Source: a candidate division FCPU426 bacterium
Lineage (GTDB): Bacteria; Oederibacteriota; Muellerivitia; Muellerivitales; Muellerivitaceae
Length of the DNA: 64,000 nucleotides
Direction of reading: 5' to 3'
Assembly (NCBI GenBank): GCA_963738405.1
Contig: CAVTWJ010000010.1
Coordinates: 47,962 to 111,961 of the forward strand
The position numbers and the translations under genes are program-made. The first letter of the stretch is position 1. Every line of letters starts with the position of its first letter. The notes under the pieces were generated by a model. The model was not told where the DNA came from. It saw only the letters and a list, made by a program, of their open reading frames with translations, and ran no database searches. Positions 1 to 64,000 of this stretch are shown here, one piece after another.

Positions 1-1
1 A

Positions 2-370
2 AAAGTTTCCCAGGTTTCCGATAGGGTTTGGGCGCGAATTGAGTCCTGCCTTTCTGAGCGGGAGTCTTCTTGGTTGAATCATAAGGTGTGGCGCCCGCTG
101 GGCCATCCGATCCGCTGGGTTATGGCGGCTAGTTTTCTTTTTTTGGCTTTGGGTGCTGCCGTTTACCAAAACCAGTTTAAAGAACAGATGGACCTAAATG
201 CCTATCTTCTGAACATCTCCAACCCGGCCGAAAATATCGCCAAGGATTCGGGTGAGGTAAGGATTTCTTCCATCATTTCGGAAACTCCCAGCCAGGAGGG
301 CGCGGTGATTTTAATCGGCGATGATGAGCACCCAGCTGTTCAAATAAGCGGGGATGACCTGCTGCTTTGA
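2..370 (+). CDS. Probable membrane-anchored anti-sigma factor, 5'-truncated by the window edge
   Basis: Frame is open from base 2 (KVSQVSDRVWARIESCL...), followed by one TM helix (WVMAASFLFLALGAAV). It precedes a Spy/CpxP-like gene, as in ECF sigma/anti-sigma/periplasmic operons. Confidence 0.5.
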   Translation, partial: KVSQVSDRVWARIESCLSERESSWLNHKVWRPLGHPIRWVMAASFLFLALGAAVYQNQFKEQMDLNAYLLNISNPAENIAKDSGEVRISSIISETPSQEGAVILIGDDEHPAVQISGDDLLL

Positions 371-401
371 TCCATCAACCTGCAGGGACAAGGGGTTCAA
401 A

Positions 402-881
402 ATGAGTAATACTCGATGGGCTTTGGCCTTTATCCTGGGAATGATTTTTTGCGGTCCCTCCGCTGCGGTTTCAGAAAACGCTTCTACGGTTTCGGATGGA
501 AAAGCCAAGCCCGCTGAAACCGAATTGGGTCAAATCCCACGGTTTCAAATCCTCAAGAAGCTTCAGTTAACCCCCAAACAAATGGACCGGCTCTACACTC
601 TGCGCGCCCATTACCGAAAAACAGACGCTGAATTAAAAGGGAAACTTCAGGTAAAACAGGTGGAACTGGAAAATGAGTTGGAAAAGCCCAGTCCCGAGCC
701 CTTAAAAATTGATCAAATCACCGGCGAAATTGGGGTGCTTTACGGCCAGCGCATCGCTCTGAAAGCCAAATCCAATATTGAATTGGAAGACAATATTCTC
801 ACCCCCGATCAAGAGGAAAAACTGAAAGAAATTGAGTCGAAGGTTTTGACTCCCGAATCAACCGCAAACCCCAAAAATTAA
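402..881 (+). CDS. Spy/CpxP (LTXXQ)-family periplasmic protein
   Basis: Signal peptide after ATG 402 (SD AGGGG upstream); LQLTPKQ and ILTPDQ motifs; helical. Confidence 0.75.
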   Translation: MSNTRWALAFILGMIFCGPSAAVSENASTVSDGKAKPAETELGQIPRFQILKKLQLTPKQMDRLYTLRAHYRKTDAELKGKLQVKQVELENELEKPSPEPLKIDQITGEIGVLYGQRIALKAKSNIELEDNILTPDQEEKLKEIESKVLTPESTANPKN

Positions 882-992
882 CAATTAAAATTGCGCTTTG
901 AGAAAGATTTACCCAAAGTGCGACTTTCTTAAGATGTCTGAAAAAACTGGACGGCAAATTTTATCCATTTTTTTCTTTCAATTCGTTTAACT

Positions 993-1020
993 TTGACAAT
1001 TTGACTGTTAGAAGTAAAAT
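993..1020 (+). promoter_or_regulatory. Sigma70 promoter, possibly giving a leaderless mRNA
   Basis: TTGACA(993-998)-N16-TAAAAT(1015-1020); ATG 1028 is 7 nt downstream. Confidence 0.55.
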
Positions 1021-1027
1021 TTAATAC

Positions 1028-1591
1028 ATGAGCCTTTTGATTATGAACCTCGCCTCCCCCTTCCTGAACTACCTGAAAAGGCTGGTGACAGGTATTGAGT
1101 TCAAAAAGTTCAAGGACGCCGTCCGCCGCAATCCCAATGACCACCTCTTAAGGGTTCGTTTCGCTAAGTTCTGTCTGAACCAATATTTCGACGAAAAGGG
1201 CAAGTCCAAAATGCACGGAGTGGAAGCGGTCAATCAATTTGAGAATATCAACCATTCTGAAGTGATGGACTTGGAAGTTTATTATTTGATGGGGAAGTTT
1301 TATCAGGGTCAAAACAATGAAAAGGCCATCGCAATTTACCGGAAGGGAATTACCCGTTATAACGAGTTTTCCACAAAGAACTTGGATTTCCGGCACGAGT
1401 ATGTGGAACTGGCTTTTTCCATCGCCTTGAATTTGCTGCACCTTGAAAACAATCAGGCCGACCCTGAATTGGAGAAATTTTTCAAAGTTATCCGAAGGAC
1501 TTATCTCAAGAGATTTTTTGACGAAAAAATGGGTTTTGGCCCCGAGATTCTTGGCGGAGCCCACGGCGATGTCCGCCCCATTGCCAACTAA
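1028..1591 (+). CDS. Hypothetical TPR-like helical protein
   Basis: AVRRNPND and VYYLMGKFYQG..NEKAIAIYRKGI resemble TPR helices. Confidence 0.55.
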   Translation: MSLLIMNLASPFLNYLKRLVTGIEFKKFKDAVRRNPNDHLLRVRFAKFCLNQYFDEKGKSKMHGVEAVNQFENINHSEVMDLEVYYLMGKFYQGQNNEKAIAIYRKGITRYNEFSTKNLDFRHEYVELAFSIALNLLHLENNQADPELEKFFKVIRRTYLKRFFDEKMGFGPEILGGAHGDVRPIAN

Positions 1592-1659
1592 GCTTCCTAC
1601 CTAAAATCCTTTATCTCCCTGTCTTTACCGGTTCTTTACCCGCCCTTTTTTGATTTTTT

Positions 1660-2274
1660 CTAAACTAACGGCTTAATTTTATCGGCTAGGGTCATGAGGC
1701 TCCAGGCGAGGATAAAGCCGACCCCTAAGAAAAAAATATAAAGTCCAGGGCTGAAAAAGGGGAAATGGGGCCCGGCCACCATGCAAAAAACCAAGGGAAC
1801 AGATAAATAAGCGTTCAACCGGGACGCCTTAACCGCTCGCGGCCCCAGGAAAGGGGGAACGGGCTGTCCTGTTTTGATCCCCTGGATGATCTTGCGCTGG
1901 CAAGGCCAGATGATAAACCAGACGTTGAACCACATGAGGGTTCCAAAGGCCATCCCGGTCAAAATCCAGTAGCCGGGGGGGCTGTTGAGGTCCCGGACGT
2001 GGCCCGGCGCCAAGTAAACCAAGTAAAGAAGCGCCAAACCTAAGATAAAGGTGGCCATAGCGGCCCAGCGGAAAAAGAAAAGGGCGCGGGGCATCAATTC
2101 GGGCACGACCTTTTGCCGGGTTTCAGAAGTGAGGGTCTTGTTGAAGGGGCCGTTGACAAGGTTAAAAAAATACAATAAACCCACCCAAACAATGCTCGAA
2201 ACAACATGAAGCCACCGGATGATGATTTCGGCAAGGTAACCGGGTCCAATATCCATTTTTTCCTCCAGATCCAT
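1660..2274 (-). CDS. Urate_ox_N/PuuD-like integral membrane protein lacking the cytochrome c domain
   Basis: RWLHVVSSIVWVGLLYFFN, FRWAAMATFILG and LMWFNVWFIIWPCQRK are characteristic motifs; no CxxCH. Confidence 0.7.
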   Translation of the reverse strand: MDLEEKMDIGPGYLAEIIIRWLHVVSSIVWVGLLYFFNLVNGPFNKTLTSETRQKVVPELMPRALFFFRWAAMATFILGLALLYLVYLAPGHVRDLNSPPGYWILTGMAFGTLMWFNVWFIIWPCQRKIIQGIKTGQPVPPFLGPRAVKASRLNAYLSVPLVFCMVAGPHFPFFSPGLYIFFLGVGFILAWSLMTLADKIKPLV

Positions 2275-2445
2275 TGTCCTAAGAACGAAATCCTACGGTA
2301 GGGATGAAGTGGGGCCCTGTCAAGCAATGGGCCGGAAAGGGCTTTGTATTTTTCGTTTTGATTCCTTGAAGGCTTTTGTGCATGATGAAGGCCTGCCCCT
2401 TTTAGTTTGGGGAAGAATCAAGTCAATTCAGGGATTTAAGACTGC

Positions 2446-3315
2446 ATGAACGAATGTGAACAGTTGCACCCCCATCTGCGGGGGTACTTGGATGATCGGT
2501 TAACCGCCCGGGACCGCCGTATGGTGGCTCGTCATCTCAATCTTTGCGCCAACGCCCGCAAGGAACTGGATCGGCTCCGCCAAGGGGTCAAACCCGCGAC
2601 CGTTTTGGACCAGCCCTTGAACGTGCCTTGGGATCAAAAAATTCTTAATTGGATGTTTCGGCCAAAACCGGTCAAGGATGATCCTCCCCCGGGTCTTTCC
2701 ACAAAATCCCCCAAACGCCGTTCGGGTTCAATCCCTTCATCTTCCACTGAATCTCCCTCGGCACCACCGCCCAAGAACCCCTCCCTTTTACGAAGCCCAC
2801 TACTTTGGTTCATGGTTCTTCTTTTGGGACTCATCTTTTTGACCCATCTGGTACAAAACGCCGGCCAATACAAAAGTCTCGTGAGCATTCAGCGATGGAT
2901 GGCCCGCCAGGGGATTTCTTTTTTTGGACCCAAATCCACTTTGGATTTGGTCATGGACGTGACCCTTCCCCATTGGGAGGGTGACGATTCTCCTGTTGGT
3001 TTTGAATACGGGGATATTGTCAGGGATCAGGAGCATTTACAGGTTTACTGGATGCTTCTGGAACCCGGAGTGGATATGCCCCAGATCGATTTTACCAAAA
3101 ACGTTCTAGTACTACGTTTTCTGGGTCAGAAGCCAACACCCGGGTATGGGATCAAATTCAAACGGTTGGAGGATTATTCGGACAAGACCCTGGTTTATTA
3201 CGACGAATGGGGCCCCTCAGCGGCCTCGACCCTGACGGGGGACACCCGGCCCTGGACACTCCAAGTCATTCCAAAACCTCCCCAGGAACCTTTGCTTCAA
3301 CAGAAAATTCAGTGA
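2446..3315 (+). CDS. zf-HC2 anti-sigma-like N-terminus + TM + PrcB C-terminal-like domain
   Basis: MNCEQ..L..YLDDRL...VARHLNLCANA; TM helix; PQIDFTKNVLVLRFLGQKPTPGYGI...TRPWTLQVIPK. Confidence 0.6.
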   Translation: MNECEQLHPHLRGYLDDRLTARDRRMVARHLNLCANARKELDRLRQGVKPATVLDQPLNVPWDQKILNWMFRPKPVKDDPPPGLSTKSPKRRSGSIPSSSTESPSAPPPKNPSLLRSPLLWFMVLLLGLIFLTHLVQNAGQYKSLVSIQRWMARQGISFFGPKSTLDLVMDVTLPHWEGDDSPVGFEYGDIVRDQEHLQVYWMLLEPGVDMPQIDFTKNVLVLRFLGQKPTPGYGIKFKRLEDYSDKTLVYYDEWGPSAASTLTGDTRPWTLQVIPKPPQEPLLQQKIQ

Positions 3316-3413
3316 AGAAGGGGCCCCTGGCCTTTAAGATTTGTTGAAAAACTCGGTTATCCTCTGTCGTGAATAATTCCCCTCATTAGGAACTTAGGTT
3401 CAAGGAGACTGTT

Positions 3414-4508
3414 TTGAAAATAGGTATTGTGGGTCTGCCCAACGTCGGCAAATCGACTCTTTTTAACGCCATCACCAAGTCCAAGGCTCCCGCGGAAAAT
3501 TATCCCTTTTGCACCATCGAGCCCAATGTGGGGGTCGTGACGGTGCCGGATGATCGAATCGACCATTTGGCCGAGATGGAAAAGAGCGGCAAGAGGGTCC
3601 CCGCCATTGTTGAGTTCGTGGATATCGCCGGGCTTGTCAAGGGCGCCGCCCAGGGCGAGGGCCTGGGGAACAAATTTCTCTCCCATATACGCGAAGTCGA
3701 CGCCATCGCCATGGTAGTGCGATGCTTTGAAGACGCCAATATTGTTCACGTCGAAGGCTCCATTGATCCCGTTCGGGATATTGAAATTATTTTGACCGAA
3801 CTGTGTCTGGCGGACCTGGAAACGGTAGAAAAACGCCTGCAGAGAACGGAAAAGGGTAAAAAGGCCGGGGATAAGGAAGCCGTCGCCGAATGGGACCTAT
3901 TTCAATCGGTTAAGAATATTCTCCAAGAAGGCAAGCCTGCTATTACGCTTACGGCTTCTCCCGAGGAAGAAAAAAAGTTAAAAGAATTAAGCCTTTTGAC
4001 TCGAAAGCCTTTCCTTTATGTCGGCAATGTCGCAGAGGGTGACTTGATGGATGTTTCGAAGAATAAGCCGTTTGAGGCCCTTCAAAAGTACGCTGCCAGC
4101 CACCAGGCTTCCTGCCTCCCCATTTCAGCCAAAATTGAATCCGAGGTGGCCGAATTGCCTGAGGAAGAGGCGGTTCAATTTTTGGCGGATTTGGGAATCA
4201 AGGAAAGAGGGCTTCACGCCATCATCCGCAAATCCTATGAGACTTTGGGGCTTATTTCCTTCTTCACCGCCGGACCCATGGAATCCAAGGCCTGGACCAT
4301 CACCAAGGGCACTCTGGCGCCCCAAGCGGCTGGAAAGATTCACTCGGAAATCGAGAGAGGCTTCATCAAGGCTGAGGTTTATTCTTATGAGGACCTTATC
4401 GCGGCGGGAACGTCCGTTAAGGCCAAGGAAGCGGGCAAACTCCGAACCGAGGGCAAGGAATATGTCATGAAAGACGGGGATGTGGTGCATTTCAGGTTCA
4501 ACGTTTAG
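3414..4508 (+). CDS. ychF: Redox-regulated ATPase YchF (Obg family)
   Basis: [57 protein letters not shown] start with SD AAGGAG. Confidence 0.97.
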
Positions 4509-4510
4509 GG

Positions 4511-5026
4511 GTGAAAATGAAAAAAATCCTTTTGGCCGTTGTCTTATTCGCTTTCGTTTCCAGTGCGCGCGCGGGAAACGACGCTTTGTCCCAGGCGAGT
4601 TCCGCGCCGCTGGGCGAGCGGGTGGCCAATTATTTGCAAACGATGATGATGGTTAAGACTGCTATTTGGGAACAGAACCGCCCTGTGGACATGGATTACC
4701 GAGAGGAAATCCATATGGCGGTCAGCTACGAGCCTTCTGAAAAACTGATCGGCGTGTCCGTGATCGGCGTCCAGGATGATTCGAATTATGTAAAATCTCT
4801 TTTGGAGAGAATTCGCAAAACCATGCTTTCCTTCGATAAAAAGCTAAAGAACGATTATGGGGTCGAATTGACAGAGTCCGATTTTTCACTGGCTTACCTG
4901 AATGTCCGGTCCGGAAAAATCATCCTTCGGTTGAAGGAAACGGAAGTGGGTGAACCGACACCCTCTGTAACTCCGGAAGCGGAGCCTCCCCAGACTCCCA
5001 ACGCGTCGGCACCCCAGACCCCGTGA
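4511..5026 (+). CDS. Secreted hypothetical protein, paralog 1
   Basis: Signal peptide; shares PLGERVANYLQ with the next gene. Confidence 0.7.
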   Translation: MKMKKILLAVVLFAFVSSARAGNDALSQASSAPLGERVANYLQTMMMVKTAIWEQNRPVDMDYREEIHMAVSYEPSEKLIGVSVIGVQDDSNYVKSLLERIRKTMLSFDKKLKNDYGVELTESDFSLAYLNVRSGKIILRLKETEVGEPTPSVTPEAEPPQTPNASAPQTP

Positions 5027-5532
5027 AAACTTTTAAATTTTTCTTGTTGGCGGGGGTGTTTCTCGCGATCGGAATGGCCCGCGCCGCCAATGACGATTTG
5101 GGTGCGTCGGACAGCGTTCCCGTCGGCGAAAGGGTGGCCAATTATCTTCAAATGATGGTGACGGCCACTACACAAGCCATGCCCTTGAAGCCCAAGGCCA
5201 AATACCCAAATCAGGAACAGGAGCCCATCCGGGCCGTCATTATCTATAACCCGGATGAGGAAAGGCTGGATGTGACGCTGGTAGGAAGCTTGGAAAACAC
5301 GGAAGCTGTAAAAGAAGATTTCGCTTTCATGCGCAGGTTGATTTTGGGTTTTAATAAGAAGTTGGACTATTACTACGAGGTCACGCTCTCGGATGATGAT
5401 ATCAACCTCGAATACCATAACGTTCCCAAGAACAAAACCATCCTCAAGTATGAAAACGGCCTCTATACAACCCCCGAAAAGGGCAAAGAGGATGAAAAGA
5501 AAACCCCTGAAATTTCCGGTGAAAGACCTTAA
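5023..5532 (+). CDS. Secreted hypothetical protein, paralog 2
   Basis: Signal peptide; PVGERVANYLQ; GTGA overlap with the previous gene. Confidence 0.7.
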   Translation: MKTFKFFLLAGVFLAIGMARAANDDLGASDSVPVGERVANYLQMMVTATTQAMPLKPKAKYPNQEQEPIRAVIIYNPDEERLDVTLVGSLENTEAVKEDFAFMRRLILGFNKKLDYYYEVTLSDDDINLEYHNVPKNKTILKYENGLYTTPEKGKEDEKKTPEISGERP

Positions 5533-6214
5533 CTCCCTGCTGGGACGGTCCCTTATTCTTCTTGGCCTTCTTTTATCGCCTTACGTAGTACATTCCCAAC
5601 AGCCCTCTATCGAGGCTTCTATGAAAAATTTGGCTACCAATCCCCATTTTGTTGAAATCTCCCATTGGGAGGGCGTGACAGTCGATTTGAAATACGGTAC
5701 TACGGACAATTTCACCCATAAGAACCTCTACGGCCCTTTTAAAAAATGCTATGTCCATAAAATCACCGCCGAAAAATTTAAGAAGGCAATCGAGTTTCTT
5801 CACGAAAACAATCCGGGTTACAAGTTCATCATCTTTGACGCCCTCCGGCCCCGGTCGGTCCAGTGGAAACTCTGGAATGTGGTGAAGGGTACATCCCGGC
5901 AGAAATACGTGGCCGACCCCGAAAAGGGGTCCATGCACAACTACGGCTTCGCCATGGACATCGGGCTTTTGGACCCAAAGGGGAAGCTGGTCGACATGGG
6001 GGCGCCCTTTGACGGGTTCACGCCCCTTTCCGAACCCCAGTTGGAAAGCCGCCTGCTCAAAGAGGGCAAACTCACCCAAAGGCAAATCGACCATCGGATG
6101 ATTTTAAGGAAGGCCATGGTGTGGGCGGGTTTCCGCCAACTGCGCCACGAATGGTGGCACTACGATGCCCTGACCGAAGAGCAGGTAAGGGGAAAGTACG
6201 AGATTGTGGAATAG
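5519..6214 (+). CDS. D-Ala-D-Ala dipeptidase (VanX/DdpX, peptidase M15D) with signal peptide
   Basis: DLKYGTTDNF, IFDALRPRSVQ, SMHNYGFAMD (SxHxxGxAxD), EWWHY; likely GTG start at 5519. Confidence 0.88.
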   Translation: MKDLNSLLGRSLILLGLLLSPYVVHSQQPSIEASMKNLATNPHFVEISHWEGVTVDLKYGTTDNFTHKNLYGPFKKCYVHKITAEKFKKAIEFLHENNPGYKFIIFDALRPRSVQWKLWNVVKGTSRQKYVADPEKGSMHNYGFAMDIGLLDPKGKLVDMGAPFDGFTPLSEPQLESRLLKEGKLTQRQIDHRMILRKAMVWAGFRQLRHEWWHYDALTEEQVRGKYEIVE

Positions 6215-6218
6215 AGTT

Positions 6219-8195
6219 TTAATGGCTGCTTGAGGGTTTTAAATCGTAAAGCTGAAGAATGATCCTGCCGGGTTGGTTCTTGAAGCCTCTCAAAATCGCC
6301 TTATGAGTAAAGGTTTTTGGATGTGGCGTTGGTCCCTCCCAAAGGGCTGAGTCCACCCTCTTTCCGTGCTTCTCCACCCACTTGGCGATCTCACTTTTTT
6401 TACCAGTCGTTTGGGGCAATAGGATGTAACGAAGTTTCCCTTCCCCCACCCTTTGCGCGAATTCATCCCTCGATAGGATTGGTTCCTTGCCCGTGTAACC
6501 GCCAACAGCCACCGCAGGTTCACAGGTTTGGATAATGATGGGCGCGACCGTCTGGCAGTTAAGGGCCGCGACAAGATAAGTTTCATTCTTGCGGTGGGTT
6601 TTTAAGAAGGCTATGAGTTTGGGGAGATTAAAATCCGGTTCGTTGCTTTGGATTGTCGCCAAACTCTTGTCGCTGGTTAAAAGCCAAGGGCCGGCTATCA
6701 CCGATGACGCCGAGCCTAATACTGGTGTTAAAGCCCAGAATGCGGGGCAAATGAGTAGGGTCAATATCCCCAAACCGAAAGCGGCAACTTGGAATCGGCT
6801 GATAATAAGTCCCCCCAGTGATAAAGCCGTCCCGATTAAAAGGATCGGACAAAGCTGGGACGTCCAATCGGGATATTGGGAAAGGATAAAGGCCTGCCAG
6901 AGTGCAGTCGAACATAGGGCCAGAAGCAACGGCGCGCGGAAACCTTTTAAATAATCTTCCCATAAAGCTTTGGCCCCAACGCCCGTTAGGGCGGCCAAGG
7001 CCGGAACCAGCACCACCAGGTAATAGGGATGGACTTTCCCCCTCATGAAGCTGAAAACCGCCCCATAAAAGAACAGCCAGCCCAGCCAAAAGATCAGGAA
7101 TGAATGTGGGGCAGATAGGGGAAAGGTTAATCGGGTGCGTCGTGCTTCGGCCCATAAACCCATAAGGGCTAGGGGCAGAAACCAGGCCATCTGCCCCGGC
7201 ATATCCTTCAAGGCCAACCGAAAAAGCCCCGGTGTACCGCTGTTCAAGCCGCTCCAGTGGCGGGAAAGGGGTGGACGCGATGTGGAAACTTTTGAATCTT
7301 CTGAAGATGAATCTTTGAATTGAGCGTCGCCATTTCGAGAGATGGTTCTCCCGGAATTCCCTGAAATATCAGGCCTGTTTCGGGTTACCAACCTTTGAAA
7401 CCCATTCCAGCCTAGGGAAAGGCCCATTTCGGAATTATCCAGGGTGCTTCCCACGAAGGGCCTCTGAGCGGCAGGGGTCAAGTCCACGGCGAAAGGCCAG
7501 GAAAAGGATACGGCCAATAGAATGAGAGTGCCGATGGTAAGGTCACTCCATTTGCGAAACCGGGAGAGGGAGGGACCGGCTAGGTAAACAAAATAAAAGA
7601 CGGGAAGAACAACAAAAGCCGCCATCATCTTGGTATTGAACCCAACTCCGACCAATGCCAGGGACAGGTAAAGAAGTTTTCGGTTTCCAGTTTCGATGGA
7701 ACGGATGAGGGCCCAAGCTGCCAGGACCAGTATTAAGACCAGGCAGGAATCGGTGTAGTTGTAGCGGTCTACCGCGACGCTCACAGGGGAAAGGGCTATG
7801 GCCAAGGCCGAAAACAGGGCGGCCCAAACGCCGAAACGGCTCCGGACGAGAAGGTAAATCACAACTAGGGTGCAGAGTCCTTCCAAAACCTGGGGAAGGA
7901 TGAGGGAAAAGCCGCTGTAACCCAGAATTTTAGCGAAGGCGGTTTGAATCCAAAAGGCGACGGGGGGTTTATCGATACTTAAAAATCCAGCCGGATCAAA
8001 GGACGCGAAGAAGAAATTGTGCCAGTTCATGGTCATGCTTCGTACGGCCGCGGCGTAATAGAAGTTGCCGGTTCCGTTTTTATCCAGGTCCCATAGGCGT
8101 AGACTGGCACCCAACAGAAGAATGGAGGCGAAACCTATTGGCTCCAAAAATTTAGAAGGGAATATGTTTAGCGAATGGGAGGATGTTGGTTTCAT
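6219..8195 (-). CDS. Glycosyltransferase family 39 / ArnT-PMT_2-like membrane protein (YkcB-like)
   Basis: YYAAAVRSM..WHNFFFASFDPAGFLSIDKPPVAFW, GFNTKMM, HPYY; many TM helices. Confidence 0.85.
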   Translation of the reverse strand: MKPTSSHSLNIFPSKFLEPIGFASILLLGASLRLWDLDKNGTGNFYYAAAVRSMTMNWHNFFFASFDPAGFLSIDKPPVAFWIQTAFAKILGYSGFSLILPQVLEGLCTLVVIYLLVRSRFGVWAALFSALAIALSPVSVAVDRYNYTDSCLVLILVLAAWALIRSIETGNRKLLYLSLALVGVGFNTKMMAAFVVLPVFYFVYLAGPSLSRFRKWSDLTIGTLILLAVSFSWPFAVDLTPAAQRPFVGSTLDNSEMGLSLGWNGFQRLVTRNRPDISGNSGRTISRNGDAQFKDSSSEDSKVSTSRPPLSRHWSGLNSGTPGLFRLALKDMPGQMAWFLPLALMGLWAEARRTRLTFPLSAPHSFLIFWLGWLFFYGAVFSFMRGKVHPYYLVVLVPALAALTGVGAKALWEDYLKGFRAPLLLALCSTALWQAFILSQYPDWTSQLCPILLIGTALSLGGLIISRFQVAAFGLGILTLLICPAFWALTPVLGSASSVIAGPWLLTSDKSLATIQSNEPDFNLPKLIAFLKTHRKNETYLVAALNCQTVAPIIIQTCEPAVAVGGYTGKEPILSRDEFAQRVGEGKLRYILLPQTTGKKSEIAKWVEKHGKRVDSALWEGPTPHPKTFTHKAILRGFKNQPGRIILQLYDLKPSSSH

Positions 8196-8278
8196 AGGAG
8201 TCTGGACAGAACAAGGTGTTTGCCCGGCTCAAGAGTAATAAAAAGATAAGCCGGGATGGAGATGAGATTTAGGATGAT

Positions 8279-8599
8279 TTAAGCACGTATATCGATGCGT
8301 TTAGAGAGGGCTTCACCAAAGCCGGAGGGGCTGTCGTCCTCTTGTAAGGTCCCGTCTTTGTTGTATCGCTGAAGCCGCAAATCCTTGGGCTGGTCCTTCT
8401 TGTCCGTTTTACCGTCTGTTGAAATTTCACGAACGGTTTTGTCTTTCATTTCTTCGACTTTTTGGAGTTCAGCCAGTTCTTCCTCGGCTTGGGCGCGGGC
8501 CCTTTCGGCCTGGCGGTTTTTATTGGCTTCCGCTACCTGCTGGGCCAACATGGCGTTTTGAGCCTGGATTCTAAGAAAATCGTTTTGGATGTTCTTCAT
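8279..8599 (-). CDS. Hypothetical charged protein ending in IDIRA
   Basis: ORF with SD-like AAGGA upstream, directly downstream of nth; Q/E/K-rich. Confidence 0.6.
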   Translation of the reverse strand: MKNIQNDFLRIQAQNAMLAQQVAEANKNRQAERARAQAEEELAELQKVEEMKDKTVREISTDGKTDKKDQPKDLRLQRYNKDGTLQEDDSPSGFGEALSKRIDIRA

Positions 8600-8619
8600 T
8601 GGCTCGATTCCTTAACTGA

Positions 8620-9258
8620 TTACAAATACATTTTAGAAGAGGGGCAAATCTTTGCCAAGGTACAGATACTACAGAGGGGTTTGCGGGCATCACAAACCTT
8701 GCGGCCATGCTGGATGAGACGATGTGATATCGTCAACCATTCCTCTTTCGGCACGATTTTCACCAAATCCCGCTCAATTTTTACGGCATCCTGGTGCTTG
8801 GTCCACCCCAGGCGGTTGCTAAGCCGGGTCACGTGGGTATCAACCGTGATTCCAACCGAAATGCCATAGACTTCCCCTAAAACCACATTGGCAGTTTTTC
8901 GCCCCACGCCGGGAATCAAGATGAGTTCTTCCATGGTTTTAGGGAGGTTCCCTCCGTGATGGGCCAAAAGGGCCTGGGCGCAGCCGATCAGATTTTTCGC
9001 CTTGTTCTTATAAAAACCAGTTGAATGGATGATTTTTTCCACGTCCTTCTGTTTCGCGGGAGCGAGTTTTTCGGGAGTGGGGAAGACCTTGAATAGCTCA
9101 GGCGTGACAATATTGACCCGCTCGTCGGTGCATTGAGCGGAAAGAATGACAGAGCAGAGCAACTGAAAAGGCGTTTTGTAATGTAGGAAACAGCGAACAT
9201 CGGGATAGAGGCGTTTGAGCTCTTTGAGGACTCTGAGAAAATTTGAATTTGAAGCCAT
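8620..9258 (-). CDS. nth: Endonuclease III
   Basis: ILSAQCTD, HhH motif LIPGVGRKTANVVL, VDTHV, 4Fe-4S motif CDARKPLCSICTLAKICPS. Confidence 0.96.
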   Translation of the reverse strand: MASNSNFLRVLKELKRLYPDVRCFLHYKTPFQLLCSVILSAQCTDERVNIVTPELFKVFPTPEKLAPAKQKDVEKIIHSTGFYKNKAKNLIGCAQALLAHHGGNLPKTMEELILIPGVGRKTANVVLGEVYGISVGITVDTHVTRLSNRLGWTKHQDAVKIERDLVKIVPKEEWLTISHRLIQHGRKVCDARKPLCSICTLAKICPSSKMYL

Positions 9259-9287
9259 TGAGTTCCTTATGTTTTTGTCCGGTGGCC

Positions 9288-9316
9288 TTGTTACCCTTTT
9301 GGGCGGTTCCTATAAT
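9288..9316 (+). promoter_or_regulatory. Sigma70 promoter of the ABC operon
   Basis: TTGTTA-N17-TATAAT, 48 nt upstream of ATG 9365. Confidence 0.55.
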
Positions 9317-9364
9317 GACGCCCGCTCACCTTAACTTCCTCACAATAAGGACTACCCAAAGCCT

Positions 9365-10347
9365 ATGTCCATCATCGAAGTCGAGAATCTTTCGAAAATC
9401 TACCGAACAAGCAAGAAAAAGCCTGGAATCGGCGGGGCCATTGAGGCCATGTTCAAGCGAGAATTCACCGAGGTTCGGGCGGTGGATGGAGTTTCCTTCA
9501 CGATTGAGGAAGGCGAATTAGTTGGCTTTTTAGGGCCCAATGGTGCGGGCAAGACTACAACGCTCAAGATGCTCTCCGGCATCCTTTATCCCACCACTGG
9601 AAGCGCGAAGGTGATGGGGTTCGTTCCCTCGGAGCGTAAAAATGAATACCGCCGCCAGTTCGCCCTGGTGATGGGCCAAAAGAACCAGCTTTGGTGGGAT
9701 TTGCCGGCGCAGGAATCTCTCTACCTCAATAAAGAAATCTACGGTGTTGAGGACGAAGCTTACAAGCTGGTTCTTGATGAAATGACGGAGCTTACTACAG
9801 GTCAAAAAGCTTTTGGGAATCATGGTTCGCGAACTTTCACTCGGGCGAGCGCATGAAGTTTGAGCTGATCGCGTCCCTTTTGCATCGCCCCCGTGTTCTG
9901 TTTCTGGACGAGCCAACTATCGGTCTGGACGTTGTGGCGCAAAAGAACATCCGGGAATTTATTAAAGAATATAACCGTAAGACCAAGACCACCATACTTC
10001 TGACCAGCCATTACATGAACGACATTCAGGCCCTGTGCGACCGGGTGGTAGTGATCAATACCGGAAAGAAGATATTTGACGGCAGGCTGGATGAGGTGGT
10101 GGAGCGTTTTTCGCAGTTCAAGCTGATTACCGTGACGTTCGAGGATGGGGGAGTCTCTAAAGAACAACTGGAAGCTTTCGGCCAAGTGCAGGAACATTCA
10201 CGGCATAAGGCGGTTTTAAGGGTGGCCAGGGAGTCGGTCAAAAAGGCTTCCAACGAACTTCTCAATCATTTTGATGTGGACGACATCAATATTGAGGAAG
10301 TTCCCATCGAGGAAGTGATTGAGAAAGTTTTCAAGATTGGCAGTTAA
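9365..10347 (+). pseudogene. ABC-2 transporter ATP-binding protein interrupted by two +1 frameshifts (or sequencing errors)
   Basis: Walker A GPNGAGKTT in ORF1 and Walker B LFLDEPTIGLD in ORF2. Removing one base near 9794 and one G near 9845 restores MTELLQVKKLLGIMVRELSLGERMKFEL. Confidence 0.85.
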
Positions 10348-10375
10348 TAACATCCGTAGCATTTAGGAAGAACCA

Positions 10376-11230
10376 TTGAGCACAGAAGCCGCAATTATCA
10401 AAGCCCGCTCTCCTCTGCATAAATACTGGGTTATTTTGTCCACCCGTACCCAGGAAGATATGGCCTATCGTTCTAATTACATCGTGGGTGTTGTTTTTCG
10501 TTTTCTTCCCCTGGTGACCACCATTTTCCTTTGGTACGCCATCTATCAAACCCGCAAGGCGGGGGGGGCGGCTCCCATCATTCGGGGCATGAGCTATGAG
10601 GATATGGTGGCCTATTACGCCCTGATGTACATCGCCAGGGGCTTTTCCAGTATGCCGGGGACCATGCGGGATATCAGCGTGGACATTAAAGACGGCCTTT
10701 TGAACCGCTATTTGACCCGGCCCATGGATTACCTTTGGTACCAGGTCATGTACCGCTTGGCCCACAAGCTGGTCTTTTGGTACGTGGCCCTTTTTTCATT
10801 TCCACCCATTCTTTACCTGATGAGGGGCTATTTCACACATTCCCCGACTCCCTGGGAATGGGCAGGTTTTGTGGTCTCGCTTTTCATCGCCTTCTGGATC
10901 GGCATGCTTTTTTGCTTCGTCATCGGCTCACTGGCCTTCTGGTTTCTTGAAATTTCCACTTTTCTCTTTGTGGTCATGACCATTGAGTTCTTTTTATCAG
11001 GCCATTTGATCCCTTTAAACCTTCTACCCCTATCCATTCAGTCCTGGGTTTCGAGTTCGCCTTTCGCTTACGAGGGATACTGGCCTTGTGTGATATTGAT
11101 GGGCAAGGTACCTCAGGACCAACTGCTTCCTCTATTGGGAATGGGGTTTGTCTGGGTCGGCGTGTTTTACGCCGTAAGCCGTGTTCTTTGGAACATTGGG
11201 TTGAAACGCTATTCGGCGGTGGGCGGTTGA
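10376..11230 (+). CDS. ABC-2 family permease (DUF990 type)
   Basis: DIKDGLLNRYLTRP, FFLSGHLIPL, ends GLKRYSAVGG. Confidence 0.88.
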   Translation: MSTEAAIIKARSPLHKYWVILSTRTQEDMAYRSNYIVGVVFRFLPLVTTIFLWYAIYQTRKAGGAAPIIRGMSYEDMVAYYALMYIARGFSSMPGTMRDISVDIKDGLLNRYLTRPMDYLWYQVMYRLAHKLVFWYVALFSFPPILYLMRGYFTHSPTPWEWAGFVVSLFIAFWIGMLFCFVIGSLAFWFLEISTFLFVVMTIEFFLSGHLIPLNLLPLSIQSWVSSSPFAYEGYWPCVILMGKVPQDQLLPLLGMGFVWVGVFYAVSRVLWNIGLKRYSAVGG

Positions 11231-12024
11231 AAGTCCTTCAAAGATATCTAAAGCTCACGCTTCTCATGATGAGGAACTGCCTGGTTCGGGAAATGCAGTT
11301 CAAGGTCAATTTTCTCGTAAGACTTTTCACCGAGGGCCTTTGGGTTTTGATGCAGTTGATCTATATCCAGGTCATGTACGGGCAGGCCCAGGACATCGGG
11401 GGATGGAACAAATGGGACATGGTCATATTGCTTGGAACCAACAACATCATCACTCAACTCTTCGAGGCCTTTTTTTACGACAACTGCATGCGCTTGACCG
11501 ACCAGATTCGCCAGGGTGATTTGGATTTCAACCTGATCAAACCCATCAACAGCCAATTTTTGGTTTCTCTTCGCTACACCGATTACTCCTCGATCCTGAC
11601 CAGTTTAGTGGGTTTTGCCATGATTGGATTCGGACTGCACCGCCTGGGCATTGGAATAGGATTTGCCGAAGTCCTGCTTTTTCTGGCATTGGTGGTGAAC
11701 AGCATCCTGATCTATTACGCGATGCTGTTTACCCTTTCGGTCTGGACCTTTTGGATCGGACGATCCAGCAACCTGTTGGAGCTTTATTGGCAGTTGGGAC
11801 AGTTTTCGCGTTATCCCGGGGACATTTATCCCTGGCTTTTACGGCGGCTCTTGTTGACAGTTATCCCTATGTTGATTGTGTCGAATTTCCCCGCGGGAGT
11901 ACTGATAAACAAGCTGGAAGGTGGATGGATTTACTATGGTTTCGCCATGGGGGCGGTCTTTTCCGCCTTTACGGTTTGGATTTGGCAGAGGGGATTAAAA
12001 AGATACCGAAGCGCCTCCTCATAA
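11227..12024 (+). CDS. ABC-2 family permease (DUF990 type)
   Basis: IGGWNKWDM, IRQGDLDFNLIKPINSQF, FSRYPGDIY, ends GLKRYRSASS; TTG start overlaps the previous stop. Confidence 0.88.
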   Translation: MKVLQRYLKLTLLMMRNCLVREMQFKVNFLVRLFTEGLWVLMQLIYIQVMYGQAQDIGGWNKWDMVILLGTNNIITQLFEAFFYDNCMRLTDQIRQGDLDFNLIKPINSQFLVSLRYTDYSSILTSLVGFAMIGFGLHRLGIGIGFAEVLLFLALVVNSILIYYAMLFTLSVWTFWIGRSSNLLELYWQLGQFSRYPGDIYPWLLRRLLLTVIPMLIVSNFPAGVLINKLEGGWIYYGFAMGAVFSAFTVWIWQRGLKRYRSASS

Positions 12025-12057
12025 ATTTACGAGACCATTTAGTTCATGAACCGATAA

Positions 12058-12089
12058 AAAAGCCCTGGAGAAATTTCTCCAGAGCTTTT
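12058..12089. terminator. Bidirectional intrinsic terminator
   Basis: AAAAGCCCTGGAGAAATTTCTCCAGAGCTTTT hairpin between convergent genes. Confidence 0.7.
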
Positions 12090-12110
12090 GTGCTTCTTGG
12101 GGGAGGAAAT

Positions 12111-12506
12111 TTAGTTCTTAGTCCCGCCTGTCGCTGTCGCATCCGCTTTCGTATCTGCCAGTTCCAGGTAATTGACACCCTTGGTCTTGACGATGGTTCC
12201 GGTCAGCTCAATGGTTTGTCCCGCCTTGTCCTTGATGACATTCCGGGCCGATTCGAAGCTTGAGTTTACAGGCATGTAAAGATTGCCTTTCGAATCCATC
12301 AGCCCCAAATCCGTGCCTTTCATGGCGCAGGACATGGCGCAGGCCGCATGCTTGTCCCCGTGCCCGCCCCCGTCCCCCAGCGCCGCGTGATGAGCCATGC
12401 ATTTCATGCAGACCACCTCATATTTTTGTGTGGTATCTTCTGCGAAAACACTTCCAGCCGCCAACAGCAGGCTGAGAACCGACCCTAAAACCAAAGATCT
12501 TTTCAT
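12111..12506 (-). CDS. Small secreted Cys/His-rich protein
   Basis: Signal peptide; CMKCMAHH...GHGDKHAACAMSCAMKG; OB-fold-like C-terminal strands; SD GGGGAGG. Confidence 0.75.
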   Translation of the reverse strand: MKRSLVLGSVLSLLLAAGSVFAEDTTQKYEVVCMKCMAHHAALGDGGGHGDKHAACAMSCAMKGTDLGLMDSKGNLYMPVNSSFESARNVIKDKAGQTIELTGTIVKTKGVNYLELADTKADATATGGTKN

Positions 12507-12635
12507 TCATTTCCTCCCCAGTTGATTTACAGTCCCCCCCGAACAGGGCCGTTCTTATATATGACCTGATTGGGAGGAAAGTTACCAGTCCCCCGGCAAA
12601 AGAGATTCAAGACAAGGTCTATTTTCGAAATCCCT

Positions 12636-12665
12636 TTGCCCAGCGGGGCTTTCCTCCCCTAGAAT
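12636..12665 (+). promoter_or_regulatory. Possible leaderless sigma70 promoter of the cyclase
   Basis: TTGCCC-N18-TAGAAT, with ATG 6 nt downstream and no SD. Confidence 0.4.
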
Positions 12666-12671
12666 ACGCCC

Positions 12672-14912
12672 ATGCCTGAGACCCCCCGTGAAGTTAAGGT
12701 CAGTTACAGCAAAAAAACCGCCCTATGGATGACGGCGGGAATTGTCTTTTTCCTCTGCGTCTGTAATTTCTTTAAGATTCAGTTTTTCCAATCCCTTGAG
12801 AATAAAACTATTGATTTCCGTTTTGGCGTTCGGGGTACCCGCTTGCCGGAAGCCCCTATCCGCATCCTGGCTGTCGATGAAAAGAGCCTGCGGGAAGTGG
12901 GCCAATGGCCTTGGCCGCGGGCTATTCACGCTCAATTGGTGCGGCAGCTTAAGGATATGGGCGTCAAGTGCATCTTTTACGACGTTTTCTTCCCTGAACC
13001 CGAACGTACCCAAGAAAAGATGCTCAATCAGCTGGAAACGGTTTTGAATTCGGCCATCCAGGGCAACAGCAAGACCGCCACTAAAATTAGAGAATCCATG
13101 CTTTCCGATATCAAACGGTTCCAGGAAACACAGAACGGGGATAAGGAATTCGGTCAAGCCATTCAGGATACCGGAAATGTCTTTTTGCCCATCGAACCCC
13201 TGATCAATGGCAAGGAGGGGCGCACTCCCAATGAGGAATCCTTACATGTAACCGGGGCCCAACTTTTTGGAGGATTCACCAATAATTTTCTGACAAGCCA
13301 ATCCTTGATCATTTCCATTCCCGACCTTCAGGAACATGTGGCCGACTCTGGGCATACCCGTTATTTTCCCGATCCTGACGGTATCTATCGCTATTACCCC
13401 ACGGTCATGAATTACTCGGGTGTATTGATTCCCAATTTGTCCTTGCAGGTGGCCCGGGTTTTCCAGGGAATCAAGGATCCGGTCAAGGTTTACGATGGGG
13501 ACCACGTGGCGGTTGGGAAAAGCAATATCCCGATATTGGACTTGGGTTTCGCCCTGATTAACTTTTGCGGGCCACGGGGAACCTTTATGACTATCTCGGC
13601 CAGCGATGTTTTGAATGGCCGAGTTTCGCCCGATACTTTGAAAGGATCCATCGTTTTGATCGGGGCCACGGCTGATGGCCTTTACGATTTGCGTCCAACC
13701 CCCTATACCCGAGCCTCGCCGGGAGTCGAAATCAACGCCAACATCATTGAAAACGTACTGGACAACCATTTCTTGACCTTAGCGCCGGATTATTTGAAAT
13801 ACATCCTTGTTCTTTTCCTAGCCTTGATTATTTGGTACCTGGTTCCTCGCGTGACACCCACCCAGGGTTCCATATGGTTCGGGGCTTTGCTGGTAATTTA
13901 TACCGTCCTGTCCTGCTTGGTGTTTAGTTATATGGGTTTGATCATTAATTTGACCTATCCCGTACTTGCTCTCATGCTCACATTCCTCGCCCTCACGACC
14001 TACAAGTTCCGCACCGAAGTGCGACACAGCCGTTACATGAAACAGATGTTCCAGAGCATGGTGACGCCTAAGGTTGTTGAGGAAATTTTGAAAATGCCGG
14101 CTGGTATCGAACTGGGCGGTGAAGAAAAAGAACTGACGGTCATGTTCTCGGACATCCGGGGGTTCACCACTTACTCAGAAAAGCACACTCCCCACGAGGT
14201 CGTGGAGGTTCTAAACGAGTATCTCACCCAGATGACCAACATGATTTTCCAAACGGAGGGCACCCTCGACAAATACATCGGAGACGCCATCATGGCCTTC
14301 TGGGGAGCCCCGACCGGACAGCAGGATCACGCCTATCGCGCCTGCTCCACCGCCCTCGGGATGGTGGATCTTTTACACACAACCCTTCATCCCAAATGGG
14401 AAAAAGAGGGCAAGGAAAAACTGGAAATCGGTATTGGGGTCAACACTGGCCCCATCGTCGTGGGGTTCGTGGGTTCCCAGGCCATCAAGAATTACACCCT
14501 TATCGGGGACGCGGTGAACTTGGGGAGCCGCTTGGAGGGTACCACCAAGGAATACAAGGTAGAAATCATCATCGGCGAACAGACATTTGAGCACGTTAAG
14601 ATGGACATGCTTTGCAGGGAATTGGACCTGATTCGGGTCAAGGGCAAGCTGCAGCCCATCCGTATTTACGAGGTCGTGGATCACCGGCTCAAGGCTGTCG
14701 GAGCCAAGGAGTTAAAGGTGAACACCTTCAACGAGGGGCTCAGCTATTACCGCCTCCAGCGCTGGGATGACGCCATCAAGCGGTTCAAGGTCTGCCTGGA
14801 ACTGGACCCGCACGACGGGCCTTCCAAGATATTCATCGACCGATGTCAGCACCTGAAAGAAGACCCTCCTAAGCCCGATTGGGACGGGGTTTTCATCATG
14901 AAGACGAAATAA
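12672..14912 (+). CDS. CHASE2-domain class III adenylate/guanylate cyclase with C-terminal TPR-like tail
   Basis: VDEKSLREVGQWPWPR, DPDGIYR and PGVEINANII (CHASE2); three TM helices; MFSDIRGFT, DKYIGDAIMAFWGAP, YTLIGDAVNLGSRLEG; ends WDGVFIMKTK. Confidence 0.95.
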   Translation: MPETPREVKVSYSKKTALWMTAGIVFFLCVCNFFKIQFFQSLENKTIDFRFGVRGTRLPEAPIRILAVDEKSLREVGQWPWPRAIHAQLVRQLKDMGVKCIFYDVFFPEPERTQEKMLNQLETVLNSAIQGNSKTATKIRESMLSDIKRFQETQNGDKEFGQAIQDTGNVFLPIEPLINGKEGRTPNEESLHVTGAQLFGGFTNNFLTSQSLIISIPDLQEHVADSGHTRYFPDPDGIYRYYPTVMNYSGVLIPNLSLQVARVFQGIKDPVKVYDGDHVAVGKSNIPILDLGFALINFCGPRGTFMTISASDVLNGRVSPDTLKGSIVLIGATADGLYDLRPTPYTRASPGVEINANIIENVLDNHFLTLAPDYLKYILVLFLALIIWYLVPRVTPTQGSIWFGALLVIYTVLSCLVFSYMGLIINLTYPVLALMLTFLALTTYKFRTEVRHSRYMKQMFQSMVTPKVVEEILKMPAGIELGGEEKELTVMFSDIRGFTTYSEKHTPHEVVEVLNEYLTQMTNMIFQTEGTLDKYIGDAIMAFWGAPTGQQDHAYRACSTALGMVDLLHTTLHPKWEKEGKEKLEIGIGVNTGPIVVGFVGSQAIKNYTLIGDAVNLGSRLEGTTKEYKVEIIIGEQTFEHVKMDMLCRELDLIRVKGKLQPIRIYEVVDHRLKAVGAKELKVNTFNEGLSYYRLQRWDDAIKRFKVCLELDPHDGPSKIFIDRCQHLKEDPPKPDWDGVFIMKTK

Positions 14913-15123
14913 AGCTTTTGAATTGAGGCTGTTTTTAAGTTTTTTCCCGCCTTTTGAGTTTTTACCCCCCAAAACCTGATTTTTTTCTAAAATTTAAAAG
15001 ACGATTGAATTTGTGTAAATATTGATTTTATCTATCTTTTGGTCGTGATTCCCCGAATCCTTGTCATGTACAATGCCGCCTCAACAGACAAGCGGGCTTT
15101 TGCAATGGCCCCAGGGGAGCCTG

Positions 15124-18100
15124 ATGAAAGTTCGCCATTGGGCGCTTTTATCTTTTGGTATCGTTTTTATTTTCGCGGCCTTCATCGGCTGCAATAACCG
15201 CTCGGCCTCGCCGGTTGCTCCTACACGAAACGCCAACCTTAATGTAGCCGTTCCTAGAACCCAGGAACTCCAGGCCAGCCTTTTAAGCTCCACCAGCGAC
15301 ATCCTTCTTTACAAAGCTACCACCTCAGGTCAGGCCGTCACAGGATCGGCGGGACCTTTCAATGACCAGACTGGTTCGGGCTCGATTAATTTTTCGGTGG
15401 ATCTACCAAGTTCTGGGACTTGGCTTATGGCGGTGGAGCTTATTGCCGCTTCAAACCAACAGCCTTTGGCCTTAGGCGCAGCTCAGTTTGACGCTGGAAG
15501 CGTTTCGGGTGGTGTCACGCTCGACCTGGGGTCGGTATCCAGAAATTGTTATCAAACTGATACTTGGATGGATCCGCTTGGGTCTTCTTTTTCCTTCTTG
15601 ACTGATACACTTTTTACTTCGCTAAACTCGGGCGATATTAATATCGTCCCATTCGGCGCCGGTTATCAGATTCAGGCGGTTGCCCCTGCTCGGATCGAAT
15701 ATCTTGGTAATGGGCCGCTGGTTAATTTTGCCTCAGCTCCCGCGACTGAAACAAACACCGCTTCTTCTGTTTCGAAGATGACCGCTGGGGCCGCAGTTTC
15801 GATTCTGCAGTCGGGGGACGTTTACTGCGTTCTCTTATCAGGCGGTGGACACGCATGGATGCAGATCAGCAACCCCGGCAATGCCACAACAGGACCTTCT
15901 TTTCGTTTTCGGGTCAACGCGACACTTCCTTATTACGCCTATTATCAAACTTCTGCTGATATATCGGGCGTGTGTCTGACACCCCTGAACACCCCCACTT
16001 CCACCGCCACCTTCTCGCCGACTCCAACGATCACCCCCACGGTGACCCCAACCCCCAGCTATACCCAGACGCCCCTGCCGACATCGACGCCTACCTCTAC
16101 GAACTCGCCGACTTTAACCTCTTCGCCGACCGACACATGGACTGTGACCCCCACGCCTTCCATCACCGACACTCCCTCTTCGACTCCCACGCCGACGATT
16201 ACGCCTTCTCCCTCGCCAACTAATAGCCCCATACCAACTTCCACCCCGACGGAAACCCTTACTTCCACGGCGACCAACACGCCAACCGTTACCGGGACTT
16301 CGACTTCGACCGTTTCGCCGACCTTTACCCTGACCAACACGCTCACCTTTTCCTCGACGCAAACCTCAACATCGACCGCCACCGTTACGGGAACCGCCAC
16401 GCTTACCCAAACACTTACTTCCACCCCGACGGGGTTATTTACCTCGACGATGACAAGTACCCCGACGAATACACCCACCTATACAGCCACCCCAACGACA
16501 ACTTCGACTTCTACCTTCACTCAGACCAACACTCTGACCTCAACGTCGACCTCCACCGCGACAAGCCAATTCACCTTCACGCAGACATCGACTCCGACAA
16601 ACACTCTATCCGCAACAACCACCGACACCTTAACGAGCACTTTGACAGCGACACCAACCGATACTTTGACGACCACAGCCACATTTACGCAAACTCAGAC
16701 GCCTACTGCGACATTGACCAATACGGTAACGGCTATCGCGACCTCAACGTCCACTGCGACCCCGACGAACACCCTGACTGCGACGCCCACCGTTACATCG
16801 ACGAACACAGCCACCGTTTCGCAGACTCAAACCGTTACGTCCACTTTAACCAATACGGCAACGGCTACTTCGACCTCAACGTCCACTGCGACCCCGACGA
16901 ACACAGCCACATCCACTCCGACCCAAACACCTACTTCAACGGCGACCGCTTCGGCGACAGATACCCCAACCTCCACACTCACAACGACTCCGACGGCCAC
17001 CCCGACCTCAACATTAACCACAACTCCAACAAGCACGCCAACTTTCAGTTTTACGGCCACATCCACAACCAATGGCACCTCAACCCCAACTTTGACTCCT
17101 ATTGCGGGAGTAATTGACATTACCAACAATATCGATGGCGCCCCGGTTCCTGGCATCACCACCGGTGGACAGGATAATTACAGCCAAACGGTCACCTTCT
17201 GGAATGGGACTTCGAGCTTATCCTCCAGCTATGACAACTATTCCAGTAGCGGTGCCGCAACCGCCCTCTATGGCCAGGGCGCTCCTGACCAGGCCTACCA
17301 GTTCACGCTGGCTTCTCCTAAAAATCTCTTCGTCAACCTTTGCGGCGCGAACTACGACTCGGTCCTATACCTTCGGAAGACGCTGAATGACCCGAATTCG
17401 CTGGTCGCCATTAACGACGATTCCGATTTCTGCGCCACAACCTCTTCCAGCCTCGTAACGGGAACCCTACCGGCGGGCACGTACTACCTGATCGTGGATG
17501 GTTTCGCGGCGGGCTACCATGGCTCTTACTCCTTAACCCTCTCCACCTTCGCTCCCCCCTGCCAGTTGACGCCTCTTTCTTCACCCGTTACCAGCAACCA
17601 GCAGGTCAATACGGCGGATACCAGCAATTTCACCAACCCGGTCGTTTTAGGCTCGGTTGGGGCCGGATCGGACCTGGTAGGGGCCGGCACGGTCAATTAC
17701 TTCACCAATTTCGCCAATACCTGGGCCTTCACGCCTTCCATGACCGGGGCCTACCAGATTTCGTTGGATTGTTTCGACGATGGAACGGGCAAGGCGAGGG
17801 TAGGTTATGACCTTCTTGAATCCGATGGAGAGGGCGGAGTTTCCTTTGTCGATGTCTCCCTCGACGGTGATCCGTTAGACTCGTTGATCGAAAATCTGAC
17901 TGCGGGAAATACCTATTACATCGCCGTTTACGCCTGGAATGAAGGCGCTCCTGACGCCGATTACCACCTGATCATCAAGGGTTTGGGCAGTACGGCCACG
18001 CCCACGATCACGCCCACCGCTTCTTCAACACCCACAGAGACCATCACTCCTTCCGCTACCTCGATTCCGACCGCCCAGAGCCCAGTCACCCTCAATATTT

Positions 18101-21100
18101 CCGGCGGCGGAGCCACGGTCACGGGCAATACCATTGGCATGGCGGACAGTTATAACCAGCCGGTGAGCCTCTGGAATAGTATCGGAGGCGTTACCTACGA
18201 TTACGGCGCGGGAGCGCCGGACACTGCCTACGCTGTCAACGTCACGAACCCGGAAAGCCTCTTCATCAACCTTTGCGGGGCACAGTTTGACTCTGTTGTT
18301 TATGTAAGGTTTGGTTCACCCACGGGTCCGACCGTCTCCGTGAACGACGATTCGGACTACTGCAACAGCCCCTCTTCCAGCCTGGTGACCGGAACCCTGG
18401 TGCCGGGGATCTACTACATTATCGTGGATGGATTCGGTCCCGGAAGCTATGGGCCCTTTACCCTGGCTGTTTCCACCTTTAACCCCGTTTGCGGCCTGCC
18501 CACCCAAACCCTGCCGACGCCGGTTGTGAACCCGCAATCCGGTGATAGCGCGGATGACGTCAATTTCACCAATCCGGTGGATCTGGGTGTGGCTTTAAGC
18601 GGGGGCGATGTGGTGGGGTCGGGCAACGTGAATTATTACTTCAACCATGTGCAAACCTGGAGTTTCGCGGTATCGCAGTACGGTAACTATACGGTCTCCC
18701 TGGATTGTTTTGATGACGGAACGGGCAAGGCTAGGGCGGGCTTTGACCTGCTTCAAAACAATGAGGGTTCCATCTCCTTTTTGCAGGCTTCGAACGATAA
18801 CGATCCCTTGGACCAGGTGACCTATTACCTTATCCCTGGAGTCACTTATTACGTCGCGGTTTACGCTTTCGGTGAGGGGGCTCCCAGCGCGGATTATCAC
18901 CTCTTGGTCACGCCCCAGGGCGGCGCCCCGGTCATCCAGGATGTCAGTTCTATCATCGGAACCGGGAACGCAATTTCGGGCAGTACGGAAGGTGCAAACG
19001 ACAACAATAACCAGCCCGATTCATCCGGAACTCCCTGGGGCCAATACGGGCCGGATGTGACCTACCAGTTCGTGCCCCCGCAGACGGGCGAGTATTTCAT
19101 CAATATGTGTAATGTCAATTTCGACTCGGTTCTTTATTTACGAACCAACCCGACCGATCCAGCCTCGGTTGTGGATTTGGATACCTTCGGGAATTATTGC
19201 GACAACGGGCAGGGCACCGCGATCGCCACGGGAGTCCTGAACCAGGGGGTCACCTATTACCTGATCGTGGATGGAAATGATGAAGCGGGGAACTATTCCT
19301 TCACCATTGCGCCTTTCACTCCCCAGTGCGTCCTGACGCCTGTTTCCACTCCCGTCACTTTCACGGGACCGGCCAATACCTCCTTCAACCCAGACTTGGC
19401 CAACGCGCGGGACTTAGGCGATTTGAGCGCCGCGGGCCAGGACGCGACGGGGGTAGGCAACGTCAATTACGAATACAACGGCACCAATACTTGGCAGTTT
19501 GAGGTCACGGTTCCCAACCAGGTCTTCAATCTTTCCACGGATTGCTTTGATGACGGAACTGGAAAGAATTTGACGGATGTGGGCATTTGGAGCAACAGCG
19601 ATGGGCTTCAATTCATCGCGGGTCAGTCGCAATATTCCCCGATCAACCAAGCCTCCGTCACTTTATCGACGGGAACCTATTACATCACCGTTGAATCGGA
19701 CAATGACGGGGAGGACGGCAATTACCGCCTGGTGGTCCAGAACGTCACGGGGTTAAACACTCCCACCGTCACCCAAACCCCGACCGTTACGCCGACGGCC
19801 ACCCCCGCAGGCGTTCCCGACGTCAGTTACGCAATCGGGCAGGGAACCGTCATCTCAGGCAATACGGCGGGCGGGACGGACCATTACAACCAAAACCTCA
19901 CCAACGGCTTTAACGGTGCGGTGGATTACGGCGCCGGCGCCCCCGATGTGGCTTATCAATTCGTGGCGCCTCAAACCGGCGAGTATGTCATCGACATGTG
20001 CAACGCGGGTTTCAGCGCGGTTCTTTACCTGCGGACCAGCCTTACCGATCCGGCTTCCATGACCGATTTAAGTAATCAGTCTGATTATTGTTATAACGTG
20101 GGTTCCGGTTCTGGATATTACGCGTCGATCACGACAAGCACCCTGACCCAAGGTGTGACCTATTACCTGATCGTGGATGGTTATGGAAGCGGCGATTACG
20201 GGAATTACGGTTTTACCATCGCCCCATTTACACCTGTTTGCTATCTCAACACGGTTTCCACCCCGGTTACTTATACAGGCTTGCCGAATGATAACGACGG
20301 CTATGAGCAAATGACCGACTCGGACGCTTCTGCCGCCGTAAATCTGGGCACGGTGACCACCGACGCAGTTGGGGTGGGAACCCTGAACTGGGCGCTCAAC
20401 GGCACGGAGGTCTGGCAGTTCACCGCATCCGTGAGCGGCAATTATGCCATTTCCACGGATTGTTTCGACGACGGCACGGGACAGGACTACGCCGACCTTT
20501 ATCTTTGGACCTACCAAGACGGGCTGACCGAAACCAATTATTCTTACAACTATCCGCTGAATCAAATGGTGGTCTATTTAAACGCAGGCCAGACCTATTA
20601 CGCGGAAGTCCAACCCGATTACGACGGCCAGGATGGGAATTACCGATTAGTCGTTCAAAATCTCACGGGTTTTAATACCCCGACGCCACTCGATACGCCC
20701 ACCCCTATGCCTTCTCCCACGCCCACCCCCTCAAGCTTCCGGGTCATCCCGGCGAGTTACAGCGGATATACCGACAGCCAAGGCAATTATTGGAATGGAG
20801 GGGCCGACAGCGACATACCTGGCTATTCAGGTCCAGGTGGATTTTCGAATGACAATAACATCCCGATTTTTGGCACCAAAGACCCGACACTTTATGACGA
20901 CTATTACGACAATGGACCGGCGGCTCAAAACTACGTTTTTAACGTGGCTCCGGGTACCTACCAAACCACCCTCAAATTCACGGATCTCAGCGGGACTGCG
21001 GTAGGTGCAAGGGAATTCAATGTCTTTATCAACGGGTCGAAAGTAATAAGCAACCTGGACATTTATTCCGAGGTCGGCGGAAATGCAGCAGACGACAAGG

Positions 21101-24100
21101 TTTTCAATAATGTAATCCCGGTGTTCAACCCATCGGCCTTGGCCTATCAAATTCAGGTCCAGGTGGGGCCGGCCAATTCCGGTGCGCCGGTTATCGGTGC
21201 CATCCAAATTTTGCCGCAGTCTCAAACCATCGCTACACCCACCCCGACCCCGACCCGCGGACCCTCATCCACTTGGCGCGTCATCGCCGGCGGTGCCTCA
21301 CCCTATATGACGCTGCCTTACACTGACAGTCATGGTAAATCCTGGATCGGTGACACCGATTACCAGGGAGGTATCTTTCAGGCTTCCACCAATCCTGGAT
21401 CCATATCGGGCACCAATGACCAAATCCTTTATCAAAACACCCGCATGGGCAACATGATTAACGATACCTATTACCAACCCTTCAGCTACAGCTTCCCGGT
21501 ACCGCAGGGTAACTACCAAGTCACCTTGAAATTCGCTGAAACTCAATACACTTATGTGGGCGGGCGGGTGTTCAATGTTTCCATCAATGGAAACCAAGCC
21601 GTCACAAACTTGGATGTTTATTCTGAGGTGGGAGAGAACGCCGCGGACGATAAGATCGTCAATAACGTCACGCCGGACGGTACCGGCCATATCAAGATTA
21701 GTTTTGGCCCGACTAGTTCCTCGAGTAATAGCAACCAGGTCATGGTGAGCGCCATCCAGATTGTTCCCGAAGCGGGCGGGTTCTTCCCAACAGCTACCCT
21801 CACTCAGACCCAAACACCTACCCCGACGATCACCCCCAGTCCGACCCCCACTTCCACGCCTTCGGGACCCGCGGCTTTAGATATTTCAGGTGGAGGTGTC
21901 ACTTTAACCGGGCAGACCACATTGGGATTACCCGACATATACAACGAACCCGCCACCGCTTGGCTGGGGGCGAGTGGATACGCCAACTATAACTATGGGG
22001 TGGGCGCTCCGGATAAGCTCTATACCTTTACAGTGGGCTCGGGCCAAGCCGGGCAATTCTTCAATATCAATATTTGTGACGCGAACTTTGATTCGGTGCT
22101 GGCCCTGCACTCCGGGTCTCCTGCGGGGCCCACGGTGGCCTTGAATGACGACTCGGATTTCTGCGGGGGTACTTCCTCCAGCCTGGTAACAGGTCCCCTT
22201 GCCGCCGGAACCTATTACCTAATTGTGGATGGATTCCAGGCGGGTGACGCGGGCGCCTATACCCTGAAGATTTCCACTTTCACCACCACCTGTTCCTTAA
22301 GCCCCACCTCGACACCCGTCGTTTCAAATCAAACAAGCGGGGTGACAGTGGATGACACCACCTTTACCAACCCCGTTACCCTGACCACGCCATTGACCTC
22401 CGGAAATGATTTGACGGGTTTGGGGGTCGTCAACAACTACCTTAACCATGTAAATACCTGGATGTTTACCCAGGCTTCAAGCGGCTCCTGCACGATATCG
22501 TTGGATTGTTTCGATAATGGAACCGCCTTGGGTAATTCCCGGGTTGGGTTTGACGTTTACGATGCCTATGACGACCTGATCGGGTCTTCGGCGGATGGGG
22601 ATCCCTTGGATCAATTGGTCCTGGATCTTAACCCCGGCAACTATTATGTCGCCGTTTATGCCTGGGATTACGGCGCGCCTAACGCCAACTACCGACTGGT
22701 GATCCAGGATGGGCCCATTGCGACCGCAACCCCCACGCCTACGGTCACTCCTACTCTCACCCTAAATACGACATTCACCTCTACAGCAACAATAACATCG
22801 ACCCTAATGGCAACTCCGATACCCAGTTTTAGCCCTACCCCAGGAGTGCCCGCCGACATTACCTCTGCTATCAACGGTGCCCCGGTCGCGGGCGATACCA
22901 CGGGCCTAGAGGATGATTATAGCCAGCCGGTGAGCTATTGGAACGGTACGGATACCTCTACCCAATACCTCGGCGCGGGCGCGCCGGATATCGCCTACCA
23001 ATTCAGCATAGATGCCGGCCATGCCGGGGAAAGCCTCTTTATCAACATTTGCGGGGCTTCTTTTGATTCCGTGCTTTATTTACGTTCAGGATCGCCGACT
23101 GGCCCCTTGGTTGCGGTGGATGACGACTCGGAATATTGCGGGGCTTCCTCGAACAACGGTCTTTCCTCAAGCTTCGTGACCGGTCCCTTGTCTGCGGGCA
23201 CCTATTACCTAATCGTGGACGGCTACCAATCGGGCGATTACGGTCAATTCAGCTTGAACCTTTCCACCTACAATCCCCCTTGTTCCTTGAACCCGACTTC
23301 CACGCCCATTCCCAACGCCGAGCCCAGCCAAGACGATAACGGGTTCAGCCAAGCCACGAACTTGGGCACGGTTTCCATCGGTACTGATACGGTAGGGTCG
23401 GGTGCTTTAGGCTATTTCACTAACCACGTAGATACCTGGCATTTCCACGCAGGAACGGATGGCGGCAACTATACCCTTTCGCTGGATTGTTTCGACGATG
23501 GGAATAACAAGGCTCGGTTTGGTTTCGACCTTTATCGGTTGATAAAAACCAACTCTTATAACTCAGTTCCCCTCTCCTTGGTTGCCTCTTCCACGGACGG
23601 AGACCCCTTGGATCAGCTGGTCGAGACTCTCCCTGCGGGCGATTATTACGTCGCTGTTTACGCCAATGATGAAAACGCCCCCAGCGGCAATTACCATCTG
23701 GTAGTCCAAGGCGGCCCTGTGGCTTCGCCCACCCCCACCATAACCTTTACCCCCACCTATACGGAAACGCCGGGCGGGGTTATTCAAGACATCAGCTCCA
23801 TCATTTCATCGGGCGTCACCATCACGGGCGATACGACCAATGACGTGAATAACTACACCCAGGCGGTCACCCAATATGACGGCTCCAGCCCCTATGTTTT
23901 CAACACCGGTTTGGGCCCTGATGCCATGTATCAGTTTGTGCCTCCCTCGACCGGGGAATATTTCATCAACCTGTGCAACGCCAGTTTTGACTCGGTGATT
24001 TACTTGAGGACTAATCCAACGGATAGTTCCTCAACCATCGACCTGGACCAGTATTCCGAATACTGCAGTACCACTGGCTCCTCTATTGCGACGGGCACCC

Positions 24101-27100
24101 TGACGCAAGGAGTGACCTATTACCTGATCGTGGACGGCCTCAACAGCTATGATTATGGAACCTACAGCCTGTCCATCTCCCATTTCACGCCTCTGTGCAC
24201 TTTAAGCCCCACTTCCACACCCGTCCTTTATACGGCGCCAGCGAATATTACCTATTATCCCGACTATGCCAACGCGGTTGATTTGGGAACGGTCTCGACG
24301 GGCGGGGACGCGGTGGGAACAGGCAACGCGAACTACAACTTCAATTACACGAATACCTGGAAATTCACGGTTGGAACCAACGGCGGAACCTATGCCTTCT
24401 CTGCGGATTGTTTTGACGACGGTACGGGCAAAAACTACGAAGACATTACGGTTTATGACGGTAATCCCGAGGATTTGAACAGTCCTATTGCCCAATCTTA
24501 TTACCAGACGCCCTTAAACCAACTGGAGATACAGAATCTCCCGGCGGGAACCTACTATATCGCCGTTCAATCCGATGATGACGGCCAGGACGGGAACTAT
24601 CGCTTGGCGGTCCAAGGGTTGCAGGCATTAACCATCACGCCAACGCCGACCATTACGCCGTCGCCTACGGATAGTCCGACCGATTCTCCTACCGTCATTT
24701 CAACTGAAACTTTAACGGTCACACCTGCCAACTCAGTTACGGTTTGGCGGGAAACGACGGGCTACCTCGCGGCTTCCTTGACCGATCACCTGGGTAATGT
24801 TTGGACACCGGATACGACAGTGGGTAATTACAGCCCATTAGGCGGCAGCACCTATCTAGGTGGAGTTGTATTTGGAACACCGGATTCCACCCTTTATCAA
24901 AACCCCCGTTTTGCCAGCCCCACTTTGACCTATTCCTTCCCGATTGAGCCAGGCTCATACCAGGTGACCCTTAAATTTGCCGAGGAAAACCCCACCTATT
25001 GGGCAGTGGGGGCGAGGGTGTTCAATGTGTCCGTTATCGGAAGTTCGACCCAGACTCTATCTAATCTTGACGTATTTGCTGAAGTGGGAGGCCAAGCACC
25101 CGATGACAAGGTCTTTGACAGCGTTTCTCCGGATGCGAGCGGGAACATCACGGTTCTATTGGGCGGTGGGACCAACTTCCCCATGATTTCCGCCATTCAA
25201 ATCATTCCCCAGGGCTCTGCCGTTACGCCGACCCCGACGCCCCTATTAACCCCTTCCGCCAATTGGAGGATCATCGCCGGGGCCAGCCCCTACAGCCAAC
25301 TATCAGGGACCAATCTAAAACTTCCCTATATTGATTCCCATGGCAAGCCTTGGATGGGCGACGCTGGATTTAGCGGCGGCGAGGGGCTTGGCTCCGGCGC
25401 CTATTTTGCCTCAAGTGACTTAACCCTTTATTCATTCGAAAGGGTGGGTTATGGCGTTCCCTTCAGCTACACCTTCCCTGTTCCGACGGGACAGCAGTAC
25501 CAGTTGGATCTGAAATTCATGGACTACTACCATAATGCCGATGAAAACGTGGTCGTGAACGGAGTCACGGTTCTATCGAATTTCCAACCGGGTAATGTTG
25601 GCGGCTACAGCTTCAACACCCCCATCGACCAGGTTTTCAATAACATTTCACCCGTCGGTGGAAACATCCAAATCCAATTCTTCCCGGTATATCCCGACTA
25701 TTACCCCAATTATCCGGTGGAGGTGAACGCCATCCAGATTATTCCCCAGCCGGTTCTGATTTCGCCCACTGTAACGCCTACCTGGACGATCACGCCCAGC
25801 CCCACCAATACTCCCAATCCATCGGTAACAACCACCCCCACCTCCACTGCTACCATTTCATCGGGGATACCCATGGTGCTTGTGGATGGGGCCCCCGTGA
25901 GTGGAACAACCGCCGGTGGAACGGATAGCTATAGCCAACCTGCCAGCCTTTGGGACAGTTCCAACGGGGTCACCTATAACTATGGCGCGGGCGCTCCGGA
26001 CTCGGTTTACCAGTTCCATTTGAACTCGGCCCAGAGCGTTTTCATTAATCTTTGCGGGGCGGCTTTTGATTCTGTGGTTTACGTTCGTACCAACCCCAAT
26101 GATCCCTCCACCACCATGGCCTTGGACGATGATTCGGAATTCTGCCACGGCACCTCTTCCAGTCTGGTGACGGGCACCCTTCAGCAGGGGACCTATTATG
26201 TGGTTGTGGATGGGTTTACGGCGGGTGATTTTGGAACCTATTCCTTAAGCTTATCCAGCTTCAATCCAATCTGCACCCTAACGCCTATTTCCACACCAGT
26301 GGTCAACTGGCAAACCAATAATTCGGCCGACGATTCCTATTTCTCAAATACTGTCAACTTGGGTTCGGTCACGAGCGGCCATGACCTGGTTGGGATGGGA
26401 ACACTCAATTATTATCTAAACCACGTGAATACCTGGCAGTTCTCGGCTGGGACGGACGGCTCTAACTATACGATTTCGCTGGATTGCTTTGACGACGGAA
26501 ATGGCAAGGCCCGGATGGGTTTTGACCTTTACCAGGCCGCTTACAATAGCTTCGACAGCATTTACTCTTACCAATTGATCGCATCTTCAAGCAACGGCGA
26601 TCCCTTGGACCAGATCACCCAGAATCTCCCGGCCGGCAATTATGTTGTTGCGGTTTATGCCATCGACGCGGAAGCCCCGAGCGGGGATTATCACTTGGTG
26701 GTCCAAGCCGGTGCGGCCCCCACGCCCCTGCCCACGGCTACGGTCACTCCCACTCCCGTGGTGGTCAACCATTACCCCGACATCACCTCGTATATTGACA
26801 GCGGGAACCCCGTCACCGGCGACACGACTGGCCTGCCGGACCACTACAACCAGGTTGTTATGGAAGCCTCTGAGGGCGGCGATGCGCATGCCGCTGGAAA
26901 TACCAATGGCAGGCCAGTGACCTTTGGCGCGGGTTCACCGGATGTGGTTTACCAATTCACTCTCCACTCTGCGGAAAGCCTTCATATCAATGCCTGTCAA
27001 ACCTATTACTTCAGCTCAGTTGTTTATATAAGGACGAATCCGGATGACCCCAGCACCACGGTGGCTTTTGGAAATGATTACAACAACTGTGAGGAAGCGA

Positions 27101-29607
27101 ATTTCGTAACCGGAACTCTTAAGCCGGGAACCTATTACTTGATACTGGATGGGGACGGATATTACGGTCAATATACCTTTTCGCTTTCAACCTTCCATCC
27201 CCTGTGCGCAGTCTCGCCTGTTCCTAATGTGACGCCCGTACCGAATGTTACTCCTAGCGGCGACAGTACTTATTTCTCCAAACCCACCTATTTGGGAACG
27301 GTTTCCAGCGGTACGGGGGTCATTGGGCCTGGAACGCTTAATTACTACTTTAATCCAACCGAAACCTGGCATTTTAAGGCCGGGACCAACGGCGGAAACT
27401 ACGCACTTTCCCTGGATTGTTACGATGATGGAACGAATCAGGTGGTGTTTGACTTTTCACTCTTTGACGCACTTCACAATCAGATTGGGCATTATCAAGG
27501 CGGTGGCGGCAGTTATCCCAACCAAGAATTCAGGACCCTGCCCGCGGGCGATTATTACGTGGCGGTCTCGGCTACGAATGAAAACTACCCCAGCGGAGAC
27601 TATCACCTGATCATCCAGGGCGGCGCGGTCGCCACTCCGACGGCAACTCCCACCCTGACGCCGACCCCCACCCCGACGCCTATCCCTGGAGGTCCCAAGG
27701 GGGCTTGGAGCGCGCCCGTAGGGTTTATCGCAGTGAACTCGGCTGGAACCACCGTTTACCTCTCCCACAATTTCGGGGTGGATAACCTTAATTTCGATAA
27801 ATATGTGCGAGTTTACACATCCACCAGCGGTATCAATTATTCCCAGTCCGCGTCATGGGGATACTTTGGCAGCACTTATGGCGGAACTTATAGTTCCTGG
27901 CAGGATCCCAATGGCCTTGCAGTCGATTCTTCTGGAAACGTCCTTGTGGCAGACAATGACGTAATTCGTAAATACAATTCCAATGGTGTCGCGCTGGGTT
28001 CCGTGGGCAATGACGATGGTTATTACAATTACGGTGGATATTTCACCTTGGCGAGTGATGTGGCTTTGGACTCGTTTGGCAACATCTATGGTGCCCAGGA
28101 CCGGACCAGCTACGGTACGGTGCAACTTTTCAATTCTTCGGGAATCTTTCAGGGAATTTTGGGCTCGTATCTGGCTTATGGACAGGTAGGGAATTTCGAT
28201 TACCTGCCATCGGTGGCCGTGAACGCATCCGCCTCCTCTACGATCGTTTACGAGGCGGCTTTGGGCGATTCTGTAATCAATGTTTACCAGGTAGTTCCGG
28301 GTTCTTCTTATAAAATCTTCAATTCTCTCGGCCAATGGGGGGCGGGAGCGGGTTCCTTTAGCGTCGGGTCCTTGGCTGTGGCTCCGGCAGGGAGCCCCTA
28401 TGCCGGATTCCTTTACGTCTCAGACACCGCGAACAATCGGATGATGGAATTCGACCCTTACGGAAATTTCGTGGGCCAATGGGGCAGTTACGGAACCGCA
28501 CCTGGAGAGTTCAACTACCCAGGTGGAGTTGCGGTGGATGGCGCTGGCAATGTTTACGTGGCGGATGTTAATAACAACCGCTTCCAGAAATTCGCGCCAC
28601 CTATACCTCAATCTATTATCCCGACACCGACTGGAACTCCGACAAATACTCCTACTGTCACCTCGACTCCTACCCCGTTTGGACTTCCAACAGCGACCAC
28701 CACACCTTTGGTTTATAGTTCCGCGGTGTTTGAGAGCGGGCTTCCTTATCCGCAAGGAGTAGCGCTTGATTCCAGTTCGAATCTTTATGTCGTCAACGAC
28801 CAGCCCAGTTCCGGGCAATATTACCTGAAAGTATTTTCGCAATTTGGATCATTGCTTAACTCTTGGCAGTCCTTTTCTTCCAGCTTCTTAGATTTCCCGG
28901 ACGCAATCGCGGTTAATGGCGCGGGTACTTCCATTTTTGTGGGCGACAGTAGCGGAAGCAACGAGCTGTATCTTTTGAACAGCGGTGGAACCGTTGTGAA
29001 TAGTACGGGGGGGTTCAGCTTTATCGGTGGTTTGGCTTTAGATGTCGCGGCTACCAATCTTTATGTAGCGGATGATTCGGCCCATAGCCTTAAACATATC
29101 AGCCTCAGCAATTCAACCACCGTAGCCTTTGGGACCTGGAACAATAGCCAGGGCTTGGGCTATATCCAGGCACCCATTGGAGTGGCGGTAGATAACAGCA
29201 CCAACTGTAACGGCGGACCCTGTGTTTACTCGATCGATTATGGAAACGAAAATGTTCAAAAATGGGACACCAGTGGAAACCCCATCACCTTTTGGGGTGG
29301 TCCGGACTTGAACTACAAGAACTCGAGCTCGGGAAATGGAATGTTTTACGCCCCCTCCGCCATCGCGGTGGATGCCAATACGAGCTGTAACGGAGTGCCC
29401 GGACCCTGTGTCTATGTCTCGGATAACGGCAACCCGAATAATTACCATTGGATCGAGATATTCGATTCCAATGGCGGCTTCATACAACAAATCTCAACTA
29501 GTTATTATCCGCAGGGGTTGGTGGCACTGCCTAATGCGACGGGTTTGCCCGGTGCGTTCTATGTGGCTGATTTTGGCGATGGAGCGATTTATAAATACAC
29601 GCCTTGA
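15124..29607 (+). CDS. Giant (~4,830 aa) surface lipoprotein: N-domain, Thr/Pro stalk, 9 PPC-like bidomain repeats, 4 malectin-like domains, 2 NHL propellers
   Basis: Uninterrupted ORF; ATG 15124 with SD GGGGAG; lipobox FIGC; repeated GTYYLIVDG and DCFDDG motifs; malectin-like YQVTLKFAE...RVFNV; NHL motif PGGVAVDGAGNVYVADVNNNRFQKF. Confidence 0.9.
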   Translation: MKVRHWALLSFGIVFIFAAFIGCNNRSASPVAPTRNANLNVAVPRTQELQASLLSSTSDILLYKATTSGQAVTGSAGPFNDQTGSGSINFSVDLPSSGTWLMAVELIAASNQQPLALGAAQFDAGSVSGGVTLDLGSVSRNCYQTDTWMDPLGSSFSFLTDTLFTSLNSGDINIVPFGAGYQIQAVAPARIEYLGNGPLVNFASAPATETNTASSVSKMTAGAAVSILQSGDVYCVLLSGGGHAWMQISNPGNATTGPSFRFRVNATLPYYAYYQTSADISGVCLTPLNTPTSTATFSPTPTITPTVTPTPSYTQTPLPTSTPTSTNSPTLTSSPTDTWTVTPTPSITDTPSSTPTPTITPSPSPTNSPIPTSTPTETLTSTATNTPTVTGTSTSTVSPTFTLTNTLTFSSTQTSTSTATVTGTATLTQTLTSTPTGLFTSTMTSTPTNTPTYTATPTTTSTSTFTQTNTLTSTSTSTATSQFTFTQTSTPTNTLSATTTDTLTSTLTATPTDTLTTTATFTQTQTPTATLTNTVTAIATSTSTATPTNTLTATPTVTSTNTATVSQTQTVTSTLTNTATATSTSTSTATPTNTATSTPTQTPTSTATASATDTPTSTLTTTPTATPTSTLTTTPTSTPTFSFTATSTTNGTSTPTLTPIAGVIDITNNIDGAPVPGITTGGQDNYSQTVTFWNGTSSLSSSYDNYSSSGAATALYGQGAPDQAYQFTLASPKNLFVNLCGANYDSVLYLRKTLNDPNSLVAINDDSDFCATTSSSLVTGTLPAGTYYLIVDGFAAGYHGSYSLTLSTFAPPCQLTPLSSPVTSNQQVNTADTSNFTNPVVLGSVGAGSDLVGAGTVNYFTNFANTWAFTPSMTGAYQISLDCFDDGTGKARVGYDLLESDGEGGVSFVDVSLDGDPLDSLIENLTAGNTYYIAVYAWNEGAPDADYHLIIKGLGSTATPTITPTASSTPTETITPSATSIPTAQSPVTLNISGGGATVTGNTIGMADSYNQPVSLWNSIGGVTYDYGAGAPDTAYAVNVTNPESLFINLCGAQFDSVVYVRFGSPTGPTVSVNDDSDYCNSPSSSLVTGTLVPGIYYIIVDGFGPGSYGPFTLAVSTFNPVCGLPTQTLPTPVVNPQSGDSADDVNFTNPVDLGVALSGGDVVGSGNVNYYFNHVQTWSFAVSQYGNYTVSLDCFDDGTGKARAGFDLLQNNEGSISFLQASNDNDPLDQVTYYLIPGVTYYVAVYAFGEGAPSADYHLLVTPQGGAPVIQDVSSIIGTGNAISGSTEGANDNNNQPDSSGTPWGQYGPDVTYQFVPPQTGEYFINMCNVNFDSVLYLRTNPTDPASVVDLDTFGNYCDNGQGTAIATGVLNQGVTYYLIVDGNDEAGNYSFTIAPFTPQCVLTPVSTPVTFTGPANTSFNPDLANARDLGDLSAAGQDATGVGNVNYEYNGTNTWQFEVTVPNQVFNLSTDCFDDGTGKNLTDVGIWSNSDGLQFIAGQSQYSPINQASVTLSTGTYYITVESDNDGEDGNYRLVVQNVTGLNTPTVTQTPTVTPTATPAGVPDVSYAIGQGTVISGNTAGGTDHYNQNLTNGFNGAVDYGAGAPDVAYQFVAPQTGEYVIDMCNAGFSAVLYLRTSLTDPASMTDLSNQSDYCYNVGSGSGYYASITTSTLTQGVTYYLIVDGYGSGDYGNYGFTIAPFTPVCYLNTVSTPVTYTGLPNDNDGYEQMTDSDASAAVNLGTVTTDAVGVGTLNWALNGTEVWQFTASVSGNYAISTDCFDDGTGQDYADLYLWTYQDGLTETNYSYNYPLNQMVVYLNAGQTYYAEVQPDYDGQDGNYRLVVQNLTGFNTPTPLDTPTPMPSPTPTPSSFRVIPASYSGYTDSQGNYWNGGADSDIPGYSGPGGFSNDNNIPIFGTKDPTLYDDYYDNGPAAQNYVFNVAPGTYQTTLKFTDLSGTAVGAREFNVFINGSKVISNLDIYSEVGGNAADDKVFNNVIPVFNPSALAYQIQVQVGPANSGAPVIGAIQILPQSQTIATPTPTPTRGPSSTWRVIAGGASPYMTLPYTDSHGKSWIGDTDYQGGIFQASTNPGSISGTNDQILYQNTRMGNMINDTYYQPFSYSFPVPQGNYQVTLKFAETQYTYVGGRVFNVSINGNQAVTNLDVYSEVGENAADDKIVNNVTPDGTGHIKISFGPTSSSSNSNQVMVSAIQIVPEAGGFFPTATLTQTQTPTPTITPSPTPTSTPSGPAALDISGGGVTLTGQTTLGLPDIYNEPATAWLGASGYANYNYGVGAPDKLYTFTVGSGQAGQFFNINICDANFDSVLALHSGSPAGPTVALNDDSDFCGGTSSSLVTGPLAAGTYYLIVDGFQAGDAGAYTLKISTFTTTCSLSPTSTPVVSNQTSGVTVDDTTFTNPVTLTTPLTSGNDLTGLGVVNNYLNHVNTWMFTQASSGSCTISLDCFDNGTALGNSRVGFDVYDAYDDLIGSSADGDPLDQLVLDLNPGNYYVAVYAWDYGAPNANYRLVIQDGPIATATPTPTVTPTLTLNTTFTSTATITSTLMATPIPSFSPTPGVPADITSAINGAPVAGDTTGLEDDYSQPVSYWNGTDTSTQYLGAGAPDIAYQFSIDAGHAGESLFINICGASFDSVLYLRSGSPTGPLVAVDDDSEYCGASSNNGLSSSFVTGPLSAGTYYLIVDGYQSGDYGQFSLNLSTYNPPCSLNPTSTPIPNAEPSQDDNGFSQATNLGTVSIGTDTVGSGALGYFTNHVDTWHFHAGTDGGNYTLSLDCFDDGNNKARFGFDLYRLIKTNSYNSVPLSLVASSTDGDPLDQLVETLPAGDYYVAVYANDENAPSGNYHLVVQGGPVASPTPTITFTPTYTETPGGVIQDISSIISSGVTITGDTTNDVNNYTQAVTQYDGSSPYVFNTGLGPDAMYQFVPPSTGEYFINLCNASFDSVIYLRTNPTDSSSTIDLDQYSEYCSTTGSSIATGTLTQGVTYYLIVDGLNSYDYGTYSLSISHFTPLCTLSPTSTPVLYTAPANITYYPDYANAVDLGTVSTGGDAVGTGNANYNFNYTNTWKFTVGTNGGTYAFSADCFDDGTGKNYEDITVYDGNPEDLNSPIAQSYYQTPLNQLEIQNLPAGTYYIAVQSDDDGQDGNYRLAVQGLQALTITPTPTITPSPTDSPTDSPTVISTETLTVTPANSVTVWRETTGYLAASLTDHLGNVWTPDTTVGNYSPLGGSTYLGGVVFGTPDSTLYQNPRFASPTLTYSFPIEPGSYQVTLKFAEENPTYWAVGARVFNVSVIGSSTQTLSNLDVFAEVGGQAPDDKVFDSVSPDASGNITVLLGGGTNFPMISAIQIIPQGSAVTPTPTPLLTPSANWRIIAGASPYSQLSGTNLKLPYIDSHGKPWMGDAGFSGGEGLGSGAYFASSDLTLYSFERVGYGVPFSYTFPVPTGQQYQLDLKFMDYYHNADENVVVNGVTVLSNFQPGNVGGYSFNTPIDQVFNNISPVGGNIQIQFFPVYPDYYPNYPVEVNAIQIIPQPVLISPTVTPTWTITPSPTNTPNPSVTTTPTSTATISSGIPMVLVDGAPVSGTTAGGTDSYSQPASLWDSSNGVTYNYGAGAPDSVYQFHLNSAQSVFINLCGAAFDSVVYVRTNPNDPSTTMALDDDSEFCHGTSSSLVTGTLQQGTYYVVVDGFTAGDFGTYSLSLSSFNPICTLTPISTPVVNWQTNNSADDSYFSNTVNLGSVTSGHDLVGMGTLNYYLNHVNTWQFSAGTDGSNYTISLDCFDDGNGKARMGFDLYQAAYNSFDSIYSYQLIASSSNGDPLDQITQNLPAGNYVVAVYAIDAEAPSGDYHLVVQAGAAPTPLPTATVTPTPVVVNHYPDITSYIDSGNPVTGDTTGLPDHYNQVVMEASEGGDAHAAGNTNGRPVTFGAGSPDVVYQFTLHSAESLHINACQTYYFSSVVYIRTNPDDPSTTVAFGNDYNNCEEANFVTGTLKPGTYYLILDGDGYYGQYTFSLSTFHPLCAVSPVPNVTPVPNVTPSGDSTYFSKPTYLGTVSSGTGVIGPGTLNYYFNPTETWHFKAGTNGGNYALSLDCYDDGTNQVVFDFSLFDALHNQIGHYQGGGGSYPNQEFRTLPAGDYYVAVSATNENYPSGDYHLIIQGGAVATPTATPTLTPTPTPTPIPGGPKGAWSAPVGFIAVNSAGTTVYLSHNFGVDNLNFDKYVRVYTSTSGINYSQSASWGYFGSTYGGTYSSWQDPNGLAVDSSGNVLVADNDVIRKYNSNGVALGSVGNDDGYYNYGGYFTLASDVALDSFGNIYGAQDRTSYGTVQLFNSSGIFQGILGSYLAYGQVGNFDYLPSVAVNASASSTIVYEAALGDSVINVYQVVPGSSYKIFNSLGQWGAGAGSFSVGSLAVAPAGSPYAGFLYVSDTANNRMMEFDPYGNFVGQWGSYGTAPGEFNYPGGVAVDGAGNVYVADVNNNRFQKFAPPIPQSIIPTPTGTPTNTPTVTSTPTPFGLPTATTTPLVYSSAVFESGLPYPQGVALDSSSNLYVVNDQPSSGQYYLKVFSQFGSLLNSWQSFSSSFLDFPDAIAVNGAGTSIFVGDSSGSNELYLLNSGGTVVNSTGGFSFIGGLALDVAATNLYVADDSAHSLKHISLSNSTTVAFGTWNNSQGLGYIQAPIGVAVDNSTNCNGGPCVYSIDYGNENVQKWDTSGNPITFWGGPDLNYKNSSSGNGMFYAPSAIAVDANTSCNGVPGPCVYVSDNGNPNNYHWIEIFDSNGGFIQQISTSYYPQGLVALPNATGLPGAFYVADFGDGAIYKYTP
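15980..17100 (+). repeat. Thr/Pro/Ser low-complexity coding repeat (~370 aa)
   Basis: (T-x)n pattern; exact 34-bp duplication at 16739-16772 and 16871-16904. Confidence 0.9.
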
Positions 29608-29774
29608 AATATAGGGGTGTTATTCAATCGTTTGAGTTGGACTAGGGCTTTAAATGAGGGGTTTCTAGGTTCAAAAGACCGCTTTTTATTAAAGGAAACC
29701 CTTTTCATTGCCGGTTTTTTCTTTAAAATACGCCCCAAGTTGCAGTCGGGGCTTAATCCCTGAAAGGGGCCGTC

Positions 29775-30572
29775 ATGAATAGAATTTTGATTTTGACAAT
29801 ACTGATTCTGGTGCCGGTCGGACGACTTTGGGCCGTAACGGAGGCCATCTTTACCTCTGTTACTGGTAAGATCGAGATCAGGGGCCACGCCGGCCACAAG
29901 CTCCGGATTGCCCAAAAAGACACTACCGTAGTTGAAGGCGAACGTATTGTCGCCGGCGCGGACGGTCAAGCGACCCTGCAAACCTTTGATGGGTCCCAAT
30001 TGACAATCAGTCCCAATACCGATTTCTGGTTGGATAAACTCCAACAACCTGATCCCAATAATAAGATTATTCAATTCAAAATGATGCTGGGCCAGCTCTT
30101 CGCCAAGGTCACCAAGCTGGTATCGGCCAAGTCCTCATTCGAAATCAACGCCGGGGGCGTCATCTGCGGCGTTCGGGGAACTCAATACCAGGTCAAATTT
30201 GATCCCACCACCAACACCGTTTATTTGGGAGTTGTGGAGGGAACTGTTTTCACCACCTCAAACGGTCAAACGACCGATTGGGGCGCCGGAAGCAGTGCGG
30301 TTTTCCACAACGGAACCCCTTTAGGTGGTGGCAACAATGGAATACCCGGCGGCAATAATGGAAATAAAGGTGATAACGGAAACAATGGTCAAGGAAATGG
30401 CCAGGGGGATAATGGTGACAACGGTTCCCTTGGCTCTCTCCAAGACCTAAACGATCAATTCGGCGGAAACAATAACTCTAACGGCAACACGACTCTTACC
30501 GATCCGTCGGTGGAGGGTTCCATAAGGATCAATATCACCGCCAATATTCCTACCCAGGAAAATACGAATTGA
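29775..30572 (+). CDS. Periplasmic FecR-domain protein with G/N-rich tail
   Basis: Signal peptide; GERIVAGADGQATLQTFDGSQLTISPNT, FEINAGGVICGVRGTQYQV, VVEGTV. Confidence 0.9.
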   Translation: MNRILILTILILVPVGRLWAVTEAIFTSVTGKIEIRGHAGHKLRIAQKDTTVVEGERIVAGADGQATLQTFDGSQLTISPNTDFWLDKLQQPDPNNKIIQFKMMLGQLFAKVTKLVSAKSSFEINAGGVICGVRGTQYQVKFDPTTNTVYLGVVEGTVFTTSNGQTTDWGAGSSAVFHNGTPLGGGNNGIPGGNNGNKGDNGNNGQGNGQGDNGDNGSLGSLQDLNDQFGGNNNSNGNTTLTDPSVEGSIRINITANIPTQENTN

Positions 30573-30586
30573 AGGAGAAAAACATC

Positions 30587-31744
30587 ATGAAAAGTTTCTT
30601 TGCGGGACTTTCCCTCTTTTTACTCGTCCTTCCTGTCCAAGCCGGCCAATTCAGTATCGGAGCCATTTACGATGGTTGGAACAGCAACTATCTAACCCCA
30701 TTGACCGGATTAAACACCAATCAGGGTTCTGAATTTTGGGTCCCCATGGCTTTAAATCTGAATTTGGAAAAGGGATTTCAGGTTTATGGGCAGGGGTCTT
30801 TCGCGACTGCCTCTTACATTTTTCCGCCCGATCAGTCGGGGGCTAATGAGACGCTGAATTTGACAAATCTGACGGACTCAGTTCTCGGAACCGAGATTCA
30901 GTTCAAAAGTTTCGGCTATTCTTCGCTCCTTAATGTCAGTATCAATCTGCCGACGGGCGACCCAACCTGGGAAACGAAACAGATTGTGGCTATTATTCCC
31001 ACTGAGTTCATGGATTATCGCTACCGTGGTCGTGGGTTCGGTTTTAACGGCCTTTATGGGATCAGTTTCCCCATGGGAAAAAGTTCCATCGGTGCAGGTG
31101 TTGGTTACCTGCATTCGGGTTCCTTCGATGCGACCGGCGATTCGACCGCACCCCTGCAATTGGGTGATACGATGTTTTTGGCTTTCAACTTTGTTCAGCC
31201 GGGAACCGGCGGGTACAAGGAAATCGCCCGGCTTTCGGGTTATTACTCCTTTACGACTCAAATCGCCGGGGTTAACGAGTTTCAGCTTGGGACCAATGTG
31301 AATGCCTCTTATAGTTGGATTAATCCCCATGCCCTATCCGTTGATTTGGGAGCTCAGTTTTTCCTTCCCTCTCAAAGATTGAGTACAGATAACGTTTTGA
31401 CCACCGAATCCAATAATTACTACGCCCCGCGCTTTTACGTGGCTCCCAGTTATTCATTTGGAGATATCAACTTGTCCGCACAAGTGAAATATATCCTGCC
31501 CAATGATTATCCAGATACCTTTTCCGGTTCTGGCGTGAATCCAATGTATTTCGGCGGAGGTTGGCTTTTTGGAATCGGCCCTTCCTGGAAAGCTGCCCTG
31601 GATGACAAGTCGAGCCTCAATTTCTATGGTGCCTACGACTACATCGTTCAAAATAACGCCAATATTGATTCCACCGGAACCACCTTGGTTAACGCCACAT
31701 ACAATTATTGGATCATCGGCACGAACTACCAAATTAATCTCTAA
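30587..31744 (+). CDS. Putative outer-membrane beta-barrel protein
   Basis: Signal peptide; SD AAGGAG; alternating aromatic/hydrophobic strands; SINLPTG motif; C-terminal strand YWIIGTNYQINL. Confidence 0.75.
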   Translation: MKSFFAGLSLFLLVLPVQAGQFSIGAIYDGWNSNYLTPLTGLNTNQGSEFWVPMALNLNLEKGFQVYGQGSFATASYIFPPDQSGANETLNLTNLTDSVLGTEIQFKSFGYSSLLNVSINLPTGDPTWETKQIVAIIPTEFMDYRYRGRGFGFNGLYGISFPMGKSSIGAGVGYLHSGSFDATGDSTAPLQLGDTMFLAFNFVQPGTGGYKEIARLSGYYSFTTQIAGVNEFQLGTNVNASYSWINPHALSVDLGAQFFLPSQRLSTDNVLTTESNNYYAPRFYVAPSYSFGDINLSAQVKYILPNDYPDTFSGSGVNPMYFGGGWLFGIGPSWKAALDDKSSLNFYGAYDYIVQNNANIDSTGTTLVNATYNYWIIGTNYQINL

Positions 31745-31794
31745 TTCGTTATTCAGTCCCCGGGGAGCGGGTCTTAACCAAAGGAGACGGCTAA

Positions 31795-32814
31795 ATGAAA
31801 ATCGCATCGAATAAATTTTTTATCGCCTCGAGCCTGTTTTCAGTCCTGATTATGGTGATATGGGGCTGTAATGGTTCTCGTCCCTTGGCTCCCGCCCAAA
31901 ATGTCAATTTGGGCATTTCTTTGGCGCCCTCCAAGGATCTTCAAGCCAGCTTGCTGGGAACAACTTCGAACACCCTTCTCTGGAACTATCAAATCAACGG
32001 CCAGTCTGGGGAGCATGGCCAGGCGGGTCCCTTTTCCTCCAATGTCGGCGCCGGAAACGTTAATTTCTCAGTGAATCTGCCTGCGGGCGGTAAAAAGATA
32101 TTCTCCATCCAATTAAACGACGCCAATACTGGGCAGGACCTGGCGGTTGGTTCTGCTCTGATTGATCTGACGAACCCAACAGCGAATATGTCGGTAACCA
32201 TCGCCCTGGGATCGGTGGTTCGGGCCTGTTACACATTGAGCAATGCAGGGCTTTATAACTACTATGACTTGATTGACCATTTCATTCAGTACTATCCCCA
32301 GCAATCAGACCTGGAAGTGTATTACGGGGATACCAACTACTCATTGTGGGACGCAAACTATAACGCCACGATCGCATACTTGGGCAATGGGAATCTGGTC
32401 GATTACGACTATGTTCCCTCGGATGATGTTTTTTCGTATTATTCTATTGAAACCAAATATGAGGTCCTGAATCCTTCCAGCGCGAAACCCACTCCTGTGC
32501 CGACTTACGGTGGCGGTTCCGCTCGAAAAAGCACCAAAGCCAGCACGGGACAAAATTTAGATCTAGAAACTGGGGATGTCTATTGCATTAAGTTGACCAA
32601 TCTTCCCGGGGATTATGCCTGGGTTCAGGTAACAGATTCCGGCAACCTCAATAATTCTGTCGGTCCCAGCTTTTGTTTCCGCATCAGCACCGATCCTTTC
32701 TATTCTTACTACCAGACCAGCGCGGACCTTCTTCAAAATTGCTCATGGGGCGGTACTAGCGGCAGCGGCAGCGGCGGTACCAGTGGGGGTGGCGGAAGCG
32801 GCGGCGGCGGTTAA
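31795..32814 (+). CDS. Lipoprotein paralogous to the N-terminal domain of the giant protein
   Basis: Lipobox IWGC; LQASLL, AGPF, NFSV.LP, LGSV.R.CY, YLGNG.LV, GDVYC, GPSF.FR and YYQTSAD are all shared; Gly/Ser tail. Confidence 0.9.
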   Translation: MKIASNKFFIASSLFSVLIMVIWGCNGSRPLAPAQNVNLGISLAPSKDLQASLLGTTSNTLLWNYQINGQSGEHGQAGPFSSNVGAGNVNFSVNLPAGGKKIFSIQLNDANTGQDLAVGSALIDLTNPTANMSVTIALGSVVRACYTLSNAGLYNYYDLIDHFIQYYPQQSDLEVYYGDTNYSLWDANYNATIAYLGNGNLVDYDYVPSDDVFSYYSIETKYEVLNPSSAKPTPVPTYGGGSARKSTKASTGQNLDLETGDVYCIKLTNLPGDYAWVQVTDSGNLNNSVGPSFCFRISTDPFYSYYQTSADLLQNCSWGGTSGSGSGGTSGGGGSGGGG

Positions 32815-32826
32815 ACCCCAAAGCCC

Positions 32827-33408
32827 GTGACTTGGACTGATCTTCTCGGCTTATTCCTTCCTCTTTTTGTGGCGGTGGACCCATTGGGGGTCCTGCCGGC
32901 CTTCCTTCAAATGACATCCGGCCTCAAAGAAAAGGCTCGCCGAAAACTGGTGGACCTTTCGGTGCTTACCGCGGCGGCGGTGGGCCTTCTATTTATTCCC
33001 TTGGGGCCAATGGTGTTGGGCACCTTGGGCCTAAAAACCGGGGATTTTCAGGTGGCCGGCGGCCTTTTGGTTTTAGTCGTCGCGTTGCGGGATGTGGTTT
33101 TTGACAAGAAATCCTTCCACCCTGGAGCTGGGGAAGGGGCCGGTATCGTGCCGATTGGCATCCCCCTTTTGGTGGGTCCTGCGGTATTCGCCACCCTCAT
33201 TCTTTTGAGGAGCCGTTTTGAATGGTGGCAGATCGCCATAGCGTTACTGTTGAATCTTTTGTTCAGTTGGGTTGTTTTCAGGCAGTCGGTCACCCTACTG
33301 CGATGGATGGGCCCAACAGGTTCTCGGGTCATTTCCAAATTGGCCGCGCTGCTTTTGGCGGCCTACGCGGTCATGATGATCCGGGTGGGTTTACAGTCCT
33401 TTCATTGA
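32827..33408 (+). CDS. MarC family membrane protein
   Basis: LFVAVDPLG, FQVAGGLL, IVPIGIPLLVGPA. Confidence 0.92.
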   Translation: MTWTDLLGLFLPLFVAVDPLGVLPAFLQMTSGLKEKARRKLVDLSVLTAAAVGLLFIPLGPMVLGTLGLKTGDFQVAGGLLVLVVALRDVVFDKKSFHPGAGEGAGIVPIGIPLLVGPAVFATLILLRSRFEWWQIAIALLLNLLFSWVVFRQSVTLLRWMGPTGSRVISKLAALLLAAYAVMMIRVGLQSFH

Positions 33409-33480
33409 ATTTTTTCTTCAAGTATGAGACCCCCTGATGGAAAATGCTCTGAAGCAATACATGATCAAGGCGGAATTGCC

Positions 33481-34389
33481 ATGAAATCCCCTAAAGTTCT
33501 TGTCGTTTATAAAGAAAGTTCGTTGACCCGCCTTGAAAAGGTTCGGCCGATTCCCCGGCGGATCAAGCTGGGGAACTACTGGGAGGTTTTAAAGGGAAGT
33601 CATCAAAGGCATCACCATACGGTACAGGGTGTTCGCGAAATACTGAGTGAAATGAAACTGAAGGCGGACTTTATCCTCCGTCGAAAAATGAACCAGATGG
33701 GTTTCGCCGATGGGCGTTATGGCCTGGTGGTGACGGTCGGGGGGGACGGAACCCTGCTGGACGCTTCCCACTCTGTCAAGGACCTCCCGGTTTTGGGAAT
33801 CAACTCGGACCCCTTGAGAAGCGTGGCCCGTTTCAGCGGCTGCGATCTGGGTAGTTTCGAGAAGGTACTCAAGAATTATCTTTCCGGCCGATTGAAACCT
33901 GTTCTCGTGCCCCGCCTGGAGTTTTCCTTAAACGGGCGGAAACATCCTCGCCCCATTTTGAACGATTTATTAGTGACCACCCGCAGCCCGGCCGGTACCT
34001 CGCGCTACACCCTAAAGATAGGGAAGAGGGTCGAAGAACAGATGTCCAGCGGCATTTGGGTCAGCACCCCGGCGGGTTCCACCGCCGCAAGCCTTTCGGC
34101 GGGGGGGAAAATCATCCCCCCGTCAAAAAAATGCTTCCAATACGTTGTTCGTGAAGCCTACCTGCCGAAGTTCGGGCGTCGAAGCCTCATCAAGGGAATC
34201 CTTGGAATAAAAGATAAAATGGAAGTGGTTTCTTATATGCGGGACGGCCAGATATTTCTCGATGGGGCCAACAACTACCTGCCGTTTGTTCTAGGGGACC
34301 AATTGAAAGTTTTTCTGTCGCCCCATCCCCTCAAGGTCCTTGGGTTCAGCGTCCAAAAGGGACGGGTACCCCGTCGCCAAACCGATTAG
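33481..34389 (+). CDS. nadK: NAD(H) kinase
   Basis: VGGDGTLL, LGINSDP, ILND, SSGIWVSTPAGSTA. Confidence 0.9.
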   Translation: MKSPKVLVVYKESSLTRLEKVRPIPRRIKLGNYWEVLKGSHQRHHHTVQGVREILSEMKLKADFILRRKMNQMGFADGRYGLVVTVGGDGTLLDASHSVKDLPVLGINSDPLRSVARFSGCDLGSFEKVLKNYLSGRLKPVLVPRLEFSLNGRKHPRPILNDLLVTTRSPAGTSRYTLKIGKRVEEQMSSGIWVSTPAGSTAASLSAGGKIIPPSKKCFQYVVREAYLPKFGRRSLIKGILGIKDKMEVVSYMRDGQIFLDGANNYLPFVLGDQLKVFLSPHPLKVLGFSVQKGRVPRRQTD

Positions 34390-34417
34390 TCTCCTAATTT
34401 TAAACGATTAAGACGGT

Positions 34418-35194
34418 CTAGGGAGCGCAGGCGGGGTCAACCGATTGGGCTTGCCAGAGGCGGATTAGGGCTAAATGGGACTTCAGATAAGCCTCTCCTT
34501 TGACTCCCCCAAGGGGCAGAAGAGTAGAGAGGTCGCCCAGGGCTTGAAATTGTTTTTGAAATTGAACGGCCAGGGGATAGTAGCTCCAATGCCAGTGCTC
34601 ATCGGTGATAATTCCCGAATCGCCCCGATAAACCCTGCAAAAACCGTAACGGGGCGCATTGACTGCCATCCATCGGTAAAAAGCCATAACTTTCGGAGAG
34701 GGATCATCTGATTCGGAAAGTAATAAGCCTCTCAGACTTTTCTCTGAAATGTCCAACTCGCTCCCCCAATGGTGTCTGGAAAGTCCCGGAAGGGAAGTGT
34801 ACCTCAGTTGGGCCTTTACCTTTTCCTCCTGTGATTCCTTTCCGGGATCGTCGTAGAGAGAGTTCCAGAGGTTTTTTTGGCTAATGAAAGAACGGTATCC
34901 GGACACCAACACCAAATTCCATCCCGCTTGCTTGGCATCTAACCTGAGCTTTTTGAAGGCCTCAATAACCTCGGGCAGGGCCGCTTTGCCTGAAACGGGA
35001 TCGACGACGAGACCGGGGGGAGGTTCCAACCCGGTTAACTGCCGGGGAGTTAGGAAAAGACTTTTCCCATACTGCGAGGGAAACGGATTTTTCAAGGAAG
35101 CGCAGCCGAGGATTAAAAGGAAACCAATAAGAAAGCCCCATCTTCCAAGCGGAAGGCGGGGCTTGGCATTTGGCTCCTGAATAGAGTTTTGCAA
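34418..35194 (-). CDS. D-Ala-D-Ala carboxypeptidase (VanY-like, M15), probable lipoprotein
   Basis: ILGC lipobox; VSGYRSFISQ, SLPGLSRHHWGSELD, EHWHWSY. Confidence 0.85.
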   Translation of the reverse strand: MQNSIQEPNAKPRLPLGRWGFLIGFLLILGCASLKNPFPSQYGKSLFLTPRQLTGLEPPPGLVVDPVSGKAALPEVIEAFKKLRLDAKQAGWNLVLVSGYRSFISQKNLWNSLYDDPGKESQEEKVKAQLRYTSLPGLSRHHWGSELDISEKSLRGLLLSESDDPSPKVMAFYRWMAVNAPRYGFCRVYRGDSGIITDEHWHWSYYPLAVQFQKQFQALGDLSTLLPLGGVKGEAYLKSHLALIRLWQAQSVDPACAP

Positions 35195-35335
35195 GGGGAT
35201 TAACAGGTTGTTGAATCCCCTTTTCGGGGATTCCTATTTAGGAACGAGCCGTAAAAGACAAAAGACATCTTTTTAAAGGCTCGTTCAAGCCCTTGGCTGT
35301 CGACAAAGTGATAAAAAAGTATTTTCATCACTTTG

Positions 35336-35959
35336 TTAGCGCAGATCCTTCGAAGATAGGATCTTTAGGTTGGAATCCATTTCATAAATGCGCGGGATTC
35401 CGGTGTCCAGGTTCAAGGCGATGACCTGTTCCTGGCTCAAACTTTCTAGATGCATCACAATGGACCGCAAAGAATTTCCGTGGGCCGCCACCAAAACGTT
35501 CTTGCCTTGTTTGAGGTAGGGGGCGATATGGGTGTCGAAATAGGGAAGGGTACGCGCGGCGGTATCTTTAAGCGACTCCGTAAAGCCGGTGCTGTCCGGC
35601 GGGGGGGGAACGTCATAGCTGCGCCGCCAGATCTTGACCTGGTCCTCGCCGTATTTCTGGGCTGTTTCGGCCTTGTTCAGACCTTGAAGACCGCCGTAAT
35701 GCCGTTCGTTGAGGGCCTGGTCCATATAGACCGGAATATCTTTCATACCGGAGGACTGGAAAATAAGCGACAAGGTTCTTTGGGCTCTTTGAAGGGCTGA
35801 GGTGAAAGCCACGTCGAACTTGTAGCCTTTCAGCTTTTCTCCGGCCGCTTTGGCTTCTTTTTCTCCCAACTCAGATAGGGGAACATCCACCCAGCCGGTA
35901 AACCGGTTTTCAAGGTTCCATTGGGATTGGCCGTGACGCACAAGAGCCAGAATGGACAT
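35336..35959 (-). CDS. gpmA: 2,3-bisphosphoglycerate-dependent phosphoglycerate mutase
   Basis: [39 protein letters not shown]. Confidence 0.97.
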
Positions 35960-36169
35960 AAAGCACCCCTTTCAAACGCATATGAAATTTCAAACCCAGC
36001 TTGATAAGGCTTTCCCTGAATCAGGAATTTTTGCGGGTTTGGTTCGAACGAGGGCCGATTTTAACCTTGGCTTGTGGATTAGGGAAGGGGTTTAGGAGGG
36101 GGGGCGGGTTGAATGACGGAAGACCTTCGACCATACTTGATAACGATCTTTTTGAATGGATAGGGACCC

Positions 36170-37267
36170 GTGATAAGAAACGATCATTATTGGATGGAAC
36201 GAGCGCTTGAATTAGCGCAAAGGGGAAGCTTCAATGTTTCCCCTAATCCCCGGGTTGGCGCGGTTTTAATAAAGGATGGTCGCGTGGTTGGGGAAGGGGC
36301 CCATTTGAGGTATGGGGGTCCTCATGCCGAAATAAACGCTTTGAGACAGGCCGGGAAAAAGGCCGAGGGAGCGACCCTCTTTGTGACCCTGGAGCCCTGC
36401 GCCCACCTTGGAAAAACACCTCCCTGCGTTGAGGCTCTCATTCAATCGGGAGTTAAAAGGGTGGTGGCGTCCATGCGCGATCCCTTTCCCCTGGTGAAGG
36501 GAAAGGGGTTCGCGAGTCTTCGCAAAGCAGGCATTAAGGTCGCGGTGGGGTTGCTGGAAAAAGAAGCAAGCGCTTTAAACGAGAATTTTATTTTCAGCAT
36601 TGCCCATCTGCGTCCTAAGGTGATCCTCAAAGCCGCGATGACCCTTGACGGCCGTATCGCAACCGCGACTGGGGCATCGCGTTGGGTTACGGGCGACAAG
36701 GCACGGCGGAAGGTGCATGAACTCCGGGCGCAATCGGATGCCATCCTGATAGGGGTGGAGACGGCATTGAAGGACAATCCTTCTTTAACGGTTCGGCTTC
36801 CGGGTTTTAACCGAAAGGATGGCTGGCCCTTAAGGGTGGTTTTGGACTCTGATTTAAGGCTTCCGCCGAAGTCTAGAATTTTGAATCAAGGTCCTGGAAT
36901 GGTGATTTTTACCTCGCAAAAGGCATCTAGGATGCGACAAAAGGCCTTGGAAAAAAGAGGAGCGGACGTTTTGCGGGTTATCGGCACTCAAAAAATGTTA
37001 TCTTTACGGGCCCTATTAAAATCGCTCTTTCGGATGGGGGTTCGAACCCTGTTGGTAGAGGGCGGCGGCTTGGTTCACGGGTCCTTTATAAAAGAAGGCC
37101 TCGCGGATGAAGCAGCCCTATTTATTGCCCCTAAAGTGTTTGGGGCTGGCCCCGCTTGGGCCAGGGGGTGGGCTGTCCGTGATCCTCAAAGGTCCCCCCG
37201 GCTTAAGGATGTGATAATGGAACCCATGGGCGAAGACTGGCTTTTGACAGGCTGTTGGGAGAAATGA
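36170..37267 (+). CDS. ribD: Riboflavin biosynthesis deaminase/reductase RibD
   Basis: PNPRVGAV, HAE, TLEPCAHLGKTPPC, KAAMTLDG, VEGGG. Confidence 0.96.
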   Translation: MIRNDHYWMERALELAQRGSFNVSPNPRVGAVLIKDGRVVGEGAHLRYGGPHAEINALRQAGKKAEGATLFVTLEPCAHLGKTPPCVEALIQSGVKRVVASMRDPFPLVKGKGFASLRKAGIKVAVGLLEKEASALNENFIFSIAHLRPKVILKAAMTLDGRIATATGASRWVTGDKARRKVHELRAQSDAILIGVETALKDNPSLTVRLPGFNRKDGWPLRVVLDSDLRLPPKSRILNQGPGMVIFTSQKASRMRQKALEKRGADVLRVIGTQKMLSLRALLKSLFRMGVRTLLVEGGGLVHGSFIKEGLADEAALFIAPKVFGAGPAWARGWAVRDPQRSPRLKDVIMEPMGEDWLLTGCWEK

Positions 37268-37268
37268 A

Positions 37269-37880
37269 ATGTTTACCGGATTAATCCAGGAAGTGGCCAG
37301 AGTCGAATCGGCCGAAAGACGGGAGGGAATCCTCCAGTTATCCCTTCGTGCGCCGCAAACGGCTCCAAAAATCAAAATCGGGGATAGTGTGGCCCTTAAC
37401 GGCTGCTGCCTAACCGTTATCAAACTTCAGCCGCCCCTGGTTTTCTTCGAAGCGGTGCCCGAAACTTTGAGGCGGACGATCTTGGGTCTTTTGAAGGCCG
37501 GGGATCCGGTGAACCTGGAGCTTCCCTTAACCTTGGGAGGCGCCCTGGGAGGACATTACGTGCAGGGACATGTGGATGGGATGGCAGAAATCCTTTCTTT
37601 TGAACCGGAAGGGGAAGGCAAAAGGCTTACGGTTCGTCTTCCCGACGTGATCACTAAATTCGTGGTCGAGAAGGGAAGCATCGCCCTGGACGGCATCAGC
37701 CTGACGGTGGCGGCCATTGAGGGGGATGAAATGGAAGCAGCTTTGATTCCGCATACCTTGGAAAACACCAACATGAAGGCTAAAAGGACAGGTGATCTGC
37801 TCCACGTTGAGGCGGATATGCTGGCCAAGCACCTTGAAAAGCTGGCTTTGGGGTATTTTGCTCCCGAGGCGAAATCATGA
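37269..37880 (+). CDS. ribE: Riboflavin synthase (alpha chain)
   Basis: MFTGLI, GDSVALNGCCLTV, GGHYVQGHVDG, KGSIALDGISLTV. Confidence 0.96.
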   Translation: MFTGLIQEVARVESAERREGILQLSLRAPQTAPKIKIGDSVALNGCCLTVIKLQPPLVFFEAVPETLRRTILGLLKAGDPVNLELPLTLGGALGGHYVQGHVDGMAEILSFEPEGEGKRLTVRLPDVITKFVVEKGSIALDGISLTVAAIEGDEMEAALIPHTLENTNMKAKRTGDLLHVEADMLAKHLEKLALGYFAPEAKS

Positions 37881-38308
37881 AAATTGAACCGGTCGGGGAA
37901 GAATCCGCCCCCCTGAACGAGCCCATCCTTTCTTCATTGGCCCCCCTGATCCAGGAAAGAGTGAAAAAGATCCAGGACCCCGCCCTGCGGGAGGAGTTGT
38001 CCCGCCTGATTGGGGATGTGGAAGAGAAGGGGAAAAAACTTTTTTCCTCCAAGGCGAGGCAGGAATTTGAGGACTATAAAACATCCGTTAAAAAATTCAT
38101 GCAGCGGATCATCCAGGGCTCTTTCAAACTTGAGGAAAAGCAAAGCCGCAAACGCGACGGTAAGTTCGTGATTTACCTTACCACCCAAAAGGTGGACGAG
38201 GCCTTGGATCATTTGGGGCAGATGCTTATCGCGGGCCAGCAGGATTCCATGAGGGTCTTGGCGGCCCTCGATGAAATTCGCGGGATGCTATTGGACCTCT
38301 ATCTTTGA
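37877..38308 (+). CDS. YaaR/DUF327 family protein
   Basis: [11 protein letters not shown]...YKTSVKKFM...[13 protein letters not shown]. Confidence 0.8.
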
Positions 38309-38336
38309 AAAGACCTCCGGGTCGAAGACGGGAAAA

Positions 38337-39557
38337 ATGGAAATCAAACGGGTAGAACAAGCCATTGAGGACATCCGGCAGGGCCGGATGGTCATTGTGG
38401 TGGATGATGAGAACCGCGAAAACGAGGGCGACCTGGTGATGGCGGCCGAAAGGATAACCCCTGAGGCGGTCAATTTCATGGTCAAGGAGGGCCGCGGGCT
38501 GGTTTGCGTGCCGATGCTTTCGGAGGACCTGGACCGGCTCGGCCTTCCCTTGATGGTGAATCAACAGGAAGACCATTTTCGAACGGCCTTTACCGTGTCC
38601 GTGGACGCCCGTGAGGGGGTGACCACCGGTATTTCAGCCCAAGACCGGGCCAAGACCATATTGGTCATGGCCAATGCCTCTTCCATGCCACGGGATATCG
38701 CCAAACCGGGCCATGTTTTTCCCCTCCAATACCGGGCTGGAGGCGTCCTACGCCGGGCCGGGCATACCGAGGCCGCGGTGGATCTGGCTCGACTGGCGGG
38801 CTTGAGACCCATGGGAGTCATCTGCGAAATCATGAAAGATGACGGCAGCATGGCCCGGATGGATGATTTAAAGGTTTTCGCCCAAAAGCAAAAATTGAAT
38901 CTCATCACCATCGCCGATTTGATCCATTACCGCCGGGAAAAAGAAAAGCTGGTGAAATCGGTTCTGGAAGTCATGCTTCCCACCGAGACGGGTCAATGGA
39001 AAGTGATCGTTTACAAGGCCTCCACTGAGGATGATGACAGCTTGGCTATGGTGAAAGGCGATTTATCGGGTAGTGAGCCGGTGCTTGTCCGTGTCCATTC
39101 CGAATGCCTAACCGGGGATGTGTTTCATTCCCTTCGATGCGATTGCGGCTCCCAACTGCACGCGGCCATGGGCCAAATTGATCGGGAGGGACGGGGAGTT
39201 GTGCTCTACATGCGCCAAGAGGGCCGGGGGATCGGCTTACTAAATAAGCTGAGGGCCTACCAGTTACAAGATGAGGGATTGGACACGGTGGAAGCCAATG
39301 AAAAGCTGGGTTTCCCCGCCGACTTGAGGGATTATGGAATCGGGGCCCAAATTCTTGTGGATTTAGGCATAAAAGAAATCAGGCTATTAACCAACAATCC
39401 AAAGAAGATTGTGGGGTTGGAAGGCTATGGTTTGAAGGTGGTCGAAAGGGTACCGATTGAAATCCCTCCCAACTCAGTTAATTCACGTTACTTGAACACG
39501 AAAATGGAAAAAATGGGCCATTTGTTTACGAAAAAAAACAAGGCAAAGCCGGATTGA
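38337..39557 (+). CDS. ribBA: Bifunctional DHBP synthase / GTP cyclohydrolase II
   Basis: [42 protein letters not shown]. Confidence 0.97.
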
Positions 39558-39566
39558 GGGATTAGA

Positions 39567-40037
39567 ATGTCGCCCGTCATGATCCAAGGAACACCCCAAG
39601 GAAATGGAAAACGAGTCGCGGTGGTGGTGAGCCGATTCAATGATCTTATCGGTCGAAGGCTTCTCCAAGGGGCGTTGGAAACCCTCAAATCGAGGGGCCT
39701 GTCAGAGGAAAACATTGAAACCGCCTGGGTTCCAGGCGCGTGGGAACTAGGAGTGGTTTCGGCCAAATTGGCCCGGACGGGCAGGTTCAACGGGCTGATC
39801 GCTTTAGGTGCCATCATACGGGGTGAAACCACCCATCATGAGGTTCTGGGCCATGAAATCGCGTCAAGTCTTGGAACCCTTTCCCTCGAAACGGGCATTC
39901 CGGTGGCTTTCGGGGTACTGACCACCGAGAATTTGGACCAGGCCCTGGCAAGGGCGGGAGAGCGATCGGACAACAAGGGCGCTGAGGCGGCCCTGCATCT
40001 TTTGGAGACCATGTCGGTTTTGGACCAGATTCAATAA
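39567..40037 (+). CDS. ribH: Lumazine synthase
   Basis: VVSRFN, WVPGAWEL, LGAIIRGETTH, PVAFGVLT, NKGAEAA. Confidence 0.96.
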   Translation: MSPVMIQGTPQGNGKRVAVVVSRFNDLIGRRLLQGALETLKSRGLSEENIETAWVPGAWELGVVSAKLARTGRFNGLIALGAIIRGETTHHEVLGHEIASSLGTLSLETGIPVAFGVLTTENLDQALARAGERSDNKGAEAALHLLETMSVLDQIQ

Positions 40038-40057
40038 ACAAGCGGAAGGGAACGACT

Positions 40058-40462
40058 ATGGGTTTAAAACGACGAACCCGGGAATTGGCCCTTCAAATGC
40101 TTTTTCAAATGGACCTGGGGACCGTACAAATTAAGGATCTGGAAGAAAATTTTCTTCCCAACGCCAGCGCGCCCGAGGCGGCCAAGGAAATGTCGATGGC
40201 GTTGGTGAAAAACGTTTGGGACAGGGTTTCGGAAATCGACTCCAATCTCCGCCGTTTCACCGAGCATTGGGACCTGGCCCGCATGGCGGGGGTTGACCGC
40301 AATGTTTTGAGGCTTGGGGCCTACGAGATTCTTTTTGACGATGAGGTGCCCAAATCGGTGGCCATTAACGAGGCCCTGGAAATTGTCAAACGCTACAGTA
40401 CGGAAGAATCCAGCCGTTTCGTGAATGGGATACTGGACAAATTAGATAAAAAGGTTTCGTAG
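40058..40462 (+). CDS. nusB: Transcription antitermination factor NusB
   Basis: RRTRELALQMLFQ, VDRNVLRLG, VAINEALE, FVNGILD. Confidence 0.96.
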   Translation: MGLKRRTRELALQMLFQMDLGTVQIKDLEENFLPNASAPEAAKEMSMALVKNVWDRVSEIDSNLRRFTEHWDLARMAGVDRNVLRLGAYEILFDDEVPKSVAINEALEIVKRYSTEESSRFVNGILDKLDKKVS

Positions 40463-40556
40463 AACCCGGAAAAGTCCGCCTGGTACTTTAAAATATTAAA
40501 GAACCAGCGCCTGAGAAGGGTCTAAATGGATGGGTTGATTATTTAAGGAAGAACCA

Positions 40557-40907
40557 TTGGAAATTGATATCCCCGCTGAAATGAAGGCCTTTCTCGATGA
40601 GGTGGTGGATTCTTTTGCCATGTGGGACCTTTTGATTTTCTTTTCGAAAAAAGAGGGAGAAACGGAATCGGCCGACCGGATCGCCCAGCTCCTGGGGCGC
40701 CAACCCATTGAGATGGAAAAACCCATGGTGAAACTTGAAAAAATGGGTTTGTTGACCCGGCTGAAGCGGCTTGATGGTGAAATGGCCTGCCAATTGAACC
40801 GAAGCGGGTTCCTTTATCCCGGACTTCAGAGGTTTTGGGCCTTTAACGAAAGCCAGGAAAACCGCCTAAGAATTCTCAGCTACCTTCTGCAGAAAAAGGT
40901 CCGATAA
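40557..40907 (+). CDS. Hypothetical winged-helix-like protein
   Basis: FLDEVVDSFAMWDLLIFF...ADRIAQLLGR...LEKMGLL. Confidence 0.6.
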   Translation: MEIDIPAEMKAFLDEVVDSFAMWDLLIFFSKKEGETESADRIAQLLGRQPIEMEKPMVKLEKMGLLTRLKRLDGEMACQLNRSGFLYPGLQRFWAFNESQENRLRILSYLLQKKVR

Positions 40908-40994
40908 GCCTCCGGACCCGTGGATTTCAAGCCTGTGTTTCCCCTAGTCCCCGTGTTAAAATAAGCCTGTTTTTACCTCCGGTTTTGGGGTCTT

Positions 40995-41726
40995 ATGCGT
41001 TACGGTATTTTCTCGGATATCCACAGCAATCTTGAGGCCATGACGGAAGTGGCCAAGGCCATGAAAGCTGATGGGGCTGAGCAATTTCTCTGCCTGGGCG
41101 ATCTGGTTGGGTACTATTCCAATCCCAACGAGGTTGTTGAATTGATCGATTCCCTCAACTGTTGGAAGACCGTGATGGGCAATCATGATTCGGCGGCGGT
41201 GGGGCAGACCACGCTTTCCAAGTTTAACCCTCCCGCCGCGGAGGCTATCCGATGGACCCAGCAAAAACTCACCCCTAAGAATTTCCAAATTCTGCAAAAA
41301 CTGCGGCTCCGTGAGGAAATTGGGGAAATCCAGTTGGTCCATTCTTCCCCCTTTCAAAGCGAAGAATGGCATTATTTGACCCAGCAGGAAGATATTGAAC
41401 GGAATTTCCGCTATTTCCAGGGCTTCATATGTTTTTTCGGCCATGTCCATAAACCCTTTATCGCCGAACAAACGAAGAGCGGAACCGTTACGATCCTGTC
41501 GGAAACCGAAAAGGTACTGGATCCTTCCTGTCGGTACCTGGTGAATGTTGGTAGCGTCGGCCAACCCCGTGATGGGGACCCCCGGACCTGTTACGTCCTT
41601 TACGATTCCAAAAGCCTTAAACTTTCTATCCGACGGATCACCTATGATTTCGAGGCCACCTTTCATAAAACCATCTCGGCGGGACTCCCTGAATACCTGG
41701 CCCAGCGGTTAAAAACGGGGAAATAA
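40995..41726 (+). CDS. Metallophosphoesterase family protein
   Basis: SDIHSN, LGDLVGY, GNHD, GHVH, NVGSVGQPRDGDPR. Confidence 0.93.
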   Translation: MRYGIFSDIHSNLEAMTEVAKAMKADGAEQFLCLGDLVGYYSNPNEVVELIDSLNCWKTVMGNHDSAAVGQTTLSKFNPPAAEAIRWTQQKLTPKNFQILQKLRLREEIGEIQLVHSSPFQSEEWHYLTQQEDIERNFRYFQGFICFFGHVHKPFIAEQTKSGTVTILSETEKVLDPSCRYLVNVGSVGQPRDGDPRTCYVLYDSKSLKLSIRRITYDFEATFHKTISAGLPEYLAQRLKTGK

Positions 41727-41772
41727 CCTCTTAAGCCCCGCGAAGTTTCAAATTCGCAAGAAGGAGTCATTC

Positions 41773-44849
<3,077 letters not shown>

Positions 44850-44853
<4 letters not shown>

Positions 44854-45674
44854 AATCCGGGACTGCGCCGGCCCCTTCGCATGCCGGGCCGCGCCTCCGG
44901 TTCATGACGGCTTGGTGGTTTCGGCTTTATACGGTGGTTGTCATTACTTCCTTTCCTGTTCTTCTTTATTTTGGGTGGGGCTTTTTGCAGGCTTATTACA
45001 CCATCCCATCGCTTGTGAACCTCAATTCCAATGAATTCGTCATGAATCGCCTCAACCTGGATCAATGGGTGCCTTTGGGAAACATTTCCCCCGAGGCGGC
45101 GAACGCGGTCCTCGTGAGCGAGGATGACGATTTTTTTCGTAATAGGGGGATCGAGTGGGAATCGATCGAGAAAGCCTTGACGGAAGACTGGGAAACCCAG
45201 CGTTTCAAGAGGGGCGGCAGTACCCTGACCCAGCAGGTGGTTAAAAATGTTTTTTTGACGAAGCGTAAGACGCTTGCCCGGAAAATCACGGAAATGGTGT
45301 TGGCTTCGCAGGTGCCGAATTACGTTTCTAAAAACAGGGTTTTGGAGGTTTATCTCAATTGCGCCCAGTGGGGCGGTCAAATTTACGGTATCGCCTCCGC
45401 CTCCCGTTTTTATTTTAAGAAAAATCCCTCACAGCTTCGCGCCAAGGAGGGGGCCTTTTTGGCCATGATGCTTCCTAGCCCCATCCGGTACGGCAAATCT
45501 TTTGAGAAGTGCGAGCTGACTCCCTATGCGCAAAAGGAGATTCAAACCCTTTTGGATCGGATGCATGTGGAGGGGCTTCTAAGTGACGAGGATTACGCCG
45601 GGGAAAGCCGGCGTCCGCTCGCTTTTGAGAAAAAAGCCATGGAATCGAGCGGAGCTCCCGAACCCCTCCTCTAG
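44850..45674 (+). CDS. mtgA: Monofunctional peptidoglycan transglycosylase
   Basis: SEDDDFF, RGGSTLTQQVVKNVFL, RKITE, SKNRVLEVYLN, LAMMLPSP. Confidence 0.88.
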
Positions 45675-45685
45675 GGCTAATCGCC

Positions 45686-45714
45686 TTGAACCCCCCTATT
45701 AAAGACCCTATACT
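45686..45714 (+). promoter_or_regulatory. Sigma70 promoter of secA
   Basis: TTGAAC-N17-TATACT. Confidence 0.55.
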
Positions 45715-45773
45715 TATGCCCCTTGAGCCCCCCAAAAAGGCTGAATTTTCGCACATTCCCATAAAGAGGACCC

Positions 45774-48461
45774 ATGTTAGAAAGCCTATTAACCAAGATT
45801 TTCGGCAGTAAAAACCAGCGCGCCCTGAAGGCCTTCGAGGCCAAGGTGGCGGAGATCAACGCACTGGAAGAGGGCCTTAAGGCCCTGTCCGACGACGATT
45901 TGAAAAAGAAAACCCCCGAGCTCAAGGAACGCTTGGCGAAGGGCGCCACCCTGGACGATATCCTCGCCGAGGCATTCGCGGTGGTGAGGGAAACCTCCCG
46001 CCGGGTGATGGGCATGCGCCATTTCGACGTTCAGCTGGTGGGCGGAATGGTGCTCCATAGCGGCAAGATCGCCGAGATGAAAACCGGGGAAGGCAAGACC
46101 CTCGTGGCCACCCTGGCCATCTACCTCAACGCCCTCTCCGGCAAGGGCGTCCACCTGGTCACCGTGAACGACTATTTGGCCGAACGCGACAGCTTAGGCA
46201 GAGGCAGCTTTAAGGGCATGGCCAACATTTACAACTTCCTTGGCCTCACCTGCGGGGTCATCAAGCACGGTCTCGCACCTCAAGACCGCAAGGCGGCCTA
46301 CGCCTGCGATATCACCTATTGCACCAACAACGAGCTGGGTTTTGATTATCTTCGAGACAATATGGCCCAAAACGGCGAGTACACCGTATTGAGGGACTTG
46401 AACTTCGCCATTGTGGACGAGGTGGACAGCATCCTCGTGGATGAGGCCCGCACGCCCCTCATCATTTCCGGCCCCTCGGAAGAATCCACCGACCTCTATT
46501 ACCGCATCGACCGCATCATCCCGGCCCTTCACAAGGGCCCGGATTACGATGTTGAAGAAAGAACCCGCTCGGCCTTCCTGACCGAGGGCGGCGTCAAACA
46601 TGTGGAGCAATTGCTGAAGGTCGATAACCTCTACGACCACAAGAACGTCCAGCTGGTCCACCATGTCAACCAGGCCCTCAAGGCCCATGTGATCTTCAAG
46701 AAGGATGTGGACTATATCGTCAAGGACGGCGAAGTGGTGATCGTGGACGAGTTCACGGGCCGCCTCATGCCGGGGCGCCGCTATTCGGACGGGCTTCACC
46801 AGGCCCTGGAAGCCAAGGAACGGGTGAAGATCGAGGCTGAAAACCAGACCCTGGCCACCATCACCTTTCAGAATTTCTTCCGTATGTACAAAAAGCTGGG
46901 GGGGATGACGGGAACGGCCGAAACTGAAGCCTCCGAATTCAAGGAAATCTACAACCTGGATGTCATTTGCGTGCCCACCCACAATCCCATGGTCCGCAAG
47001 GACGACGCGGATTTTGTGTACCGCACCGTGCGCGAGAAATTCAACGCCATTTCCGATGAAATCGCGGCCATGGCCGAAAAGAAACAGCCGGTTCTGGTCG
47101 GCACGGTTTCCATCGAGAAAAACGAGTTGTTGTCTGGGCTCCTGAAAAAAAGAGGCGTCAAGCATGAGGTGTTGAACGCCAAGTTCCACGAAAGGGAAGC
47201 GGAAATCATCTCCCTGGCGGGCCAAATGGGAGCCGTCACCATCGCCACCAACATGGCGGGACGCGGCACGGACATCGTGCTGGGGCCTGGCGTGAAGGAA
47301 TTGGGCGGTTTGGCGGTATTGGGCACCGAGCGGCATGAAAGCCGGCGCATCGATAACCAGCTTCGCGGACGTTCCGGCCGCCAAGGCGACCCCGGCTTGT
47401 CCCGTTTTTACGTGGCCTTGGAAGATGATCTCATGCGCATCTTCGGCACCGACCGGTTGAAAGACCTCATGACCAAACTGGGTATGGAGGAGGGTGAGGT
47501 CATTTCTCATCCCTGGGTTTCCAACGCCATCGAAAGGTCGCAAAAGGCTGTGGAAGGCCACAATTTCGATATCCGCAAACATTTGCTCGAATATGACGAC
47601 GTCATGAACAAGCAGAGGGAGCGCATCTATAAGGAACGCAACCGGGTCCTCTATGAGAAGGACATCCGCGCCCACATGCTCCAGATTCTCGAGGATGTGG
47701 CCGCCGACGGTGTGGAAAACTACCTGCCCGAAAAGGGCGGCTCCGACGCTTGGGATATCGAAGGCCTGAAAAAATGGTATCTGGGCATTTTCCAACAGGC
47801 GCTGGACTGGAATATCGATAATTTACGGGTCATGGATCAGCAGGCGCTTTTTGCGGGCCTCAAGGAAGACATGATCAGGGCCTATGAGAAAAAAGAAACC
47901 CAGATCAACCCCCAAATCATGCGCACCCTGGAGCGGGCCATTTTATTGGAAGTCATCGACAACCAGTGGAAGGACCATTTGCTTTCCATGGACCATTTGA
48001 AGGAAGGTATCGGACTGCAATCCTACGGCGGCAAGGACCCCTTGATTGAGTACAAGAGGGAAGGGCTTGAGATGTTCATGGACATGCTAGGCCGTATCGA
48101 GGAAGAAACCCTTCGCACCCTCTTCCTGGTCCAAACCGTGAAATCGCCCGAGCAGATTTTTTCCGAGTCTAGGCAGATCAAAATGAAAGAAGAACACCCG
48201 GATTTCGATCCCCGCGCCTCTGTTCCCAACGCCCCGCCGCCCCAGGCCGCCTCCCCCGCAGGGCTCATGGGCGGCAACGCGCCCCCGAACTTTCCCGAGG
48301 GCATGGCAGCGCCTCCGGGCATGCAGCCTTGGGAAATGCCGCAGGAAAACCAACCCGCCATCAAGATCGCGCCCGTGAAGCGGGAAGGGCCTAAGTTGGG
48401 CCGGAACGATCCCTGCTATTGCGGCAGCGGGAAGAAGTTCAAGAAGTGTCACGGAGCTTGA
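45774..48461 (+). CDS. secA: Preprotein translocase ATPase SecA
   Basis: [51 protein letters not shown] motif [19 protein letters not shown]. Confidence 0.98.
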
Positions 48462-48493
48462 TACATAACGCTTAAAACTAAAACGGGGGATTC

Positions 48494-50140
48494 ATGTTTC
48501 GTCATTTGATTTTGGCGGTAAGTTTTGCGGCGGTGTTGTCGGCTGGCTGCGGAAAAAAAGACCCGAAAATCTACGCCCAGGACGGCCCGGTGGCCGATGG
48601 CGACACCCTCATCGAATCCTCCATCGGGGACGCCAAGACCCTCAACCCGGCTTTGGTGGATGAAAGCACCGGCGGGGATATCGTCGGCATGGTTTTCAGC
48701 GGCCTTCTTCGCTACGACGAAAACCTGAAGCTTTCGCCAAGCCTAGCCGAACGCTGGACGGTTTCCAAAGACGGCAAGATCATCACCTATTACCTGCGCA
48801 AAGGCGTGAAGTTTCACGATGGGGTGGAATTCACCGCCAACGACGTGCTCTTTACCTATCAGGTTTATACCGACCCCACGGTCAAGACGCCTTACGCCGC
48901 AGATTACCAGTACATCAAGAATGTCGAGATACTCGATCCCTACATCGTCAAGGTTACCTATAAAAAGGCCTTTGCCCCCGCCCTTTCCAACACCTTTGGA
49001 GCCATCCTTCCCAAGCACCTGTTGGAAGGGAAAGATATCAACACCGCTGATTTCAACCGGCACCCGATTGGGACAGGACCCTTCAAGTTCGTCGATTGGA
49101 AAACCGACCAAGAGATCGTTTTGGAAGCCAACCCGGATTACTGGGAAGGAAAGCCCCACGTAAAGCGTTTTGTGCTACGTATCATTCCCGACCAATCTTC
49201 CGAGCTCCTGAGCCTGTTAAAAGGCGAAACCGACGCCATGGGCGCCTGGACCAGCGGAACCCTTTCACCCGAACAATATGCCCGTCAAACCGACACCCCC
49301 CAGTTCTCCGACTATTACAACAAGTACCAATGCGATCAGTTCGTCTATTCCTATATCGGCTGGAACCTGGGGAATCCCCTTTTCAAAGATGTGAAAGTTC
49401 GCAAGGCCCTGACCATGGCCATTGACCGGCAGGCCATCATCAACAACGTGGTTTACGGATTGGGTTCCATCTGCACCGGGCCCTTTGTGCCCTCCTCTTG
49501 GGCCAATAACCCGGATGTGAAACCCCTGCCCTTTGATCCTGAGGGCGCCAAGAAGCTTCTGGCCCAGGCGGGTTGGAAAACCGGTCCCGATGGCATGCTT
49601 TTCCGTTTGGTGAAGGGAAAAAAGACGCCTTTCTCTTTCAAACTTTTTACCAATCAGGGCAATGTCAGCCGGGAAAGAATCGCCACCATCGTCCAACAGC
49701 AGTTGAAGCAAGTGGGCATCGACTGCCAGCCGCAGATCATGGAATGGACCACCCTCCTGAGCCAATATGTGGATAAACGCACCTACGACGCCATGATCAT
49801 GGGCTGGCAGTTCGGCCCCGAACCGGATTGTTTTCTCTCCTGGCATTCCTCCCAAATGGGGGAGCACCAGTACAACCTGGTGGGCTACAAGAACCCGATC
49901 GTGGACAGGCTTCTCGTGGAGGGGCGGGAAACGCTTAATCAAGACCAGAGGGCGAAAATCTACCGCCGCATCCACAAGATCCTCAGCGACGACGTTGCAG
50001 CGACCTTCCTTTACGTGCCCTATTCTTTGCCCGCGGTTCATAAGCGTTTCAAGGGGCTCCTGGCCAACCGAAACGGCATTGGGTGGCACCCGGAACATTG
50101 GTATGTGCCCCTGGCCCAGCAGAAATACGCGAATGAGTGA
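48494..50140 (+). CDS. Peptide ABC transporter substrate-binding lipoprotein (family 5)
   Basis: Lipobox SAGC; LRKGVKFHDG, PIGTGPFK, VRKALTMAIDR. Confidence 0.93.
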   Translation: MFRHLILAVSFAAVLSAGCGKKDPKIYAQDGPVADGDTLIESSIGDAKTLNPALVDESTGGDIVGMVFSGLLRYDENLKLSPSLAERWTVSKDGKIITYYLRKGVKFHDGVEFTANDVLFTYQVYTDPTVKTPYAADYQYIKNVEILDPYIVKVTYKKAFAPALSNTFGAILPKHLLEGKDINTADFNRHPIGTGPFKFVDWKTDQEIVLEANPDYWEGKPHVKRFVLRIIPDQSSELLSLLKGETDAMGAWTSGTLSPEQYARQTDTPQFSDYYNKYQCDQFVYSYIGWNLGNPLFKDVKVRKALTMAIDRQAIINNVVYGLGSICTGPFVPSSWANNPDVKPLPFDPEGAKKLLAQAGWKTGPDGMLFRLVKGKKTPFSFKLFTNQGNVSRERIATIVQQQLKQVGIDCQPQIMEWTTLLSQYVDKRTYDAMIMGWQFGPEPDCFLSWHSSQMGEHQYNLVGYKNPIVDRLLVEGRETLNQDQRAKIYRRIHKILSDDVAATFLYVPYSLPAVHKRFKGLLANRNGIGWHPEHWYVPLAQQKYANE

Positions 50141-50163
50141 AGAATCTTTAACAAAATGATTTA

Positions 50164-50255
50164 ACCACCAAGACGCCAAGACACCAAGAACGGCTAAAAT
50201 CTTTTAATCTTAATTTTTCGACTTGGCTTTCTTGGTGACTTGGTGACTTGGTGGT
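50164..50255. repeat. REP/MITE-like palindromic element built from (CACCAAGW)x3 arms
   Basis: ACCACCAAGACGCCAAGACACCAAGAA (50164-50190) is inverted to TTCTTGGTGACTTGGTGACTTGGTGGT (50229-50255), 24/27 match. Confidence 0.75.
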
Positions 50256-50276
50256 AAAAATGATGGTGAGGTTTTA

Positions 50277-51248
50277 ATGCGTAACTTCATCCTTCGGCGC
50301 CTTTTGATGATGGCGCCCCTTCTATTGGGCATCTCCATTCTTTCCTTCACCATCATTAAGCTGGCGCCGGGCGATCCCGCCAGTCTCTCGGTCAACATGA
50401 ACGCCAAGATCGATCCCGGCTACATCACCAAGCTCCGGGAAGCTTATGGACTCAACGACCCGCTTTATGTTCAATACGGCCGTTGGCTTAAGGGCATGGT
50501 GACGCTTAATTTTGGAAAATCCTTTAAAGATGACCGCCCGGTCATTGACGTTATCTTAGAGCGCCTCCCGGCCACCCTGGTTCTTACCGTGCCATCTTTG
50601 ATCCTGCTTTTATTCATCGGCATCCCGCTGGGGGTGGCGGCGGCCTATTACAAGGGGAAATGGCTGGATCATTTTACGATGGTGTTTTCCTTCGTGGGTT
50701 TTGCCACCCCCATCGTTTGGATTGGACTGATGATCATCCTGGTTTTTAGTGTGCAATTGGGCTGGTTTCCTGTATCGGGAATGTGGAGCGTGGGGAGCGA
50801 ATACTTGCCCTGGTACGAGCGCTTGGGCGACCTGGCATTGCATCTGGCACTTCCCGTATGTGTGATCGTATTCGTGAGCCTGGCCTCTCTATCCCGCTAC
50901 GCCCGTTCCAACATGATGGAGGTCCTGGGACAGGATTACATTCGTACCGCCCGGGCCAAAGGCTTGAGCGAATTCCGTGTTGTCTTCCGACACGCCTTGC
51001 CCAATGCTATGTTGCCAATTATTACAATTCTTGGACTTTCATTACCCGGGCTCATCGCCGGGGGTGTCATTGTTGAAACTATCTTCGGATGGCCAGGTAT
51101 GGGCCGTTTGTATTGGGAAGCCATCATGTCACGCAATTACCCTGTGGTGATGGGCGTCGGCATCATCCTGGCCTTTTTCACACTCCTGGGGAATTTTCTG
51201 GCGGATGTGGGCTACGCGGTTCTGGATCCGAGGATCAAGTATGAGTGA
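50277..51248 (+). CDS. Peptide ABC permease (OppB/AppB-like)
   Basis: LAPGDP, DYIRTARAKGL, ETIFGWPGMG, LDPRIK. Confidence 0.93.
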   Translation: MRNFILRRLLMMAPLLLGISILSFTIIKLAPGDPASLSVNMNAKIDPGYITKLREAYGLNDPLYVQYGRWLKGMVTLNFGKSFKDDRPVIDVILERLPATLVLTVPSLILLLFIGIPLGVAAAYYKGKWLDHFTMVFSFVGFATPIVWIGLMIILVFSVQLGWFPVSGMWSVGSEYLPWYERLGDLALHLALPVCVIVFVSLASLSRYARSNMMEVLGQDYIRTARAKGLSEFRVVFRHALPNAMLPIITILGLSLPGLIAGGVIVETIFGWPGMGRLYWEAIMSRNYPVVMGVGIILAFFTLLGNFLADVGYAVLDPRIKYE

Positions 51249-52101
51249 AAACCCAAATCCATCCTGGTTCTCGAATCTCTTTCATCTCTATCCTCTCGTT
51301 TTCTGGGGATTGGTGGTCATTCTTTTTTTCGCCCTTACCGCCCTAGCGGCGCCCCTGATTTCCCCTTACGACCCCAATTTACAGATCCTCTCGGATAGAC
51401 TCTTGCCCCCCTCCTTCCACCACTATTTGGGCACAGACCAATATGGGCGGGACGTGTTGAGCCGCATGATCTACGGCTCCCGAATCTCCCTTTCGGTGGG
51501 GATGGTCGCGGTGGTCATTTATGTGGGTCTGGGAACCTTCCTGGGAGCGGTAGCGGGTTTTTACGGGGGGTGGATCGATGCCCTCATCATGCGACTGACG
51601 GATATCTTTCTTTCAATTCCTACCTTTCCACTCATCCTAATGGTGATTGCTTTTGTGGGCCCCAATATTTTCAACATCATGGTGGTTATCGGTCTCACGT
51701 CCTGGCCTGATGTGGCCCGGCTGGTCCGGGGAGAATTCTTGACCCTTCGGGAAAGGGAATATGTCCTGGCGGCCAAGCTGATGGGTCTTAGCAATCGACG
51801 CATCATTTTCGTTCATATACTCCCCAATGCCTTGGGGCCCTTGTGGGTTGTTGCCACATTAGGGATCGGCGGGGCGATCCTTTTGGAATCCTCCCTCAGT
51901 TTCTTGGGCCTTGGCGTCCAACCCCCCACGGCAAGCTGGGGAAACATGTTGATGGAGGCGCATGAGCACTTAACGGATGCCTGGTGGCTGGTAACCTTTC
52001 CCGGTATGGCTATTTTTATTACCGTCTTGGCCTTTACCCTGCTGGGGGAGGGCCTGAGAGATGCCACCGATCCCCGCCAGCATGATTTAAAAGCAAAGTA
52101 A
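51241..52101 (+). CDS. Peptide ABC permease (OppC/AppC-like)
   Basis: LGTDQYGRDVLSR, ARLVRGE, HILPN, LSFLGLGVQPP. Confidence 0.93.
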   Translation: MSENPNPSWFSNLFHLYPLVFWGLVVILFFALTALAAPLISPYDPNLQILSDRLLPPSFHHYLGTDQYGRDVLSRMIYGSRISLSVGMVAVVIYVGLGTFLGAVAGFYGGWIDALIMRLTDIFLSIPTFPLILMVIAFVGPNIFNIMVVIGLTSWPDVARLVRGEFLTLREREYVLAAKLMGLSNRRIIFVHILPNALGPLWVVATLGIGGAILLESSLSFLGLGVQPPTASWGNMLMEAHEHLTDAWWLVTFPGMAIFITVLAFTLLGEGLRDATDPRQHDLKAK

Positions 52102-54332
52102 TGCCTTCCGAAAGTTTCGCCGAAGTCGTCTTCCCGGTTTCCCTTAAACAGGTTTTTAGTTACCGGGTGTCCGAGCCCCTCGAGGGGCTGGTCAAGCCCG
52201 GCATGAGGGTTTCCGTATCCTTTGGCCGCCGTCAAACGGTGGGTCTGGTGACCCGCCTGACATCCCAATCCCCATCCGGCGTCAAGAACATGAAGAGCAT
52301 TGAAACCCTTCTGGATTCGGAGCCGATCCTCACCCCCGACCTTCTGGAACTTGGAAGGTGGATCTCCGAATACTATTACTGTTCCCTGGGGGAGGCCCTT
52401 TTTACCGCCCTGCCGGGAGGCTACCGCAAAAACCCCAAGGCCTTTTTGAAATTAACGCCCCTCGGGCTTGAATGTCATGGCGAGGTCGAAGCCCTTTTGA
52501 CCCAAATGGGAAAACTCAGGGGAGTGAATGCCGAAAGCCTTGAGGAGGGAAGAATTCCTTTAACCGCGAGGACCCGTGCGCTGGCCGAGGCACTCAAAAA
52601 GACGGGGCTCGGCCAAGTAAACTTTTCCAATGAAGCGAAGATACCGAAAACCCAAAAGGGTATCCCCAATACTCCCGAATCCATACCCCGACTCCATCTT
52701 CAGCAGCAGCAGGCCCTGGATGCCGTGCTAAAGGGTTTGGGTTCCTTTAATACCTTTCTTCTCCATGGGGTGACGGGCTCGGGCAAGACCGAGGTTTATT
52801 TAAGGGCCATCGCTGAAGTGATTCAAAAAGGCCAACAGGCCATCGTGTTGATCCCGGAAATCGCGCTGACCCCCCAGACGCTTCAAAGGTTCACCAGCCG
52901 GTTCGGTGAGAAGGTGGCTCTTCTCCACAGCCGCCTGGCCCAGGGGGAAAGGGCCCGCCAATGGAGCCGCATGGCGGAAGGTTCCGCCCAGGTGGCAGTA
53001 GGGGCGCGCTCGGCTCTTTTTGCTCCCGCGCCCCGCTTGGGGTTGATCGTCGTGGATGAAGAACATGAATCTTCCTATAAGCAGGAGGATGTACCCCGCT
53101 ATCACGCCCGTGACGCGGCGGTGAAGAGGGCCCAGATCAACGGCGCCGTTGCCCTGTTGGGCAGCGCCACACCCTCACTTGAATCTATCCACAACGCCAA
53201 AACCGGAAAGTATCAGTGGCTTCGAATGCCTGAGCGGGTCAACCAGAGGCGCATGCCCCGTATCCGGCTGGTCGATCTGAAGGAAGAATTGATGAGCCGG
53301 GGCGATAAAGAACGCCCGGTGCTGACCCTTTCTTTGGAAAGGGCTATTGGCGAAACCCTGGAAAAGAAAGAACAAGCCATCCTTTTTCTTAACCGCAGGG
53401 GGTTTCACACCCTGGTTATCTGCGCCAAATGCGGGGTGCAGGTGCAGTGCCCCCATTGTTCCATTTCGGTGACATACCACAGGGGGGCCGTTCGGCCCGG
53501 CGGTGGGTCTGACCCTAAACCGCTTCTTTGCCATTATTGCGGCTGGCAAGGCCCGGTGCCGGCCCAATGCCCCACCTGCAAGGATGGGGATGTGAAACCG
53601 GTGGGGATGGGCACGGAAAAGGTTGAGGAAGAGGTCAAGGCGCGTTTTCCCCAGGCCCGCGTGGCTCGCATGGATCTCGACACCACGAGGCGGCAGGGAA
53701 GCCATGAGGATATTCTGCGAAAATTTCGCGAACACAAAACGGACATCCTTATCGGCACCCAGATGATTGCCAAGGGCCATGACTTTCCGGGAGTCACACT
53801 GGTAGGGGTTATTGGTGCGGACGTAGGGTTGGCCCTGCCGGATTTTCGGGCCCCGGAGCGGGTCTTTCAACTGATGGTGCAGGTGGCGGGCCGGGCGGGA
53901 AGGGCCGAGAAGGAAGGTGAGATTTTCCTCCAAACCTTCAACCCCGGGCACCCCGCCCTTCAGGCGGCGGCGAACCATGACACCGAAACCTTTTGCGACA
54001 ATGAATTAAAAACAAGAGAGGCCCTGGACTATCCGCCCTTTTCCCGGCTGGGGTTGATCGTCTATCGTTCCAAAGACGAAAAAAAGGCCCTGTTGGCGGT
54101 GACGAAGGCCGCCGAAATATTGAAAAGGGAAGCGGTGAAAGAAAAGGTAGAAGTTTGGGGCCCGGCTCCCGCGCCCTTTTCCAAGCTTCGGGGCCAATAC
54201 CGATTCCAAATTCTTATGAAAGCCAAAACCCCCGCGCCCTTGCGCCGTTTGCTTGTTCTTCTGGACGCAAAAATGGAAATTCCCTCAGGGGTCCACCGCG
54301 CGGTGGATTTGGACCCCCAGAGCATGTTGTAA
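52101..54332 (+). CDS. priA: Primosomal protein N'
   Basis: HGVTGSGKTEVY, VDEEHE, Cys cluster, GTQMIAKGHDFP, QVAGRAGR. Confidence 0.97.
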   Translation: MPSESFAEVVFPVSLKQVFSYRVSEPLEGLVKPGMRVSVSFGRRQTVGLVTRLTSQSPSGVKNMKSIETLLDSEPILTPDLLELGRWISEYYYCSLGEALFTALPGGYRKNPKAFLKLTPLGLECHGEVEALLTQMGKLRGVNAESLEEGRIPLTARTRALAEALKKTGLGQVNFSNEAKIPKTQKGIPNTPESIPRLHLQQQQALDAVLKGLGSFNTFLLHGVTGSGKTEVYLRAIAEVIQKGQQAIVLIPEIALTPQTLQRFTSRFGEKVALLHSRLAQGERARQWSRMAEGSAQVAVGARSALFAPAPRLGLIVVDEEHESSYKQEDVPRYHARDAAVKRAQINGAVALLGSATPSLESIHNAKTGKYQWLRMPERVNQRRMPRIRLVDLKEELMSRGDKERPVLTLSLERAIGETLEKKEQAILFLNRRGFHTLVICAKCGVQVQCPHCSISVTYHRGAVRPGGGSDPKPLLCHYCGWQGPVPAQCPTCKDGDVKPVGMGTEKVEEEVKARFPQARVARMDLDTTRRQGSHEDILRKFREHKTDILIGTQMIAKGHDFPGVTLVGVIGADVGLALPDFRAPERVFQLMVQVAGRAGRAEKEGEIFLQTFNPGHPALQAAANHDTETFCDNELKTREALDYPPFSRLGLIVYRSKDEKKALLAVTKAAEILKREAVKEKVEVWGPAPAPFSKLRGQYRFQILMKAKTPAPLRRLLVLLDAKMEIPSGVHRAVDLDPQSML

Positions 54333-54418
54333 GTCCTTTATCTCTTTAAATACGTCATAATGATGGTTCAATAACGGACGGTAGTGGGTTTGTTTGAAAA
54401 TGTCTTTGTTTTTATGTA

Positions 54419-54564
54419 GTCATTGCGAGGTTCAGCCCCAATCGGGGCGGTTTGAACCGTGGCAATCTCAGTTCGCCTTTCGCGTTTGTCTTTAAAGGCT
54501 TATTTAGACTGGGATTGCCACGTCATACCAGGCCCGCTATTCGCGGGCCATTCCTCGCAATGAC
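54419..54564. repeat. GTCATTGCGAG...CTCGCAATGAC palindromic (REP/RPE-like) element
   Basis: 12-bp terminal IR GTCATTGCGAGG/CCTCGCAATGAC; inner IR CGTGGCAATCTCAGT/ACTGGGATTGCCACG; two side hairpins. Confidence 0.8.
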
Positions 54565-54609
54565 AACACAAATCAAACTCTCCTTATTCTCGAAAGCCAT
54601 GGGTTCCCT

Positions 54610-57600
54610 TTGAACATCTCAGAAATTTCCATCAAACGCCCGGTATTCGCCTGGATGCTCATGGCGGGCTTGATCGTCTTTGGCGGCATTTCCTTCATGC
54701 GCATGGGCATCAGTCAGCTGCCCGACGTGGATTATCCCGTGGTCTCGGTCAATATCCGACTGGAGGGGGCGGCCCCGGAAGTCATCGAAACCTCGGTGGT
54801 GGATATCGTCGAGGACGCGGTGATGGGCATCCAAAGCGTGCGCAATGTCACCAGCGAGTCCGAAGACAGCGAAGGCACGGTGACCATCGAATTCGAGCTC
54901 AACCGCGACATCGACCTGGCCGTGCAAGATGTGCAAGCCAAGGTGGACTCGGTCCTGCAGAAGCTTCCCAAGGAAATCACCTCACCCACTATCCGCAAAT
55001 CGAACCCCGAGGACCAACCCATCATGTCGCTGACCCTTTCCAGCGACAAATACGCTCCCAAGGACCTCATGGCCTTTGTGAACGACCGCTTGAAGGACCA
55101 GTTTTCCATGGTGGCCGGGGTGGGGGACATCAACCTCAACGGCTACCGCGACCCCAACCTGCGGGTTTGGGTGGACCGAAAGGCGCTGGACCGGTACCAG
55201 CTTTCGGTCAATGACGTCATCAACACCATCCAGAACGAGCATTTGGAATCCCCCTCGGGCCAATTGGACGAGGGAACCAGGCAATTGAACGTTCGCACCA
55301 TGGGCGAGGCCAAGTCGGTGGATGAGTTCGGCGGCCTGGTCATCAACCAAAGGGGGGGCCAGCCCAACTACACGCGCATCCATTTAAGCCAGGTGGCCCG
55401 GGTGGAGGAGGGAACCGCCGATATTTTAAGCCTCAGCCGAGCCATGGGGGTTCCCTGCGTATCGCTCGATATTCTCAAACAGCGGGGGTCCAACGCGGTA
55501 CAGGTGGCCAAGGCCGTCCGCGCCAAGGTTGAGGAGGTCAAAAAGGGCCTACCGGAGGGCATGAACCTCGCGGTCAATTACGACCTCACGCTTTTCATCG
55601 AACGGGCCGTCAAGGAACTCAACTTCACCCTGGTGCTTTCCGCGGTTCTGACCGCCCTAGTCTGCTGGCTGTTCCTGGGGAGCTGGTCCTCCACCTTTAA
55701 TGTGGTCTTGGCCATCCCCACTTCCGTCCTGGGCAGCTTCATCGTGCTTTATTTCGCGGGCTTCACGCTGAACACCTTCACCCTGCTGGGGCTCTCACTT
55801 TCTATCGGCATCGTGGTGGATGACGCCATCATGGTGCTGGAAAACATCATCCGCCACCAGGAAAAGGGCAAGAGCCGCTTCCTGGCGGCCCTCACCGGCT
55901 CCAAGGAAATCACCTTTGCCGCCGTGGCCGCGACCGTTTCTGTCGTGGCGATCTTTCTGCCGGTGGCTTTCATGAGCGGGGTGATCGGTAAATTCTTCTT
56001 TCAATTTGGCGTCACCATCACGGTGGCGGTTTTGCTTTCCCTCCTTGAGGCGCTTACCCTGACCCCCATGCGCTGTTCCCAATTCGTGGACGCGGGCGAA
56101 AGAACAACCCGCCTCGGCCGGGGGGTCGAATGGATCATGGAGTCCTCCAGGATTCTTTACGCCGCCACCCTGGAACGGGCGCTGTCCCATCCTTGGAAGG
56201 TGATCGCCGGGGCCATGGCGGTTTTCATCCTCAGTTGTTCGGCTTATTGGTTCATCAACAAGGAATTCATCCCTCCTGAGGACCAGAGCCGGTTCAATAT
56301 CCGCTTTTACACCCCCGTGGGTTCGGCCCTTTCCTACACCGATTCGAAAGCCCAGGAGATCGAGAAGTTTCTGGCCGCCCGGCCTGAGGTGGACCGCTAT
56401 GTGTTAAGGGCGGGGGGCGGCTCGCCCGGTGATTCCAACAGCGGCTTCGTGCTGGTCACCCTGAAGGATAAGGGGAAAAGGGGAATCGACCCTGAAAAGG
56501 GCCGCGAATTGAGCCAGCAGGAGTTCATGGGCCTCTGCCGCAAAGGGCTGAAGAAAATCCCGGATTTAAGGGTAGTGCTCCAAGACCCTTCCACCAAGTC
56601 TTTTACGGCTTCCCGGGGCTTTCCCGTGGAATTCCTGGTCCAGGGACCCGATTGGGGAAAGCTGGCCGATTACACGAATCAGATGGTGGCGGAACTGGAT
56701 AAGTCGGGGCTGGTAACCGATCTGGACACCAACTACGAGTTGGGCCAGCCGGAGCTTCACGTGGTCCCCGACCGCAAGAAAGCCGCGGAATACGGGGTCA
56801 GCATCGCCAGCATTTCCCAGACCGTGGAAGCCATGATCGGGGGCGTTTTGGTCGGCACCTATGAAAAGGGCGGCCACCGTTACGACATCCGCCTGAAACT
56901 GGAGGACAGCACCGAAAACCCCCAAGCCAAGATTAAAAGCCTTTATGTTCGCAACAACCGGGGCGAGCTGGTTTCGCTCATTAATTTGGTAACGATGGAA
57001 GAGCAAAAGGGCATGGTGTCCATCTGGCGCAGCAACCGGGAACGATCTATTTCGGTTTACGCCAACGTGAAGGCGGGGGAATCCCAGCAAAAGGCCCTGG
57101 ACGCCGTCGGGGCGATTTCCAAACAAATCTTGCCGCCCGAATACCATGTGACCTTGACGGGCAGTTCCCAAACTTCCAATGAATCCTTTAAGAGCCTTTT
57201 ATTGGTTTTTATCCTGGGGCTCTTCGTGGCTTATATGGTCTTGGCCAGCCAGTTCAACAGCTTCCTGGACCCCCTGTCGGTCTTGATGGCGCTTCCATTT
57301 TCCATCTCGGGGGCCCTGGTGGCCCTTTGGGTAACCCAACATTCCTTCAATGTTTACAGCGTGATCGGGCTTATTCTGCTCATGGGCATCGTGAAGAAAA
57401 ATTCCATCCTGCTGGTGGATTTCACGAATAAGGTCCGGGAAGGGGGCGAGCGTTCGGTGCTCCAGGCGCTGTTGACCGCCTGCCCCATCCGCCTCAGGCC
57501 CATCCTGATGACCTCCGTGGCCACGGTGGCGGGCGCCCTCCCGGCCGCACTGACCCTGGGCCCGGGGGCGGAAAGCCGAAAACCCATGGCGGTGGCGGTC

Positions 57601-57756
57601 ATCGGCGGGGTGATTTTTTCCACACTATTGACCCTTTACGTCGTCCCTTGTTTCTACAGCCTCATGGCGCCTTACGGCAAAAAAGATGAGCATGCCGCGC
57701 TGATGAAGGACGCCGAAAGACAAACCCGTCCGAAAACCCGCCGTAAGGGCCGATAG
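54610..57756 (+). CDS. RND efflux permease (AcrB/AcrD/AcrF family)
   Basis: SIKRPVFA, GIVVDDAIMVLENI, GIVKKNSILLVDF, RLRPILMT. Confidence 0.95.
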   Translation: MNISEISIKRPVFAWMLMAGLIVFGGISFMRMGISQLPDVDYPVVSVNIRLEGAAPEVIETSVVDIVEDAVMGIQSVRNVTSESEDSEGTVTIEFELNRDIDLAVQDVQAKVDSVLQKLPKEITSPTIRKSNPEDQPIMSLTLSSDKYAPKDLMAFVNDRLKDQFSMVAGVGDINLNGYRDPNLRVWVDRKALDRYQLSVNDVINTIQNEHLESPSGQLDEGTRQLNVRTMGEAKSVDEFGGLVINQRGGQPNYTRIHLSQVARVEEGTADILSLSRAMGVPCVSLDILKQRGSNAVQVAKAVRAKVEEVKKGLPEGMNLAVNYDLTLFIERAVKELNFTLVLSAVLTALVCWLFLGSWSSTFNVVLAIPTSVLGSFIVLYFAGFTLNTFTLLGLSLSIGIVVDDAIMVLENIIRHQEKGKSRFLAALTGSKEITFAAVAATVSVVAIFLPVAFMSGVIGKFFFQFGVTITVAVLLSLLEALTLTPMRCSQFVDAGERTTRLGRGVEWIMESSRILYAATLERALSHPWKVIAGAMAVFILSCSAYWFINKEFIPPEDQSRFNIRFYTPVGSALSYTDSKAQEIEKFLAARPEVDRYVLRAGGGSPGDSNSGFVLVTLKDKGKRGIDPEKGRELSQQEFMGLCRKGLKKIPDLRVVLQDPSTKSFTASRGFPVEFLVQGPDWGKLADYTNQMVAELDKSGLVTDLDTNYELGQPELHVVPDRKKAAEYGVSIASISQTVEAMIGGVLVGTYEKGGHRYDIRLKLEDSTENPQAKIKSLYVRNNRGELVSLINLVTMEEQKGMVSIWRSNRERSISVYANVKAGESQQKALDAVGAISKQILPPEYHVTLTGSSQTSNESFKSLLLVFILGLFVAYMVLASQFNSFLDPLSVLMALPFSISGALVALWVTQHSFNVYSVIGLILLMGIVKKNSILLVDFTNKVREGGERSVLQALLTACPIRLRPILMTSVATVAGALPAALTLGPGAESRKPMAVAVIGGVIFSTLLTLYVVPCFYSLMAPYGKKDEHAALMKDAERQTRPKTRRKGR

Positions 57757-57765
57757 GGCCTATCC

Positions 57766-58722
57766 GTGAAACACGAACCCATCGACAAAGAAATCACGCT
57801 CGTCGCCCATATCAGCAACAAAAGCTCACAAAACCTGTTGGAGTTTTTAGTAAGCCGTTTTAAATACCTGAATGAAGAGGAATGGAAACAGCGCATTAAC
57901 GAGGGCAAGGTGAAGGTGAACGACCGGGAAGCCTCCGAAGGCCAGCCCTTGAGGGCGGGCGATGAGGTGGCTTATACCACCAACGCCTGGGAAGAACCGG
58001 CGGTCAATACCAACTACCGCATCGTTTATGAGGATGAAACCCTCATGGCCGTTTCCAAGCCCGCGCCCCTTCCGGTCCATGCCATTGGGGCTTACTTTCG
58101 CAACAGCCTGACCCATCTCCTCAAGCGGGATAGGCCCGAGGCCGAAAACTATCATCTGGCCCACCGACTGGATTCGGAAACCAGCGGGCTCCTGCTTTTG
58201 GCCAAGGACACAGAAACTCTAAGGAAGATTCAAAAAGACTGGAACGACAATATTCAGAAAACCTATCGGGCCATCATTTTTGGTGTGTTTCAGAAAGAAG
58301 AAATGAAACTCAATGCGGCCATCGGTCCCAAGGTGGGAAGTGAAGTCAGGATGAAATTGGCGGTGAATCCGAAGGAGGGAAAGGAATCGTCCACCCTATT
58401 TAAGGGAATCGAGACAAGAGGCCGATTTACGCTTGTGGAGGCCCAACCCTTGACCGGACGCACCCACCAGATCCGGGTCCATTTGGAACATTTAGGTTTT
58501 CCCATCGTGGGGGATAAGCTCTATTCGGGCGACGACGAGACCTTTCTGCATTTTTACGAATACGACTGGGACGATTGGCTGAAGGAAAGGGTGCTTCTGC
58601 CCCGCACTTGTCTGCACGCTTTTAAATTGGAATTCACCCATCCTCAAACGGGTCAAAGGGTGGCATTGGAAGACCCATTGCCTGAGGATATGACAAATTT
58701 CTGGGATTCGGTCCATCCTTGA
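57766..58722 (+). CDS. RluA/RluD-family pseudouridine synthase with S4-like domain
   Basis: KPAPLPVH, HRLDSETSG, TGRTHQIRVH, PIVGDKLY, LHA. Confidence 0.93.
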   Translation: MKHEPIDKEITLVAHISNKSSQNLLEFLVSRFKYLNEEEWKQRINEGKVKVNDREASEGQPLRAGDEVAYTTNAWEEPAVNTNYRIVYEDETLMAVSKPAPLPVHAIGAYFRNSLTHLLKRDRPEAENYHLAHRLDSETSGLLLLAKDTETLRKIQKDWNDNIQKTYRAIIFGVFQKEEMKLNAAIGPKVGSEVRMKLAVNPKEGKESSTLFKGIETRGRFTLVEAQPLTGRTHQIRVHLEHLGFPIVGDKLYSGDDETFLHFYEYDWDDWLKERVLLPRTCLHAFKLEFTHPQTGQRVALEDPLPEDMTNFWDSVHP

Positions 58723-58746
58723 CATTGCTTGCAGGTAAATTAAAAT
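58719..58746 (+). promoter_or_regulatory. Sigma70 promoter of tRNA-Leu
   Basis: TTGACA-N16-TAAAAT. Confidence 0.65.
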
Positions 58747-58786
58747 ACCGTTCCTTCTTGCTTGCGGTAGGTTTTCAGCCCTCAAT

Positions 58787-58873
58787 GCCCGAGTGGCGAA
58801 ATTGGCAGACGCAATAGACTCAAAATCTATCGAGGGCAACCTCATGTCGGTTCAAGTCCGACCTCGGGCACCA
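58787..58873 (+). tRNA. tRNA-Leu(CAA)
   Basis: GCCCGAG/CTCGGGC acceptor stem + ACCA; anticodon arm ATAGA-CTCAAAA-TCTAT; long variable arm; T-loop GGTTCAAGTCC; 87 nt. Confidence 0.96.
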
Positions 58874-58946
58874 TTTTTTGTTCTGCTGGGAGTGTTTAGG
58901 ATTTTCTTAAAAAGACCCTAAAATCATTGTCCCTTGCTGATTTCCG

Positions 58947-58997
58947 AAGCTCGCGTCCGAGAAAATTTTAAAAATTTTCTCGGCGCGGGCTTTTTTT
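58947..58997 (+). terminator. Long hairpin with U-tract downstream of the tRNA
   Basis: AAGCTCGCG(T)CCGAGAAAATTTT-A-AAAATTTTCTCGGCGCGGGC-TTTTTTT. Confidence 0.7.
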
Positions 58998-59245
58998 GTT
59001 TGGGACGGTCAGGGAGTACCGTGGAGCGTCGGGGAGGGTCGGGAATGACATTGAATGACACGCTTATGACACGGAAAAAAATTGAAAATCTATTGAGCTT
59101 TAAGATCGATAGAGTGGAAGTCTATTGAGTCTTCTCCTAAGCTCCATAGATCGAAAGTCTATTGCGCTCCCCCCATGATTAAGCTTGAAACATTCCTTAC
59201 CCTGAATAAATCTAAAGCGGTTCGATAAGAATCAACCAGGGGTCA

Positions 59246-61195
59246 TTGGGAATAATGGTTAGGAAATTTTTAAAAGCTATCGAGAAACACACCCCTCCTA
59301 TCATGGCCGGATTTGGGGTCTATTCGGGCGTTAAATTCACTTTGGAGGCCGTAGGGGTCATTGGCCCATCCGTGACCCCCTTTGACACGGTTTCAGTCCT
59401 TTCCGTGGGTTTTCTGTATCTCTTTGAGAAGCATGTCCGAATGAACCACCTTCTGGCCTTCGCCCCTGCCTTTATAGCCCTTTCCTTTACCCATGACCTT
59501 TTGGGGGTGTCTTTTGGGACCGAGGGATTTACGGGCGATGTTGTCATGGGGCTTTCCATCTTCATCGGGTTTTGCATTTACTTCGTCCATTTCGTCCTGG
59601 AAAAAGGATCGGATGATTTTGGCGAATCACCTAAAGAGGAAAGCGGGAACTATTCCCTATACCTGGACGCGGATAAAAAGTTTTTCATCCCTGCCGAATT
59701 ACTCAAATACCACACCGAAGTCATTGGATCTTCGGGAATGGGAAAAACCAATATCTTCAACTACCTCATTGAACAAGGCATACGGAACGGCTTGGGAATG
59801 TTTATTTTTGACGCCAAATCCAATTACAACAAAACTATCCCCTATTACGCTTCCAAATACGGGCGGCTAAAGGACTTAATGTATTTTGACTTGGCTGATA
59901 TAAAACGGAGCCAGACCTACAACCCCGACTATAAGGACAAGCCGGACGAGGTATTCAATGGGCTTATGAAGTCCATTTTTTACGGCCCGGTACACCAGGA
60001 GTATTACCGGGATCAGGCCGCCGATGTTTTGAGCAATTTAACCAACCTGCTTTTCAAGGAATTCCCCCATGTCACCCGGATGGATTACCAGAACCTTATT
60101 TCCAACGAAATCAGGTCTTTCAAAACCATCGAATATCTTGCGAACAAGTATTCGGACACGGTTTCGGGCCGCTACTTCCTGGAAAAATGGGTGGAAATGT
60201 CCGAAAAGGACAGGGAACTGAACATTTCCGGCCTTACCAGCAAGCTTGCCCGGTTCACGAACCGGGAATGGTCGTCCCTTATCAACACTTTGAACCCTGA
60301 CATCAAGATGAAGGATGTGGTTGAAAAGGGTCAAATTTTCCTGTTTGGCACTTCCTCTTTGGTGAACCAGGAGGACTCCAAACCGGTCATTATTTCGGCT
60401 TTGGTGGACTTGGCCGGGGTTATCGGCCATAGGCTCATTGAGAAACCGAAAAAACCCTTTTTCGTTTTTTTAGATGAGTTTTACACCGCCGCTTATCCGG
60501 GGCTTAACGACCTCATTTCCCTTGGGAGGGAGGCCAACGTCTGTTTCTTCCTGGCCCATCACAGCTTGGGCCAACTCGGGGCGGTCAGCCAGGAATTCAA
60601 AGACGACATCCTGACCAACACCAACCACAAGATTGTCTTAAACATCACCGAAAAAGATACGGTGGACTTTTTTGCGGCCATTTTCGGAACCAAGGTCACC
60701 AAGAAGGATGTTTATTCCTACGACACCCGCCTTTCACAACCACGGGGAAGGACCGAGAAACAGGATGAGGAATTCATCATCCATCCCAATTACCTACGGG
60801 GCATGAAGCGAGGGGAGGCGGTATGCCGCATCGTGTACGTGGCTGGCCCCAAGGTGTTCAAAATGAAACTCAAGGAGGTAAAACCACCGCCACCGGATTT
60901 CGATTACGTCAGATGCGTTCCAATCCGCAATAACCATTTGAAACCCTTGGAATACAACAAGGTGGTGGTAGTCAACGCCGTAAAGGAAAGCAAGGCGAAA
61001 CCCGCCCCAAAACCAAATCCAAAGCCCGAGAAATCGGGACCGAGTGAGGGTACCAAGAGTTCCTTTTCCGCCCACCGGGACCATTTCAAGGCCAAACCGG
61101 AACAGGCACCCAAAGATAAAGATAAACCGGAAACTTCCCCTGTTGAGGAGAAAAAGCACAAGGAAGAAAATCCCAATGACGGGAAGACGGGATGA
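59246..61195 (+). CDS. Type IV coupling protein (TraD/VirD4/TraG-like ATPase)
   Basis: N-terminal TM helices; Walker A HTEVIGSSGMGKT; IFDAK; Walker B FVFLDEF; GREANVCFFLAHHSLGQL; FIIHPNYLRGMKRGEA. The start may be ATG 59255. Confidence 0.85.
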   Translation: MGIMVRKFLKAIEKHTPPIMAGFGVYSGVKFTLEAVGVIGPSVTPFDTVSVLSVGFLYLFEKHVRMNHLLAFAPAFIALSFTHDLLGVSFGTEGFTGDVVMGLSIFIGFCIYFVHFVLEKGSDDFGESPKEESGNYSLYLDADKKFFIPAELLKYHTEVIGSSGMGKTNIFNYLIEQGIRNGLGMFIFDAKSNYNKTIPYYASKYGRLKDLMYFDLADIKRSQTYNPDYKDKPDEVFNGLMKSIFYGPVHQEYYRDQAADVLSNLTNLLFKEFPHVTRMDYQNLISNEIRSFKTIEYLANKYSDTVSGRYFLEKWVEMSEKDRELNISGLTSKLARFTNREWSSLINTLNPDIKMKDVVEKGQIFLFGTSSLVNQEDSKPVIISALVDLAGVIGHRLIEKPKKPFFVFLDEFYTAAYPGLNDLISLGREANVCFFLAHHSLGQLGAVSQEFKDDILTNTNHKIVLNITEKDTVDFFAAIFGTKVTKKDVYSYDTRLSQPRGRTEKQDEEFIIHPNYLRGMKRGEAVCRIVYVAGPKVFKMKLKEVKPPPPDFDYVRCVPIRNNHLKPLEYNKVVVVNAVKESKAKPAPKPNPKPEKSGPSEGTKSSFSAHRDHFKAKPEQAPKDKDKPETSPVEEKKHKEENPNDGKTG

Positions 61196-62001
61196 AGGAT
61201 TACATGGAAATGACGGAAGAAGAAGTGATCCAGCTTGCCTGGATTCATTCCAACAAGTTCACCATCCCGGAGCTATTCCGAAAAAAGTTTTTCCCGCAAA
61301 TGACCTACCGGAACGCCTGTTATCTCCTCAACAAATACGCCCGGCAGGAAAAAGGGTTTCTTCACTCGGAGAAACCGACACAAACATCAAATACCTATTA
61401 CTACCTAACTGCGAACTCCATCCGAACACTGGATGCTATGGGCAAAATCCTGGTGAGAAGCACCAAATACCCCATCAAGATAAACCCTTATGAGAGGGAG
61501 CACGATCTCAAGGCCCAAGAAGTTCGAATCGCCTTTGAGTCCAAGCCTGATTTGGGAAATGTCTTTTGGGTCAGCGATTTTGAAATGCGATCCGGCATTA
61601 CTCCAACCGCCAAGACGAGGTTTTTGGAGGGAGCACTTGATAAAGAAAGGTGGCGGGGGACTTGGTCGGACGGCAGGAATCACAGCCGAAGGACGCCGGA
61701 TGGGTATTTTAAGGCCGATGTAAATGGGGAAAGATTAGCCTTTGCATTTGAGTTTGAGAATAAGCCCCGGTCAGACCAGAAGATTCAAGATATGGTGAAC
61801 TACCTCAATTATTCCTTCGCAGACGCCACCAAAATGGTGGTTTCGGCCAGTGAGAAAAACGCCATCAGGATGATCCGGGCGCTCCAAATCAAGGTCAGGA
61901 AAAGCGATCAGGGAAAATGGTTTGTCAGCGATTTTGAGAAGGCTGTCACCCTTCCGTTCAATGAGGTATGGTTCCGTTTGGACCACCCTTTAGATAATTA
62001 A
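61192..62001 (+). CDS. Replication-relaxation (Replic_Relax)-like protein
   Basis: wHTH-like N-terminus (YYYLT..S), EHDL, RTPDGYF, AFEFE (PD-(D/E)xK-like); ATGA-coupled to the coupling protein. Confidence 0.65.
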   Translation: MKDYMEMTEEEVIQLAWIHSNKFTIPELFRKKFFPQMTYRNACYLLNKYARQEKGFLHSEKPTQTSNTYYYLTANSIRTLDAMGKILVRSTKYPIKINPYEREHDLKAQEVRIAFESKPDLGNVFWVSDFEMRSGITPTAKTRFLEGALDKERWRGTWSDGRNHSRRTPDGYFKADVNGERLAFAFEFENKPRSDQKIQDMVNYLNYSFADATKMVVSASEKNAIRMIRALQIKVRKSDQGKWFVSDFEKAVTLPFNEVWFRLDHPLDN

Positions 62002-62026
62002 GTGAAAAAGGCATAACTGTTTGGGA

Positions 62027-62055
62027 TTGACAATCAGTCGCTTATAAGCGACTAT
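62027..62055 (+). promoter_or_regulatory. TA promoter with palindromic operator
   Basis: TTGACA at 62027; perfect 18-bp palindrome AGTCGCTTATAAGCGACT at 62036-62053. Confidence 0.7.
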
Positions 62056-62074
62056 TGAGAAAGGCGGATGGAAC

Positions 62075-62434
62075 TTGGCTGATCCGACACCCTGGACGAT
62101 TGAGCATTACGAAACCAAATCCGGTATCCGGCCCTTCGCCGTCTGGTTTGAATCGCTTAGAAAAGGCGATCCCGTTACGGCGGCTTTGGTTGACAAAAGA
62201 TTATCCCGCCTGAAATTCGGGCATTTGGGGGACTACGACAACGTCGGGGATGGGGTCATTGAACTTAGGAATTTTTACGGCCCCGGTTACCGCTTGTATG
62301 TAGGGAGAATCGGAACCACCGTTTACCTGCTTATCCTGGGTGGAAGCAAGGGAAGCCAAAACGCGGATATTCAACAAGCCAGGACTTATTTCCTTGAATT
62401 CAAGGGGAGAAAAGGGAAGGAGGACAAAAAATGA
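62075..62434 (+). CDS. RelE/HigB-like addiction-module killer toxin
   Basis: PFAVWFESL, RLSRLKFGHLGD..VGDGVIELR..YGPGYRLY, LGGSKGSQNADI. Confidence 0.92.
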   Translation: MADPTPWTIEHYETKSGIRPFAVWFESLRKGDPVTAALVDKRLSRLKFGHLGDYDNVGDGVIELRNFYGPGYRLYVGRIGTTVYLLILGGSKGSQNADIQQARTYFLEFKGRKGKEDKK

Positions 62435-62762
62435 AAAATGGCACGACTACCAGGGACCACGACCAATTCATCATTGACCAATTAAAAAAAGACCGCCGCT
62501 TCCTTGAGGCTTACCTGAATGAGGCATTGAGCGACGACGAGGACCCCCGCGTGGTGCTTGACATGCTCCGAAAAGCCGCCGAGGCCGCCGGAGGAATCAG
62601 ACACCTTCTAAAATTACCCGCCTCAACCGCCAGAACCTATACAAGACCCTTTCGAGCCGGGGAAACCCGGAGTTTTTCACCATCAACAAGATTATTAATG
62701 GCCTTGGCTTCCATTTCAAAATCGAGAAGAACAAAAGACAACCCGCCTTGGTAAAGGGATAA
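62431..62762 (+). pseudogene. Addiction-module antidote (HTH antitoxin) with a 1-bp frameshift near 62607
   Basis: AYLNEAL..DPRVVL..LRKAAEAAGG in frame; adding one T gives LSKITRLNRQNLYKTLSSRGNPEFFTINKIINGLG, a typical HTH. Confidence 0.8.
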
Positions 62763-62818
62763 AAGTTGATCGTGGAAAAATTCACCTATCTTTAAATAGC
62801 AACATTCCAAGAAAAAAA

Positions 62819-63914
62819 TCATCTTTCCGCCAAAAGCAAAACCACCTTCCTTGTCGCTTTTTTGTAATTTTCACGGGCTTTTTTCAAGTAATCTTTTTTT
62901 AAATCTTCCAATGCGATTAAGAGACTGGAAAAAAGTTTTTCGGCTAAGGGGAATAGCCGGTTCAGGGTATCTTGATAAACGGCTCCTTGAACCTCACCTA
63001 TAGGTGTTCCCAGGAGGGCACCTACGATTCCACCGATGATTCCCCCGATGACTGCTCCGGCAGGGCCGCCCACCATGAAACCAATCCCGGCCCCACCGAA
63101 CAAACCTGCTCCGCCCGATTCTTCCTTGGTCCAAATGCCGCTCAAGCGGTAACGGAGATCACCGTTTCTTATTGGAACATGGTGGGTTCCCAGTTTAGGA
63201 AGCATGCTTTCCTTCGTTGTATTTCGAGTTGGCATAAAAGAAGAAACAATACCAAACCACTAAGTAGCCGCTTGGGCAAGATTATGGGGAGTAACCACCA
63301 ATTGAAGGTTTGTGGGGTAAAGAAACTCATGAACTCCAAAACCAGCAGTTCCAGAGATGAACAGGGAAGAAAGATGGTATAGGGGATTATGAGGAATAGT
63401 TTTGAGGTATTGCTCGCGGGCGAAGCGAATGGTGTTTTTCATCTCCTTAACCAACCAATCATCGAAAGCCTGACTGATGCCCTCCACCCTCGATGAAATG
63501 TGGGTATGGACCGTTAATTGTAATTCCATCCATATGTTTTGAACGTTACCGGACCAATCCCTCTCAATTCGCCGGGTGGAGTCTAAACCTTGTATGGAAA
63601 CAGCCAGGCGGTCGGCCATCCTGTCAAAATGTTCCCCGAAGGCGGGACCAAAATCAGATTTTAGCCGGTCAAAGGCACGGCCAATCTCATTAAGCCTTTT
63701 TTCCAATTCCAGGGTTGTTTCTCCCCAGAAAGAACCGTCTTCGATTCCCCATGAGGAATTCATAAGCCGCTTGGATTTTTATGAACTCCTGGAGCGTGCC
63801 GCCACGATCTGGATGGGGATGAAAAGCCGCCCGCCGATAAGCCTCTTTGACCTTTTCCAGTGTAATGGGGTCATCTTTTAACCCTAAAATTTGCCGGGCT
63901 TCGACGTTATTCAT
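62819..63914 (-). pseudogene. J-domain membrane protein with glycine zipper, split into three ORFs
   Basis: J domain ARQILGL...KEAYRR...HPDRGG...FIKIQAAYEFL; frame jump at a G-run (63747-63750); in-frame TAG at 63260; glycine zipper GGAGIGFMVGGPAGAVIGGIIGG. Confidence 0.6.
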
Positions 63915-64000
63915 TGACGCCCCTCATTCGAGGGACCCTTCCAGTAAAGCCGCCTTGCCACCTGCCGTCCGATAAGTTTGTTCACCAGGAACCTGCGGAT

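Follow-up and report, generated by a model that had tools for sequence, protein, structure and literature searches.

A conserved FecR, barrel and lipoprotein cassette beside a CHASE2 cyclase may form a tether through the outer membrane in a candidate division FCPU426 bacterium

The window (the whole 64,000-nucleotide stretch of the candidate division FCPU426 genome analysed here) carries five consecutive ORFs, all on the + strand, with intergenic gaps of 211, 167, 14 and 50 bp (Table 1). A sequence-only reading had described them as one candidate trans-envelope surface-sensing system, and ORF calls, Pfam and the comparison of the lipoproteins confirm that all five are genuine. Pfam matched the 12672 protein to CHASE2 (E 1.7e-57), Guanylate_cyc (1.9e-30) and TPR, the giant lipoprotein to malectin, NHL and PPC domains and the 29775 protein to FecR (E 2.5e-11); the 30587 and 31795 proteins had no Pfam match. 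The two lipoproteins do share an N-terminal domain of ~270 aa, as had been claimed (33% identity over 318 columns, E 4e-45), and the cluster indeed lacks an ECF sigma factor and a TonB-dependent receptor: the nearest Sigma70_r4_2 match lies ~13 kb upstream, just beyond the window, and none of the eight TonB-receptor matches in the genome is on this contig. Promoter and terminator scans around the cluster stayed at roughly chance level, and no CRP-like site was found near it (the window as a whole holds 13 matches to the consensus, where 17.9 would be expected).

Table 1. Features of the locus, in window positions.
Feature	Position	Strand	Basis
Inner-membrane CHASE2 class III cyclase, 746 aa	12672..14912	+	Pfam, hydropathy
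Giant lipoprotein, 4,827 aa from ATG	15124..29607	+	ORF, Pfam
N-domain of giant lipoprotein, residues 22-290, lipobox Cys23	15187..15993	+	33% identity to small lipoprotein
Thr/Pro/Ser-rich stalk of giant lipoprotein, residues about 295-660	16006..17103	+	
FecR-domain adaptor, 265 aa	29775..30572	+	Pfam, hydropathy, alignment
Conserved C-terminal tail of adaptor, residues 221-265	30435..30569	+	alignments
Amphipathic "donor" strand, adaptor residues 248-259	30516..30551	+	three-chain model
16-stranded outer-membrane beta-barrel, 385 aa, long conserved loop 3	30587..31744	+	
Small lipoprotein, 339 aa, N-domain only	31795..32814	+	predicted fold, pLDDT 86.8
Strand A (first strand) of small lipoprotein	31900..31929	+	predicted fold

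The cyclase is the sole CHASE2 match in the genome. Pfam and hydropathy place an N-terminal TM segment, a periplasmic CHASE2 domain, a TM cluster, the catalytic domain and TPR in that order. All 26 homologues keep the first and second metal-Asp/Lys motifs; the Thr/Asn/Arg motif is intact in 25 of them, the remaining one being frameshifted. From the roles that these residues have in class III cyclases, we predict that the protein is an active adenylyl cyclase; nine matches to cNMP-binding proteins occur in the same genome. A search for solved structures related to CHASE2 returned none at E up to 1.

Both mature lipoproteins begin at the lipobox Cys. The giant one consists of the N-domain, the T/P/S-rich stalk, nine two-domain repeats (PPC-like), four malectin-like domains and two NHL-type propellers, and is a candidate surface adhesin or antenna. 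Across the family the part carried on the N-domain has been swapped: there may be none, LRR (genus relatives), NHL or malectin/PPC arrays, giving proteins of about 300 to 4,800 aa, and N-domain-only members without a stalk are common. Sequence searches of Pfam (0 of 70 sequences matched), NCBIfam and the PDB assigned the N-domain to no family, Foldseek found nothing at E 0.001, and a 0.76 match to PEGA clusters in the Atlas is a lead only. The small lipoprotein is predicted to fold as a transthyretin/Ig-like sandwich (mature residues 10-118) followed by an HmuY-like sandwich (116-280), with middling structural matches (Z 9.8 to ExsB, 8.7 to HmuY, ~8 to type V pilins). Mean-field covariation over 197 N-domains (effective 161) was too noisy for placing strand A. 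No donor strand was seen on the lipoproteins themselves.

The 29775 protein, referred to here as the adaptor, runs from a signal peptide through the FecR domain and a Gly/Asn-rich flexible linker to a conserved tail. Its only hydrophobic stretch before the FecR domain is N-terminal and of signal type, and no TM helix or anti-sigma cytoplasmic part was found. Three positions of the donor strand are hydrophobic in every alignment row that has a residue there. The first ~65 positions of the adaptor family profile match MpIBP RIN (PDB 5IX9, E 7.4e-6); the match to the RTX adhesin retention module (retention_LapA, NF033682; E 8.8e-5) is partial and, at 22.7 bits, under the family cut-off of 50. Retention as a stopper is thus one possible role of the FecR domain.

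That the 30587 protein is a beta-barrel is borne out by an AF2 fold with 16 strands (DSSP count; pLDDT 87.4, pTM 0.83) and by its best structural neighbours, all 16-strand export barrels (PelB, Z 20.0; BcsC, 18.8; PgaA, 18.7; CdiB, 18.3), although at 8-10% identity such scores may come from nothing more than the number of strands. In sequence searches of Pfam, NCBIfam and the PDB the barrel fell into no family. Look-alikes in the Atlas, at 0.97, occur also in Gemmatimonadota and Thermodesulfobacteriota, and one of their clusters is 16% Phenol_MetA_deg. COG4313/Phenol_MetA_deg/FapF barrels have 12 strands; with 16 strands and PF13557 in 0 of 45 members, the present family does not belong there, and the Atlas link is a lead only. 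Slam exporters combine N-terminal TPR with a 14-strand DUF560 barrel, and the absence of TPR and DUF560 domains from our barrel argues against a Slam/type XI lipoprotein exporter. One TPR-fused homologue exists (P0050). A profile search for distant barrels added two weak matches, one of them named from a Zixibacteria MAG, and a contig scan found 16 close loci, all with context from within the phylum.

Homologues of these genes co-occur, although the five genes are not the unit in which they travel. Of 78 genomes from the phylum, 24 contain the barrel, and the N-domain is found in exactly those 24. Among 56 near-complete barrel ORFs, one of them a duplicate locus, a FecR gene lies directly upstream in 53 and an N-domain lipoprotein within the cassette in 52. 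The conserved unit is a three-gene cassette of FecR-domain protein, barrel and N-domain lipoprotein, and our genome has three of them for its one CHASE2 cyclase. In 20 of the 24 family genomes the cyclase lies next to a cassette, which can be of either barrel-defined subtype; in two (G004, G008) it is unlinked, and most cassette copies have none beside them; the linkage is a single inherited locus and not a series of independent events. Just 3 of the 24 (G000, G002, G003) have all five genes, both lipoproteins included, in the order seen here, and one cyclase-linked cassette (L057, in G015) has no adjacent lipoprotein. For at least five lipoprotein genes (L127, L129, L130, L133, L144), the flanking sequence retrieved contains no barrel. 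Of the relay as first read, the barrel fold and the co-occurrence of homologues stand, the docking considered below is supported, and the five genes as a unit do not stand.

One complex was modelled from its own alignments, with the lipoprotein scored against barrel plus adaptor. The median ipSAE was 0.72, against 0.32 for the best of three controls (swapped partner, 0.00 and 0.00; swapped barrel, 0.32), with contact agreement of at least 79% between runs and partner pLDDT of at least 73. Among solved pairs, 116 of 157 attain the ipSAE mark, as do 2 of 215 mismatched ones; for a three-chain model with its own alignments these counts are only a rough guide. This confidently predicted interface with barrel and FecR protein supports the suggestion that the barrel docks the lipoprotein, and for this one complex the interface expected from the sequence-only reading is predicted. 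In the model, lipoprotein contacts fall on seven of the barrel's eight long loops and on none of its seven short turns. The adaptor also contacts the lipoprotein directly through its C-terminal strand, a point absent from the earlier reading: the tail pairs antiparallel with mature residues 65-68 and parallel with 109-114, at an expected error of 0.7-1.0 Å for the best pairs. The lipoprotein is thus predicted to sit on the long outer loops of the barrel, with the tail strand within its Ig-like domain. The score covers the lipoprotein, and we infer threading of the pore and displacement of strand A from the contact list and a transthyretin-like topology. Strand A resembles the tail strand in its alternation of hydrophobic residues and in the Pro that closes it, and the swap may be an artefact in which the predictor exchanged two look-alike amphipathic strands.

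The divergence of the parts is consistent with such an arrangement. Over 42 cassettes, pairwise identity of the tail correlates with that of the barrel and of the lipoprotein (r 0.89 in both cases); for the FecR domain of the same chain, the corresponding values are 0.43-0.45. Between the two barrel-defined subtypes identity drops to 18% for the tail and 24% for the lipoprotein (40-42% within subtypes), while the FecR domain keeps 44% (45-48% within). The FecR domain follows CHASE2 divergence instead (rho 0.58, 274 pairs). Recombination in the low-complexity linker could produce the mirrored pattern without any contact, as the tail DNA borders the barrel gene. Likewise, constancy of the FecR domain may be a fold constraint: the FecR of the C2 cassette is only 39% identical, equal to a non-cassette paralogue. 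Two natural FecR-barrel fusions (L044, L060) put the FecR domain at the periplasmic N-terminus of the barrel, and two orthologous lipoprotein-less cassettes (L051, L076), representing one event, kept the first half of the tail and lost the terminal strand.

We hypothesize, with close to an even chance of being right, that a pore tether anchors exchangeable surface antennae and links them with the cyclase. A single outer-membrane complex would contain the FecR protein, the barrel and the lipoprotein, whose N-domain would cover the extracellular loops like a lid and bear the exchangeable C-terminal antenna. The folded FecR domain would remain periplasmic while linker and tail run through the pore, with the lumen occupied by the first half of the tail, and the last beta-strand would lock into the Ig-like domain, probably in the slot of strand A. 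The resulting continuous polypeptide would span from antenna to periplasm, where the FecR domain would act both as stopper and as contact to the single CHASE2 adenylyl cyclase; engagement or pulling of the antenna would alter cAMP, and several cassettes may feed one cyclase. More tentatively, and rather against the odds, this would be a "pull-cord" sensor, in which the tail-threaded, donor-strand-locked FecR/retention-like domain passes adhesion force or ligand engagement mechanically to the cyclase.

Parts of this proposal have precedents. In FecIRA the FecR domain bridges outer and inner membranes, as we propose here; however, classical FecIRA is rejected because the locus has no ECF sigma factor or TonB-dependent transducer, the anti-sigma TM and cytoplasmic parts are missing and the output would be a cyclase. 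A CHASE2 class III cyclase with intact motifs, a genetically linked outer-membrane barrel and cNMP-binding proteins in the genome recall NsrA-CyaK/CyaD1/CyaD2-Clr of Sinorhizobium meliloti, where, in the available text of PMC7529298 and PMC13001267, the NsrA barrel is needed for CyaK/CyaD signalling and the signal from outside is proteinaceous. NsrA is described there as a single chain of 1,200 aa that serves three cyclases and of which ~600 aa (residues 600-1200) form the barrel, whereas here we find a 385-aa, 16-strand barrel, a separate tailed adaptor, dedicated lipoproteins and several cassettes per cyclase; length, not alignment, sets our barrel apart from NsrA orthologues (PMC7529298). 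The FecR-domain Clr target SMc02177 is, from the accessible part of PMC5498481, dispensable for signal perception in S. meliloti, which counts against a FecR role in signalling here. On the other hand, FecR-domain genes adjoin CHASE2 sensors without an ECF sigma factor in Campylobacterota (cyclase/FecR-domain outer-membrane protein/TPR/PDE; PMC9239204) and in a Burkholderia operon (LysM-FecR and a CHASE2 kinase; PMC5192318), as they do at our locus; the available portions of both papers mention neither a barrel family of this kind nor a tail or a lipoprotein antenna.

In type V pili of Bacteroidia, the first (anchor) strand of a lipoprotein's transthyretin-like N-domain is replaced by the C-terminal donor of another chain (PMC13655056, available part). 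Our lipoproteins have a lipobox and weak fold matches to Mfa2/Mfa3 (Z 7.6-8.1; no PDB sequence match), but there is no polymer and the donor would be a periplasmic adaptor, not a pilin. The type V cleavage-site position is K/R in 23 of 42 and Gln in both window copies, C11 was not found, and no gingipain was found by a C25 search that was silent in its controls too; protease-triggered exchange is thus unsupported.

As the FecR domain is a possible retention stopper, anchoring without signalling is a live rival: the cassette would be a display system, the FecR domain an in-trans stopper, the tail a hold for the adhesin on the pore and the cyclase a co-regulated or historical neighbour. In the part of PMC5550230 available, the periplasmic domain of RTX adhesins is proposed to plug the outer-membrane pore while a narrow spanning segment holds the giant adhesin, and the MpIBP plug exceeds the TolC passage size and hence blocks release; LapA (10.1101/198937) is another adhesin with this retention module. 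The 5IX9 match, the lack of a cyclase beside most cassettes and the two genomes with an unlinked cyclase fit this. There, however, a single T1SS substrate in TolC comprises both stopper and adhesin (PMC5550230), and here the adaptor is a separate protein with its own signal peptide, so that a strand would connect two Sec-exported proteins within a monomeric barrel. A second anchor also needs a reason, because the lipoproteins are already lipid-anchored and many have no antenna. Moreover, the cyclase link persists while the adjoining cassette type changes, and CHASE2-FecR pairing recurs with other barrels in the phylum (L091, L095) and in other phyla (PMC9239204, PMC5192318, as far as their accessible text goes). 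We consider anchoring alone unlikely.

Quite improbable is an export or assembly machine, in which the barrel translocates lipoproteins (Slam- or FapF-like), the tail works transiently as a chaperone strand or gate and the cyclase monitors export. In favour are the export barrels among the structural neighbours and the Atlas link to the COG4313/Phenol_MetA_deg group, which includes FapF; FapF is a polypeptide exporter (PMC5557850, available part), and a barrel encoded elsewhere could handle the orphan lipoproteins in trans. Against this, the neighbours may mirror strand number alone, the barrel has no TPR or POTRA domain, a lumen-filling tail would block passage, and barrel, tail and lipoprotein diverge together as matched sets. 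Chemical input to the same complex, by ligand binding to the HmuY-like lid domain or a lectin-like antenna and a forceless change passed down the tail, is very unlikely: the second domain resembles HmuY/BfrB (Z 8.7/8.5) and stalkless members are numerous, yet Z near 8 may mean a common arrangement, and giant stalked antennae at the cyclase-proximal position are left unexplained. Finally, pilotins head the fold matches of the first domain (Z 9.8 for ExsB and 8.8 for the Vibrio alternative pilotin), but a pilotin-like factor that faces the periplasm and assists assembly of the barrel, with an artefactual complex model, is most unlikely given contacts exclusively on long loops, LRR, malectin and NHL arrays of up to 4,800 aa that suit a surface location, and scores of 0.00 for unrelated partners.

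The factors recognised by CHASE2 are unknown according to the available text of PMC5192318, and that of PMC7529298 and PMC13001267 gives no description of a physical link between NsrA and CyaK. In the main text of openly accessible papers, we found no report of this cassette or of a FecR tail threaded through a barrel, and the tether mechanism appears to be new here. Because the cassette is small and modular (an N-domain-only lipoprotein, a 385-aa barrel, a 265-aa adaptor and one cyclase) and the model gives residue-level predictions, the question is testable by heterologous reconstitution. If true, the pull-cord would name the missing CHASE2 input and show FecR domains, RTX retention modules and strand exchange of the type V kind combined in a single device. 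The cassette would also be a new mode of anchoring and swapping giant surface proteins, would suggest that many orphan FecR-domain proteins are stoppers or tethers instead of anti-sigma factors, and might give a cell a novel means of sensing what it adheres to.

All five + strand ORFs listed by the sequence-only reading are present in our ORF calls (see table), and the N-terminal domain that it saw in both lipoproteins is common to them (33% identity, E 4e-45). The 385-aa barrel and the 339-aa lipoprotein gave zero Pfam matches. The giant lipoprotein is made up of this N-domain, a stalk rich in T/P/S, nine two-domain repeats, which have diverged, four malectin-like domains and two NHL-type propeller regions. 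The host genome is that of a diderm (Omp85 match, E 2e-57), with two CN_hydrolase proteins of Lnt size, nine cNMP-binding matches and one CHASE2 match. The catalytic motifs of the cyclase are kept across 26 homologues, one of them frameshifted, and at the positions that specify the base it has Lys and Thr, which by the class III rule suggest ATP as the substrate.

Features of the window, host genome and fetched loci
Position	Strand	Feature
window 9365-10347	+	ABC ATPase upstream of cyclase, two ORFs (163 + 164 aa)
window 12672-14912	+	CHASE2 + class III cyclase + TPR (Pfam)
window 15124-29607	+	giant lipoprotein, 4,827 aa; malectin, NHL, PPC (Pfam)
window 29775-30572	+	adaptor; FecR (Pfam)
window 30587-31744	+	barrel
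window 31795-32814	+	small lipoprotein
window 32827-35194		MarC, NAD kinase, VanY-type D,D-carboxypeptidase
window 59246-62001	+	TraG/VirD4-like coupling protein + 269-aa protein of no assigned kind; lower GC
G000 (host genome):C12:103552-104376	-	orphan FecR-domain gene amid response regulators, no barrel nearby
L034:10679-13027		extended or two-FecR-domain adaptor, tail kept
L136:4609-6918		extended or two-FecR-domain adaptor, tail kept
L060:6834-8237		extended or two-FecR-domain adaptor, tail kept
L102:9733-11105		second CHASE2 cyclase type, other phylum family
L103:4611-5980		second CHASE2 cyclase type, other phylum family
L105:10408-11879		second CHASE2 cyclase type, other phylum family

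Gene neighbourhoods point to a three-gene cassette of FecR adaptor, barrel and lipoprotein as the unit. Among 56 near-complete barrel ORFs (one a duplicate) from 80 fetched regions and 5 further loci, 53 have a FecR gene directly upstream, the other three being at contig starts or broken, and the cassette includes an N-domain lipoprotein in 52 cases (none in three, undecidable in one). At least five lipoprotein genes have no barrel nearby. The host genome carries three cassettes, on contigs C10, C2 (lipoprotein of ~3,950 aa) and C20 (350 aa), which hold all four N-domain proteins found in it. Across 41 genomes, the barrel is present in 24/24 same-family relatives, 2/2 members of another family (f9) and 0/14 others; barrel and N-domain profiles match the same 24 of 78 phylum genomes (completeness ≥85%), which include non-independent kin and of which the remaining 54 count as "not found", not as proven absences. 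In G002, G024 and G063, cyclase, barrel and long lipoprotein genes are frameshifted or split (L038, L041, L049, L143, L145, L146), reflecting either decay or sequencing errors.

A full CHASE2 cyclase is present in 24 family genomes. In 20 of them it lies directly upstream of a cassette; of the other four, one cyclase has a lipoprotein and then the end of the contig behind it, one case is undecidable and two are unlinked. This linkage is largely one inherited locus, and the cyclase-adjacent position is occupied by either of two barrel subtypes. The fetched flanks of 18 CHASE2 loci from other families contain neither the cassette barrel nor the N-domain; in two, a FecR gene adjoins the cyclase gene, and next comes a protein of ~785 aa, which in one case gives a weak match to a barrel. 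Other families of the phylum also have a second type of CHASE2 cyclase, behind which lie a secreted protein of ~170-200 aa and a protein of ~290 aa that is M48 peptidase-like in L102; its input module seems to be a different one. Around the cassette itself, relatives have a single ~327-aa ORF at the position of the ABC ATPase, indicating a frameshift or assembly error in the window. MarC lies 12 bp past the small lipoprotein; many relatives show ORFs of sizes matching the MarC/NAD kinase/VanY set after the cassette, and in G004 such ORFs directly follow the cyclase at a locus without cassette. The TraG/VirD4-like stretch is possibly the edge of a mobile element.

The antennae on the N-domain are swappable. 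The lengths of N-domain proteins span about 270 to 4,800 aa (143 representatives, E 0.001, a few weak), and 21 of the 31 long ones scanned have Pfam matches, most of them to LRR or NHL-type propeller families. Three same-genus genomes have LRR proteins of 1,425-1,589 aa at the position of the giant. In 3/24 genomes the five genes are laid out exactly as here. Many of the 40 longest ORFs of the host genome encode secreted-looking proteins with abundant Thr-Pro-Thr tracts; since only two of its Thr-Pro-Thr-rich long proteins bear the N-domain, other anchoring routes exist.

The barrel fold proposed for the 30587 protein was borne out by structure prediction (pLDDT 87.4; 16 strands by our own count). 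Its strands are connected alternately by long loops (6-30 residues) and short turns (2-5 residues). The nearest solved folds are the 16-strand outer-membrane barrels PelB (Z 20.0, rmsd 3.5, 260 aligned), BcsC, PgaA and CdiB, at 8-10% identity. The N-domain is modelled (pLDDT 86.8) as a transthyretin/Ig-like sandwich, resembling ExsB (Z 9.8, rmsd 2.1, 93 aligned) and type V pilins (Z about 8), plus an HmuY-like one (Z 8.7, rmsd 3.9, 123 aligned); these predicted matches are middling and reveal no function.

In a three-chain model of barrel, adaptor and small-lipoprotein N-domain, the lipoprotein scored 0.72 (ipSAE), against 0.32 for the best control (barrel replaced) and 0.00 for unrelated partners; the score mark, only roughly applicable to a three-chain job, is reached by 116/157 solved and 2/215 mismatched pairs. 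Contacts agree by at least 79% between runs, partner pLDDT is at least 73, and no similar complex was found in the PDB by sequence. In the model the lipoprotein contacts seven of the eight long loops and no short turn; long loops of outer-membrane barrels usually face outside, and this would place it on the outer face. In the tightest pairs, adaptor residues 253-257 run antiparallel to residues 65-68 and parallel to residues 109-114 of the mature lipoprotein, a site which we take to be the first-strand slot of the transthyretin-like sandwich. Mature residues 10-28 are absent from the confident interface. We read this modelled pairing as donor-strand exchange resembling that of type V pili, where the donor strand takes the place of the lipidated anchor strand (PMC13655056). 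The adaptor tail strand and the lipoprotein first strand share the same alternating hydrophobic pattern, and the pairing is possibly a predictor artefact of look-alike strands.

Adaptors consist of a signal peptide, a FecR domain, a low-complexity linker of 15-121 residues and a conserved tail of 35-63 residues, the last element of which is an amphipathic strand. A profile made from the tails of 42 cassettes matches exactly the three cassette adaptors in the host genome (partly by construction), and also 11 unused adaptors at E <0.001 and two more at <0.01. The orphan FecR gene on C12 has a stretch like the first half of the tail and gives no match to the profile. Extended adaptors reach 769-782 aa, their linkers filled with repeats. 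Tail identity correlates with that of the barrel (r 0.89) and of the lipoprotein (r 0.89), the FecR domain doing so much less (0.43-0.45). When the barrel tree is used to define the subtypes and four rows are left out (two with a truncated FecR, two from f9), identity between subtypes falls to 18% for the tail and 24% for the lipoprotein, whereas the FecR domain stays at 44%, its divergence following that of CHASE2. Because tail and barrel are neighbours in the DNA, recombination in the linker could mimic this co-divergence. Two orthologous cassettes lacking a lipoprotein have lost the terminal strand of the tail and retain its first half. The sole significant PDB match of the FecR profile (E 7.4e-6, first 65 positions) is 5IX9, the part of the MpIBP adhesin that serves as its periplasmic plug (PMC5550230).

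If the tail end lies outside and the FecR domain in the periplasm, the location that two natural FecR-barrel fusions imply for it, then the tail has to span the membrane, and it would do so most simply via the barrel lumen. We give slightly less than an even chance to a tether ordered as antenna, donor strand, pore, linker and FecR stopper, in which the stopper would touch the single CHASE2 cyclase of the host; cyclase linkage and FecR conservation suggest this last contact. The chief competitor, itself unlikely, is that the cassette only anchors its lipoproteins. That it is an export machine is improbable. Somewhat more doubtful still is the same complex responding to a chemical input. A periplasmic pilotin or a model artefact is the least probable.

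By analogy, the tethered cassette may work like a split version of the relay from the barrel NsrA to the CHASE2 cyclase CyaK in Sinorhizobium meliloti (PMC7529298, PMC13001267, PMC5498481). Judged by size, the cassette barrel is not an orthologue of NsrA. The cassette does not belong to FecIRA, the RTX retention module, Slam or the COG4313 barrels. FecR-CHASE2 clusters have been described before (PMC9239204, PMC5192318), and the cassette belongs with them; our literature search found the cassette itself nowhere described. The proposed tether mechanism is specific and testable and, if confirmed, would be close to categorically new.
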